Below are positions 1 through 64,000 of a stretch of 64,000 nt of DNA, piece after piece. Source of the stretch: Mytilus edulis (taxonomy: Eukaryota). The notes beneath the pieces were generated by a model. That model searched no databases, was not told the origin of the DNA, and saw only the letters and a program-made list of their open reading frames with translations. Within the stretch, counting starts at the first letter, position 1. Each line of letters starts with the position of its first letter. Both the position numbers and the translations under genes were made by a program. The stretch is taken from assembly GCF_963676685.1 (NCBI RefSeq), contig NC_092344.1, positions 49,352,001 to 49,416,000 on the forward strand, in the 5' to 3' direction.

Positions 1-584
1 TAGATCTTTTTAAGACTTTTATATGTAACAGTTATATAAATTTTAAACATGAATTTTGAATATTTAGTTTGTATGCTGTTAATAAAGTTTTAAAAATTGC
101 TAAAATTATAAATATTTAAGATAATGTCATTTTTTGGATATAATAAAAGAAACGACAACGTTTATGTTATCACATATACCATTGAAGAATTGCTACTACT
201 AGTATCAGGAATATTGTTTTTAATATAGTATTGGTTTAAATTCCAGTAAATTCTGTGACCACGAAAGAGCAGAAGATCGTTAAAGTAACATAATGAATTA
301 TACTCCTTGATTATCATGCTTGTTTAAATAGATAACGACAAAATTTTCTTCAAGGGTATGGACTATTACATGAAATATTATTTTTGTGAATAAAGGCTGT
401 TATGTAAAACAATTATATTATATTTATGAAATAGAAATTTGAAAAAGCAGTGCCAATTCTGTGTTTATATTGCTCTATCTCTTTTTATTCAACATTTTTC
501 AGAAAATAATTTACTCACTCGTTTTAAGGTCCATACTCAAATCGCCAATTTTTGTTGCATTTTTTTATTCGTTTTTCAGGAATA

Positions 585-1960
585 ATGGAGGGAAAGGCTG
601 TTGTGATATTTTTAGGATTTTTTTCATGTGTTTTTGCAGGTATGCATCCCTCTTTGTTTCATATGCAAACTACATTTGATAATTGTGATAATAATTTATT
701 CAAAATAAAGTAATTTAGCAGTTATACTTCTAAAGAAAACAAAACCCAAAACAACACACAAACTGATACGCATTTTTACGTACGAACAAACCCTAGAACA
801 CTATTCCTTCATTAACTTCGAGAGGTTTTCTATTGAACAAATTGCCAAACGCCGTATTCCAACTTCTTACTCTTTGTAAAGTGGTGAAGTCCATCCAAAG
901 ACTTAATTTGCTTTACTTATATGTGTTTTATGAAATATTCCATACGTAGATACAATACTGCTTCACAATAACGCACACAAAGCTACTAGTATACGATTTT
1001 CATGCTCTCTACAATGTTTCTAAACATAATTCGGGTACGCCCCATGATGAAATCACAGTTGGTTCATGAAATTCTTTGTATTTTTGATTAAAAGCGTTAT
1101 AACAACCATGATAATATAAGATATATGAAATTTTATAATTTCAATTACTGTTAATACTGACAGAAGTGTTTAACGATCTTTCGTCGTTTCATCTGTCTTT
1201 TTTTGTTACTTCTCTTATTCTATAAGACGTATCTAAACCTTTAGCAGGCATTTTGAAACCATAATTCACCTGGACTCTATGAAATTAGTATAGCGACAAT
1301 AAAAAACAGCAACATATAATATTAAAATCAAATAATTTCAATTCACATAGAAAAAATAACAGGGATAAAATTATTGAAAAGCAGTCTTATCTCACTTATA
1401 AACGTTATTTCATATTTCATCATTTATAATTTTCAAAATTTATTATTACAGCAAGTTATCCAGTCACGAAAAAATGTGATAATGAATGTTCGAGTCGTTT
1501 AGATTGTGGAAGAGGATACTATTGCCAAACTATAGGATGTAATAGAAGGTGCACATCTCTAAATTTACCAATTGACAATGCTCATATTGACCAAGTAGTC
1601 TCACAAGACACATTCTCATTGAAATGCGAACTAAGATGTAGACAACAAGGAAGGGTAGGTTGTAGACGACTTTGTCAACAAAATGGAGATCAGTTTTTAG
1701 TAGACCAAAGATTCCCTGGTGATTCCTTGGACCATTCCTTTCAAGGGTCCTCAGTAGACCGTACCTTTCCTGGGGCTTCATTAGGCAGTATTCGTTCAGG
1801 CAGTCTTGTTGATCGTATCAGGTCAATCGGTTCAGTTGTTTCAACTCATCATAAAGGGTGCGTAAACATGTGCATTTCTAGGAATCAATGCAACTTCAAC
1901 GAGGATTGTGTCAGCAGAAATGGATGCAATGTATGTGTTCGCGTCAGTTCATATGCGTAG
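585..1960 (+). CDS. Secreted cysteine-rich repeat protein, paralogue 1 (187 aa; join 585..639,1452..1960)
   Basis: Exon 585-639 encodes MEGKAVVIFLGFFSCVFA (signal-peptide-like). It is preceded by a tttttcag acceptor and followed by a gtatgc donor. The phase-1 acceptor ttattacag at 1451 continues in frame (ASYPVTKKCDNECSSRLDC...) into ORF 1619..1960. AATAAA at 2039-2044. The same exon structure recurs in six paralogues. Confidence 0.9.
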
Positions 1961-2873
1961 TGGGACAAATAGACACAGACTACAAAGTGCAATACCATTC
2001 TAAAATACATTAATGTATCTTCTTTTTTATAATTTTATAATAAAAAATTAAAAGATGTAGAGCTTTATTTCATCTTTTTTTCTGTAGAAACCAACGCAAC
2101 TTTAATACATGAAATGATGATTTTTTTTTATGATTTGCTGGAACAAAAAAGAACTTAAATGGACTATGGGAGTTTTTATAGCTGTCACAATAACAAAATG
2201 AGGTATTTTGTCAACTCGAAAACTACACCAACGAGATTATTAGGAAAAACTTAAATTATTTCGTTTCATGTAAATCAAAATCTAAAAAAGGAATATATTT
2301 TATATACTGAATACATTTGAAAAATGGATTTTGAGATAGTTAAACACAAATGTTAAAGCTATTTTATTGACAAGCTTCGAAATGCTATTGTTTTTATTGT
2401 TTTCAGTTGGTAGAAAACACTTGTGATCTTAAATATCCTTATGTCGTTTCAAGTTTTGAGGTTAAATGGTACCAATACATACAACAACTGGACAAATATC
2501 TTGTTAAAAAAAACCCATATAATTTGCACAAAGTAGAAAAGAATATTTAAAGAAATATTTATATTTAAACCATTATAGATTGGACTTTGAGACCATCATT
2601 TAACCTCAGTCATCTATCTTTCGCAATCTTCATACATGTATTGTGAAAAGTAAAATTACAAAAACAACGAATTCCAAAGGAAAAGTCTTTATAAAATATC
2701 AACATTTAAAGCTCAGACACATCTTAAGAATATAAAACAACTGTCATATTCTTTACTTGAAACTGACGTTTTCTTATGTAGCATATGGTGGCTCACACCT
2801 GGTTTTATTGGTGGTTTAATCTTCAACTTATGACGTATGAAAAAAGCATAGAATTCCAATATAATGACATGAT

Positions 2874-3182
2874 AGATATAGGAAGATGTGGTGTGAGTGC
2901 CAATGAGACAACTCTCAATCCAAATATAAAAGTTAACCATTATAGGTCGATGTACGGCCTTCAACACGAAGCCTTAGCTCACACCGAACAACAAGCTATG
3001 AAGGGCCCCAAAATTACTAGTGTAAAATCATTTAAACGGGAAAACTAACGGTCTAATCTATATAAAAAACGAGAAACGAGAAAAACGTACAAATTACATA
3101 AACAAACGACAACTACTGTACATCAGATTCCTGACTTAGGACAGGTGCAAACATTTGCAGCAGGATTAAACGTTTAAATGAA
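2874..3182 (-). mobile_element. Interspersed retroelement 3'-end fragment with truncated twister-like motif
   Basis: Nearly identical to 62711-63025. It ends inside the twister-like motif. Confidence 0.7.
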
Positions 3183-3594
3183 GCTGTTATCAAAACAAAA
3201 AGACATGATAGGCAAACACGTCAAAAATTGGGGTACGTGAAATGCTGATGCTGTTCATTATCAGAGTCGATTAAAATTTTCTTTCAAAAGAACATTCTAC
3301 TATTTTTAGACATTTTTTTTTCATTCATACATTTGTTTATATTCGTCAAAAAAATGATTTAAAATATCCAAAAGAGTTTTAGTTCTCTTTTCATTTCAAT
3401 AAATACAAGTTTAAAAAGGTATAGCATATTCAAATATTAAATTGAGATTTCATAACTCTGCATGCATAATGCAATTCAGCTTGACATCTTCTGATATACT
3501 TATTTTTAACCTTTTTGTCTAGACCAAATCACTACTAGTACTAAACATTAAGATTCAGCACCAATATTTTTTAACATGTAATTCCATTCCCGTA

Positions 3595-4541
3595 CTTGAT
3601 ATTTCATGCTTAATACTAAAATATATGATAAAAGAGATGATTTTTCATTTTCTATAGTTAATTAACTATTTTTAGATGGTGACGTTCCCTTGTCAACATC
3701 TTACGGTGTTTATATATCTCAACTTGTACGATTCGTTTGTGTATGTAACAATGTTTTAGATTTTAAATAGAGAAATTTATGTATAACTGAAAAATAATTA
3801 AACCAGGGTTTTCGATATCACAAACTAGTCAAAACATTTACTAAATTTTATCATCGGTATAACGACATCATTCGTTAATATAGTTCAACATGCAGACTTC
3901 TTATACGTTCAGGTATTTCACATTAACTATTTTATGGAAATATTTTTTATAAAGCACATCAATGCCAGTATTCACCTCAGAAGCTACATTTTTGTAACAA
4001 AACCTTTAGATAGACTTATTAAGAAGGGATATAGTTACGGTACTGTTGTCAGGTCATTAAAGATTGCATATTTTGGCGTAAATATTGATTCACTTTTTAT
4101 CGGAATTAAAGACATTTATCTAAAAACCAGTTGTTGGCATTATACGGTTTATGTTCGTCTCATATATGTTATGATGGTATGATACTAAACCCCTAACGGG
4201 AAGGATTGTGCCTGATATTCATATGATGAAGACATAATCGTTCAAGCAGTTTAACTGAAGTCTGAAGCTGGCATGTCAGTTAACTGCTAGTAGTTTGTTG
4301 TTATTTATGTATTATTGTATTTATATTTTTACATTTAGTTTCCTGTGTACAATTTGGAGTTTAGTATGACGTTTATTATCACTGAACTAGTATACATATT
4401 TTTAGGGGCCAGCTGAAGGACGCCTCCAGGTGCGGGAATTTCTTGCTGCATTGAAGACCTGTTGGTGACCTTCTGCTGTTGTCTGTTCTATGGTCGGGTT
4501 GTGTTCTCTTTGACACATTCCCCATTTCCATTCTCAATTTT
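3595..4541 (+). mobile_element. Penelope-like retroelement family A, 5'-truncated degenerate copy (RT C-terminus plus 3' region)
   Basis: Translates with stops/frameshifts to NTKIYDKRDDFSF..SYGVYISQLVRF..QGFRYHKLVKTFTKFYHRY. Homologous to 28386-29367. Ends in ...ccccatttccattctcaatttt. Confidence 0.75.
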
Positions 4542-4624
4542 AGTATATATAAATATACTAAATAAAGAAATGATTTGGAAAATACCTTGATTATATAAAA
4601 AGTCATGAGAATTCCGAATGCAGT

Positions 4625-4790
4625 TAGATTCTATCCGGGCATTCTGGTTCTAAACCTTGTTTCCATCTGGGTTTTGTGGTTCTGCACCTTGATTCTATCC
4701 GGGTTCGTTGGTTCGAAACCACGGTAACTGGTTCAACATACGGGTTGTTTGGTTATAGCAACCCAATTCTTGGTTCCATCTGGGTTCTAT
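4625..4790. repeat. Degenerate short-period repeat (ggttc/ttctatccggg motifs)
   Basis: Recurrent tggttc, ttctatccggg and ttccatctgggtt words. Confidence 0.4.
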
Positions 4791-5443
4791 TCTAGATCAT
4801 TCTAATGTTCCCGTTGAACTTGGAGAAGATAACCGCTATTATCCGAATAAAAAGATAAAGTAGGTCAAAAACTTTAAAATTGTTTTATAACATTAAACAT
4901 TTCAGCATCGACGGAAAAGGAAGCTGTAAGGTATTTATCTTCTCATTTTAATTATTTTGGAAATTATTAAGGAAACTAGGTAAAAATAAAGCATCGTATA
5001 TATTTTTTAAATAAACTGAAATATACTGTATATCAAACATCCTTTTATTTAAATCAGTCGTTCTTCTCATTTTGATTTAAGTTTGCAAGCTTTAATTAGT
5101 TGAAAACTAAGCTATAAAATATTACAAAAATATATATGTACAATGATTTGTCAAATTTGACACTCCTGAAGGGCATGTATACATGTATAATCATTCGGCC
5201 CAAAATAAATAAATCAAAATTAAGATTAAATATTTGTATAATAAAATTGTGTGTGTGTTAATGACAGTGCTAGTGGGATAGGTATCACGAGCACAAGGGT
5301 CAGAACTTCTGTGTTGGCGCCATAATGAAGGGCCATAAAGTGTAACTCTAGTCCGTCCGTCCCGTACGTCCCAAAAATGTGTTCCGTTCTCCTAACTTTA
5401 GTTTGCCTCAACCAAATACTACAAAACTTATACACAATATAAA

Positions 5444-5780
5444 AAAGAAGATGTGACATGAGGGCCAATTAGAACTCTCTACAAGAGAACAAATGACACA
5501 GAAATTAACAACTATAGGTCACCGTACGGCCTTCAGGAATCAGCAAAGCCATAATGCATAGTCAGCTATAAAAGGCACCGAAATGACAACGCAAAACAAT
5601 TCACACGAGAAAACTAACGGCCTAATTTATGTACAAAAAATTAAGGAAAAACAAATATTTAACACATAAACAAACGACAACTACTGAATTACAGGCTCCT
5701 GACTTGGGACGGGCACATACATACAAAATAAGGCGGGGTTAAACATGTTAGCGCGATCCTCACTCTGCACCTAACCTTGG
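5444..5780 (-). mobile_element. Abundant interspersed repeat (retroelement 3' end) with degenerate twister-like motif
   Basis: Same family as about 7067-7330, 15369-15670, 20378-21600 (interrupted), 50940-51340 and 56476-56880. Shared words: gatgtgg..gccaatgagacaactctc, tataggtcaccgtacggccttc, cctgacttgggac.ggc, gcggggttaaacatg. Confidence 0.7.
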
Positions 5781-6685
5781 ACATTGTTTATTACCACAAA
5801 ATAAAATTTGAAATTTGGTAGCGTCACTTTTACCGTCCATGAGTTATCATGCCCCTTTATAAACATAGAAAATGCTGAATATTTTGTTTCCGTTCTCTTA
5901 AATACGTTTGCCTCAATCAAATGTTATAAACCTCATTTGCAATGCTTATTACCCCAGAACACAGATCTATCAAGTCCAACATTAGGTGGCATCACTTTTA
6001 CTGTTCATGAGTTATTAGATGTAAGAAGATGTGGTACGAGTACCATTGATATAAATATCAACACGGAACCTTTACATTTGTAGATAGGTAAAATGCTAAA
6101 TCTGTTGTTTTCGTTCTCTAACTTTATTTTGCCTCAACCAAATGTTATGAAACTTATACACATTGAAAACTCATTGTCACAAAACGGTCAAAACTACGTG
6201 AATCCTGCATCTATATGTGGAAGTTTTACAAGCGGGGGCATCTGTGGGCTATAAACATTTTCTACATTTATTTAAATAAACAGCTTTTTTAATTCCATTA
6301 AATTCTACTTCTAGTAGAAGTAGCTTGCATATTTGTTTCAGGATCTCGGTGCAGTTTGGTAACAGACAGTGATATTTCAAGTTACATGTGACCAGCATAA
6401 CTAAGTCTTTCACTAGATTTAGCTCTCTGTCAAAGTGTACTTTAAAGGTTCTTTGCGCTGAGTTCAGTTTATTGATATGCGTATATCTTCTGTGTGCTTT
6501 TTTAAGATGTAAAAACAGACTATCCATATCTACATGTCAACGAAATGAAATGTATGGTAAAATGATTGAAACATTTTGCATTATCTATCACAACTGGCAG
6601 CACATGGTACTACTGAAGCAATAAAGGTTCTCTCTAATTTTTCACGGAAATTTAAGGATTAAGTTTCGTTTGGACCTAACATTCT

Positions 6686-7440
6686 TAAAAATTGAGAATT
6701 GAAATGTGGAATGTGTAAAAGAGACAGTAACATGACAAAAAGAGCAGAAAGCAGTCGAAGGCCACCAATGGGCCTTCAACAAAGCGAGAAAGTCCCTCAC
6801 CTTATGGCGGGCTTCATATGGCCCCTAAACAAAATGTGTACGAGTTCAAACTCCAAAACATAAAAATAAACTTACGATTAAAAACACACAAGACTAACAA
6901 AAACCAGAGACTCTTGACTTGGATCCGGAACAGGTCCACAAATGCAGCTGGGTTAAACATGTGTTATCTGCTTTTTGGTCGGGTTGTTGTCTCTTTAACA
7001 TATTCCCCATTTCCATTCTCAATTTTATTTGTGATATATCAACCCCAAATAACAATGATTATAAAAAAAGATGTGGTATGATTGCCAATGAGACAAAAAT
7101 GACTATAAACAAGGAGATGTGACATGAGTGCCGATGAAACAACCCTCCACAAGAGACCAAATGACACAGAAATTAACAATTATAGGCCTTTAACAATGTG
7201 CAAAGCCCATACCGCATAGTCAGCTATAAAACGCCCAGAAATGACAATGTAAAACAATTCAAACGAGAAAAGTAACGGCCTAATTTATGTACAAAAAATG
7301 AACGAAAAACAAATATTTAACACATAAATTATGCACATATAACAAGGGACTACCAGCAGTTACTGACATGCGAGCTCCAGGTCTCAATTAAAGTGATTGA
7401 AAGAGTATGTCTTCGTCACATGAAAATGCAGCACAATCCC
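6686..7440. repeat. Mosaic of retroelement 3'-end fragments in both orientations
   Basis: Reverse-complement pieces of the family A 3' region (6686-6960, 7345-7440), a forward 3' tail (6965-7027) and a copy of the gatgtgg..gccaatgagac repeat (7067-7330). Confidence 0.6.
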
Positions 7441-8893
7441 CACTCCAAATTCAAGATGGGTAACACCACTAGACACAGTGTAAAATAAAACTATGGGATA
7501 TACATGAACAAGGCTTTTTCTCATAAAATGTCTAGCATATTTAAACACATTGTATCTGGGATGATCCTACATGAGTTTTTGCTATTTTGAATACCACGCT
7601 TGTTCTACAACGGTGGAGATTAAAGCCATACTAGAAACATTCAGCTTCTCAAAATCTAGATCGCAAAATAAAATAAAAATTGTGCGCCTAGATATTCATC
7701 TTCTTATTTTATGTTCGGGTGTGTTCTGTATCCAAAAAGAAACATTGTCACAAAAGTGCATTAGTAGTTCACCTTGGCTATATTTGAAAAAACCTTTCCG
7801 AAAATGGTTTCTCAATGCTCAAGTTCAGCTTGGTAATTTATTTGGCATATTACCATTTTGATTTGAGTAATTTGAAGACTAAAAGCGCGTGAGAAGAACA
7901 AAATTATAAGCATGGTGTCTAATAAGGTATTTTTTTTTTACAATGCAATCCTTTTGGAAATCCATAGAAATACACAAAAGAATTGTAGCTTTTCCAAATC
8001 TTAAACATTACGTTTAACAGCTGCTGAAATTTTCCTTGATAATTTAAAAGTTGAAAAAGACAGAATCTGTTCTTCATTAACTCTCTTTTAATAAGAATCA
8101 TTAAATGAATAATCATTGACAACATGGACAAACTTGCATATAATTATTTTGATTATTTTCATGTCTAAAAACAAACATAGTAAAAATGATGGCCCTGAGA
8201 TTAAAAATCTGTTTCTGGTTTATTCTTTGATGAACTATTTAGATTTAACCTGGTTATTTGAGGAAACAAATTGTTGAACAATCAAATAAGTTAATTTGGA
8301 GATCACCTTAAAATTGTTGACTTTCATAAATCTTGAACATATATGAAATCATTCATACAAGATCCATTTTCATATATTTAAAACACTTACTGTTCTATCG
8401 ATGAACCTATAGATAGTAACGGGAATGAATAAGGTGCAATTATCATTGTAAAGTACATTTTTTAACAAATTTAGTGAACTATTTATGATGGACTTTTATG
8501 TAGAAACCTCTTCACATTTCACACGCATTGTATATGCCGTTCAATCAGCGCCATAGATACTAAAACATTTTGCACATTTTTCTTCGATAATCTATTTCTC
8601 TCTCGATTCAGAGTTAACAAATGGTTAATAAATTTTAATTAAGATTAAAAACACAAATAACAAGACATAAAACCTGTCAAAAAATAATTCAGCATGACTC
8701 TTGACCATAAAAATGGAAACGGCTTTAATATGCCTTTTTTAACTATATAATGTCAAAAAGGAACATTTTAACCGAATTTCTAATTATTAAAGATGTAATT
8801 TCTTTACTTTTATGAAGTTTGACAAATAGAAACAAACAAACCATTCAGAGAAGTCACAAATTAACAGAATCTACCTTAACGGATTTAATTCAT

Positions 8894-9070
8894 ATTCATG
8901 TCAACACCAAAGTGCTGACTAATGGGGTGGTGATTCCCTCGGGGACGAAACCCACACCAGCAGTGGCATCGACCCAGTGGTGGAAATAGTTATCAAAGGT
9001 ACCAGGATTATAATTTAATACACCAGATGCGCGTTTTGTCGACACAAGACTCATCAGTGACGCTCAGTTC
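8894..9070 (-). mobile_element. Retrozyme-like relic (degenerate type I hammerhead plus downstream structured motif)
   Basis: The minus strand reads gagcgtca-CTGATGA-gtcttgtgtcgac-AAAA-cgcgcatc-tggtg, with GAAA mutated. It continues with accactgggtcgatgcc...ccccgaggg...caccac, homologous to the 350-bp unit. Confidence 0.7.
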
Positions 9071-9476
9071 AAATAGTTATAAGGCCAAACAAGTAAAAGA
9101 CACAGATATTCCATAGCAATCATCCAAATTTAATTGGGTTTATAAAATTTTTGAAGGAATGACATCAATATAAGTTGACACTCAATTTCATATAAATTCA
9201 TAATTTTGTTCTCGATTTTTCAAGAAATATGTTCGTTGAAACCTTTGATTTTTCTGACATACTGACCATTTGACCATTTGAAGCTCGTCTAAAATTGGTA
9301 AATTAAGATATCATCTACTTGTTTCTTTTGCAGTTTAACAAAAAAATAATTAAATTCTATATCAATACATATTTTATTTTGGTATCTTTACAAATAGAAA
9401 ACTGTCATAATATCACAATATTTGGATAAAGTTAGAATAACATTGCACGATTTTCTGGCCTTTGATCATGTCATAA

Positions 9477-10685
9477 TTATGTGTAGCTATTAACGCGAAC
9501 ACATTTATTGCATCCATTTCTGTTTTGACAATCCTCATTGATGTTGCATTGATTCCTTGAAAAACAAGTGTCGACACAGCCTTTTGGGAAAATTCGATCA
9601 ACTGAACCACCAGATACAATACGGTCTAATGAACCGCCTTGGATAATACGACGTGCTGAATCTCCTCGAATAACACGGTCTACTGAACCGCCTGGAATAA
9701 GATTATGTACTGAACCGCCTGGAATAATACGATCTAATGAACTGCCTGGAATAATACGATCTAATGAACCTCCCCGAATAATACTATCTCTTTTACCGCC
9801 TAGGGTAATATGATCTACCGAACCGCCTGGAATAATACGATCTAATGAACTTCCTTGAATAAAACTATCTACTTTACGGTCTGTAATAACACGATCTATT
9901 GAACCGCCTGGCAGAATGTGGTCTAATTGGGAATTGTCAACCATTCTTCGGCAAAATCTTCTACAACCTTGTCTTCCTGTCAATCTACAACGTCTTAAGC
10001 ATCCCGATGAGACTGTATTACCAGAATTATATTCTGTAATAAGGACGAAAAAAAATATTAAAATTGTTAAAATGAAGTGAAAAATGTCAAGATTTTGGAA
10101 GAAAGAGGCCTTTGTAGTGTTGATAATACTCTTCATTGATATTATGACTTGAATTTGTCTTAATAGTTGCACAAAAATATGAAAGGATTGTGACACATTA
10201 CTTTTAATAAACTATTACGTTTAATAAAAAACTGAATAATGCAGTTTATTTGAGTCATCTTCTGTTGTCCCTAGGAAATTGCCTCACTGACCTTCTTAGA
10301 GAGAACTACATTTTCAATCTATATTTGCAATCCTTTTGTATTTTTATTTGCTGGCTAACGAAGAAATAGCGTCTTCATTGTTAAGCTTTATCGCGAAAAA
10401 GGTGTGTTTATTAGGTTTTTGCTGTACTTTTGACGACCTTTTTGGATGTTTTTTTTTCACACGTTTCCGTTATTGTATTTTCAGTTTTTTGGCTTCGCCT
10501 CTGATATCATACACATGAAAACACTTTGTCCGCATTAAGTTATAAATGAGATTAGTTTCAGCATTTTGAACTGTGGACTATAAAGCGAATCATCATTACT
10601 ATTATTAATTATTTTATATAAAATACAAACCTGCAAAAACACAGGAAACAAATCCAAGAAAAATTAAAACAGCTTTTCCCTCCAT
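9477..10685 (-). CDS. Secreted cysteine-rich repeat protein, paralogue 2 (203 aa; join complement 10631..10685,9477..10033)
   Basis: Signal exon MEGKAVLIFLGFVSCVFA with a gtttgt donor. The acceptor ttattacag at 10034 is in frame with ORF 9477..10196. It has thirteen 9-aa repeats and a C-terminal 6-Cys domain like gene 1. AATAAA (minus) at 9373-9378. Confidence 0.9.
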
Positions 10686-11176
10686 TTTAGCTGAAAAAAA
10701 TAAATAAATGAAATATCAGTATCAATATAAAACGATAAACTGTTGATTTAAATCTTAATCAAAGAAATATCTATGTTTGAAACTTTAAAAGTATTTGCGA
10801 AAAAGACTTGAAAATGTAAAACAGAAATATGCATATCCATATCGTATAATGTCTTTTTGTAACGAAGAAAATAAAGGAAAAGTAAAATTCATTTTAAATC
10901 AGCACGAATCGATATGTTAAAATATTTATGTTCATTCAATTAAAACACAAACTCTCTTTTCATGTCCAATATATGAATAAATATATTTGTTATAAAATAC
11001 TTATAAGGAAACAAACTTTTAATGCAAAGCATCAATTTAGTTAAAGGAGTCATTTCATAGTAAGGCATCTTTTTATGACGAACGTCGCTGATTAATTCTT
11101 TAGTAAATACAAATAAGAATTTGAGTATCTGATCAATAAATAATGAAAATATTCTTTTTCTCCAAACATTAAGATT

Positions 11177-11310
11177 ACTTACTTTATAGTATTAAATACC
11201 TGAGATGCTTAGTTAGCAATGTACTGTCTTTGTAATCTACAACTGCCTTATATATAGTTTACATAAGGAAATGAACGGTTCAATGGATGCGTGACGTCGG
11301 TTTTGTAATA
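11177..11310 (-). promoter_or_regulatory. Putative promoter and non-coding exon 1 of paralogue 2
   Basis: The minus strand reads gacgtcac..tgaaccgttcatttcct..tatatataaggcag, then a GTAAGT donor at 11182-11177. The motif order matches the promoters of genes 3-7. Confidence 0.6.
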
Positions 11311-12431
11311 TTCATTAACTTGTACATTTAACAAGTTCAAAATGTCAAATTTATTTTTAAATGCAATTTTGATAGATCATTTAGCTAGCATTGTAACAAC
11401 AAATAAAAAAAAAATGTTTTGGTCAGAAAATAGACATTGCTCAAAATGTCGATCGTGTTGTATATTTGAGATCAAATACCGTTGTCTTTAAAAAAAATGT
11501 TTAGATGAATAATGAGTACATGGGTCGTGTTTTCGATTTCTGGTGACGTTATATTCCTGTGCTTCTTCGTTTATATTCTTTAGTTGATAGAAATAATTCA
11601 TAAAAGATACCGGGCTTTTAAACATTTATATTTTGAAAGAAATAGGGCTTTACTAGTTCTTGATTTTACAATTTTTCAAAAAGTTAAAATAGTCTCAAAG
11701 TGATTACTTTTAAGAATGTCTATTTCATTAATTAGATATTTTTGTAAAAAGGGCACATTTCTTGCACACATTTACACTTAGCATACGGTCAAATCATGTA
11801 TTGCTTCTAATCTTCTAAACTGCATCTACAGAATAAAAGATAGAAAATATCAAGGTGATTATAAAAAATAAAAAATCAGACAAAACCATAGAATTGATAT
11901 TGAGAAAAAGTACGACGAGAAGACAAACAGCAGTCTTTGCCACTTTACAAAGAATGAAAAGTTTGAATACGGCGTTTTTGCAATTTTTTCTATAGAAAAT
12001 TGAGTTTCGACTCAAAGCTTTCAATTACCAACAATTTATTCAATTTTGATTTACACATCAAGGTCGTTTTCATCATATTATAACTAACAAAACTTTGACA
12101 ATATTTACGAGCAGTGAAAAATGTAGGAATTGATAATAATTATTGAACGAGGATAAGAATTGTGTCGAACACACAGCAGTCTTTTATATAGATAGTTTGT
12201 AATACCAACATTTAAATGAAGGACTAGTAAAAAGTTGCTAGTGCTGCCTTTGACATTGAAGCAGTATTTTGTTACATAAACAATAACAAAACAAAAGCCT
12301 ACAAATATTAGTGGTACAACGTACGAAAAGGGAAATTAATTTATTTTAAATTTCTATTCTTTTGATGCCATGTATATTTGCTAAATAAATTTATTACCAC
12401 TAACAATGATGATAATAATAATAAAAATGAT

Positions 12432-12782
12432 NNNNNNNNNNNNNNNNNNNNNNNNNNNNNNNNNNNNNNNNNNNNNNNNNNNNNNNNNNNNNNNNNNNNN
12501 NNNNNNNNNNNNNNNNNNNNNNNNNNNNNNNNNNNNNNNNNNNNNNNNNNNNNNNNNNNNNNNNNNNNNNNNNNNNNNNNNNNNNNNNNNNNNNNNNNNN
12601 NNNNNNNNNNNNNNNNNNNNNNNNNNNNNNNNNNNNNNNNNNNNNNNNNNNNNNNNNNNNNNNNNNNNNNNNNNNNNNNNNNNNNNNNNNNNNNNNNNNN
12701 NNNNNNNNNNNNNNNNNNNNNNNNNNNNNNNNNNNNNNNNNNNNNNNNNNNNNNNNNNNNNNNNNNNNNNNNNNNNNNNNNN
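12432..12782. other. Assembly gap (351 N)
   Basis: Run of N. Confidence 1.
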
Positions 12783-13858
12783 GAAAAATCTGCTAAATAC
12801 AAAAACCCACAGAAACTACAGTGTTATGATGCAAATGACGCACTTGTTTAACATGTCAGATGATTTATTATTTACAAACCACAAAGACATAATTGCTAGA
12901 GAGAAATGACATGCCATAAGTGTGTCGGTTTTAACTTTTAAACTATTTCCTAGTTGAGGTCAATAGCCTTCACCAATCTATGTTTCAACCTTTTACAAAA
13001 TATAGTGAAAACTTTATATTTTCAAGAGACCTCCTCTTTCATTTATAGAATTTATTTATTGTGCATTAACCTAAACTACACATCGTATGACTTATTTCAT
13101 CTTCCCGAGGCTTTCATTTTCATTTTCATTTTCTATGGTTTTGTTTCAATATACAGAAATATAGATGAGAAAATATAGTTGCTCCTTTGATTTATATCGA
13201 CAGACGTTTTTGTTTATAGAAATACAAGTGAAATTTGATAAAAATGTGCAGAAAAATATAGAAAAACATGTTCTTCCTCTATGAAACATAACTTTAAAAA
13301 GAATAAAAATCTTACAAGTTACAAATATATATTATGTATTTGAAAAAAATCAATATTCTTGCTACCTAAACATCTTAAAAATATCATTGCTATTCTATGC
13401 TCACAAGAAAGCTGCTGTGCCTATGATAATCTGAAGGGATTTTAATCTGGCAGCAAGATCTGTTTACCCGTTTGGGACACCTGAGAAAAATCCAAACTTT
13501 CAGTGGAGTTTGTGTTGCCTGTGTTGCTCAGTCTTTAGTATTCTGGGATGGTTGTCTGTTTGTCTTCATATATTTAAGCAATGTCATTGTCAGATTATTA
13601 TCGCTTTATAAATTTAAATGCACTTCAGTATTCTTCGTCTCTCCTTATCTCTACGTTCCGCTATATAGATGACGTTCTTTCACTAAATAATTCAAAAATT
13701 GGTGACTATGTTGAAAAATCTATCCCATCGAACTAGAGATAAAGGATACACCAGAAACAGTTATGTCGGTTTCATATCTTGACTTATATCAAGAAATTGA
13801 CAATGAGGGTCGGTTGAAAACAAAACTTTACAACAAAAGAGATGATTTAAGTTTTCCA

Positions 13859-14326
13859 GGTGTAATACCACCATTGATTTCCCCTTTTAAATGTATTAGT
13901 CTTTGTTAAATTTGCCCTTTTCAAAAAAAATGTATAGAACTTATCTTTGTTTCAAATAAAAAAATACTTGGCATGAGTAAAGTTTTATTCGGTCCAGTAC
14001 TATAGAAAAAAATCCACATAACATTTCATTGCTTATAAGAAAATAACCATCATTGGAAGTTAACCAATCAAATTTCTCCCCTTATTTTATCTGTGTACAA
14101 GGTTTAGTCAGCATGTAACCTCAAGATAACAACATTTTCTTTAGAAATCCAAAATAAAAAATAAGGGTGTTTTGAAATACCCAAGACAAATGTTTATGAC
14201 ACAGAAATGTTTTTACTGCAATAAAATGTAGAAATAATTACCTACAACTGTCAAATTCAAGGGAACATTTTTAGACCTACTTTCGTATACAACCGGATGT
14301 GACGTACTATGATTTTGTATTACACC
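13859..14326. mobile_element. MITE (468 bp)
   Basis: TIR ggtgtaatac/gtattacacc flanked by a tcca duplication (an 11-bp TIR with cc duplication fits equally well). It interrupts the RT coding sequence exactly. Confidence 0.8.
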
Positions 14327-14640
14327 TCCAATCGTGAACTTTCCATTCCTAAGTAGCAACATTCCAGCAGCACCTGCATACGGGGTATATATCTCCCAAT
14401 TGATACGATATTTCCGTGCCTGCATTTCCTATCATAATTGTCTTGATAGAGGGTTGCTGATCACAAGGAAACTATTAAACTAAGAGTTTCAAATTGTAAA
14501 GTTGACATCATCCCTTCACAAATTTTACGGACGCCATCACGAGTCTGTTGACCGTTATGGAATAACCATTTCATAAATGATATCGGATATATTCTTTACG
14601 TCGCAACTACAATCCCCTTCCCTTTCATGAATGTGAGCTA

Positions 14641-17600
14641 TAGTGCGGTGACTGAAGGCAGATTTTTTTTAATTTAATCTCCCCACCGAACACACACCTA
14701 TATAATATATCATTGGAAAGAGGAAATCGTGTACTATAATAATATGCCTGTCGTCAAGACTTGATATGGTCACATTTTTTTTAAATTGAGGTCAAAGGTC
14801 ATATGTAAAAATCTGTGAAAATTTGGGAGGGTTTCAATTTTGACATTTTTGTATATTTCTAAACTCTACCTAAATACAAATGATACTGTTTTGGCTTTAG
14901 TAATGTTTGTTATTATACATAAACCTTAATCATTGAGATTTTTTTATCAAAAAAAATCATAAAACGACGTTTTATAAACAAAACTTTAAAAATCAAGTTT
15001 TCAACCTATAAAATGTTTAGAGCACCTTAACCTTATGACAAATTTCAAATTCAGGTAAACATCAAGTGTCATGCAGGACAACACTTTAAAATTATTTTTT
15101 AAACCATCATATTGGGTGAGATATGAAACCAAAGCAATAGAACACTACAGTCAAATATGACCTCAAATTGAATTTGCGGATACTTTATTTTTTTTTAAAG
15201 ACTACTCGTTGCTTTTGGTTTTTTTCATAATTATTACTGCTTCCATAGTATTATCTGTTGTTGTGTATTTTACTCTGGTTAAAATCTATTACATTATAGG
15301 TTTTGTACCTATATATCCCCCCTTTTTTTCCTTGCAACGTACCACAAACTTCAAAAGTATTCCATATAAAAAAAAGAAGATGTGATATGATTGCAAATGA
15401 GACATAAATTAACTTACAATTATAGGTCCCGTACGGGCTTCAACAATGAGTAAAAAATTAAATTCATACTGCATAGTCTTCAATTCCCGAAACAAATAAT
15501 GTAAAACAAACGAAAAATCTAACGGCCCGATTAATGTACAAAATGAATAAAAAACAAATAGAAACAAACGACAAACACTGCATTACCATCTCGTGACTTG
15601 AAACTGACACATACAGAATGTGGCCGGGTTAAACTTTTTTAAGGGCGCACCAACACTCCCCAAACCTGGGTATACCAGTGCAACAAGCTTTATACCAAAT
15701 CAACCGTTATCTTCATCATCTTCATTTTCATCAACCGTCACAAGACATGTTTTAATATTTCTACTCATTTCACTCATGGCCACATGTCTGCACATGAAAG
15801 GTTCTGCTCACAGCAAACACGTTATTTTGAGTTTTTCTTTACAAGTATAGACAAGGTATTGTAGGAAGTCCGAAGACATTTGTTCCTAAAAAAAATACCA
15901 GCTTCAAACCATCCCTATCAATTCATCCAAGATTTAACAGAGATCTAAAAGGGGGTTTAGGAAGGTGTGATGACATCCATATGCGTGTCTGTAAAGATGC
16001 TGAGGAATCATTATACGAGATGAACACACTATCTTGAATTCGATCAATGTCATGGTTTGCAATACATCAGATAGTGTCGCACTTTACTTTAAGAAGCATA
16101 ACGTCCATTGGCATTCAATGTTTCAACAAGGTGTTTTGAACTAAACTCATGGTACATTTGTAAAGCCAATCCTAAATAAAAAAGAGTAAAACAAAATTGG
16201 CCACACACACGATTGACTTAACAATTTCTTAGCATTGACGCAGTTTCTCTGGTGCCATTTCCTGAGAATAGTCTTGGCTGTATGCAGTTTCATCGAGTAA
16301 CTATAAAATGAATTGCAATAAATACGAAGGCATTGACTGAATTGAAGAAGGAAGAGACAATTCATTCGAAGTTGGGTATTCTTCTTTAGAGTTTCGATGT
16401 CTTTTCTAAGTATACTTGCAGCGGAATGAAATATCTGTCCGTTATGTGTGTCTATTACCGTTGACATTAAGATTTTGAGGTCAGTTTTCAATTGCCTAGC
16501 AGCTGATATTGCATCTCAAATAGTTATTTTGCTACTATATATTATGTTATATTTGCCTTGAACTTGTTGTTTGACAACTGAATTTCAATAGAAATCAATA
16601 AGTTTAGACCGCATGTTAAAAGTAGAATATTTTAAATTAGAGTAGATCTGTATTTATCAAGTAACGGTGTCACGAGGAATGACCATTAAATCGTTGTCAA
16701 TAGCCAAAATAAAATTAGTAAAAGCAGTATCGTGATCTGAGATATCTGCTTCCACGGGTTTGGACTTTTTTGGGTCTTTTCTCGTTTTTAGCAAATGATT
16801 TGTAATGCAACCAAAATGACAGAGTGCTTGAAGTTTAAAAGATGGACGGAAAAACAATTTCAATTTTAACTTTGTCTGACACGGATAAAACATTCTTCAT
16901 ACGCTCATCTGATTCAAACTTGCGTAGTTTTTATGATATTTCTAAAATGTTTTGTTGCAACAAAATGTACAAGCGCTCCAGTTGAACGACTGCATTCTAG
17001 AACGCATACAAATACTCGAAACTGTGGGACAACAGTCCGATAATTGTATGTCGTCATTAAATATCAGATAAGAAGCTTCCTCGCTCTAAAAGGGGGCACA
17101 AATATGTTAACTTTTGTAACTTTTGTACCATGAACGATGGTAAACTGCCTGCACGGAGTTCTTCGAATTAACAGCTATCGCATGAAATCATAGGCACTTG
17201 TTTCTGTCAATATGGGGTTTGCTATCCATACCCGTACGGGTGATTTTTCGTACGGGTATGGATAGTAAACCCATATTGACAGAAACAAGTGCCTTTTCAT
17301 GAAACATGTTCACCTCATCCAATCTTTTATTCGATGCAGATACAAAAATCGACTTCCCTATATGGTTAAATTGACTCAAAATTTCAGTCGAGTTTTTTTT
17401 TTGCATATTAAGCACTGCATAAAATTGAACGACTTTATTCTTTTCTTTTAGACTTATTGGAGCAAGTTGCAACGGACTTCACATATCACGGAATATTTAC
17501 TGAAACTATCCGTCAATTATTTTGATTTTACAATAAGACTTTTCTGACAAAGTATATTTGATGTTTTGTAACAAAAAACATAGAATATAAACATATACAA

Positions 17601-18284
17601 ACAAAGTATGTGGCATATATGTGCACTTTAATTGAAAATATGTGTATATAATAACGAAAAAGGTAGTAATTCCATCTATCAGTTGAGAGCAAATTATTGA
17701 CTAATACACAAAATGTGACGGAAGGCAAGTGATTAAGTTCCGTGTTGAAATTGAAGTTTTTAATCCATTCTTTTTCCATTGATTTCTTAAGGTTTTTTTC
17801 ATATTTTGGTTCCGAAAATTTTATCACTTATTAGTTTTATGAAATACTATATGCTTAAAATATCATGGGATAATTTTTATTACTGCTATGAAGAAGAAAC
17901 CAAAGTTTGTGTCTGAATTTGCAATTAAAATTACCTCAATTTTAAACAGTCCAAACTTCGCAAATTTTATAGATTAGAAGAAAATAAAATACTAAATAGA
18001 ATATTTTGACATATAAAAATGGCTTCAGGAAAAACTATTTCAATTAAATGTGAGAAAACATACACATTTTTTCAATTTGAAAAAGGGGGGTTGAAACTTT
18101 CCAATATACTACTAGTCATTAAAACGATTTTTTAGAAAAATGTGACCGTACGAAATTCTGACGACAGGGCAAAAACTAAAGAAGACATATTTGTCTTTCA
18201 GTTAAGACCATTTTTAGTCGTGTGTTATTTGGGGAGATTAAACTCGCGATCTAGACGATTTTTTACACTTCTGTCACCGCACTA
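14641..18284 (-). mobile_element. Degenerate DNA transposon, probably Academ superfamily
   Basis: TIR tagtgcggtgac.gaag / cttctgtcaccgcacta, a 3-bp TSD cta and TAG..CTA termini. Fragmentary minus-strand coding remnants lie at about 15.7-17.0 kb. The superfamily is inferred from the termini. Confidence 0.7.
17192..17294. repeat. Near-perfect long hairpin (about 46-bp arms)
   Basis: aggcacttgtttctgtcaatatgggg..catacccgtacg / cgtacgggtatg..cccatattgacagaaacaagtgcct. Confidence 0.9.
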
Positions 18285-19169
18285 CTACCGAATAAGACTA
18301 ACATGAGATACACGACGGGTGCCATATATTGAGCAGGATCTACTTCCCCTTTCGGAGCACCTGAAATCATCCCTAGTTTTTTGTGGGGTTTGTATTGATT
18401 ACTCTTTAGTTGTCTATGTTTTGTCATATGTACTATTGTTTGTCTGTTTGTCTTTTGCATTTTAAGCCATGGCGTTGTCATTTTATTATCGATTTATGAG
18501 TTTGACTGTCCCTTTGGTATTTTTTCCTCTCTTGTACATGTTGTATGATCATTACAGATAAAGTTTCTAAAGATAATTGATAGTTTTGAAATGAAAAAGA
18601 AAAAAATAATAATGAAATAACAAGAGTTAATGTTGCTGCCGAACTTTTGTAGTTTTGTGGTCTGTTGTGCGTACATGTTTTTTGCCCTAAACTTAAGATC
18701 GTAATTAAAGGAAATATAGGGCATAAGAACTATTTTCCTTATGTTCAGCTTGGCATTCAATATACTGTATGTTGATATCTTTCATAGAACGTTAAAGTTA
18801 TCCTCCAATGAAGTGATACAGAGCACTTTTTCCCGTCTTGTCAAAAATTTATGAAATGTATTTCACTATAATCAAGAGGGTATGAGATAATGTTCAAAAC
18901 CTAATAAATAGACGGATATAGGCTTTCTGAATGGATGTTAAATCGTTGATGTTAATCATTGTGGATCAGCAGTCATAAAAAACTTAATCCACCTTATACT
19001 TTTTTTCAAATCACGCTGTTATCGTTATTTCATTTCAATGACGCTGTTATCGACATTTCCTTTTAAATTACGTTTTTATCGACATTTCAATTATAGTTAT
19101 GTATCTTAAATGTATTCATTTTAGTAGAAAGACAAATCATTAACTGTTTTTTTCCTTCATTTCATAAGT

Positions 19170-19755
19170 ATAAATTATTCCAAATAATAAGGATGTTCTT
19201 CTCCCATGCAGAAAAACCTCAACCGTATTGGTCACAACTTTTTGGACCTTTTGGTCGTCAGTGCTCTTCCAACTTTGTTCTTGGTTTGACTTTCGAACTT
19301 TTTTCATCTGAGCGTCACCGGTTAGTCTTGTGTGGACGAAACGCATGTCTGGCATATTCAAATTAAACCTGGTACCTTTTGTTAGCTATTATTCGTGTGT
19401 TTCTCGGTCTTATATTTTCTCCCATTTATTTGTATTGTTATCCTGTCATGTAATGTTGTCATTTCAATGTTATATTTAACATTGTCATTTAGGCGGGAGG
19501 TTTGGCATGATACAAAACCAGGTTCAACCCACCATTTTTTTCTTAAAATGTCCTGTACCAAGTCAGGGAAATATCCATTGTTATATTATAGTTCGTTTCT
19601 GTGTGTGTTACATTTTAATCTTGTGTCTCTGTTGTGTCGTAGTTTTCCTCTTATATTTGATGTGTTTCCCTCAGTTTCAGTTTGTAACCCGAATTTTGTT
19701 TTCTCAATCGATTTATGAATTTCGAACAGTGGTATACTACTGTTGCCTTTATTTA
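19170..19755 (+). mobile_element. Retrozyme-like interspersed repeat with degenerate hammerhead (about 19310-19355) and twister-like motif (about 19478-19582)
   Basis: gagcgtcaccggttagtcttgtgtggacgaaacgcatgtctggc, followed by gcgg-GAGGT..aaccaggtt-CAA-ccc-ac-catttt..aaaatg-t-cctg-TACCAAGT-cagg. Boundaries are approximate. Confidence 0.55.
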
Positions 19756-20620
19756 TATTAAAAATATTGAAGTTTTGTGAATATCATTTATGTCTAAGTG
19801 AGCAGAAAGAAAAAAATGAATGAAATATGATATTTGATAGGAAAATTACAATCAAATTTAATATATAGTAACAGCTGTATAACTGATCTTTTAAAATATA
19901 TCATACTAGCCACTTCAAACATCTTTTTATTCAGCTAAAATGCTTGATTGAATTTTAATGTATGGAATTAAATTCATACCTGATTTACCTTTAGAAATTG
20001 GAAACTTTCATATAACATTCATGAAAGTACAAATGTAGCCCTATCTTTTGCACTAATAAAAACATAGGGTCATGCGGCATTTTTGGGCATTCACATGGCC
20101 TTGTTTACAAACAATGTAGATTCGCACTGAATTCCTATACTGACCCCCATTACTTTTCAACCCTGTAGGAAAAAATTTAGTACATTCAGCATTTATTTTT
20201 TTATTTTTTTTCAACTCTAGTTTTGATCCATCTGCCAAAAAATATTTATAACAAACATTATCAACCAATCAGAAGAGCATATGACTTCAGTGTTATCCAG
20301 AAAGCTCTCCCCTAAATGGGCGGTCCCTGATGACGTATATTTATTTACTGAATTTACCCCTTTAAAGTACTAAACATAAAAAAGAACATGTGGTGTGTTT
20401 GCCAATGAGACAACTCTCCACATCAAACCAAATGACGCAGACTTTAACGACTATAGGTCACCGTACGGTCTTCAACAATGAGCAAATCGCATACTACATA
20501 GTCAGTTATAAATCGCCCTGAAATAACAAATTAATGTAAAAAAAAATCAAACGAGCAAACTAACGGCCTAATTTTTTTTTTTAAATCGGAACGAAAAACA
20601 AATATTTAACTCATCAACAA

Positions 20621-21459
20621 AAGGAGAGGGACGAAAGAAACCAAAGGGACAGTCAAACTCATCAATCTAAAACAAAAAGACAACGCCATGGCTAAAAATG
20701 AAAAACACAAACAAAAAACAGCACACATGACACAACATAGAAAACTAAAGAATAAACAACACGAACCCCTAAAAAAACTAGGGGTGATCTCAGGTGCTCC
20801 ACAAGGGTAAGCAGATCCTGCTCCACATGTGGTACCCGTCGTGTTGCTTATGTGATAACAAATCCGGTAAATAGCCTTAATTCGGTAGGTCACATTCATG
20901 AAAGGGAAGAGGATTGTAGTTGCGACGTAGGGAACATATCCGATATCATTTGTGAAACGGTTATTCCATAACGGTCAACCAACTCGTGATGGCGTCCGTA
21001 AAATTTACGAAGGGATGATTTCAACTTCACCATTTGGAACTCTTGGTTTAATAGTTTCCTTGTGAGCAGCAACCCTCTATCAAGAAAGTCCCGATAGGAA
21101 ATGCAAGCACGGGAATATCGTATCAATTGGGAGATATATACCCCGTATGCAGGTGCTGCTGGAATGTTGCTACTTAGAAATGGAAAGTTCACAATTGGAA
21201 AGCTGAAATCATCTCTTTTGTCGTAATGTGTTGTTTTCAACCGACCCTCTTTGTCAATTTCTAGATGTAAGTCAATGTATTGTCTTATATACAAGATATT
21301 GTCTTATATGTGTAAAACTTGACAAAAAACATAGAAATTATCTCCGACTTCGTTTAATTAAATCAAATTCAGAATAGAATGATTTTTACCCACACCAATG
21401 GTTCATCTATTTAAAAAAAATCAAATTCAGAGAAGAATGATTTTTACGCAAACTTATGG
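20621..21459 (-). mobile_element. Penelope-like family B 5'-truncated insertion (RT thumb ORF 20896..21294) plus captured local sequence
   Basis: DLHLEIDKEGRLKT..YDKRDDFSFPIVNFPFLSSNIPAAPAYGVYISQLIRY. Flanked by a tcaacaa duplication. The empty site is seen at about 51175 and 56712. Confidence 0.8.
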
Positions 21460-21881
21460 TCAACAACTGACAATCACTGAATTGAATTACAAGCTCATGA
21501 TTTGGGACAGGCATATACATACATATGTGGCGGGGTTAAACATGATAGCGGGATCCAAACCCTCCCCAAACCTGGAACAGTGGTGTAACAGTACAACATA
21601 AGAACAAACTATAGAAAAGGTCATCAGATGGATACAAATAGAAATATTATAAAATAAAACGGTTACATACTTGATGCTGTCAAGTTTTGTGAATTTTTAG
21701 GATTGTGTCATAAAATGTGTAAAACTTGACAAAAAACACAGAAATGATCTCCGACTTCTTTTGATTAAATCAGATTCAGAATAGAATGATTTTTACCCAC
21801 ACCAATCGTTCATCTATTTAAAAAAAATCAAATCCAGAGAAGAATGATTTTTACGCAATCTTATGATTCATCTATCTTTAA

Positions 21882-22581
21882 AGAGGCACTAGCTACGAGA
21901 TATATAAAAAATCTAAAGTTTGATTTTTTTTCTGTTTAATCAATAAAAAAAGTGAAATAGTGAAATAACAATTCGCTTTTTGCAGCCAAAAATGTTCAAT
22001 TTTGTCAAATTACGTTCAGAAACATTGATAATTAGTAATTCACTTGCAAGTGAATGAGTCGACCTATTTTAATCCGTATTCATGTGAACTTCAATTTAAC
22101 CCCTTGCTAGAGATTGACAACGCATGCATTGTACGTCTACTGGTTATTTAAAGAAAAGGAATGTCAACAATGAAAGTGAAACTACGGTCAATCATTTGAT
22201 TACTAGTTCGATGCACATGAAATCATTCTTATACGGTTAAAAACAATGACAAATACATGTATCTATTTTTAATCTATAAAAAAAAATAAAACAGACCTAT
22301 AAAAATCCAATTGCACGTGTTGGTTTAATCGATCTATATCTATTCATATCTTTATTTATGTTTACATCGCTTATACGGTCATCTGAGGTCAAATCGATAG
22401 TTAATTGATGGCGTCTGGACTAAAATACACACGAAACGAACCTATATATTATCTACCCCATGCTCTGTAAACTGTTTATTTTAGACTTTTGATAGTTTGG
22501 ATAAATATTTTACATTGTTATAAATCAAATATGAGAATTTGTGTCAAATTTGTGACCATGAATTTGACGGCTAGTGCCCCT
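21882..22581. mobile_element. Non-autonomous TTAA-target DNA transposon (Kolobok-like)
   Basis: ttaa|agaggcactagc ... gctagtgcccct|ttaa. The empty site tctatctttaaagacc is at about 57501-57516. Confidence 0.8.
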
Positions 22582-22921
22582 TTAAAGACCATAATATTTA
22601 AATGCATGTTTTTCCATGACAAACATCCTGACATATTCGCTATGGTTTAACATCATAACCATTGCAATATAGTTTTTTTCAATTTAAAACACGTCTCTTA
22701 AATGAATATTTAAACAAAACAATATGCAGAAAAAATAAACAAACCGCATTCAAGCATATTTTTTTTTAAATTTCAACAACATTTTCTGACCAAACCAATA
22801 TAACTTAGAATATTTTTTGGTTGTGGTTAGGCCATACGGGAGACTGTGGTTAAAGGTTTTAACAGATAAATTCAATGTAAGTATGACATTTAGAACTTGA
22901 TTAATGAACATATTTACAAGT

Positions 22922-23079
22922 ATTGCGAAACTTACGTCACACCTGCACTGAACCATTCATTTCCTCTATTACAGTTTATTTCCTCATATGGAGTGTATAT
23001 AAGACAGAAATAAATTTAAAACTTATCAAAACATTTCTGTACACCGTTAAATAACGATACGCATATATTCAAGGTAAGT
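22922..23079 (+). promoter_or_regulatory. Putative promoter and non-coding exon 1 of paralogue 3
   Basis: attgcgaaac (C/EBP-like), ttacgtca (CRE-like), two atttcct (ETS-like), TATATAAG at 22996-23003 and donor AAG|GTAAGT at 23073/23074. Confidence 0.7.
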
Positions 23080-23523
23080 TATTTGTCTATAATGAATTTA
23101 TTTTTCAAAATATAATAGATTATATTTTAATGTATGCAATTAATGTTTAATTTAAAGAACAACAACTCTATCTTGTTAAAACAATAGATTCGCAGTATAA
23201 GATATATGAATAATGATGATGATTATGATTTGAGCATGAAATATTTCTAGCAACGTCAAATCATCTAAAATCACGGATTCAAAAGATATAAGAATAGTCC
23301 TAATCAGTTAAAAACAATTCGAGGATTAACAGATAAATGTCTTTTTTCTTAATACTATAATGTATGGCAATAATACATTTTCCATGGTGAATCCTGCAGA
23401 TAAGTTTTGCAGTACTCGTTTAAGGCATCAGATATATTGAAAGAATACATTTTTTATTTTTTAGTGACATTTTCAAACCAATCAATTTTAGTTGCATTTG
23501 TTTTAATATTCATTCTAGGTATA

Positions 23524-25293
23524 ATGGAAGGGAAAGCTGTTATCATTTTCTTTGGCTTTATAGCATGTGCTTTTGCTGGTATGTATTTTATGACGTTATA
23601 TATTTTTATTATTATTCAAATCAGGATTTATACAAAGGAATAAGTCATGAGCAATCATTTTTAAAACTTTACAGACCAAATTTTTGTAAACAAACTATCC
23701 AAAGATTCTTTAAAAAATGATTAAAATACATGAATGTTAAAATTAACATACAAACAATGATACATCGTTTCAACACTTGGCTTATACGTTTACCATTCCT
23801 CATAAGGAAACAATCGCAGAAAACAAGGAAATTTGAAATCATTTAAGGAAAAAAATTGTAAAAGGAAAATCAAAAATGACGGATACATAACATAAGAATA
23901 CCTATCATATTATATTTAAAACGCAAACATGTTTTACGATTGGTGTTAGTAAATTAGAACAGCGGTTTTTGAGTTGGATATTTACTTGGATCTTGATATT
24001 ATTCAAATGAAGATTTATACAAAGGAATAAGTCATGAGCAAACATTATTAAAACATTACAACCCAAATATTTGAAAATGAAACAATCAAAAAATTCTTTA
24101 AAGAAGTTTATTAAATACATGAATGTTAGAATTAACATACAAAAACTGATACATCGTTTCGACACATTTTGAAATCATTTAAGAATAAAAATTGTAGCAG
24201 ACAAAGCGAAAATGACGAATACATAACATGAGAATACCTTATATATTGTATTTAAAGCACAAACATGTTTACAATTAGTGTAAGTAAATTAGAACAGCGG
24301 TTTTTAACTTGGAAATATAGTTAATAGAACATAGAGTAAAAACAAAAACACCTAATGTTTGGTCATTGTTAAGAAAATACAAAAAATACTCACTTCTAAC
24401 GATAAACCGTGAAAGTACTTATACTATATGTAATATTTATATAAGTAATACATTCTTTAAAAAACACTTTGGTTGTAAAACAAATATTGAAACCGAATAA
24501 TACTATAATCTGTTCTACATCACTGTTTAGATTTATGTAGACAAAATGCGCGTCTGTCTTATCAAATTAAAAGCCTGGTACCTTTCTTTTCGAATGAAAA
24601 TTCATATTTCAACATTTCTAATTAATATTTATTATTACAGTATATTCACCCAAAGGCGGGAAAGCTTGTGAAATTGAATGCTCTAGTCATTCAGAATGTC
24701 TAGATGGATACAAATGCCAAACCGAAGGATGTGATCGTATGTGCAGACCTGGAAGAGTAATCTTATCAAATGCAGTTGTCGGATCAGACATTATTACAGC
24801 TGGATGCGTTCAGAGATGTATGGACCGAGGTGGGCTAGGTTGCAGAAGTCTTTGTCAGCGTAGTGGGGATTTATTATCAGGAGGCCAAATCATTCGTAGT
24901 GGTTCCTTAGACAGTAGATTCAATGATGCCTTAGTAGATTCTATTCGGTCAGATAGTCTTGTTAGACATACCTCGTCAGTAGGTGATTCTATTCGATCAG
25001 GTAGTCTTGTTAGACATATCTCGCCAGTAGGTGATTCTATTCGGTCAGATAGTCTTCTTGGACGTATTTCATCAGTAGGTGATTCTATTCGATCAGGTAG
25101 TCTTGTTAGACATATCTCGCCAGTAGGTGATTCTATTCGGTCAGGTAGTCTTCTTGGACGTATCTCGCAAGTTGGTTCAATTTTACATAAAGGCTGTCAA
25201 AATACATGCATTTCACGAGGCTGCAACTTCAACGAGGAATGTGTCACACGAGATGGATGTTCTGTATGTGTTCGTGTCAAGACCTACGCATAA
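23524..25293 (+). CDS. Secreted cysteine-rich repeat protein, paralogue 3 (235 aa; join 23524..23578,24641..25293)
   Basis: Signal exon MEGKAVIIFFGFIACAFA and a GT..AG phase-1 intron. The next exon VYSPKGGKACEIECSSHSECLDGYKCQTEGCDRMC... is in frame with ORF 24739..25293. AATAAA at 25386-25391. Confidence 0.92.
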
Positions 25294-26970
25294 GATAAGA
25301 CAACAGATGACATAATATATTGTGCAATATTTAAATGATAGTTATCCATGTATTGTGATATTTTATAATTTTGTTTTGATACACAAATAAAGTATTTATT
25401 ATAACAGAGTTTATTTTAATTTTTTGTCTTTGATTCACAGCTGCCTCTCACGCATGTTCAACAACAAAATCGGCAACAAACTCAGAAAGCTTCTAACAGA
25501 AATATAAGACACATCAGTAAAGCCTTCTATAATTCTAATCATTATGACTGAAAAAGAATTTCGCATGTGCACCAGAATATATAGCAAAGAACAAATTGCA
25601 ATATATTTCAATTAACAGAGTTATTATTAATCATATTTCTGTAATAAAATATCACTGCTATTGCTTAAAAGGTATTTCTTGGAATGAGAGTAAAAATGAA
25701 ATACAAAAACAAATCTTAACTCTAAAGAAATTAAAAACGAAAAGTCTCTTATCAAAACATCAAAATCAACAGCTCAAACAATTCAAACGAAAGAAAACAG
25801 CTGTCATTGAATAATAGATTGGACTTGAGTTGTTATAGATAGCTAGAACTCTGACATGTTTGGCAGTCGCACAAAATTACGTTATATTGACAATATTGTG
25901 TGAACAAAACAAACAGACATAAAGATAACCTTTATTATTAGAAAAAGAAACAAATAGCTCAATATCTCAATAAACAAAAATGGAATTGCATATAGAATAT
26001 ACTTAAAGGCAAAAATTGAAAGATTAAAAAGATTACTATAGCACAATATCACAGTGTGCCGAGCCAAAAAGATATAAACGACAATTGACTAAACAGTGAA
26101 GGTACATGTCTTAAAAAGATAAATAAACGAACACTATAAAACGTTGTTAAAAGTGAGACAAAAAATACTAAATGAACATTGAAACTAAAAATCGAAATTA
26201 ATCTGAAAAAGACATTTATAAAATACAAAAAGGACAAACAGACAAACACAATAGAAAACCAAAGACTGTGCAGCACGAGCGTTACCATCAGATGGGTAAT
26301 CTCAGGTGCTCCGGAAAGGTAAGCAGATCTTGCTCCACATGTGACACTTGTAAAGTTTCGCATGTTACTAGAAACCCGGTGATTTGGCTAGCTCGATAAA
26401 TTACATACCGAAAATAGTATCAGCAAAACGGCTACTATATTTTGTACATGGAATAAATGCAAAGTTTACATTTGGAGTTAAGTGTGACGTCTATTTCACT
26501 GAACAAGATCACAATTTTATTCAGAGGCAATATGAGCACCACTTCACTGTCGTCGCCTCAATACCATGTTTAATAAGGACATTGCTAAAATTAAACAAAA
26601 TATATATTTATTCGTTATTCAGATTGAGGCAATTTCTTTTAAAAAACCACTTATTATCTGGTGCAGAAAAATTGGTACCGTTAATGTTATTACTACCACT
26701 GGGTCGATGCCTCTGCTGGTGGACTGTTAGTCCCCGAGGGTATCACCAGCCCAGTAGCCAGTACTCCGGTACTGGCATGAAAATACGGATTTTTTGTGAT
26801 ATTAAATTTACTGTTACAAAATGTTAAAAAATATTATAAATTAAGAAATGTATTTCCCTCATGCAAAGCTCTAATTCCTTTCACGGATTTGGCTATACTT
26901 TTTTGGAACTTTTGGATTATAGCTCTACATATTAAATATAAGCTTTCGATTTTACATATTTTGGCCACGA

Positions 26971-27014
26971 GCATCACTGAAGAGACATTATTTGTCGAAA
27001 TGCGCATCTGGTGC
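26971..27014 (+). ncRNA. Type I hammerhead ribozyme
   Basis: Stem I gcatca/tggtgc, core CTGAAGA, stem II gaca-ttatt-tgtc, GAAA, minimal palindromic stem III tgcgca and cleavage triplet AUC. Confidence 0.9.
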
Positions 27015-27320
27015 AGAAAAATTGGTATCGTTATTGTTATTACTACCACTGGGTCGATGCCTCTGCTGGTGGACTGTTAGTCCCCGAGGGTATCACCAGC
27101 CCAGTAGCCAGTACTCCAGTACTGGCATGAAAATACGGATTTTTTGTGATATTAAATTTACTGTTACAAAATGTTAAAAAATATTATAAATTAAGAAATG
27201 AATTTCCCTCATGCAAAGCTCTAATTCCTTTCACGGATTTGGCTATACTTTTTTGGAACTTTTGGATTATAGCTCTACATCTTTTATATAAGCCTAGGAT
27301 TTTGCACATTTTGGCCACGA

Positions 27321-27364
27321 GCATCACTGAAGAGACATTATTTGTCGAAATGCGCATCTGGTGC
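27321..27364 (+). ncRNA. Type I hammerhead ribozyme
   Basis: Identical to 26971-27014. Confidence 0.9.
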
Positions 27365-27669
27365 AGAAAAATTGGTACCGTTATTGTTATTACTACCACT
27401 GGGTCGATGCCTCTGCTGGTGGACTGTTAGTCCCCGAGGGTATCACCAGCCCAGTAGCCAGTACTCCGGTACTGGCATGAAAATACGGATTTTTGTGATA
27501 TTAAATTTACTGTTACAAAATGTTACAAAATATTATAAATTAAGAAATGTATTTCCCTCATGCAAAGCTCTAATTCCTTTCACGGATTTGGCTATACTTT
27601 TTTGGAACTTTTGGATTATAGCTCTACATCTTTTATATAAGCCTTGGATTTTACACATTTTGGCCACGA

Positions 27670-27713
27670 GCATCACTGAAAAGACATTATTTGTCGAAAT
27701 GCGCATCTGGTGC
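27670..27713 (+). ncRNA. Type I hammerhead ribozyme, core mutant
   Basis: The core reads CTGAAAA (G8->A), so it is probably impaired. Confidence 0.75.
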
Positions 27714-28019
27714 AGAAAAATTGGTACCGTTATTGTTATTACTACCACTGGGTCGATGCCTCTGCTGGTGGACTGTTAGTCCCCGAGGGTACCACCAGCC
27801 CAGTAGCCAGTACTCCGGTACTGGCATGAAAATACGGATTTTTTGTGATATAAAATTTACTGGTACAAAATGTTAAAAAATATTATAAATTAAGGAATGT
27901 ATTTTCCTCATGCAAAGCTCTAATTTCTTTCACGGATTTGGCTATACTTTTTTGGAACTTTTGGATTATAGGTCTACATCTTTTATATAAGCTTTGGATT
28001 TTACATATTTTTGCCACGA

Positions 28020-28063
28020 GCATCACTGAAGAGACATTATTTGTCGAAATGCGCATCTGGTGC
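28020..28063 (+). ncRNA. Type I hammerhead ribozyme
   Basis: Identical to 26971-27014. Confidence 0.9.
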
Positions 28064-28385
28064 AGAAAAATTGGTACCGTTAATGTTATTACTACCACTG
28101 GGTCGATGCCTCTGCTGGTGGACTGTTAGTCCCTGAGGGTATCACCAGCCCAGTAGCTAGTACTCCGGCACTGGCATGAAAGTACGGATTTTTTGTGTTA
28201 TTAAATTTACTGTTACAAAATGTTAAAAAATATTATAAATTAAGGAATGTATCTCCCTCATGCAAAGCTCTAATTCCTTTCACGGATTTGGCTATACTTT
28301 TTTGGAACTTTTGGATTATAGCTCTACATCTTTTATATAAGCTTTGGATTTTACATATTTTGGCCACGAGCATCACTGAAGAGAC

Positions 28386-29367
28386 TTTTAACGAGAGAAA
28401 TTTATGTATTACTGAAAAATTATTACACCAGGGTTTTCGATATCACAAACTAGTCAAAACATTTACTAAATTTTATCATCGGTATAAAGACATCATTCGT
28501 AAATATAGCTCAACATGCAGACTTCTAATACGTTCAGGTATTTCACATCCAATTTTTTATGAAAATATTCTTTATAAAGCACAAAGGTGTCAGTATTCAC
28601 CTCAGAAACTTACAAAACCTTTGAATAGACTTATTAAGAAGGGATATAATTACGATACTGTTGTCAAGTCATTAAAGATTGCATATTTTGGCGTTAATAT
28701 TGAGTCACTGATAAGGTCTTTGCATCGGAACTACACAAATTTATTCTAAAAACAGTTGTTGGCATGACACGGGTTATGTTCTTCTCATATATGTTATGAT
28801 GGTATGATACTAAACCCCTAACGGGAAGGATTGTGCCTGATGTTCATATGATGAAATCATAATCTTTCAGTCAGTTTAATTGAAGTCTGGAGCTGGCATG
28901 TCAGTTAACTGCTAGTAGTCTGTTGTTATTTATGTATTATTGTCATTTTGTTTATTTTCTTTGGTTACATCTTCTGACATCAGACTCGGACTTCTCTTGA
29001 ACTGAATTTCAATGTGCGTATTGTTATGCATTTACTTTTCTACATTGGTTAGAGGTATAGGGGGAGGGTTGAGATCTCACAAACATGTTTAACCCCGCCG
29101 CATTTTTGCGCCTGTCCCAAGTCAGGAGCCTCTGGCCTTTGTTAGTCTTGTATTATTTTAATTTTAGTTTCTTGTGTACAATTTGGAAATTAGTATGGCG
29201 TTCATTATCACTGGACTAGTATATATTTGTTTAGGGGCCAGCTGAAGGACGCCTCCAGGTGCGGGAATTTCTCGCTACATTGAAGACCTGTTGGTGACCC
29301 TCTGCTGTTTTTTATTTGGTCGGGTTGTTGTCTCTTTGACACATTCCCCATTTCCATTCTCAATTTT
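28386..29367 (+). mobile_element. Penelope-like family A 3' fragment nested in stem II of the fifth hammerhead
   Basis: gagac|ttttaacgagag...ctcaatttt|atcatttgtcgaaa. Open frame FNERNLCITEKLLHQGFRYHKLVKTF...NLF* ending at 28749. Homologous to 3595-4541. Confidence 0.85.
29047..29137 (+). ncRNA. Twister ribozyme-like RNA, type P5 permutation, atypical P1
   Basis: P5 ggttagaggt/gcctctggcc, P2 gggg/cccc, GAGGG, UAA (predicted U29090/A29091 cut), GC, P3 cgca/tgcg and P4 cctg/cagg with loop UCCCAAGU. Confidence 0.75.
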
Positions 29368-29481
29368 ATCATTTGTCGAAATGCGCATCTGGTGCAGAAA
29401 AATCGGCACCGTTAATGTTATTATTAGTTTTTTACCATATCAATGTATTATAATCACTACGCTGAGCTCTGTAGCATTTAA

Positions 29482-30158
29482 GGGTAGTCGATTACTTTAG
29501 TGTATTTATTATTATACAATGAGTTTATGATAAAACGTTAACACTATATTTTTCTCAAAATATCATTTATGGAAGAAAAGTTGTCTTCCTCCATCTTGGA
29601 TTTTAAAATACCAGAAAACAATCGATCCTGATCTTTAAGTGAATAAGGTAATTCATGTGTAGGAATTTTCATTGAAATAAAGAAAATGACATATTTTATC
29701 ATTTTAATAATTGTATTTTACAAAAAAAACTTTTGTTCAATTATTTTTTTTTCCAACTTTGCCACATAAGGAAGGCAACTCAAATGTAAGGGCTGATAAT
29801 TTAGATAAAGTTACTTCTACAAAAGAATGTGTTAGGAATTTACCTATTTCATTATGTAGCAAGAAAACGAGTCCTGTGACCTATTTTTTCTTTTTCTTAC
29901 CTGAAAGCATAATGTTAGAGATATCATCTCATATTCTATCTAAAAATTTTATGGTTTAGTTTTCGTTTTACGGCAGACAATTTGGTTTTCCATGCATGAT
30001 CTATTCAAAATTTGTCAAATTTGCACAATCTGTAGCGCGAAAACAAGCCCCGTGACCCATTCTTTTTATTTATGTTTTTAAAAATGCATGATATAAACTA
30101 CATTTTGGCAAAGTATTAAAACATTTTATGGATTATAATTTAGACACCCCCATCTACC
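29482..30158. mobile_element. Probable TTAA-target MITE (copies 35927-36602, 49142-49819, partial to 55348)
   Basis: ttaa|gggtag ... catctacc|ttaa. Short imperfect TIR. No empty site is visible. Confidence 0.45.
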
Positions 30159-30434
30159 TTAAACTAGAAACTGTAATTAAAATGTAACGTTTAAACTTAA
30201 CATGATTTAACTCTTAACTTTAATAATAGTGGAAATTATCCGATAAACCTCTTAAAAATACCAACACTGAAAGACCGAAAATGAGGATAAAAATATTATA
30301 AAGAAAGATGATGTTTGTTAACAGACATTATCTGTAATCCATTTCTTGCTGTATTTGGTAAAATGTATATAAATTGTTCGTTCTCAATGCTCTTAAACTT
30401 TTAACTTCATTTGGCTTATTTATTATTTTTATTC

Positions 30435-30480
30435 GAACGTCACTGATGAGTCTTTTGTAGACGAAATACGCATTGGGCGC
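30435..30480 (+). ncRNA. Degenerate hammerhead relic (paralogous copies 36881-36924, 50085-50130, 55626-55671)
   Basis: cgtca-CTGATGA-gtct-tttgt-agac-GAAA-..cgcatt-gggcg. Core boxes are intact; stems I and III are imperfect. Confidence 0.65.
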
Positions 30481-31137
30481 AAATATAAAATTTCTATCCT
30501 GGTATCTATGATGAGATTATTTGCATTAATTTCGTATTGTTTTTTATGTGTTTTGTCATTTGACTTTTGCCATGTTTAGGGACTTTCCGAATTGATCTTC
30601 CTCTGAGTTCAGTATTTTTGTGATTTTACTTTTTTGTATAACAGTGTAAAAAAGTATGAATTAATTTGATTTGCTTATCCAACCTCATACATTGTAAGAC
30701 GATGTTACGGCATTTTCATTTGCTTTTCGTTAGGTCCAAGATACCTTTAAAATGTTAAGAAGATATATTTTTGTTAATGGCAACTGCATGAACAGATATA
30801 TTTGATTTCTTCAAAAATATTCAAAACACTCACACCTTTAACCTGACAATCTTCTTTCTATCAATGTTTGTTACATTCTGAAGCGTACAAAAAGTCTTTA
30901 AATGTCTGATGTCAAAGTTCTACACAGGAAAAGGACATATTATGTCATACTAGAATCTGCAAATAAATAGATCAACAATTCGCGAAATTTTAAATTTAAT
31001 CAAATGATAGTGTTGACCATTGAGAAATAGGTTAAACAACTTGAAATAAATGGATATCGCTTTATATCACTCTCATCAAGTATTCTAATGGTAATAATAA
31101 ACTCGCCGAAGGTTTGTTAATTGTCCTTTTGTTAATT

Positions 31138-31778
31138 TTGTTTAATCAATAAAAAAAGTGAAATAGTGAAATAACAATTCGCTTTTTGCAGCCAAAAATG
31201 TTCAATTTTGTCAAATTACGTTCAGAAACATTGATAATTAGTAATTCACTTGCAAGTGAATGAGTCGACCTCTTTAAATCCGTATTCATGTGAACTTCAA
31301 TTTAACCCCTAGCTAGAGATTGACAACGCATGCATTGTACGTCTACTGGTTATTTAAAGAAAAAGAATGTCAACAATGAAAGTGAAACTACGGTCAATCA
31401 TTTGATTACTAGTTCGATGCACATGAAATCATTCTTATACGGTTAAAAACAATGAGAAATACATGTATCTATTTTTAATCTATAAAATAAAATCAAACAG
31501 ACCTCTAAAAATCCAATTGCACGTGTTGGTTTAATCTATTCATATCTTTATTTATGTTTACATCGCTTATACGGTCATCTGAGGTCAAATCGATAGTTAA
31601 TTAGATGGCGTCTGGACTAAAATACACACGAAACGAACCTATATATTATCTACCCCATGCTCTGTAAACTGTTTATTTTAGACTTTTGATAGTTTGGATA
31701 AATATTTTACATTGTTATAAATCAAATATGAGAATTTGTGTCAAATTTGTGACCATGAATTTGACGGCTAGTGCCCCT
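31138..31778. mobile_element. Kolobok-like MITE, left end deleted
   Basis: Matches 21932-22581. The right TIR gctagtgcccct|ttaa is intact. Confidence 0.75.
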
Positions 31779-32118
31779 TTAAAGACCATAATATTTAAAT
31801 GCATGTTTTTCCATGACAAACATCCTGACATATTCGCTATGGTTTAACATCATAACCATTGCAATATAGTTTTTTTTTCAATTTAAAAGACGTCTGTTAA
31901 ATGAATATTTAAACAAAACAATATGCAGAAAAAATAAACAAACCGCATTCAAGCATTTTTTTTTAAATTTCAATAACATTTTCTGACCAAACCGATATAA
32001 CTTAAAATATTCTTTCGTTGTGGTTATGCCATACGGGAGACTGCGGTTAAAGGTTTTAACAGATAAATTCAATGTAAGTATGACATTTAGAACTTGATAA
32101 ATGAACATATTTACAAGT

Positions 32119-32276
32119 ATTGCGAAACTTACGTCACACCTGCACTGAACCATTCATTTCCTCTATTACAGTTTATTTCCTCATATGGAGTGTATATAAG
32201 ACAGAAATAAATTGAAAACTTATAAAAACATTTCTGTACACCGTTAAATAACGATACGCATATATTCAAGGTAAGA
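32119..32276 (+). promoter_or_regulatory. Putative promoter and non-coding exon 1 of paralogue 4
   Basis: ttacgtca at 32129-32136, TATATAAG at 32193-32200 and donor AAG|GTAAGA at 32270/32271. Confidence 0.7.
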
Positions 32277-32718
32277 TATATGTCTATAATGAATTTATTT
32301 TTCAAAATATAATAGATTATATTTTAATGTATGCAATTAATGTTTCATTTAAAGAACAACAACGTCTATCTTGTTAAAACAATAGATTCGCAGTATAAGA
32401 TATATGAATAATGATGATGATTATGATTTGAGCATGAAATATTTCTAGCAACGTCAAATCATCTAAAATCGCGGATTCAAAAGATATAAGAATAGTCCTA
32501 ATCAGTTAAAAACAATTCGAGGATTAACAGATAAATGTCTTTTTCTTAATACTATAATGTGGCAATAATACATTTTCCATGGTGAATCCTGCAGATAAGT
32601 GTTGAAGTCCTCGTTTAAAGCATCAGAGATATTGGTTTCAATTATTTTTTCATTTTTAGTAATATTTTCAAACCAATCAATTTTAATTGCATTTGTTTTA
32701 ATATTCATTTTAGGTATA

Positions 32719-34489
32719 ATGGAAGGGAAAGCTGTTATCATTTTCTTTGGCTTTATAGCATGTGCTTTTGCTGGTATGTATTTTATGACGTTATATATTT
32801 TTATTATTATTTAAATGAGAATTTATACAAAGGAATAAGTCATGAGCAAACATTTTTAAAACTTTACAGACCAAATTTTTGAAAACAAACTATCCAAAGA
32901 TTCTTTAGAAAATGATTAAAATACATGAATGTTAAAATTAACATACAAACAATGATACATCGTTTCAACACTTGGCTTATACGTTTACCATTCCTCATAA
33001 GGAAACAAATCGCAGAAAACAAGGAAATTGAAATCATTTAAGGAAAAAAATTGTAAAAGGAAAATCAAAAATGACGGATACATAACATAAGAATACTTTC
33101 ATATTACATTTAAAACGCAAACATGTTTTACGATTGGTATAAGTAAATTAGAACAGCGGTTTTTGACTTGGATATTGACTTGGATCTTGATATTATTCAA
33201 ATGAAGATTTATACAAAGGAATAAGTCATGAGCAAACATTATTAAAACATTACAACCCAAATATTTGAAAATGAAACAATCAAAAGATTCTTTAAAGAAG
33301 TTTATTAAATACATGAATGTTAGAATTAACATACAAAAACTGATACATCGTTTCGACACTTTTTGAAATCATTTAAGAATAAAAATTGTAGCAGGCAAAG
33401 CGAAAATGACGAATACATAACATGAGAATACCTTATATATTGTATTTAAAGCACAAACATGTTTACAATTGGTGTAAGTAAATTAGAACAGCGGTTTTTG
33501 ACTTGGAATTTTGTTAATAGAACATAGAGTAAAAACAAAAACACCTAATGTTTGGTCATTGTTAAGAAAATACAAAAAATACTCACTTCTAACGATAAAA
33601 CCGTGAAAGTACTTATACTATATGTAATATTTATATAAGTTATACATTCTTTAAAAAACACTTTGGTTGTAAAACAAATATTGAAACCGAATAATACTAT
33701 AATCTGTTCTACATCACTGTTTAGATTTATGTAGACAAAATGCGCGTCTGTCTCATCAAATTAAAAGTCTGGTACCTTTCATTTTTTGAATGAAAATTCA
33801 TATTTCAACATTTCTAATTAATATTTATTATTACAGTATATTCACCCAAAGGCGGGAAAGCTTGTGAAATTGAATGCTCTAGTCATTCAGAATGTCTAGA
33901 TGGATACAAATGCCAAACCGAAGGATGTGATCGTATGTGCAGACCTGGAAGAGTAATCTTATCAAATGCAGTTGTCGGATCAGACATTATTTCAGCTGGA
34001 TGCGTTCAGAGATGTATGGATCGAGGTGGGCTAGGTTGCAGAAGTCTTTGTCAGCGTAGTGGAGATTTATCATCAGGAGGCCAAATCATTCGTAGGGGTT
34101 CCTTAGACAGTAGATTCAATGATGCCTTAGTAGATTCTATTCGGTCAGATAGTCTTGTTAGACATACCTCGTCAGTAGGTGATTCTATTCGATCAGGTAG
34201 TCTTGTTAGACATATCTCGCCAGTAGGTGATTCTATTCGCTCAGATAGTCTTCTTGGACGTATCTCATCAGTAGGTGATTCTATTCGATCAGGTAGTCTT
34301 GTTAGACATATCTCGCCAGTAGGTGATTCTATTCGGTCAGGTAGTCTTCTTGGACGTATCTCGCAAGTTGGTTCAATTTTACATAAAGGCTGTCAAAATA
34401 CATGCATTTCACGAGGCTGCAACTTCAACGAGGAATGTGTCACACGAGATGGATGTTCTGTATGTGTTCGTGCCAAGACCTACGCATAA
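32719..34489 (+). CDS. Secreted cysteine-rich repeat protein, paralogue 4 (235 aa; join 32719..32773,33837..34489)
   Basis: Same exon structure and intact frame as paralogue 3. AATAAA at 34582-34587. Confidence 0.92.
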
Positions 34490-37400
34490 GATAAGACAAC
34501 AGATGACATAATATATTGTGCAATATTTAAATGATAGTTATCCATGTATTGTGATATTTTATAATTTTGTTTTGATACACAAATAAAGTATTTATTATAA
34601 CAGAGTTTATTTTAATTTTTTGTCTTTGATTCACAGCTGCCTCTCACGCATGTTCAACAACAAAATCGGCAACAAATCGTAACCTTAGAAAGCTTCTAAC
34701 AGAAATATAAGACACATCAGTCTATAATTCTAATCATTATGACTGAAAAAGAATTTCGCATGTGCACCAGAATATATAGCAAAGAACAAATTGCAATATA
34801 TTTCAATTAACAGAATTATTATTAATCATATTTCTGTAATAAAATATCCCTGCTATTGCTTAAAAGGTGTTTCTTGGAATGAGAATAAAAATAAGATACA
34901 AAAACAAATCTTAACTCTAAAGAAATTAAAAACGAAAAATCTCTTATCAAAACATCAAAATCAACAGCTCAAACAATTCAAACGAAAGAAAACAGCTGTC
35001 ATTGTCCTGACTTAGTACAGGAGATTCCTTCTGAAGAAAATAATAGATTGGACTTGAGTTGTTATAGATAGCTAGAACTCTGACATGTTTGGCAGTCGCA
35101 CAAAATTACGTTATATTGACATTATTGTGTGAACAAAACAAGCAGACATAAAAGATAACCTTTATGATTAGAAAAAGAAACAAATAGTTCAATATCTCAA
35201 TAAACCAAAATGAAATTGCATATAGAATATACTTAAAGGCAAAAATTGAAAGATAGAAAAAATGACTATAGCACAATATCACAGTGTGCCGAGCCAAAAA
35301 ACAGTCAAGGTACATGTCTTAGAAAGATAAGTAAACGAACACTATAAAACGTTGTTAAAAGTGAGACAAAAAATACTAAATGAACATTTAAACTAAAAAT
35401 CGAAATTAATCTGAAAAAGACATTTATAAAATACAAAAAGGACAAACAGACAAACACAATAGAAAACCAAAGACTGTTCAGCACGAGCGTTACCAACAGT
35501 TGGGTAATCTCAGGTGCTCCGGAAAGGTAAGCAGATCTTGCTCCACATGTGACACTTGTAAAGTTTTGCATGTTACTAGAAACCCGGTGATTTGGCTAGC
35601 TCGATAAATCACATACCGAAAATAGTATCAGCAAAACGGCTACTATATTTTGTACATGGAATAAATGCAAAGTTTACATTTTGGAGTTAAGTGTGACGTC
35701 TATTTCACTGAACAAGATCACAATTTTATTCAGAGGCCATATGAACACCACTTCACTGTCGTCGCCTCAATACCATGGTTAATAAGGACATTGCTAAAAT
35801 TAAAAAAAGTATATATATATTTATTCGTTATTCAGATTGAGGCAATTTCTTTTTAAAAACCCCGCTTATTAGTTGTTTACCATATCAATGTATTATAATC
35901 ACTACGCCGACCTCTGTAGCATTTAAGGGTAGTCGATTACTTTAGTGTATTTATTATTATACAATGAGTTTATGATAAAACGTTAACTCTATATTTTTCT
36001 CAAAATATCATTTATGGAAGAAAAGTTGTCTTCCTCCATCTTGGATTTTAAAATACCAGAAAACAATCGATCTTGATCTTTAAGTGAATAAGGTAATTCA
36101 TGTGTAGGAATTTTCATTGAAATAAAGAAAATGACATATTTTATCATTTTAATAATTGTATTTTACAAAAAAAACTTTTGTTCAATTATTTTTTTTCCAA
36201 CTTTGCCACATAAGGAAGGCAATTCAAATGTAAGGGCTGATAATTCAGATACAGTTACTTCTACAATAGAATGTGTAAGGAATTTACCTATTTCATTATG
36301 TAGCAAGAAAACGAGTCCTGTGACCTATTTTTTATTTTTCTTACCTTAAAGCATAATTTTAGAGATATCTTCTCATATTCTATCTAAAAATTTTATGGTT
36401 TAGTTTTCGTTTTATTGCAGACAATTTGGTTTTCCATGCATGATCTATTCAATATTTGTCAAATTTGCACAACCTGTAGCGCGAAAACGAGCCCCGTGAC
36501 CCATTCTTTTTATTTATGTTTTTAAAAAAGCATGATATAAACTACATTTTGGCAAAGTATTAAAACATTTTATGGATTATAATTTAGACACCCCCATCTA
36601 CCTTAAACTAGAAACTGTAATTAAAATGTGACGTTTAAACTTAACATGATTTAACACTTAACCTTAATAATAGTGGAAATTATCCGATAAACCTCTTAAA
36701 AATACCAATATTGAAAGACCGAAAATGAGGATAAAAAATATTATAAAGAAAGATGATGTTTGTTAACAAACATTATCTGTAATCCATTTCTTGCTGTATC
36801 TGGTAAAATGTATAGAAATTGTTCGTTCTCAATGCTCTTAACCTTTGTACTTTATTTGGCTTATCTATTTTTTTTTATTCGAGCGTCACTGATGAGTCTT
36901 TTGTAGACGAAACGCATTGGGCGCAAATACAAAATTTCTATCCTGGTATCTATGATGAGATAATTTGCATTATTCTCGTATTGTTTTTGATGTGTTTTGT
37001 CATTTGACTTTTGCCATGTTTAGGGACTTTCCGAATTGATCTTCCTCTGAGTTCAGTATTTTTGTGATTACTTTTTTGTATAACAGTGTAAGAAAGTATG
37101 AATTAATTTGATTTGCTTATCCAACCTCATAAAACGATATTACGGCATTTTCATTTGCTTTTCGTTAGGTCCAAGATACCTTTAAAATGTTAAGAATATG
37201 TATTTTTGTTAATGGCAACTGCATGAACAGATATATGTGATTTCTTCAAAAATATACAAAACACTCACACCTTTTACCTGACAATCTTCTTTCTATCAAT
37301 GTTTGTTACATTCTGAAGCGTACAAAAAGTCTTTAAATGTCTGATGTTAAAGTTTTAAAACACGAAAAGGACATATTATGTCATACTAGATGCAAATAAA

Positions 37401-37710
37401 TAGATCAACAATTCGCGAAATTTTAAATTTGATCAAATGATAGTGTCGACCATTGCGAAATAGGTTAAACAACTTGAAATAAATGGATATCGCTTTGTCT
37501 CACTCTCATCAAGTATTCTAATGGTAATACTAAACTCGCCGAAGGCTTGTTAATTGTCCTTTTGAAATTCGATAACTCAAATTGATGCCAAGCAATTATC
37601 CATTCTCACTGGTTATGAAACCTATAATTAGCGCATTCTTTAAATAACAGGTATGGTTTTAATTTTAAAGATGCTCTTATTTCCTCTCAAAATTTGTATC
37701 TATTCCTTTA

Positions 37711-38159
37711 GGGGTTAATTCAGTAAAAAATCTCCCATTGACAATAATGGTAATCTATGTATTGAATTAAATTCATACCTGATTAACCTTTAGAAATTGG
37801 AAACTTTCATATAACATTCATGAAAGTACAAATGTAGCCCTATCTTTTGCACTAATAAAAACATAGGGTCATGCGGCATTTTTTGGGCATTCACATGGCC
37901 TTGTTTACAAACAATGTAGATTCGCACTGAATTCCTATACTGACCCCCATTACTTTTCAACCCTGTAGGAAAAAAAATTAGTACATTCGGCATTTATTTT
38001 TTATTTTTTTCAACTCTAGTTTTGATCCATCTGCCAAAAAATATTTATTACAAACATTATCAACCAATCAGAAGAGCATATGACTTCAGTGTTATACAGA
38101 AAGCGCTCCCCTAAATGGACGGTCCCTGATGACGTATATTTATTTACTGAATTTACCCC
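37711..38159. mobile_element. MITE (449 bp); partial copy at about 19960-20360
   Basis: TIR ggggttaattcagtaaa / tttactgaatttacccc with a ttta duplication. The empty site tattcctttaaagtac is at about 50916 and 56455. Confidence 0.8.
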
Positions 38160-38420
38160 TTTAAAGTACTAAACATAAAAAAGAACATGAAGTGTGTTTG
38201 CCAATAAGACAACTCTCCACAACAAACCAAATGACGCAGACTTTAACGACTATAGGTCACCGTACGGTCTTCAACAATGAGCAAATCGCATACTACATAG
38301 TCAGTTATAAATCGCCCTGAAATAACAAATTAATGTAAAAAAAATTCAAACGAGCAAAAACTAACGGCCTAAAATTTTTTTTAAATGGGAACGAAAAAGA
38401 AATATTTAACTCATCAACAA

Positions 38421-39259
38421 AAGGAGAGGGACGAAAGAAACCAAAGGGACAGTCAAACTCATCAATCTAAAACAAAAAGACAACGCCATGGCTAAAAATG
38501 AAAAACACAAACAAAAAACAGCACACATGACACAACATAGAAAACTAAAGAATAAACAACACGAACCCCCCAAAAAACTAGGGGTGATCTCAGGTGCTTC
38601 GCAAGGGTAAGCAGATCCTGCTCCACATGTGGCACCCGTCGTGTTGCTTATGTGATAACAAATCCGGTAAATAGCCTTAATTCGGTAGGTCACATTCATG
38701 AAAGGGAAGGGGATTGTAGTTGCGACGTAAGGAACGTATCCGATATCATTTGTGAAACGGTTATTCCATAACGGTCAACCAACTCGTGATGGCGTCCGTA
38801 AAATTTACGAAGGGATGATTTCAACTTCACCATTTGGAACTCTTGGTTTAATAGTTTCCTTGTGAGCAGCAACCCTCTATCACGAAAGTCACGATAGGAA
38901 ATGCAAGCACGGGAATATCGTATCAGTTGGGAGATATATACCCCGTATGCAGGTGCTGCTGGAATGTTGCTACTTAGAAATGGAAAGTTCACAATTGGAT
39001 AGCTGAAATCATCTCTTTTGTCGTAAAGTTTTGTTTTCAACCGACCCTCTTTGTCAATTTCTAGATGTAAGTCAATGTATTGTCTTATATACAAGATATT
39101 GTCTTATATGTGTAAAACTTGACAAAAAACATAGAAATTATCTCCGACTTCGTTTAATTAAATCAAATTCAGAATAGAATGATTTTTACCCACACCAATG
39201 GTTCATCTATTTAAAAAAAATCAAATTCAGAGAAGAATGATTTTTACGCAAACTTATGG
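38421..39259 (-). mobile_element. Penelope-like family B insertion (duplicate of 20621-21459)
   Basis: Same sequence and same junctions. ORF 38696..39094. Confidence 0.8.
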
Positions 39260-39920
39260 TCAACAACTGACAATCACTGAATTGAATTACAAGCTCATGA
39301 TTTGGGACAGGCATATACATACATATGTGGCGGGGTTAAACATGATAGCGGGATTCAAACCCTCCCCAAACCTGGAACAGTGGTGTAACAGTACAACATA
39401 AGAACAAACTATAAAAAAGGTCATCAGATGGATACAAATAGAAATATTGTAAAATTCAAATTCAGAGAAGAATGATTTTTACGCAAACTTATGATCAACA
39501 ACTGACAATCACTGAATTGAATTACAAGCTCATGATTTGGGACAGGCATATACATACATGCATTGATATATTGATATATAAACGGTTATTTTTTACAATA
39601 TCACGTGATTACATAACTTTGAAATCATGTTGGATTTCGCAAAATTTCAGACATTTTTTATATCTAAAAATTACATTTATAACTTTTGTTTTACTTCATT
39701 AATACATACTTGATCCTGTCAAGTTTTGTGAATTTTTAGGATAGTGTCATAAAATGTGTAAAACTTGAAAAAAAACACAGAAATTATCTCCGACTTCGTT
39801 TAATTAGATCAAATTCAGAATAGAATGATTTTTACCCACACCAATGGTTCATCTATTTTAAAAAAATCAAATTCAGAGAAGAATGATTTTTACGCAATCT
39901 TATGGTTCATCTATCTTTAA

Positions 39921-40616
39921 AGGGGAACTAGCTACGAGATATATCAAAAATCTCAAGTTTGGTTTTTTTTCTGTTTAATCAATAAAAAAAGTGAAATAGT
40001 GAAATAACAATTCGCTTTTTGCAGCCAAAAATGTTCAATTTTGTCAAATTACGTTAAGAAACATTGATAATTAGTAACTCACTTGCAAGTGAATGAGTCG
40101 ACCTCTTTAAATCCGTATTCATGTGAACTTCAATTTAACCCCTAGCTAGAGATTGACAACGCATGCATTGTACGTCTACTGGCTATTTAAAGAAAAAAGA
40201 ATGTCAACAATGAAAGTGAAACTACGGTCAATCATTTGATTACTAATTCGATGCACATGAAATCATTCTTATACGGTTAAAAACAATGAGAAATACATGT
40301 ATCTATTTTTAATCTATAAAATAAAATCAAACAGACCTAAAAAAAAAACTCCAATTGCACGTGTTGGTTTAATCTATTCATATCTTTATTTATGTTTACA
40401 TCGCTTATACGGTCATCTGAGGTCAAATCGATAGTTAATAAGATGGCGTCTGGACTAAAATACACACGAAACGAACCTATATATTATCTACCCCATGCTC
40501 TGTAAACTGTTTATTTTAGACTTTTGATAGTTTGGATAAATATTTTACATTGTTATAAATCAAATATGAGAATTTGTGTCAAATTAGTGACCATGAATTT
40601 GACGGCTAGTGCCCCT
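39921..40616. mobile_element. Kolobok-like MITE (duplicate of 21882-22581)
   Basis: ttaa|aggggaactagc ... gctagtgcccct|ttaa. Confidence 0.8.
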
Positions 40617-40955
40617 TTAAAGACCATAATATTTAAATGCATGTTTTTCCATGACAAACATCCTGACATATTCGCTATGGTTTAACATCATAACCATTGC
40701 AATATAGTTTTTTTTCAAGTTAATAGACGTCTCTTAAATGAATATTTAAACAAACAAATATGCAGAAAAAATAAACAAACCGCATTCAAGCATTTTTTGT
40801 TTTAGTTTAAACAACATGTTCTGACCAAACCGATATAACTTAAAATATTTTTTGGTTGTGGTTAGGCCATACGGGAGACTGCGTTTAAAGGTTTTAACAG
40901 ATAAATTCAATGTAAGTATCACATTTAGACTTGATTAATGAACATATTTACAAGT

Positions 40956-41113
40956 ATTGCGAAACTTACGTCACACCTGCACTGAACCATTCAGTTCCTC
41001 TATTACAGTTTATTTCCTCATATGGAGTGTATATAAGACAGAAATAAATTGAAAACTTATCAAAACATTTCTGTACACCGTTAAATAACGATACGCATAT
41101 ATTCAAGGTAAGT
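40956..41113 (+). promoter_or_regulatory. Putative promoter and non-coding exon 1 of paralogue 5
   Basis: ttacgtca at 40966-40973, TATATAAG at 41030-41037 and donor at 41107/41108. Confidence 0.7.
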
Positions 41114-41557
41114 TATATGTCTATAATGAATTTATTTTTCAAAATATAATAGATTATATTTTAATGTATGCAATTAATGTTTAATTTAAAGAACAACAAC
41201 GTCTATGTTGTTAAAACAATAGATTCGTAGTATAAGATATATGAATAATGAGGATGATTATGATTTGAGCATGAACTATTTCTAGCAACGTCAAATCATC
41301 TAAAACCACGGATTCAAAAGATATAAGAATAGTCCTAATCAGTTAAAAACAATTCGAGGATTAACAGATAAATATCTTTTTCTTAATACTATAATGTATG
41401 GCAATAATACATTTTCCATGGTGAATCCTGCAGACAAGTGTTGCAGTCCTCGTTTAAAGCATCAGATATATTGGTTTCAATTATTTTTTCATTTTTAGTA
41501 ATATTTTCAAACCAATCAATTTTAGTTGCATTTGTTTTAATATTCATTTTAGGTATA

Positions 41558-43293
41558 ATGGAAGGGAAAGCTGTTATCATTTTCTTTGGCTTTATAGCAT
41601 GTGCTTTTGCTGGTATGTATTTTATGACGTTATATATTTTTATTATTATTTAAATGAGAATTTAGACAAAGGAATAAGTCATGAGCAAACATTTTTAAAA
41701 CTTTACAGACCAAATTTTTGAAAACAAACTATCCAAAGATTCTTTAAAAAATGATTAAAATACATGAATGTTTCAACACTTGGCTTATACGTTTACCATT
41801 CCTCATAAGGAAACAAATCGCAGAAAACAAGGAAATTTGAAATCATTTAAGGATAAAAATTGTAAAAGGAAAATCAAAAATGACGGATACATACCATAAG
41901 AATACCTATCATATTATATTTAAAACGCAAACATGTTTTACGATTGGTGTAAGTAAATTAGAACAGCGGTTTTTGACTTAGATATTGACTTGATATTATT
42001 CAAATTAAAATTTATACAAAGGAATAAGTCATGAGCAAACATTATTAAAACATTACAACCCAAATATTTGAAAATGAAACAATCAAAAGATTCTTTAAAG
42101 AAGTTTATTAAATACATGAATGTTAGAATTAACATACAAAAACTGATACATCGTTTCGACACTTTTTGAAATCATTTAAGAATAAAAATTGTAGCAGGCA
42201 AAGCGAAAATGACGAATACATAACATGAGAATACCTTATATATTGTATTTAAAGCACAAACATGTTTACAATTGGTGTAAGTAAATTAGAACAGCGGTTT
42301 TTGACTTGGAAATATAGTTAATAGAACATAGAGTAAAAACAAAAACACCTAATGTTTGTCATTGTTAAGAAAATACAAAAAATACTCACTTCTAACGATA
42401 AAACCGTGAAAGTATTTATACTATATGTAATATTTATATAAGTAATACATTCTTTAAAAAACACTTTGGTTGTAAAACAAATATTGAAACCGAATAATAC
42501 TATAATCTGTTCTACATCACTGTTTAGATTCATGTAGACAAAATGCGCGTCTGTCTTATCAAATTAAAAGCCTGGTACCTTTCATTTTTTCGAATGAAAA
42601 TTCATATTTCAACATTTCTAATCAATATTTATTATTACAGTATATTCACCCAAAGGCGGGAAAGCTTGTGAAATTGAATGCTCTAGTCATTCAGAATGTC
42701 TAGATGGATACAAATGCCAAACCGAAGGATGTGATCGTATGTGCAGACCTGGAAGAGTAATCTTATCAAATGCAGTTGTCGGATCAGACATTATTTCAGC
42801 TGGATGCGTTCAGAGATGTATGGACCGAGGTGGGCTAGGTTGCAGAAGTCTTTGTCAGCGTAGTGGAAATTTATTATCAGGAGGCCAAATTATTCGTAGT
42901 GGTTCCTTAGACAGTAGATTCAATGATGCCTTAGTAGATTCTATTCGGTCAGATAGTCTTGTTAGACATACCTCGTCAGTAGGTGATTCTATTCGATCAG
43001 GTAGTCTTGTTAGACATATCTCGCCAGTAGGTGATTCTATTCGCTCAGATAGTCTTCTTGGACGTATCTCATCAGTAGGTGATTCTATTCGATCAGGTGG
43101 TCTTGTTAGACATATCTCGCCAGTAGGTGATTCTAATCGGTCAGGTAGTCTTCTTGGACGTATCTCGCAAGTTGGTTCAATTTTAAATAAAGGCTGTCAA
43201 AATACATGCATTTCACGAGGCTGCAACTTCAACGAGGAATGTGTCACACGAGATGGATGTTCTGTATGTGTTCGTGCCAAGACCTACGCATAA
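41558..43293 (+). CDS. Secreted cysteine-rich repeat protein, paralogue 5 (235 aa; join 41558..41612,42641..43293)
   Basis: Same exon structure, intact frame. AATAAA at 43386-43391. Confidence 0.92.
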
Positions 43294-44855
43294 GATAAGA
43301 CAACAGATGACATAATATATTGTGCAATATTTAAATGATAGTTATCCATGTATTGTGATATTTTATAATTTTGTTTTGATACACAAATAAAGTATTTATT
43401 ATAACAGAGTTTATTTTAATTTTTTGTCTTTGATTCACAGCTGCCTCTCACGCATGTTCAACAACAAAATCGGCAACAAATCGTAACCTTAGAAAGCTTC
43501 TAACAGCAATATAAGACACATCAGTAAAGCCTTCTATAATTCTAATCATTATGACTGAAAAAGAATTTCGCATGTGCACCAGAATATATAGCAAAGAACA
43601 AATTGCAATATATTTCAATTAACAGAATTATTAATAATCATATTTCTGTAATAAAATATCACTGCTATTGCTTAAAAGGTGTTTCTTGGAATGAGAGTAA
43701 AAATAAAATACAAAAACAAATCATAACTCTAAGGAAATTAAAAAAGAAAAGTCTCTTATCAAAACATCAAAATCAACAGCTCAAACAATTCAAACGAAAG
43801 AAAACAGCTGTCATTGTCCTGACTTAGTACAGGAGATTCCTTCTGAAGAAAATAAGAGATTGGACTTGAGTTGTTATAGATAGCTAGAACTCTGACATGT
43901 TTGGCAGTCGCACAAAATTACGTTATATTGACAATATTGTGTGAACAAAACAAGCAGACATAAAAGATAACCTTTATTATATCAGAATAATTGATCACTT
44001 TAGGGTAAAAACATGAAACTTGACATAGTGAAAGATTAAGGGGTATAGACAAAATTCAGATATGGAGCCACGAAAAAAAAATCCAATATGGCCGCCAAAT
44101 TCAAGATGGCCGACATAAGTATAACATCATTCATTTGATGAAGACTTCCAATTTAATGAGTTCAGACGATGTCACAAACTTAATGAAATACAAATAAGAT
44201 ATGTCAGTTAATTTTTTTGTAAACCTTATAATAAAGAAATCATCAAAATGGCGTCCAAATTCAAAATGGCGCGTCAAAATGTCTAAGTTTGACAATATTC
44301 GTATGTGTACACCATCATTGTGTGATAGAAAGTTACCAAATCCGTGAAACTGATCATGTGATATAAATAAAGGCCTACAGTGTATCAACAATACATAGGT
44401 GCATAAATAATATTTCCATATTGGCGGCAATATTCAAAATGGCGTCGTTTATCATGTCAAAATTTTACGTTTCTTTTTAAATATGGTATAAAAATGATTA
44501 AAAAATAATGAATCATTTTTTTCAATACAAGCACGTATATATACAAACATATTATTATGTAATGTAACAAGTGACATTAGCTATGAAATAAAAATGGTCG
44601 ATTCAACTCAAAATGGCGTCTTTGACGAGTTTTTTTCCCACAGTTACAGGTAATAACCTTAGAAAATTTAACAATTTTCCTGAAATGAAAAAAAATCAAC
44701 ATATGCAGTATTTCATTCTACAAAGAGAATTTATTTTTTAGAAATGAGGTAAGAAATTAAAAAAAGTCCCAAGTAGCTATTTGACATAAACATAGATTAA
44801 AATTATAATGACAATATGATCAAAATGCAGGAAAATCAAAATAAAGCACAGTGAC

Positions 44856-47420
44856 TCAATCAGTTTCTCTTCCACAGTCCGTTGGGCAGTTGCGTAATGC
44901 TGTGCATTTTAATGCTGCTTTCAAGCATTTACATGCTCCTCGACATCCTTTCTCAGGGGATGAGATCTTGGCATGACATTGAAGCGTCAGCAAGCACAGA
45001 CAAGAATGGCACCCAAGTACCATCAAGTTTTTGCCAACCAAATAAATCTGGTGGTGGCATACTTGGATTTGCACCTAAACAATTGCCCAAATAACACTAC
45101 CTTGGTAAGCTGTACGTTTCGTATGTTGAAGAAGTTCATCACGTGTTGGAGGGAAATTGTCGATTGTTCTTGTCTTCTGTGTGAATAACTATTTGCTTAA
45201 CTCACTCATCGTATAATTTGTACTAGACCGATCATACAAAAGCACAACATACCGTTCTATTACTTTTAACACTTTTAAAATTTGCACTTCATTTAGATTC
45301 TCAATAACCTGCAGAAATGCTTCTGAAAACTCCTCATATACGGACCATGTGTCCCAATCTGATTTCTTACCTTTCCCAGAAAAAGCTGAGACTGCGTCAC
45401 AACCGGTAAAGGCATGGCACAGTGGAAAGACTTTCGATTCAATGGTCCTAGGGCAAGGAACAATCCATGAACTGATATATCGGAAGTTCTTCCTAGTGCC
45501 AAAACCTATCTATAGCTATTCAATCTGCAGTCCGTTTGGAATGAGTCTTGGAAGGATAATATTTGTTCATGATGAGGTTTATTAGATTCGTTAGTGTATA
45601 CAAAGCATTCAGTGACATTTTCAAATTCATTTACCAAACTAGCCATTTCAGGCCCAGCACCCATCCATCTATGAAGCGCTCCTGGATTTTCCGTCAATCT
45701 AACAGCACCACCATCTGCTTTAACATGCGCATTATTTTGTTCGTCGGCTTGATTAAAAGCCATACAGGAAAATTTCTTCTCGGTCTTGGTGGCAAAGAGG
45801 GTTGCCGCTGAGGATTGCTCTGTGGGTTTCTGAATTCTTTTTTGGCAACTGAAGCATATCACGCAGACGAATTGGCAGCCATCGTGAATAGTTAGTGTGA
45901 TCCAAGGCAAAGAACCAAGGAATGATCTTTGAGAGAGCTTCGATATATAATAAAAAGTTAGTCTCACGTATAGACCTTATAAATATTAATAATGTCAATT
46001 CCAAACACCACTCTTCAAATTCTAAGATAACCTCATCATACCTCAAAACATCTTTGTACTGGCAGTACGCGTTTGACAATAGACGGTAAAGTGTGCATGC
46101 TGTAACTTGGTGTGTTCTACGTGTTGTTGTAACAGAAGAAGCCTCTAGGAATGAATCAGCAGTACCTGGTGATGTAACCTGTGCATTTACTAAAACACTT
46201 GTCCATTCACTATCTTCAAGTCAACTACCAAATGCTTTGAACGCAGCAATTTCTATGTGTAGGCCGCCGAACATCATTACAAAGTGATCCTCGCCATACA
46301 TTTGAGGCCAGTTCCATTATATTTGTTTTGCTATTGTGAAAAGGGGTTGGTCAAAAGCAACAACGGAAGTTTGGCCAGGATTTCGCTTTCTTACAGCGTT
46401 ACGAATAATGTTCAATGAGTGCCGTATCAAAGCAACAGATTTTGCTTGCTCATGAAACAGAGGTAGAAAGGAAGACACTGCTGGTAATTTATTCGCATCT
46501 GGCAGTACTACAGCATGATTGGCGGACCATGAAATATATTTACCCACTTTAGCCATAACACTTGAATTTTCTGCAACATGTTTCAGCCATTTGAGTTTCC
46601 CTTTTAATGCAGCTTGGAATGAGGGCATATCAATTGAAAGTTCTCCTTTAACTAATGGGATATCTGGTTCGTTGAATCTTAGTACAGCTGGTGGAAGATT
46701 TGAATGACTCTCTGGTAATGGTAAAAGAGAAACTCTCTTTGACTGGCATTTCAACATAGGTTCAGATAGGAGAAATGGTTGAACAACGCCTTGAACATCT
46801 TCTGAAATATGTTGAAATAAAGATATACATGTACCATCGAATGAATCTTATGACGATATACTGCTTGGATTGTGATCAATGTTGTCTACAGCAGATGAAG
46901 TAAATACATTTTGTAGTAGATTGGTAGGGCAAACTATACCGTCTTTTACATAACGATCATGAGACATGGAAGTAGAAATTTCTAACTCTCGGTGATAGGA
47001 GACAAATAGTCCAAGTTTGAAGAAAGTATCTACTACATGTAGATCACGTTTCTAGTTTTACAGAGGATCATGATTCCCAAATAAGCACAAACTGTAGGTT
47101 CATGATCTTTTATGTGACGGTTTGATAGTTTCTTTGTACATCTATACATCAGAAGCGCTGTGCTATCGTTAATGTCGACTGAGAATATAACCGATCACTG
47201 AATGTTGGGTCCAAACTTAATCATACTGACAAAAGAAAGCAATGACTGGGATACAGAATTTTCCTGACATCACTTTGGGAAGGTTCCTTTAAATTCCTAA
47301 TTTGATGCGAACATATCTGTACGAAACAAACGTAGCTGCTTTTGATATGTTGAAAAATTGATTATCAAAGTCTTCTAAGCAGACTCTCGTCAATGCAGGA
47401 CCAGTGTCATATTTGAAAGC
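44856..47420 (-). pseudogene. Academ-type transposase pseudogene (frameshifts and stops)
   Basis: Fragments VVAFDQPLFTIAKQI, FGGLHIEIA, IPWFFALDHTNYSRWL, FNQADEQNNAHVK.DGGA, HAFTGCDAVSAF.GKGK (XPG-like) and a C-terminal Cys cluster. These resemble Academ transposases as I recall them. Confidence 0.75.
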
Positions 47421-47454
47421 AAGAATGTTTATTGTTTCTGATAATAAGACTTTT

Positions 47455-48360
47455 GACGGCCATTTTGAATTTGTCAGCCATTATGGAATTATTTTTTATT
47501 GTTCCATATTCATAAAATATTAATTAGCATCATAACAAGCAATCTGCAAAGTGTTGTGCTTTTATTTTCAAATGATCAATTATATCATTTTTTTGGACTC
47601 TGCATCATGACTGTTGGCGGCCATTTTGAATTTGTCGGCCATTATGGAATTATTTTTGATTGTTCCATATCCATAAAAGATTAATAAGCAATATAACTAG
47701 CATAGCAACATGCAAAGTGTTGTGCTTTTATTTTCAAATGATAAATTAAGCCATATTTTTGGACTCTGCCTCATGACTGTTGGCCACCATTTTGAAACTG
47801 GCGGCCATTATGGAATTATTTTTGATTGTTCCATATTCAGAAAAGATTAATTATCATCATAACTAGCAATATGCAAATGTTTGTGTCTTTATTTTCAAAT
47901 GATAAATTATACTATATTTTTAGACTCTGCTTCATGACTGCTGGCGGCCATTTTGAAATTGGCGGCCATTGTGGAATTTTTTTTTTGATGGCTCCATAAC
48001 CAAAAATATTTATAAGCAATATAACTAGCATAGCAACATGCAAAGTGTTGTGCTTTTATTTTCAAATGATAAATTAAGCCATATTTTTGGACTCTGCCTC
48101 ATGACTGTTGGCCACCATTTTGAAACTGGCGGCCATTATGGAATTATTTTTGATTGTTCCATATTCAGAAAAGATTAATTATCATCATAACTAGCAATAT
48201 GCAAATGTTTGTGTCTTTATTTTCAAATGATAAATTATACTATATTTTTAGACTCTGCTTCATGACTGCTGGCGGCCATTTTGAAATTGGCGGCCATTGT
48301 GGAATTTTTTTTTTTAAGGCTCCATAACCAAAAATATTTATAAGCATCATAACTAACACT
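47455..48360. repeat. Subterminal ~120-bp repeats with a ~358-bp higher-order duplication
   Basis: Repeated ggcggccattttgaa..ggccattatggaattatttttgattgttccatat. About 47686-48010 is duplicated at about 48014-48340. Confidence 0.85.
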
Positions 48361-51300
48361 GTGCAAAGTTTCATGCTTTTACCACAAAGTGATCAATTGT
48401 CCCAAAATATTGGACTTAGCTGCTGGACTAGGCAAAAATTGAAAGATAGAAAAAATGACTATAGCACAATATCACAGTGTGCCGAGCCAAAAAGATATAA
48501 ACGACAATTGACTAAACAGTCAAGGTACATGTCTTAGAAAGATAAATAAACGAACACTATAAAACGTTGTTAAAAGTGAGACAAAAAATATTAAATGAAC
48601 ATTCAAACTAAAAATCGAAATGAATCTGAAAAAGACATTTATAAAATACAAAAAGGACAAACAGACAAACACAATAGAAAACCAAAGACTGTGCAGCACG
48701 AGCGTTACCAACAGTTGGGTAATCTCAGGTGCTCCGGAAAGGTAAGCAGATCTTGCTCCACATGTGACACTTGTAAAGTTTCGCATGTTACTAGAAACCC
48801 GGTGATTTGGCTAGCTCGATAAATCACATACCGAAAATAGTATCAGCAAAACGGCTACTATATTTTGTACATGGAATAAATGCAAAGTTTACATTTTGGA
48901 GTTAAGTGTGACGTCTATTTCACTGAACAAGATCACAATTTTATTCAGAGGCCATATGAGCACCACTTCACTGTCGTCGCCTCAATACCATGGTTAATAA
49001 GGACATTGCTAAAATTAAAAAAAAGTATATATATATTTATTCGTTATTCAGATTGAGGCAATTTCTTTTTAAAAAACCACTTATTAGTTGTTTACCATAT
49101 CAATGTATTATAATCACTACGCTGAGCTCTGTAGCATTTAAGGGTAGTCGATTACTTTAGTGTATTTATTATTATACAATGAGTTTATGATAGAACGTTA
49201 ACACTATATTTTTCTCAAAATATCATTTATTGAAGAAAGGTTGTCTTCGTCCATCTTAGATTTTAAAATACCAGAAAACAATCGATCTCGATCTTTAAGT
49301 GAATAAGGTAATTTATATGTAGGAATTTTCTTTGAAATAAAGAAAATGACACATTTTATCATTTTAATAATTGTATTTTACAAAAAAAAACTTTTGTTCA
49401 ATTATTTTTTTCCAACTTTGCCACATAAGGAAGGCAACTCAAATGTAAGGGCTGATAATTCAGACAAAGTTACTTCTACAATAGAATGTGTTAGGAATTT
49501 ACCTATTTCATTATGTAGCAAGAAAACGAGTTCTGTGACCTATTTTTTCTTTTTTTTTACCTGAAAGCATAATGTTAGAGATATCTTCTCATATTCTATT
49601 CAAAAATTGTATGGTGTAGTTTTCGTTTTATGGCAGAAAATTTGGTTTTCCATGCATGATCTATTCAAAATTTGTGAAATTTGCACAACCTGTAGCACGA
49701 AAACAAGCCACGTGACCCATTCTTTTTATTTATGTTTTTAAAAAAGCATGATATAAACTACATTTTGGCAAAGTATTAAAACATTTTATGGATTATAATT
49801 TAGACACCCCCCATCTACCTTAAACTAGAAACCGTAATTAAAATGTAACGTTTAAACTTAACATGATTTAACACTTAACCTTAATAATAGTGGAAATTAT
49901 GCGATAAACCTCTTAAAAATACCAACACTGAAAGACCGAAAATGAGGATAAAAAATATTATAAAGAAAGATGATGTTTGTTAACAAACATTATCTGTAAT
50001 CCATTTCTTGCTGTATTTGGTAAAATGTATAGAAATTGTTCGTTCTCAATGCTCGTAAGCTTTGTACTCTAAAAAAAATTATTCGAACGTCACTGATGAG
50101 TCTTTTGTAGACGAAATGCGCATTGGGCGGAAATACAAAATTTCTATCCTGGTATCTATGATGAGATAGTTTGCATTAATCTCGTATTGTTTTTGATGTG
50201 TTTTGCCATTGACTTTTGCCATGTTTAGGGACTTTCCGAATAGATCTTCCTCTGAGATCAGTATTTTTGTGATTTTACTTTTTTGTATAACAGTGTAAGA
50301 AAGTATGAATTAATTTGATTTGCTTATCCAACCTCATAAGACGATATTACGGCATTTTCATTTGCTTTTCGTTAGGTCCAAGATACATTTTAAAATGTTA
50401 AGAAGATGTAGTTTTGTTAATGGCAACTGCATGAACAGGTATATGTGATTTTCTCAAAAATATACAAAACACTCACACTTTTTACCTGACAATCTTCTTT
50501 CTATCAATGTTTGTTACATTCTGAAGCGTACAAAAAGCCTTTAAATGTCTGATGTTAAAGTTTTACACAGGAAAAGGACATATTATGTCATACTAGAATC
50601 TGCAAATAAATAGATCAACAATTCGCGAAATTTTAAATTTAATCAAATGATAGTGTTGACCATTGAGAAATAGGTTAAACAACTTGAAATAAATGGATAT
50701 CGCTTTGTCTCACTCTCATCAAGTATTTTAATGGTAATAATAAACTCGCCGAAGGCTTGTTAATTGTCCTTTTGAAATTCGATAAATAACTCAAATTGAC
50801 GCCAAGCGATTATCCATTCTCACTGGTTATGAAAGCTATAATTACAGCATTCTTTAAATAACAGCTATGGTTTTGATTTTAAAGATGCTCTTATTTCCCT
50901 CTCAAAATTTGTATCTATTCCTTTAAAGTACTTAACATAAAAAAGAACATGTGGTGTGTTTGCCAATTGAGACAACTCTCCACAAGAAACCAAATGACGC
51001 AGACTTTAACGACTATAGGTCACCGTACGGTCTTCAACAATGAGCAAAGCGCTTACTACATAGTCAGTTATAAATCGCCCTGAAATGACAAATTAATGTA
51101 AAACAATTCAAACGAGGAAACTTACGGCCTAATGTTTGTAAAAGATAGGAATGAAAAACAAATATTTAACTCATCAACAACTGACAATCACTGAATTGAA
51201 TTACAAGCTCATGATTTGGGACAGGCATATACATACAGATGTGACGGGGTTACACATGTTAGCGGGACCCAAACCCTCCCCAAACCTGGAACAGTCCCTC

Positions 51301-52057
51301 CCCAAACCTGGAACATTGGTGTAACAGTACAACATAAAAACAAACTATAAAAAGGTCATCAGATGGATACAAATAGAAATATTATTAAATAAAACGGATA
51401 TTTTTTACCATATCATATGGGATTTTGTAAAATTTCAGACATGTTTATATCTAAAAGTTACATTCATAACTTTTGTTTTACTTCATTAATACATACTGAT
51501 TAAAAACTGAAACTGTTTTGAGGGTTTTGAATGCTATCTGCTCTTAGTCGACGTCTGCAATCCCCAGTAAAAGTATGCGTTATCTGCTCTTTGGTTGGGT
51601 TGTTGTCTCCTTGAAAATTTCCCAATGTCCATCCTCGATTTTACTTATTAGCTAAGAGGAATGCTTTGAATGACAAATTGAAGTTACGAAGTTTAAGTTG
51701 AATATACCAGTGATTTTCAGATAAATAAGGTTCTTCGGTTTCTATAAATTGTATTTAAAAGTTATTTAATCTAATTAAACCCCATCAAATATAGATTAAC
51801 CTTTGCAATATATTTTTTTTCAATTTAAAAGACCTCTCTTAAATGAATATTTAACAATATAAAAAATGCAGAAAAAATAAACAAACGGCACTTCAACATT
51901 TTTTTAATTTCAACAACATTTTCTGACCAAACCGATATGTCTTAAAATATTTTTTGGTTGTGGTTAGGCCATACGGGAGACTGAGGTTAAATTTTTAACA
52001 GATAAATTCAATGTAAGTGTGACATTTAGAACTTGATTAATGAACATATTTACAAGT

Positions 52058-52215
52058 ATTGCGAAACTTACGTCACACCTGCACTGAACCATTCATTTCC
52101 TCTATTACAGTTTATTTCCTCATATGGAGTGTATATAAGACAGAAATAAATTGAAAACTTATCACAACATTTCTGTACACCGTTAAATAACGATACGCAT
52201 ATATTCAAGGTAAGT
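52058..52215 (+). promoter_or_regulatory. Putative promoter and non-coding exon 1 of paralogue 6
   Basis: ttacgtca at 52068-52075, TATATAAG at 52132-52139 and donor at 52209/52210. Confidence 0.7.
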
Positions 52216-52660
52216 TATATGTCTATAATGAATTTATTTTTCAAAATATAATAGATTATATTTTAATGTATGCAATTAATGTTTAATTTAAAGAACAACA
52301 ACGTCTATCTTGTTAAAACAATAGATTCGCAGTATAAGATATATGAATAATGATGATGATTATGATTTGAGCATGAAATATTTCTAGCAACGTCAAATCA
52401 TCTAAAATCACGGATTCAAAAGATATAAGAATAGTCCTAATCAGTTAAAAACAATTCGAGGATTAACAGATAAATGTCTTTTTCTTCATACTATAATGTG
52501 TGGCAATAATACATTTTCCATGGTGAATCCTGCAGATAAGTGTTGAAGTCCTCATTTAAAGCATCAGATATATTGGTTTCAATTATTTTTTTCATTTTTA
52601 GTAATATTTTCAAACCAATCAATTTTAGTTGCATTTGTTTTAATATTCATTTTAGGTATA

Positions 52661-54434
52661 ATGGAAGGGAAAGCTGTTATCATTTTCTTTGGCTTTATAG
52701 CATGTGCTTTTGCTGGTATGTATTTTATGACGTTATATATTTTCATTATTATTTAAATGAGAATTTATACAAAGGAATAAGTCATGAGCAAACATTTTTA
52801 AAACTTTACAGACCAAATTTTTGAAAACAAACTATCCAAAGATTCTTTAAAAAATGATTAAAATACATGAATGTTCAAATTAACATACAAACAATGATAC
52901 ATCGTTTCAACACTTGGCTTATACGTTTACCATTCCTCATAAGGAAACAAATCGCAGAAAACAAGGAAATTTGAAATCATTTAAGGAAAAAAATTGTAAA
53001 AGGAAAATCAAAAATGACGGATACATAACATAAGAATACCTATCATATTATATTTAAAACGCAAACATGTTTTACAATTGGTATAAGTAAATTAGAACAG
53101 CGGTTTTTGACTTGGATATTGACTTGGATCTTGATATTATTCAAATGAAGATTTATACAAAGGAATAAGTCATGAGCAAACATTATTAAAACATTACAAC
53201 CCAAATATGTGAAAATGAAACAATCAAAAGATTCTTTAAAGAAGTTTATTAATACATGAATGTTAGAATTAACATACAAAAACTGATACATCGTTTCGAC
53301 ACTTTTTGAAATCATTTAAGAATAAAAATTGTAGCAGGCAAAGCAAAAATGACGAATACATAACATGAGAATACCTTATATATTGTATTTAAAGCACAAA
53401 CATGTTTACAAATGGTGTAAGTAAATTAGAACAGCGGTTTTTGACTTGGAAATATAGTTAATAGAACATAGAGTAAAAACAAAAACACCTAATGTTTGGT
53501 CATTGTTAAGAAAATACAAAAAATACTCACTTCTAACGATAAAACCGTGAAAGTACTTATACTATATGTAATATTTATATAAGTAATACATTCTTTGAAA
53601 AACACTTTTGTTGTAAAACAAATATTGAAACCGAATAATACTATAATCTGTTCTTCATCACTGTTTAGATTTATGTAGACAAAATGCGCGTCTGTCTTAT
53701 CAAATAAAAAGCCTGGTACCTTTCATTTTTTCGAATGAAAATTCATATTTCAACATTTCTAATCAATATTTATTATTACAGTATATTCACCCAAAGGCGG
53801 GAAAGCTTGTGAAATTGAATGCTCTAGTCATTCAGAATGTCTAGATGGATACAAATGCCAAACCGAAGGATGTGATCGTATGTGCAGACCTGGAAGAGTA
53901 ATCTTATCAAATGCAGTTGTCGGATCAGACATTATTTCAGCTGGATGCGTTCAGAGATGTATAAACCGAGGTGGGCTAGGTTGCAGAAGTCTTTGTCAGC
54001 GTAGTGGAGATTTATTATCAGGAGGCCAAATCATTCGTAGTGGTTCCTTAGACAGTAGATTCAATGATGCCTTAGTAGATTCTATTCGGTCAGATAGTCT
54101 TGTTAGACATACCTCGTCAGTAGGTGATTCTGTTCGATCAGGTAGTCTTGTTAGACATATCTCGCCAGTAGGTGATTCTATTCGCTCAGATAGTCTCTTT
54201 GGACGTATCTCACCATTAGGTGATTCTATTCGGTCAGGTAGTCTTGTTAGACATATCTCGCCAGTAGGTGATTCTATTCGGTCAGGTAGTCTTCTTGGAC
54301 GTATCTCGCAAGTTGGTTCAATTTTACATAAAGGCTGTCAAAATACATGCATTGCACGAGGCTGCAACTTCAACGAGGAATGTGTCACACGAGATGGATG
54401 TTCTGTATGTGTTCGTGCCAAGACCTACGCATAA
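52661..54434 (+). CDS. Secreted cysteine-rich repeat protein, paralogue 6 (235 aa; join 52661..52715,53782..54434)
   Basis: Same exon structure, intact frame. AATAAA at 54527-54532. Confidence 0.92.
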
Positions 54435-57400
54435 GATAAGACAACAGATGACATAATATATTGTGCAATATTTAAATGATAGTTATCCATGTATTGTGAT
54501 ATTTTATAATTTTGTTTTGATACACAAATAAAGTATTTATTATAACAGAGTTTATTTTAATTTTTTGTCTTTGATTCACAGCTGCCTCTCACGCATGTTC
54601 AACAACAAAATTGGCAACAAATCGTAACCTTAGAAAGCTTCTAACAGAAATATAAGACACATCAGTAAAGCCTTCTATAATTCTAATCATTATGACTGAA
54701 AAAGAATTTCGCATGTGCACCAGAATATATAGCAAAGAACAAATTGCAATATATTTCAATTATCAGAATTATTGTTAATCATATTTCTGTAATAAAATAT
54801 CAGTGCTATTGCTTAAATGGTGTTTCTTGGAATGAGAGTAAAAATAAAATACAATTTTCACTGAAATAAAGAAAATGACATATTTTATCATTTTAATAAT
54901 TGTATTTTACAAAAAAAACTTTTGTTCAATTATTTTTTTTCCAACTTTGCCACATAAGGAAGGCAACTCAAATGTAAGGGCTGCGATAATTCAGATAAAG
55001 TTACTTCTACAATAGAATGTGTTAAGAATTTACCTATTTCTTTATGTAGCAAGAAAACGAGTCCTGTGACCTATTTTTTCTTTTTCTTACCTGACATCAT
55101 AATGTTAGAGATATCTTCTCATATTCTATCTAAAAATTTTATGGTGTAGTTTTCGTTTTATGGCAGAAAATTTGGTTTTCCATGCATGATCTATTCAAAA
55201 TTTGTCAAATTTGCACAACCTGTAGCACGAAAACAAGCCCCGTGACCCATTCGTTTTATTTATGTTTTTAAAAAAGCATGATATAAACTACATTTTGGCA
55301 AAGTATTAAAACATTTTATGGATTATAATTTAGACACCCCCATCTACCTTAAACTAGAAACTGTAATTAAAATGTAACGTTTAAACTTAACATGATTTAA
55401 CACTTAACCTTAATAATAGTGGAAATTATTCGATAAACCTCTTAAAAATACCAACACTGAAAGACCGAAAATGAGGATAAAAAATATTATAAAGAAAGAT
55501 GATGTTTGTTAACAAACATTATCTGTAATCCATTTCTTGCTGTATTTGGTAAAATGTATAGAAATTGTTCGTTCTCAATGCTCTTAATCTTTGTACTTTA
55601 TTTGGCTTATCTAAAAAAAATTATTCGAGTGTCACTGATGAGTCTTTTGTAGACGAAATGCGCATTGGGCGGAAATACAAAATTTCTATCCTAGTATCTA
55701 TGATGAGATTATTTGCATTAATCTCGTGTTGTTTTTGATGTGTTTTGTCATTTGACTTTTGCCATGTTTAGGGACTTTCCGAATTGATCTTCCCCTGAGT
55801 TCAGTATTTTTGTGATTTTACTTTTTTGTATAACAGTGTAAGAAAGTATGAATTAATTTGATTTGCTTATCCAACCTCATAAGACGATATTACGGCATTT
55901 TCATTTGCTTTTCGTTAGGTCCAAGATACCTTTAAAATGTTAAGAAGATGTATTTTTGTTAACGGCAACTGCATGAACAGATATATGTGATTTCTGCAAA
56001 AATATACAAAACACTCACATCTTTTACCTGACAATCTTCTTTCTATCAATGTTTGTTACATTCTGAAGCGTACAAAAAGTCTTTTAAATGTCTGATGTTA
56101 AAGTTTTACACAGGAAAAGGACATATTATGTCATACTAGAATCTGCAAATAAATAGATCAACAATTCGCGAAATTTTAAATTTAATCAAATGATAGTGTT
56201 GACCATTGAGAAATAGGTTAAACAACTTGAAATAAATTGATATCGCTTTGTCTCACTCTCATCAAGTATTCTAATGGTAATAATAAACTCTCCGAAGGCT
56301 TGTTAATTGTCCTTTTGAAATTTGATAACTCAAATTGACGCCAAGCGATTATCCATTCTCACTGGTTATAAAACCTATTATTACAGCATTCTTTAAATAA
56401 CAGCTATGGTTTTGATTTTAAAGATGCTCTTATTTGCCTCTCAAAATTTGTATCTATTCCTTTAAAGTACTAAACATAAAAAGAACATGTGGTGTGTTTG
56501 CCAATTGAGACACTCTCCACAAGAAACCAAATTACGCAGACTTTAACGACTATAGGTCACCGTACGGTCTTCAACAATTAACAAAGCGCATACTACATAG
56601 TCAGTTATAAATCGCCCTGAAATGACAAATTAATGTAAAACAATTCAAACGAGGAAACATACGGCCTAATGTTTGTAAAAGATAGGAACGAAAAACAAAT
56701 ATTTAACTCATCAACAACTGACAATCACTGAATTGAATTACAAGCTCATGATTTGGGACAGGCATATACATACAGATGTGGCGGGGTTAAACATGTTAGC
56801 GGGATCTAAACCTTCCCGAAACCTGGAACAGTCTCTCCCCAAACCTGGAACAGTGGTGTAACAGTACAACATAAAAACAAACTATAAAAAAGGTCATCAG
56901 ATGGATACAAATAGAAATATTATAAAATAAAACGGTTATTTTTTACCATATCACGTGATTACATAACTTTGAAATCATGTGGGATTTTGTAAAATTTCAG
57001 ACATGTTTATATCTAAAAATTACATTCATAACTTTTGTTTTACTTCATTAATACATACTGATTAAAAACTGAAACTGTTATGAAGGTTTTGAATGCTATC
57101 TGCTCTTGGTCGACGTCTACAATCTCCAGTAAAAGCATGCGTTATCTGCTCTTTGGTTGGGTTGTTGTCTCTTTGACATTTTCCCAATGTCAATCCTCAA
57201 TTTTGCTTATTAGCTAAGAGGAATGCTTTGAATGACAAACTGAAGTTACGAAGTTTAAGTTGAATATACCAGTGATTTTCAGATAAATAAGGTTCTTCGG
57301 TTTCTATAAATTGTATTCAAAAGTTATTTAATCTAATTACACCCCATCAAATATAGATGCTGTCAAGTTTTGTGAATTTTTAGGATTGTGTAATAAAATG

Positions 57401-57842
57401 TGTAAAACTTGACAAAAAATACAGATATTATCAGACCTCCGATTTCGTTTAAAAAAATCAAATTCAGAGTAGAATGATTTTTACGCAAACTTATGGTTCA
57501 TCTATCTTTAAAGACCACAATATTTAAATGCATGTTTTTCTATGACAAACATCCTGACATATTCGTTATGGTATAACATCTTAACCTTTGCAATATGTTT
57601 TTTTTCAATTTTAAAGACGTCTCTTAAATGAATATTTAACAAAATATAAAATGCAGAAAAAATAAACAAACGGCCATCAAACAATTTTTTAATTTCAACA
57701 ACATTTTTTGACCAAACCAATATGTCTTAAAAAAATTTTTGTTGTGGTTAGGCGATACGGGAGACTGAGGTTAAAGTTTTTAGCAGATAAATTCAATGTA
57801 AGTATGACATTTAGAACTTGATTAATGACCATATTTACATGT

Positions 57843-58000
57843 ATTGCGAAACTTACGTCACGCCTGCACTGAACGATTTATTTCCTCTAGTACAGTATAT
57901 TTCCTCATATAGAGTGTATATAAGACAGGAATAAATTGAAGACTTATCAAAACATTTCTGTACACCGTTAAATAGAAATACACATACATTCAAGGTAAGT
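57843..58000 (+). promoter_or_regulatory. Putative promoter and non-coding exon 1 of paralogue 7
   Basis: ttacgtca at 57853-57860, TATATAAG at 57917-57924 and donor at 57994/57995. Confidence 0.7.
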
Positions 58001-58241
58001 TATATGTTCATAATGAATTCATTTTTCAAAGTATTATAGAAAATGTTTAAATGTATGCAATTACTGTTGTAGTATGAAAAACAACAACTTCTATCTCGTT
58101 AAGAAATAAGTTCTTACGATTAGAGGATGGTTAGGAATGTAATTTTGATTTCATTTTTACCTTTTTTCTGTGAACGTCAAATCATCTGAAGTCACGATAA
58201 AGAAAACGATTCGGTAGATACAAAAGATGTAATAATTGTCA

Positions 58242-58988
58242 TTATCATATACTTAGACTAAATAATATATTATTTTCAATGTATGATAAAAAGATTAAAT
58301 TAACGTAAACTCAATATGTTTCGAATTTGTGCCTAGCGTGCTATTATGAAAAGTTTATCCAATGCTTCCATAGTTATCACATGCCTTTCCGTAAAGTGAT
58401 CGCATGGCATTTAGGTGATACTCGGCAAATTCCGGAAAATACAATTCAATACTACGCTTTCAGTGAAAAACATTACAAAGTATTGTACAAAACAATTATT
58501 TGAATACTGAAAAGTATATTGTGTAAAATAATAAAAAGCAGAAAACAAACAAAAAAATAAATAAATGCATTTTTAAATGTATAAAAAGTTTCAAACATAA
58601 TTTAGAAAGTTACTTTAAAAAAGTTGACTTTTCCAAACATTAGGTATATTGTTGAATTATTGTTTTTGTCGATTCGTTCATAATTTTTTTCTTCTCTGTT
58701 GAGGCATATGATGAGAAAAATTTCATATCGAATGTACTAAATCTGGAGTCCGACGTCCGTGTACATTTCAATCTTTGAACTTCTATTTTGGAACCACGTA
58801 AAAGGATCAATATATGAATCTGTTATTTTTCTCCATTGTTTAAGCATATGATAAAAAGATCATAACATGTCTTTTTTCATATCTCATGTATTATCAGACC
58901 TCGGTCAATATCAGACCTCGAGCAATGCGGCTCTTGGGCTCGTATTGAACCTAGGGCTGATAATACATGCAATATGAAAAATGCCATG
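58242..58988. mobile_element. Unclassified insertion in intron 1 of paralogue 7 (IR-bounded segment plus long hairpin)
   Basis: IR ttatcatatactta (58242) / taagcatatgataa (58854), followed by an imperfect hairpin at 58866-58988. Absent from intron 1 of genes 3-6. Confidence 0.55.
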
Positions 58989-59222
58989 AAATAATCTTAA
59001 ATTATCAGCTGTTAAAAACACGCGGATGATCAGAAAAGTGTTTTTTTCTTAATAATAAGATGTATGGCAATCATACATTTTTCATGGCTATTCCTGCTGA
59101 TAAGTATTGCAACCCTAGTTTAAGGCATCAGATATATTGGAAGAATAAATTTTTCAATTTTAGTGACATTTGCAAACCAATCAATTTTAGTTGCATTTGT
59201 TTTAATATTCATTCTAGGTATA

Positions 59223-60884
59223 ATGTTAGGGAAAGCTGTTATCATTTTCTTTGGATTTATAGCATGTGCTTTTGCTGGTATGTATCTTATGACGTTATAT
59301 ATTTTTTATTGTTCAAATGAGGATTTATACAAATGAATTAGTCATGAGAAAACATTATTAAAACAATACAGACTAAATATTTGAAAACAAACAATACAAA
59401 GATTCTTTAAACAAATGATTAAATACATGAATGCTAGAATTAACATACAAACAATGATACATCGTTTCAACATTTGGCTTGTACATTTACTATTCCGAAT
59501 AAGGAAACAGATCGCGGAAACAACGATATTTGAAATTCATTTAAGAATAAAAATTGTTTCTTGTACCAGATGCGCATTTCGACAATACATGTTTCTTCAG
59601 TGAGGCTCGTGGCCAAAATATTTGAAATCCAAAGCTTATATAAAGATGAAGAGCTATAATCCAAAAGGTCCAAAAAGTATAGCCAAATCCGTCAAAGGAA
59701 TCAGAGCTTTACATGAGGGAGATACATTCCTTAATTTATAATAATTTCTATCATTTTGTAACAGCACATTTTTATAACACAAAAAAAATCCGTATTTTCA
59801 TGCCAGTACCGAAGTACTCAAACCTGGTCTTTCTATTGGTGTTAGTAAATTAGAACAGCGGTTTTTGATTTAGAAAAATAAGTAATAGAACAAAGAGTTC
59901 CAAAAAATATCATTTTTTTTTATTGTTTGAGAAAATGAAAAAAAAAATTATTTTACCTTTTTCTACGAGTAAAAAGCATATTTTACTCTCACCATTAACG
60001 ACGAAACTACGAAAGCACTTATATATTTTATATCAATAATGCAATGTATAATACACACTTTGTTTGTAAAAAATATCGAAACCGAATAATATTTAAAATC
60101 TAAGATACTTCACTGAAGAGTCTTATGTTGACGAAACGCGCGACTGGCTTATCAAATAATAGGCCTGGTACCTTTTATGTTTTACGAATGATAATTCATA
60201 TTTCAACATTTCTAATTAAAATTTATTATTACAGTATATTCACCCAAAGGCGGGAAAGCTTGTGAAATTGAATGCTCCAGTCATTCAGAATGTCTAGATG
60301 GATACAAATGCCAAACCGAAGGATGTGATCGTATGTGCAGACCTGGAAGAGTAATTTTATCTAATGCAGTTGCCGGATCAGACATTATTTCAGCTGGATG
60401 CGTTCAGAGATGTATGGACCGAGGTGGGCTAGGTTGCAGAAGGGTTTGTCAGCATAGTGCAGATTTATTATCAGGAGGCCAAATCATTCGTAGTGGTTCC
60501 TTAGACAGTAGATTCAATGATGCCTTAGTAGATTCTATTCGGTCAGATAGTCTTGTTAGACATACCTCTTCAGTAGATGATTCTATTCGGTCAGGTAGTC
60601 TTGTTAGACATATCTTGCCAGTAGGTGATTCTATTCGGTCAGATAGTCTTCTAGGACGTATCTCACCAGTAGGTGATTCTATTCGATCAGGTAATCTTGT
60701 TAGACATATCTCGCCAGGAGGTGCACTACGGTCAGGTAGTCTTCTTGGACGTATCTCGCAAGTTGATGCAATTTCACACAAAGGCTGTCAAAATACATGC
60801 ATTTCACGAGGCTGCAACTTCAACGAGGAATGTGTCACCAGAGATGGATGTTCTGTATGTGTTCGTGCCAAGACCTACGCATAA
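59223..60884 (+). CDS. Secreted cysteine-rich repeat protein, paralogue 7 (234 aa; join 59223..59277,60235..60884)
   Basis: Signal exon MLGKAVIIFFGFIACAFA, intact frame and a one-codon deletion in the repeat tract. AATAAA at 60977-60982. Confidence 0.92.
59563..59818 (-). mobile_element. Partial 350-bp-family retrozyme, antisense in intron 2 of paralogue 7
   Basis: The reverse complement matches the 350-bp unit. Hammerhead gcctca-CTGAAGA-aacatgtattgtc-GAAA-tgcgcatc-tggtac at 59563-59607. Confidence 0.8.
60111..60147 (+). ncRNA. Intronic hammerhead relic (more decayed copies at 24521-24556, about 33715, 42518 and 53658)
   Basis: ca-CTGAAGA-gtc-ttatgtt-gac-GAAA-cgcgcg-AC-tgg. The cleavage triplet is GAC instead of GUC. 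Confidence 0.65.
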
Positions 60885-61729
60885 GATAAGACAACAGATG
60901 ACATAATATATTGTGCAATATTTAAATGATAGTTATCCATTGATCGTGATATTTTATAATTTTGTTTTGATACACAAATAAAGTATTTATTATAACAAAG
61001 TTTATTTTAATTTTGGTCTTAGAATTACAGCTGCCTCTAATGCATGTTAAAAAACAAAATCAGCAACAAATCGTAACATTAGAAACTTCTAACTGAAATA
61101 TAAGACACATCAGTAAAGCATTCTATAATTTTAATAATTATGACGGAAAAGAATTTCGCATGTGCAACAGAAGATATAGCAAATTACAAATTGCACTGCA
61201 TTTCAATCAAAAGAATTATTATTAATCGTTCTTCTCTAATGAAATATTACTACTATTGCATCAAAAAGTGTTTCCTTTTTGGAAATCTAGAGTCATGGAT
61301 TGAAAATTAAAAAGGGAAATAACAAAAATCTGAACTCCAAGGATGTTCAAAACATTTCCTTCTGTGAGAAAACAAATATATTGAACTTGTTTTTTTAAGC
61401 TAGCTAAAACTGTCACATGTTTGACAGTCGCATAAAATTCCATTATATTGTCAATAATGTGTGAACAGACATAAAATATAAACATATCGAAGGGATTCTG
61501 TTATGTTCGTTATCATTATTAAAAACAAATGTGTCAAAGAAAAACCAAATGGCACATAGGCAAAGCTTATATTTAGTAAAAATGAAAGATAGAATAGATT
61601 TTTAGAATGGCTGTAACAAAATAACGCAATAGAAAGTTGTACCATGGCATGCCAAAATGATATACAGGAAAATAAACTAAATAGTAAAGGTGAATGATTT
61701 AGATAGACAAAAAAAAAACATTATTGAAA

Positions 61730-62215
61730 GAGAGACGAAGAAAACCAAATGCATTCAAACTCATAAATCGATAATAATCTGACAACGCCATGGCTGAAAC
61801 ATAAAAAAAAAACAGACAACTAATACAGAATATCAAAAGACTGAGCAACACATGCAACACGAACTCCACTGAAAGATGAGACATATGCAGGTGCTCCAGA
61901 AGGGTTAGGAGATCTTGCTTTACATGTGGCACTCGTCATATTTCTCATGTTAGTAAAAACCCGCTATTTTGTCTAATTCAGTAGGTTACATTCGACCAAG
62001 CGGACGAGCATGCCGTTACGACAATGGAACATATTTGTTGTCATCTGTGAAACAGATATTCGATAAGGGTGAACCAACTCGCGATGGCGTCATAAAAATT
62101 AACGAAGGAAAGATTTCAACTTCACAATTTGGTTTAATACTTTCCATGTGAGCAGCAATTCTCTATCAAGGAAATCCTTATAGGAAACACAAGCGATGGA
62201 ATATCATATCAAATG
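61730..62215 (-). mobile_element. Old Penelope-like family B-related 3' fragment
   Basis: Diverged match to 20621-21130 (gacaacgccatggct, caggtgctcc, accaactcgcgatggcgtc, gtgagcagcaa). Confidence 0.65.
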
Positions 62216-62710
62216 GGTTAAGTTTTGACGTCAAGTCTTTTCTCAGATACTTCATAAGTCAGCTATAATTTCTAACATCCACTTCATTCTAACGATGATG
62301 GATAGTTTTGTAGTTGTCTCATTGGCAATCATACGACATCTTATTATTTTTATATATTTGGTGAATGAAATGATTGTAAATAAAGGCAACAGTAGTATAC
62401 CGCTGTTCAAAACTCGTAAATCTATGGACAAAAAACAAAATAGGGGGAAAAAACCAAAACTGAGGGAAACGCATTAAATAAGTAAGTTCTTCATGTCCCA
62501 CTGTCAAGTTTTGTCTAACCTTGACCTCTTATTCATAGATCAATGAACAATTTGTTTGGTTTCTCCTTTTTTAAGATGCTATACTGCCACTTTGTTTTGT
62601 ATATTGAAAGATTGTTAGGCAGTTAAGTGTACATCTTACAAGGTACATATAATCTTGGTCTCATTTCTATGGACCACTGATATTGTTATTTTGATGTGAT
62701 ACATGTATTA

Positions 62711-63120
62711 GATATAGGAAGATGTGGTGTGAGTGCCAATGAGACAACTCTCCATCCAAATAACAATTTAAAAATTAAACCATTATAGGTTAAAGTACGG
62801 CCTTCAACACGGAGCCTTGGCTCACACCGAACAACAAGCTATAAAGGGCCCCAAAATTACTAGCGTAAAACCATTCAAACGGGAAAACTAACGGTCTAAT
62901 CTATATAAACAAAACGAGAAACGAGAAACACGTATATATAACATAAACAAACGACAACTACTGTACATCAGATTCCTGACTTAGGACAGGTGCAAACATT
63001 TGCAGCGGGATTAAACGTTTTAATGGATCCAAACCTTCTCCCTTTTTCTGAAACAATAGCATAACATCACAACATAGAAAAACATACGATAAAATATCAA
63101 TTGGCAGACTTAACTCAATT
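62711..63120 (-). mobile_element. Interspersed retroelement 3'-end fragment
   Basis: Same family as 2874-3182, but longer and containing a complete twister-like motif. Confidence 0.7.
62968..63051 (-). ncRNA. Twister ribozyme-like RNA, type P5 permutation
   Basis: The minus strand reads tcaga-aaaa-ggga-GAAGG-tt-tggatcca-tta-aaacgtt-TAA-tccc-GC-tgcaaa-tg-tttgca-cctg-TCCTAAGT-cagg-aa-tctga. Confidence 0.75.
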
Positions 63121-63126
63121 AAACCA

Positions 63127-63417
63127 TTTTATTGTATAGCAATATAATATTTCCAACAGAAAGTAACCAAAAGTTAGCGTGCAATAAATTCCAATATTGC
63201 ACTAGCGCAATAAATTTTCAAAATTAATGACGTCATCAACGTCAAAATCTTAGTTTAAACCAATTTTTACTTTCAAATATTATATTGCTATACAATAAAA
63301 CTGTTATTGCATGAATATTGGGGAATATTGTCCCGCGTAGAACATATATTGCACTCGCAAGCTCGTGCAATATAAAATTCTACTCGGGACAATATTCCCC
63401 AATATTCATGCAATAAC
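63127..63417. mobile_element. Unclassified double inverted-repeat element
   Basis: IR ttttattgtatagcaatataatattt / aaatattatattgctatacaataaaa (63127-63300), directly followed by a long hairpin at 63303-63417. Confidence 0.7.
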
Positions 63418-63752
63418 CCTATAATATTACATATTTTCAACATATATTCAGTCTTAAGTAAAACAGGCGAGACATTTAAGCTGATTTCACTCTCGTGTTA
63501 TTTTAATAGATAAAAGTTTATAGAAGATCTTCCATTTGAGTCATTTGCGATAAGACTTATTTTCATGTGTGATTCGTTTGAAATTCACATTAAATCTCGA
63601 TACACATTAATTACATGAAAAAGTTCATATGAATCTACATTCAAAGTTTTCATAAATCCACAAGAAGAACGAAAAAAGCTCAAATTCGAACTTACTGTTT
63701 TGAGTTAAATATACCAATGCTCATATTAACGATTTCTTGTTTAATGTGATTG

Positions 63753-64000
63753 TCAAAGAGGGCCGAAAGATACCAAAGGGACAGTCAAACTCATAAATCT
63801 AAAACAAACTGACAACGCCATGGCTAAAAATGAAAAAGACAAACAGAAAAACAATAGTACACATGACACAACATAGAAAACTAAAGAATAAACAACACGA
63901 ACCCCACCAAAAACTAGGGATGATCTCAGGTGCTCCGGAATGGTAAGCAGATCCTGCTTTACATGTGGCACCCGTCGTGTTGCTTATGTGATTACAAATC
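63753..64000 (-). mobile_element. Penelope-like family B 3' end (runs off the window)
   Basis: Matches 20621-20865. Confidence 0.75.

Follow-up and report, generated by a model that had tools for sequence, protein, structure and literature searches.

Six-cysteine modules of WAP ancestry in a tandem gene family of Mytilus

Seven genes for cysteine-rich proteins, found within a 64,000-nt stretch of the Mytilus edulis genome (hereafter the window; GCF_963676685.1, contig NC_092344.1, forward-strand positions 49,352,001-49,416,000), raise the question of where such proteins come from and what they may do. A sequence-only reading had taken them for an unrecognised, lineage-specific and amplified family, with defence, protease inhibition, release from a polyprotein or a place in a cross-linked matrix as its possible roles.

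Gene cluster and transcripts

All features lie within positions 585-60,884 of the window. All seven gene models read through without an internal stop (187, 203, 235, 235, 235, 235 and 234 aa for genes 1 to 7) into proteins that end in SYA, SYT or TYA and are likely secreted via an 18-aa signal peptide, as judged from the sequence. Every gene starts with a 55-nt signal exon followed by a phase-1 intron (GT..TTACAG, 597-1066 nt), the CX3C-X7-CX3C motif is present in 7/7 genes, and the cysteines counted after residue 18 number 16 in six genes and 10 in gene 2. The models thus bear out the earlier description of seven intact copies with a common signal exon, intron, four-cysteine motif, repeat tract and C-terminal six-cysteine domain ending in [ST]Y[AT], together with its cysteine counts. 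The window has 13 occurrences of the six-cysteine pattern and 7 of CX3C-X7-CX3C; in Markov-resampled windows the former was absent from 30/30 and the latter gave a single match in 1/30.

Gene 2 alone is listed on the minus strand, the other six on the plus strand. The signal-peptide exon of gene 1 (585..639, plus, 18 codons and 1 nt) is predicted to join, as in database model P0002, a last coding exon (1452..1960) with a six-cysteine WAP-derived module (first cysteine at 1475), the four-cysteine motif (1625), a 61-aa tract and the C-terminal six-cysteine module (1859). Gene 2 (signal-peptide exon 10631..10685, last coding exon 9477..10033, both minus) has no N-terminal six-cysteine module and encodes an Arg-rich four-cysteine motif, a 124-aa tract of 9-aa repeats and the C-terminal six-cysteine module; a TATA-like box and a probable 5'UTR exon with donor are placed, from sequence only, at 11200..11256 (minus). 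Gene 3 (plus) comprises a TATA-like box and 5'UTR exon (22996..23073), the coding part of the signal-peptide exon (23524..23578) and a last coding exon (24641..25293) with a six-cysteine module (24667), the four-cysteine motif (24805), a 113-aa tract with 48-nt repeats (24937-25176) and the C-terminal module (25195). Genes 4, 5 and 6 (plus) have signal-peptide exons at 32719..32773, 41558..41612 and 52661..52715, last coding exons (16 cysteines each) at 33837..34489, 42641..43293 and 53782..54434, and 5'UTR exon homologues within 32147-32287, 40984-41124 and 52086-52226, respectively. Gene 7 (plus) has a promoter and 5'UTR exon homologue (57871..58007, 90% to gene 3), a signal-peptide exon (59223..59277) and a last coding exon with 16 cysteines (60235..60884).

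Where examined, i.e. for the gene 3 type, the genes are spliced: the GT..AG intron 23579-24640 is skipped in contigs of 3/3 probable RNA runs (from 3 studies) and in 0/1 DNA-like run, the run types being our judgement, with none of the runs recorded as RNA. The spliced transcripts that the sequence-only reading called for were thus recovered for the gene 3 type, together with a second skipped intron in the 5'UTR (23074-23518, in a contig of one RNA-type run) that was missing from its list. Because the coding sequences of genes 3-6 are 97.6-98.9% identical (identities involving gene 3 being computed with its shorter form), the spliced contigs are not assignable to a single copy. Contig depth cannot rank expression, and four same-study runs without the stretch give no evidence for tissue restriction.

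The cluster extends beyond seven genes, with an intact gene 1-like copy ~56 kb upstream of the window and a frameshifted copy ~4 kb beyond its end, and it occurs in five Mytilus species. Named homologues recovered by database searches came from Mytilus only, which, with the tandem copies, agrees with a lineage-specific amplified family (the tree left out P0019, a repeat-only match, P0021, a chimeric model, and P0003, which has a divergent C-terminus). An assembly artefact was ruled out for genes 3-7, as the duplication units that hold these five copies are 90-97% alike but carry different insertions, and tandem copies are found in other Mytilus assemblies. A search by accession stems, motifs and keywords, with subscription journals outside its scope, found no published description of the family, and its accession stems are absent from the supplements of PMC10639161.

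WAP origin of the terminal modules

A WAP (WFDC) domain is defined by eight conserved cysteines and four disulfides (excerpts of PMC11408880), whereas the family modules have six cysteines each, spaced 3-5-5-4-3 and 3-4/5-5-5-2. The N-terminal spacing (C-X3-C-X5-C-X5-C-X4-C-X3-C) is that of a WAP domain minus cysteines 1 and 6, and it recurs nearby: a 662-aa ORF 42 kb past the window contains one eight-cysteine WAP domain and then 11 modules spaced exactly as the N module, with a Pfam WAP match of 94.7 bits in 12 stretches, and two further WAP-plus-six-cysteine genes lie beyond it. These neighbours and one four-module relative clear the Pfam WAP cut-off (94.7, 21.7 and 27.5 bits); isolated N modules reach 18.3 and 14.5 bits, below the gathering score of 20.8, full-length members gave no Pfam WAP match, and whole exons no significant match among Pfam and PDB sequences. 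A profile built from 44 modules of proteins outside the family recognised the N module in 6/6 family proteins possessing one (25.6-30.4 bits), and 17/20 aligned module rows matched Pfam WAP at E<=1, exceeding every other family (7/20 also matched the Dumpy DPY module). Judged by these alignments, the terminal modules are derived from the WAP domain, the C-terminal one apparently as a more divergent copy whose WAP link is weak by itself (2.7-8.2 bits against the same profile). The label 'unrecognised' consequently has to be dropped: in UniRef, four orthologues already go by 'WAP domain-containing protein', other names used in annotations being 'uncharacterized', 'keratin-associated' and 'prion-like'.

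Against PDB, a module profile aligned without gaps to omwaprin residues 12-45 (E 0.0028), its cysteines falling on WAP C2-C5, C7 and C8; two P-conotoxins (22.3 and 21.8 bits) slightly outscored omwaprin (20.8 bits) in this search. The N module is also predicted to adopt the WAP fold (model pLDDT 80.5): Foldseek ranked omwaprin first (prob 0.99, TM 0.66, E 0.15), and of the 10 rows from VIA-align the first four were SLPI (Z 4.0, rmsd 2.6, 35 aligned), omwaprin (Z 4.0, rmsd 1.8, 33 aligned), 6atu and nawaprin. None of the structural matches to this model attained E<=0.001, and a Z of only 4 is low, as expected for 40 residues. The full-length AlphaFold model (pLDDT 46) was too poor for use, and Foldseek returned no row at E<=0.001 with it, though omwaprin again ranked first. 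The leading ESM Atlas matches were WAP clusters (score <0.8, a lead only), and their exclusion left nothing usable.

Compared with waprin-type WAP domains (PF00095; omwaprin 3NGG, nawaprin 1UDK), the family shares C2-X3-C3-X5-C4-X5-C5 and C7-X3-C8, gap-free versus omwaprin, and is alike in predicted fold and likely secretion, but it differs in its six cysteines (the first cysteine and the second of the CC pair are missing), in scoring below the Pfam cut-off and in the attached four-cysteine motif and repeat tract. It also departs from the central CxxDxxC motif, a WAP feature (excerpts of PMC5012510), having Arg (gene 1) or His (genes 3-7) in place of Asp. The same excerpts describe expanded, secreted SLPI-like proteins of Trichuris and Trichinella, of unknown function, in which the WAP domain is reduced to exactly six cysteines; in the mussel modules the missing cysteines are C1 and C6. 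As those proteins belong to a nematode lineage, the two six-cysteine forms likely arose independently.

The four-cysteine motif

The CX3C-X7-CX3C motif may have arisen from a WAP module by loss of nine residues. MAFFT aligns it, across a gap of nine residues, with module 2 of the four-module relatives, and both ends of the module profile find a match in it (p<0.02 in both nulls for 3/6 sequences, in a test picked after the likeness was noticed). Two helices (52-64 and 70-75) are predicted over it, at low confidence (pLDDT about 50). Plant alpha-hairpinins are helix-loop-helix peptides with a CX3C-Xn-CX3C pattern and 1-4 and 2-3 disulfides, and the family shares with them the motif and the two predicted helices; given that the motif aligns to the WAP-derived module of relatives, this likeness is likely convergent.

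A possible, if doubtful, extension is that this module was born in Mytilus: a nine-residue deletion in a six-cysteine WAP module would have removed two cysteines from different disulfides, the remaining four would have re-paired, and a beta-hairpin WAP would have turned into a helical hairpin. If true, the locus, with eight-, six- and four-cysteine forms within 200 kb, would allow disulfide loss to be followed step by step up to a change of fold, and genes 1 and 2 could encode, in their Arg-rich hairpins, a new type of antimicrobial scaffold.

Candidate roles of the family

We reason about function from what the modules retain. Mussel WAP genes are usually read as protease inhibitors (excerpts of PMC5854119, PMC5549309 and PMC7971044), some single-WAP crustins inhibit proteases (excerpts of PMC9680087) and SLPI ranks with the best structural matches of the N-module model; the proteins could accordingly be serine-protease inhibitors that shield byssus or shell matrix from proteolysis. 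Antiprotease WFDC domains, however, need 6 and 8 residues between cysteines 1, 2 and 3 (excerpts of PMC11408880), and here cysteine 1 and the Cys1-Cys2 segment are gone and the Cys2-Cys3 gap is 3 instead of 8, while the copies compared have no variable reactive-site position. The absence of antiprotease spacing weakens the inhibitor option of the sequence-only reading, which we hold to be distinctly improbable. Trappin-2/elafin likewise joins a WAP domain to a repeat tract and is anchored in the extracellular matrix (excerpts of PMC11408880); the family is without trappin GQDPVK-type transglutaminase repeats and without the inhibitory loop.

The polyprotein option fares worse. Three compact modules with linkers between them would suit cleavage into three separate cysteine-rich peptides, as would the loss of single modules (the N module in gene 2, the four-cysteine motif in its sister P0014), but genes 1, 3, 5, 6 and 7 have no KR/RR pair outside the modules, and orthologues have 0 to 4. 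Because dibasic sites are not conserved across the seven genes and orthologues, and with a tract conserved like the N module (mean identity 0.69 vs 0.67) rather than like a disposable spacer, such processing appears very improbable.

An antimicrobial of the waprin or crustin kind, whose WAP-like and Arg-rich four-cysteine modules would attach to microbes, or harm them, in mucus or extrapallial fluid, seems somewhat unlikely. Its closest solved structure, omwaprin, is antibacterial (excerpts of PMC11408880), the mature proteins are cationic (net +5 to +10; four-cysteine motif +8 in gene 2 and +5 in gene 1), and type II crustins likewise join a signal peptide, repeat tract, four-cysteine region and WAP domain (excerpts of PMC9680087). 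Those crustins, however, are crustacean and carry a 12-cysteine signature with a full eight-cysteine WAP and a Gly-rich tract placed first (same excerpts), whereas the mussel proteins have 16 or 10 cysteines in another order, 12-16% Gly and a central tract flanked by two six-cysteine modules. In the most amplified subtype (genes 3-7), moreover, the N module is acidic (-2) and the four-cysteine motif only +3.

Mussel antimicrobial families usually show hypervariability or positive selection, and gamete-recognition proteins usually evolve fast. We saw no sign of hypervariability or positive selection in dN/dS and substitution counts within the family: dN/dS between subfamilies is 0.37-0.44, gene 1 and its upstream copy differ by 14 synonymous and 10 non-synonymous changes, genes 3-6 by 7 and 15 with no departure from neutrality (p 0.46), and the N module has zero changes among genes 3-7. 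A role apart from adult shell and byssus, whether as a secreted gamete, egg-coat or larval protein or in signalling or as a carrier, is hence quite unlikely, even if TATA-like promoters suit any narrowly expressed secretory gene and unrelated roles are common among WAP proteins (excerpts of PMC9680087).

As the antiprotease spacing is missing, processing sites are not conserved and positive selection left no sign, the likeliest role, which by analogy we tentatively favour among those raised earlier, is in a secreted matrix (mantle edge, shell or foot secretion), whose parts the proteins would bind or space without inhibiting proteases. WAP domains pair C2-C7, C3-C5 and C4-C8, as in elafin, and after loss of the C1-C6 pair each module would keep these three intramolecular disulfides. 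Exported through its 18-aa signal peptide, the protein would then consist of two compact end modules and a flexible Ser/Gly/Arg/Asp linker (the tract is predicted to be disordered) that could bridge or space matrix partners, and tandem copies would raise output in one secretory tissue. We count as matrix-like the fixed cysteine spacing beside a tract varying from 61 to 159 residues, the dN/dS values and the invariant acidic N module of genes 3-7.

Known matrix proteins offer partial parallels. Lustrin A, of the molluscan shell matrix, alternates cysteine modules with low-complexity linkers. Perlwapin, which inhibits crystal growth, and the Mytilus perlwapin-like P86855 are molluscan secreted shell-matrix WAP proteins, but each has three WAP domains with four disulfides apiece and lacks a repeat tract, as against two six-cysteine modules and a four-cysteine motif, and none was among the homologue matches. 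Dopa-type foot proteins have Tyr-rich repeats, whereas Tyr makes up 0% of the tract in all seven genes; since Gln (3-7) and Lys (3-4) outside the modules are also few, no known cross-linking chemistry is visible. No full-length match to a characterised family was found: compared by name, the Cys-rich byssal cuticle proteins mfp-16 to mfp-19 were absent from the homologue matches, and no Pfam or database match was named defensin, mytilin, myticin or CRP-I. Short family motifs were absent from the supplements, which may not list sequences, of the Mytilus shell-proteome papers PMC5854119 and PMC4517812. Foot and mantle rim of a Mytilisepta mussel show an enrichment of WAP domains (PMC5549309), in Perna viridis such domains are amplified and foot-expressed (PMC7971044), and calcite-bearing bivalve shells contain them (PMC5854119), although the excerpts of these papers treat other WAP proteins, mostly read as protease inhibitors.

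WAP genes are expanded in mussels, where many are expressed in foot and mantle and assumed to be protease inhibitors. This locus holds a large class of WAP-derived modules that appear to have shed one disulfide and the inhibitory spacing and that, because they fall below the Pfam threshold, are missed or misnamed in annotations. Its genes are candidates for matrix proteins of a non-inhibitory kind, and it illustrates on a small scale how disulfide-rich domains shed cysteine pairs.

Gene structure and transcription

Translation of all 7 gene models confirmed that seven genes, each open and without internal stops, lie where a sequence-only reading had placed them. Every gene comprises a 55-nt signal exon (encoding a hydrophobic leader of 18 residues), a phase-1 intron (597-1066 nt) and a single last exon, which supplies the entire mature protein, the translations being 187-235 aa long. 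Sixteen cysteines are found in 6 of the 7 genes; gene 2, the minus-strand member, has 10. The cysteine patterns of the window are far above chance: the six-Cys pattern (that of the N and C modules at the ends of the mature protein) was matched 13 times versus 0 in 30 resampled windows, and the four-Cys pattern (CX3C-X7-CX3C) 7 times versus 1 in 30 resampled windows.

For the gene 3 type, the splice junction proposed in the same reading was borne out by probable RNA: in all 3 such runs, which come from three studies, the contigs skip the intron exactly at GT..AG, and it was not skipped in the one DNA-like run. With about 98% identity among genes 3-6, the spliced contigs are not assignable to a single copy. 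An extra 5'UTR intron (window 23074-23518) was seen in the contigs of one run, and a TATA-like box is located upstream of the 5'UTR exon in genes 3-6, with a homologous box in gene 7. The last exon of gene 3 also holds a second in-frame TTACAG acceptor (window 24800), missing from genes 4-7, that if used would drop the N module from the product; its use was supported by no read in the run contigs.

WAP ancestry of the modules

The family had been called unrecognised, a description explained by Pfam searches with whole exons, which gave no match; it was no longer supported once the terminal modules were traced to the WAP domain via neighbouring WAP genes, a module profile and the predicted fold. 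An ORF of 662 aa situated 42 kb past the window (L027:2101-4086, in the numbering of that stretch) begins with one canonical eight-Cys WAP, followed by 11 six-Cys modules with the same spacing as the family N module (C-X3-C-X5-C-X5-C-X4-C-X3-C), and Pfam WAP matches it in 12 stretches (94.7 bits). Its database models bear the name 'keratin-associated protein 10-4-like' or 'prion-like domain-bearing protein 25'. Two further genes (L039:3136-4344 and L058, at 49.479 and 49.860 Mb of G000:C1 in this genome; ORFs of 403 and 490 aa) likewise have a leading eight-Cys WAP, then six-Cys modules, with Ser-rich or Gly/Ser-rich linkers. Related modules occur in an ORF of 927 aa (L024:7166-9946, 49.433 Mb), in which one six-Cys module and three of CI[DN]NC type (six cysteines spaced 3-5-4/5-3-3) are combined with long linkers and for which Pfam gave no match. 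Across the whole genome, at least 79 WAP matches exceed the Pfam cut-off, clustered on several contigs.

Aligned with omwaprin, the N-module cysteines correspond to WAP C2, C3, C4, C5, C7 and C8; as the missing C1 and C6 pair with each other in the WAP fold, exactly one disulfide would have been lost. With a profile of 44 non-family modules, scores were 25.6-30.4 bits for the N modules and 2.7-8.2 bits for the C modules, and no family member reached the Pfam WAP cut-off. The predicted N-module model (pLDDT 80.5) had its best structural matches, with low scores (Z 4, E 0.15), in omwaprin, SLPI, nawaprin and 6atu (which we take to be elafin); P-conotoxins and the Dumpy DPY module similarly resemble the module core. 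Judged by descent and predicted fold, the family is a WAP derivative, whose modules nevertheless fail the eight-cysteine definition of the domain, and it belongs to none of perlwapin, crustin, trappin or Dopa-type foot protein. Six-cysteine WAPs as such are already known, from whipworm families (excerpt of PMC5012510) that share this cysteine number with the mussel modules.

Four unnamed metagenome proteins (P0016, P0047, P0051 and P0020), probably host-mussel genes, contain four full six-Cys modules each, with a Tyr after the acceptor as in the family and a similar C-terminal module; their four-module layout is possibly ancestral. In a MAFFT alignment the four-Cys motif falls on module 2 of these relatives, leaving a gap of nine residues, and the repeat tract aligns where they have module 3. 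The motif has matches at both ends of the module profile. A position-score test, selected once the likeness had been noticed, reached p below 0.02 under both nulls in 3 of 6 sequences; the remaining three had values of 0.03-0.13. The full-length model places two helices over the motif, at low confidence, and shows the tract as disordered. That the motif is a shortened, refolded WAP module is a tentative and rather doubtful reading. Modules were lost one at a time, gene 2 (window 9477-10685) being without the N module and its sister P0014 (VDI19957.1) without the four-Cys motif; the losses in these sisters are complementary, gene 2 retaining the motif and P0014 the N module.

Cluster extent and family history

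Two further cluster copies occur in the genome outside the window, one on each side. The upstream gene 1-like copy (L017:4064-4570, about 56 kb from the window) is intact (94% protein identity), and the 8.6-kb segment around it shares 99% identity with the DNA that precedes gene 1; its last exon differs from that of gene 1 at 24 of 507 bases, 14 of them synonymous. The base comparison indicates a mosaic produced through recombination or conversion, and an uncollapsed haplotype is kept as an alternative because a 100-N run separates this copy from gene 1. The eighth copy, 4 kb downstream of the window (L023, about 3380-4740), carries a frameshift within its repeat tract and has lost one N-module Cys, as would a pseudogene or an assembly error. 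Between the genes lie tandem arrays of 350 bp (4.9 copies, 96%, window 26656-28385) and 161 bp (5.7 copies, window 47448-48381), together with decayed transposon-like coding fragments (window 20609-21303, 28180-28746, 38409-39103 and 45509-46847) whose translations read as reverse-transcriptase-like and which had no Pfam match of note.

Named homologues, counted without records that may equal this genome's own models, stem from M. edulis, M. galloprovincialis, M. trossulus, M. coruscus and M. californianus, and their accessions often lie next to one another in runs; in UniRef, four orthologues bear the name 'WAP domain-containing protein'. When 1.84 billion representatives were searched with a profile, 11 matched at E<=0.001, the named ones being Mytilus, one repeat-only match excepted. 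In a quick tree (32 rows) three subfamilies were recovered (gene 1 type, gene 2 type and genes 3-7 type). Genes 3-7 fall in a single young clade together with records from M. galloprovincialis and M. edulis (SH-aLRT 96), and the M. trossulus records fall in separate pairs, a pattern pointing to a genus-wide cluster under birth-and-death turnover. The family appears undescribed in the literature searched, accession stems and family motifs included (the mfp-16 to 19 paper and some supplements lie outside that scope).

Candidate functions

In antiprotease WFDC domains, 6 and 8 residues separate the first three cysteines (excerpt of PMC11408880), whereas the family modules lack WAP Cys 1 and have a next gap of 3, so canonical protease inhibition is quite improbable. 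Processing as a polyprotein is more improbable still, given that dibasic sites outside the modules are not conserved. Cysteine spacing is constant while tract length ranges between 61 and 159 residues, dN/dS is roughly 0.4 between subfamilies and likewise for genes 3-6 versus gene 7 (deeper ratios being rough owing to repeat alignments), and the N module is identical across genes 3-7; together these fit a non-inhibitory protein better than an arms-race peptide. Among genes 3-6 changes are few and neutrality was not rejected (p 0.46). An antimicrobial role could draw on the antibacterial activity of omwaprin (excerpt of PMC11408880) and on the +8 charge of the gene 2 hairpin, and we regard it as unlikely but worth considering; another secreted role has a small chance, marginally above that of protease inhibition. 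In foot and mantle rim, enrichment of other mussel WAP genes has been reported (excerpts of PMC5549309; PMC7971044), and WAP domains are present in calcitic shells (excerpts of PMC5854119; PMC8382897). By analogy, a secreted-matrix role is plausible, if slightly short of probable: the cluster may supply a dosage-amplified, non-inhibitory protein whose compact binding ends would be joined by a flexible linker.

Follow-up and report, generated by a model that had tools for sequence, protein, structure and literature searches.

A fold with the element order and the intact catalytic bases of a type-P5 twister was read from the minus strand at 63051-62968 of the window, that is, the whole 64,000-nucleotide stretch of Mytilus edulis DNA that was analyzed. 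It lies in a truncated copy of a Naiad-type element of family F1, and copies of families F2 to F4 are found elsewhere in the window (Table 1). The blocks of the fold follow one another as P5, P2 partner, GA, T1 partner, a 20-nt segment, U^AA, P2, GC, P3, P4, and P5, the same order as in the natural twisters tabulated in the available part of PMC8501958. On this strand, P2 is formed by 63042-63039 with 63010-63007, T1 by 63036-63034 with 62985-62983 (AGG/CCU), T2 by 63006-63005 with 62980-62979 (G-U and C-G), P3 by 63004-62991, and P4 by 62990-62987 with 62978-62975, with the GA dinucleotide at 63038-63037. Other structured elements in the window are a near-perfect 75-nt hairpin formed by a long inverted repeat (17206-17280), a MITE-like element with a long inverted repeat directly upstream of the F1 copy (approximately 63120-63420), and a weak Hammerhead_3 match (36880-36918, plus strand; 24.2 bits, E 0.99) that is perhaps a retrozyme remnant.

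Table 1. Parts of the twister-type fold and copies of the repeat families in the window
Feature	Position	Strand	Basis
5'-truncated solo copy (~415 nt), 3' UTR/pseudo-LTR of Naiad family F1	62709..63123	-	90% identity over 435 columns to 3' end of the full tandem unit of L090
Type-P5-order twister fold	62968..63051	-	68-nt core is the commonest F1 form
P5 5' strand (pairs with 62972-62968)	63047..63051	-	sequence and MFE fold
P2 partner strand GGGA, GA (predicted general-base G63038), T1 partner strand AGG	63034..63042	-	aligned to Rfam Twister-P5
Palindrome X (TGGATCCA; in a sister subfamily, TGGTACCA)	63024..63031	-	sequence
Palindrome Y (AACGTT), ending at -2, where the P1 5' strand would end	63014..63019	-	sequence
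U^AA, predicted cut between 63013 and 63012; A+1 predicted general acid	63011..63013	-	homology with twister
P2 5' strand UCCC, T2 dinucleotide GC, P3 hairpin	62991..63010	-	fold and pair count
P4 hairpin; loop bears U, T1 (CCU), AA, T2 (GU)	62975..62990	-	Rfam alignment, exact-match count, pair count
F2 Naiad 3' UTR copy; SECIS-like hairpin 28786-28850, twister fold 29047-29137	28386..29368	+	91% identity to UTR of RT-bearing L087
F1 copy, starts ~10 nt upstream of cut site, without 5' half of fold	2873..3180	-	sequence comparison
F3 copy, fold decayed	5437..5786	-	sequence comparison
F3 copy, heavily decayed	15395..15670	-	sequence comparison
F3-type copy, T2 and P4 broken; near-identical to 39262-39417	21462..21617	-	sequence comparison
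F3-type copy, T2 and P4 broken	39262..39417	-	sequence comparison
F3-type copy, decayed	50937..51353	-	sequence comparison
F3-type copy, decayed	56479..56890	-	sequence comparison
F4 copy (T1 ACC/GGU, T2 AC/GU), absent from the list of the earlier note	19160..19646	+	descriptor and comparison
Further F4 pieces	25817-25925, 34898-35155, 43705-43967, 61380-61467	-	descriptor and comparison

The twister-type fold and its covariation

The best Rfam match of the 151-nt stretch around the fold was to Twister-P5 (RF02684) at 62975-63042, spanning all 58 model positions with 21.8 bits (E 0.0079), a score below the RF02684 gathering score of 37.6; the Rfam scan of the whole 64-kb window returned no twister match. 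RNAfold recovers P5, P2, P3, and P4 at 63051-62968 (-21.4 kcal/mol), and since 13 of 200 shuffles were equally stable (z -1.87), folding stability alone is not significant.

The termini of the molecule lie in P5, which is the arrangement of type P5, and P2 and P4, the latter closed by the invariant G-C, are paired in 97% and 100% of the cells, respectively, among nine representatives. T1 comprises three Watson-Crick pairs (CCU/AGG), with both adenines of the adjoining A-A pair present, and the L2 dinucleotide supplies the two pairs of T2 (GC/GU), one of them a G-U wobble of the kind that twisters tolerate (PMC11662667). The catalytic A+1, A+2, and general-base G are present as A63012, A63011, and G63038; in twisters, mutating any of these lowers or abolishes cleavage (PMC11662667). 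Cleavage between U63013 and A63012 of the minus strand, the site also given in the earlier note, is predicted by homology and is quite probable. An intramolecular P1 beside the cut site was not found, the segment having an MFE of 0.0 and bearing two palindromes instead. P1 was held essential in the original definition of the twister and later proved dispensable (PMC5408937), and twisters can cut without it (PMC5408937; PMC11662667). Because the intramolecular P1 and the Rfam cut-off both fail, we class the fold as a variant of the type-P5 twister. With Twister-P5 (RF02684, clan CL00120) it shares the order, P2, P3, P4, T1, T2, U^AA, GA, and the L4 bases; it differs in the two palindromes that replace P1, in its score under the threshold, in that cleavage here is a prediction, and in that T2 in families of the M. 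edulis genome has G-U or A-U instead of G-C.

Direct comparison with the fold at 29047-29137 revealed double changes in T1 (A-U to G-C), P2 (A-U to G-C), and P3 (U-A to C-G), and the P5 sequences of the two folds differ with pairing kept. The alignment of the F1 copy (62709-63123) with the F2 UTR is confined to the fold (69 to 71 columns, 77 to 79%). For the pair count, 9 of 14 representatives were used, the families with a 3-bp P2 being left out because MAFFT misaligned them. Pairing was found in 96.7% of 153 cells, with 4 of 17 pairs altered on both sides, a pair count that alone is not a probability because the rows are related and three of them come from a pattern fixing some paired positions; one row (M6) is also one column out of register. 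In this set, one T1 pair was altered on both sides, slid-alignment controls paired in 27.5 to 47.1% of cells against the 96.7% of the real alignment, and none of 500 shuffles reached the covariation score. An earlier note on this DNA had proposed that the fold has the same architecture as 29047-29137 with compensatory substitutions in T1, P2, P3, and P5, as well as palindromic segments at the P1 position; the comparison and the pair count bear out the former, and both palindromes were found, at 63031-63024 and 63019-63014.

Copy counts in genome G000 are exact-pattern matches. The 16-mer of the P4 hairpin, common to all families, matched 42,688 times, and its reversed control 0 times. A descriptor without a palindrome requirement gave 92 matches in 1.26 Mb, a set made up mostly of motif-selected loci, and 0 in the reversed sequence. 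The form of the descriptor restricted to Watson-Crick pairs in T2 missed F1 to F3, after which G-U was allowed, and a loose descriptor was discarded (133 matches versus 56 in the control).

The Naiad-type host element

Four family groups of the genome (F1 to F4) carry the fold, that of F4 with a P2 of only 3 bp with a bulge. The seven degenerate relatives listed in the earlier note all exist; only that at 3123-3180 is of the same family as 62968-63051, the other six being of a third family, and T2 and P4 are broken in four of them (21490, 39290, 51203, and 56741).

Exact copies of a 41-nt stretch of the motif number 1,015 in G000, and those of a 23-nt stretch 2,786, with none in the reversed controls. 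Among 30 copies, the 3' end is fixed, homology stopping approximately 334 nt after the start of the 41-mer in 29 (the remaining copy has an internal duplication); the end of the element lies approximately 300 nt past the predicted cut site. Their 5' ends are ragged, from 39 to more than 1,500 nt upstream, and the longest extend into an RT open reading frame (ORF). Tandem units of 4,444 and 4,457 bp were found at two loci. The ORF of 1,001 amino acids has a GIY-YIG-like N terminus, CxC, DKA, RT, and five in-frame UGA codons at cysteine positions, one of which is the first cysteine of the CxC. It is followed after the stop by a SECIS-like hairpin (28.4 bits against a cut-off of 35 in a scan of L090:6350-7500). 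Pfam support is weak (GIY-YIG, E 0.3; RVT_1, E 0.014), and the GIY-YIG motif was read from the translation.

These features are those by which Naiads are recognized: GIY-YIG N-terminal to RT in one ORF, CxC, DKA replacing DKG, a body of 3.4 to 4.4 kb with tandem units and 5' truncation, and no hammerhead, none being matched at E up to 5 in the Rfam scan of L090:6350-7500. With the Naiads described in the available part of Craig et al. (2021, PMC8557442), the element shares the GIY-YIG-like domain, CxC, DKA, RT, a length of approximately 4.4 kb, and tandem units, as well as UGA at cysteine positions, a SECIS-like hairpin, and a UTR without a hammerhead match. On these motifs and this layout, rather than on an RT tree, the repeat is assigned as the 5'-truncated 3' UTR of an autonomous Naiad-type Penelope-like element. 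Its longest copies and the tandem units with an RT ORF mean that the "SINE-like repeats" of the earlier note are truncated tails of autonomous elements. That the repeats are twister-bearing retroelement ends and among the commonest of the genome holds, given the number of P4 matches and the RT ORF upstream. The SINE designation was rejected, since the repeat has no fixed 5' head of its own and its ragged 5' ends lead into the RT ORF.

Association of the fold with the RT is not confined to loci chosen by motif. At 18 loci picked by RT similarity alone (72 to 82% identity), the fold lies 382 to 446 nt after the ORF in 17, comprising 3 of 3 loci of the 29047 family (F2) and 14 of 15 of the third family (F3). 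RT was also found upstream of the fold in F4 and metagenome loci (L363 and, from the metagenomes, L229, L261, and L280).

The selenoprotein Naiads in the available part of PMC8557442 are those of clams and spiders, and its mussel families are not marked as such, in contrast to the M. edulis element with its five UGA codons. Young full-length ORFs with five in-frame UGA codons were found at L089:1262-4270 (minus orientation) and L090:3388-6399, and from their sequence these likely encode a selenoprotein retroelement in a mussel-like genome. Two SECIS_1 matches just below the cut-off of 35, at 28786-28850 (32.3 bits in the window scan) and 4161-4225 (plus strand), sit in F2 3' UTR copies, and SECIS-like hairpins are scattered through the genome by the many truncated copies.

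Two further kinds of copy were recorded. At L383:1197-1775, a 207-bp unit occurs 2.8 times in tandem, the copies being 99% alike and each containing the entire F4a fold, either a local duplication or a short retrozyme-like array. A recurrent F1 variant (L117, L133, L138, L145, L160, and L179) that has lost both the 5' half of the fold and the cut site through an internal deletion seems to have spread without the ribozyme.

Naiads were reported to lack canonical hammerheads, and the available text and supplement of PMC8557442 contain the word "twister" 0 times and name no other ribozyme. When the last ~400 nt of 53 of its 54 consensus sequences (File S5) were surveyed by eye, the fold was found in eight (Mley, Chem-4, Movir-1, Mgal, Bpla, Mphi, Scon, and Mmer), from the ctenophore Mnemiopsis, the cnidarians Clytia (family 4) and Morbakka (family 1), three mussels, and two clams; the other 45 ends, over the same length, were without it. 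In these eight, all three positions of T1 vary (CGA/UCG, CAC/GUG, ACC/GGU, and UCC/GGU, the last with a U-U mismatch in three consensus sequences), T2 occurs as GC/GC, AC/GU, or CC/GG, and P4 has five forms. GA, the AA after the cut, GU, and the loop AA are invariant; position -1 is U, C, or G. Both palindromes are present in all eight, with Y ending at -2. Because these sequences were defined by their proteins and not by the fold, they are the least circular evidence, albeit read by eye and not computed. Family F4a matches the motif of the published Naiad_Mgal consensus, which points to a mytilid mussel as the likely host.

A metagenome scan returned at least 119 matches in what is apparently animal DNA, including several more families, part of this set having been picked with a pattern that fixes several paired positions; viral contigs gave no match to the motif. 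One of these matches (L242:1225-1290) is a conventional type-P1 twister that has a normal P1 and lacks palindromes. In the literature searched, to which most subscription journals did not belong, no paper joins twisters with Naiads or other Penelope-like elements or describes a palindromic dimer twister.

A second two-palindrome fold, with an outer stem and a hairpin-loop pseudoknot, was observed at approximately 63985-63885, near 20838, and near 38638 (all minus strand) and at L008:2285-2405. It had 31 distinct matches in the fetched DNA and 0 in the reversed control, found no ribozyme match in Rfam, and, by eye, ends 11 of the 53 published Naiads (oysters, ark shell, pearl oyster, hemichordates, and two Clytia families), none of them with a twister; it is a candidate for an undescribed ribozyme. 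In the nematode Naiads Nbra-2, Nbra-3, Hcon, Hpol, and Asuum of File S5, the halves of a hammerhead core were seen by eye far apart, with the strand to be cleaved in Hcon seemingly placed within stem II, like the noncircular permutations in the available part of PMC10085705.

Palindromes in the position of P1

In all families, X begins 1 to 2 nt after T1 and Y ends at -2, which are the positions of the two P1 strands. Of 14 representatives, 10 have two palindromes of at least 3 bp, where shuffles would give 1.1; the remaining four are single copies bearing point changes. Two candidates, a decayed F4b copy and an M1 copy flanked by foreign sequence, had been excluded beforehand. The center of X in F1, read by eye in the first 100 of 1,896 matches, is AT in 51, TA in 44, and another pair in 5. 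In F4, 71 of the first 100 of 4,499 matches carry one of four different perfect palindromes, likewise by eye and with three rows from one tandem locus.

Folding predictions give the P1-position segment -13.2 kcal/mol when self-paired, against 0.0 kcal/mol alone. In cofolding, a domain-swapped dimer joined via X lies 11.6 kcal/mol below two monomers, and an active-compatible dimer lies below two monomers in 11 of the 14 representatives. In this model, which is without pseudoknots, the active-compatible fold of F1 is penalized in the dimer (8.8 kcal/mol) and the monomer (5.2 kcal/mol) alike, so the model shows no dimer-specific activation. Since the central bases of a palindrome would be unpaired in a hairpin, and since the observed pattern is not one that a cruciform or a protein site would favor, pairing between two RNA copies via the palindromes is the simplest reading.

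Predicted cleavage, pairing, and alternatives

Genomic copies had been expected in the earlier note to be 5' truncated preferentially at the cut site, which their ends contradict. From 451 F1 copies without the upstream GGG, 70 were examined, of which 50 were truncated and the other 20 carried internal deletions or indels. The 5' ends of the truncated copies fell at +2 to -2 in 3, at +3 to +10 in 9, at +11 to +20 in 26, and at -3 to -27 in 12. Three of 50 is approximately what an even spread predicts, and the cut site is therefore not a preferred 5' end. The 26 copies that start in P3 (+11 to +20) are approximately 2.5 times the even spread, in a zone that adjoins the search anchor.

Approximately 6% of one RNA run was read. 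These reads cover the element and show a strand bias over its 5' UTR, consistent with sense transcription provided that the library was made by the usual stranded protocol. In the portion read, there was no pile-up of read ends on F1 or F4a, which a fragmented library need not show, and reads run across the predicted cut site, most of them from decayed copies. The listed holders of the motif sequence include no RNA record. For PAc, a lizard Penelope-like element, the available part of PMC11167929 reports a hammerhead that cut only with protein and was unneeded for insertion in vitro, no reads ending at the hammerhead cut, and reverse transcription that began internally. Internal initiation as in PAc would explain the fixed 3' end together with the missing 5' signature, but would not account for the purpose of the cut.

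We regard as probable that the twister-type fold in the Naiad 3' UTR cuts itself at 63013/63012, likely upon pairing of two copies, and that cleavage depends on this pairing. A tandem element would be transcribed with two twister folds approximately 4.4 kb apart. X would pair with its twin X, producing a domain-swapped dimer whose folds are completed across copies, the 5' half from one joining the 3' half from the other; Y may also pair, or may pair instead, in the role of P1. With cleavage at both folds, a unit-length RNA would be set free. On its own, a copy would be poorly active, so that host transcripts bearing the tens of thousands of truncated copies would be spared.

As twisters can cut without P1, the monomer may itself be catalytic, with the palindromes pairing two RNA copies for a different purpose, such as keeping both ends of the tandem transcript together or loading the RT. 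P1 was dispensable in the twisters tested (PMC5408937; PMC11662667), a single copy has every catalytic base and can form both pseudoknots, and the folding model offers no relief specific to the dimer. Nevertheless, we consider an active monomer rather unlikely, given that the palindromes occupy exactly the two P1 strand positions in all families and that tens of thousands of active solo copies would cut host RNAs, in which reads cross the site (mostly from decayed copies). Less probable still is a twister descendant that is now mainly structural or protein binding and cuts weakly or only with the protein of the element. The protein-dependent, dispensable hammerhead of PAc (PMC11167929) is a precedent for it, as are the Penelope hammerheads that cut poorly in vitro according to the available part of PMC4209133, and the end signature is missing from both DNA (50 truncated copies) and RNA (one run); however, A+1, A+2, and the general-base G have stayed constant from ctenophore to bivalve while the neighboring stems vary.

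That the pairing and palindromes are devoid of RNA function, reflecting inheritance within a copied repeat or symmetry at the DNA level, would agree with the nonsignificant folding energy, with the nonindependence of copies within families, and with the selection of part of the metagenome set on paired positions. It is largely refuted by covariation, as two-sided changes occur in every helix and both pseudoknots among families defined by protein. The fold is also strand specific and at a fixed position after the ORF, the reversed controls are empty, and the palindrome sequences differ freely, which argues against a shared protein site; we consider this explanation highly improbable.

Pairing-dependent cleavage in tandem transcripts is thus the reading we prefer. 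More tentatively, the twister may be an obligate dimer in which family-specific palindromes serve as an address code, Naiads may have swapped ribozyme classes repeatedly rather than losing their ribozyme, and the second fold may be a ribozyme on the same dimer principle. If so, cutting would be limited to tandem transcripts of the element's own family, and solo copies, more than 40,000 in number, would be silent in host RNAs.

Palindromic, dimer-type hammerheads are known in Penelope-like elements (Cervera and de la Pena 2014, PMC4209133). According to the available part of that study, they occupy the same element position (the pseudo-LTR), have a palindrome replacing a weak helix, and are present in two copies per tandem transcript; the Naiad fold differs in its ribozyme class and in having two palindromes of 6 to 12 nt rather than one short palindromic loop. 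The T-variant twisters of Perere-3 in Schistosoma mansoni (Liu et al. 2021, PMC8501958) are also tied to a retrotransposon and tolerate a weak P1. As far as described in the available part, these are of type P1 and lie at the 5' end of the element, defining the end beside the target duplication, in contrast to the Naiad fold, which is of type P5 and lies in the 3' UTR approximately 300 nt from a fixed 3' end, with the 5' ends of copies off the cut.

Naiads are the dominant Penelope-like elements of bivalves (PMC8557442). In the available part of that paper, the missing hammerheads are a notable difference of Naiads, and it is raised that hammerheads may merely parasitize Penelope-like elements. 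A probable ribozyme of another class in that position, again equipped with palindromes, speaks instead for selection of a self-cutting, pairing RNA there. The copy at 62709-63123 is an ordinary truncated insertion, and its value is that its core matches the commonest form of the family. A natural dimer-dependent twister with exchangeable palindromes, of which the literature searched has no example, would serve as a switch, and with an RNA of 90 nt, the role of the ribozyme in Penelope-like elements becomes testable.
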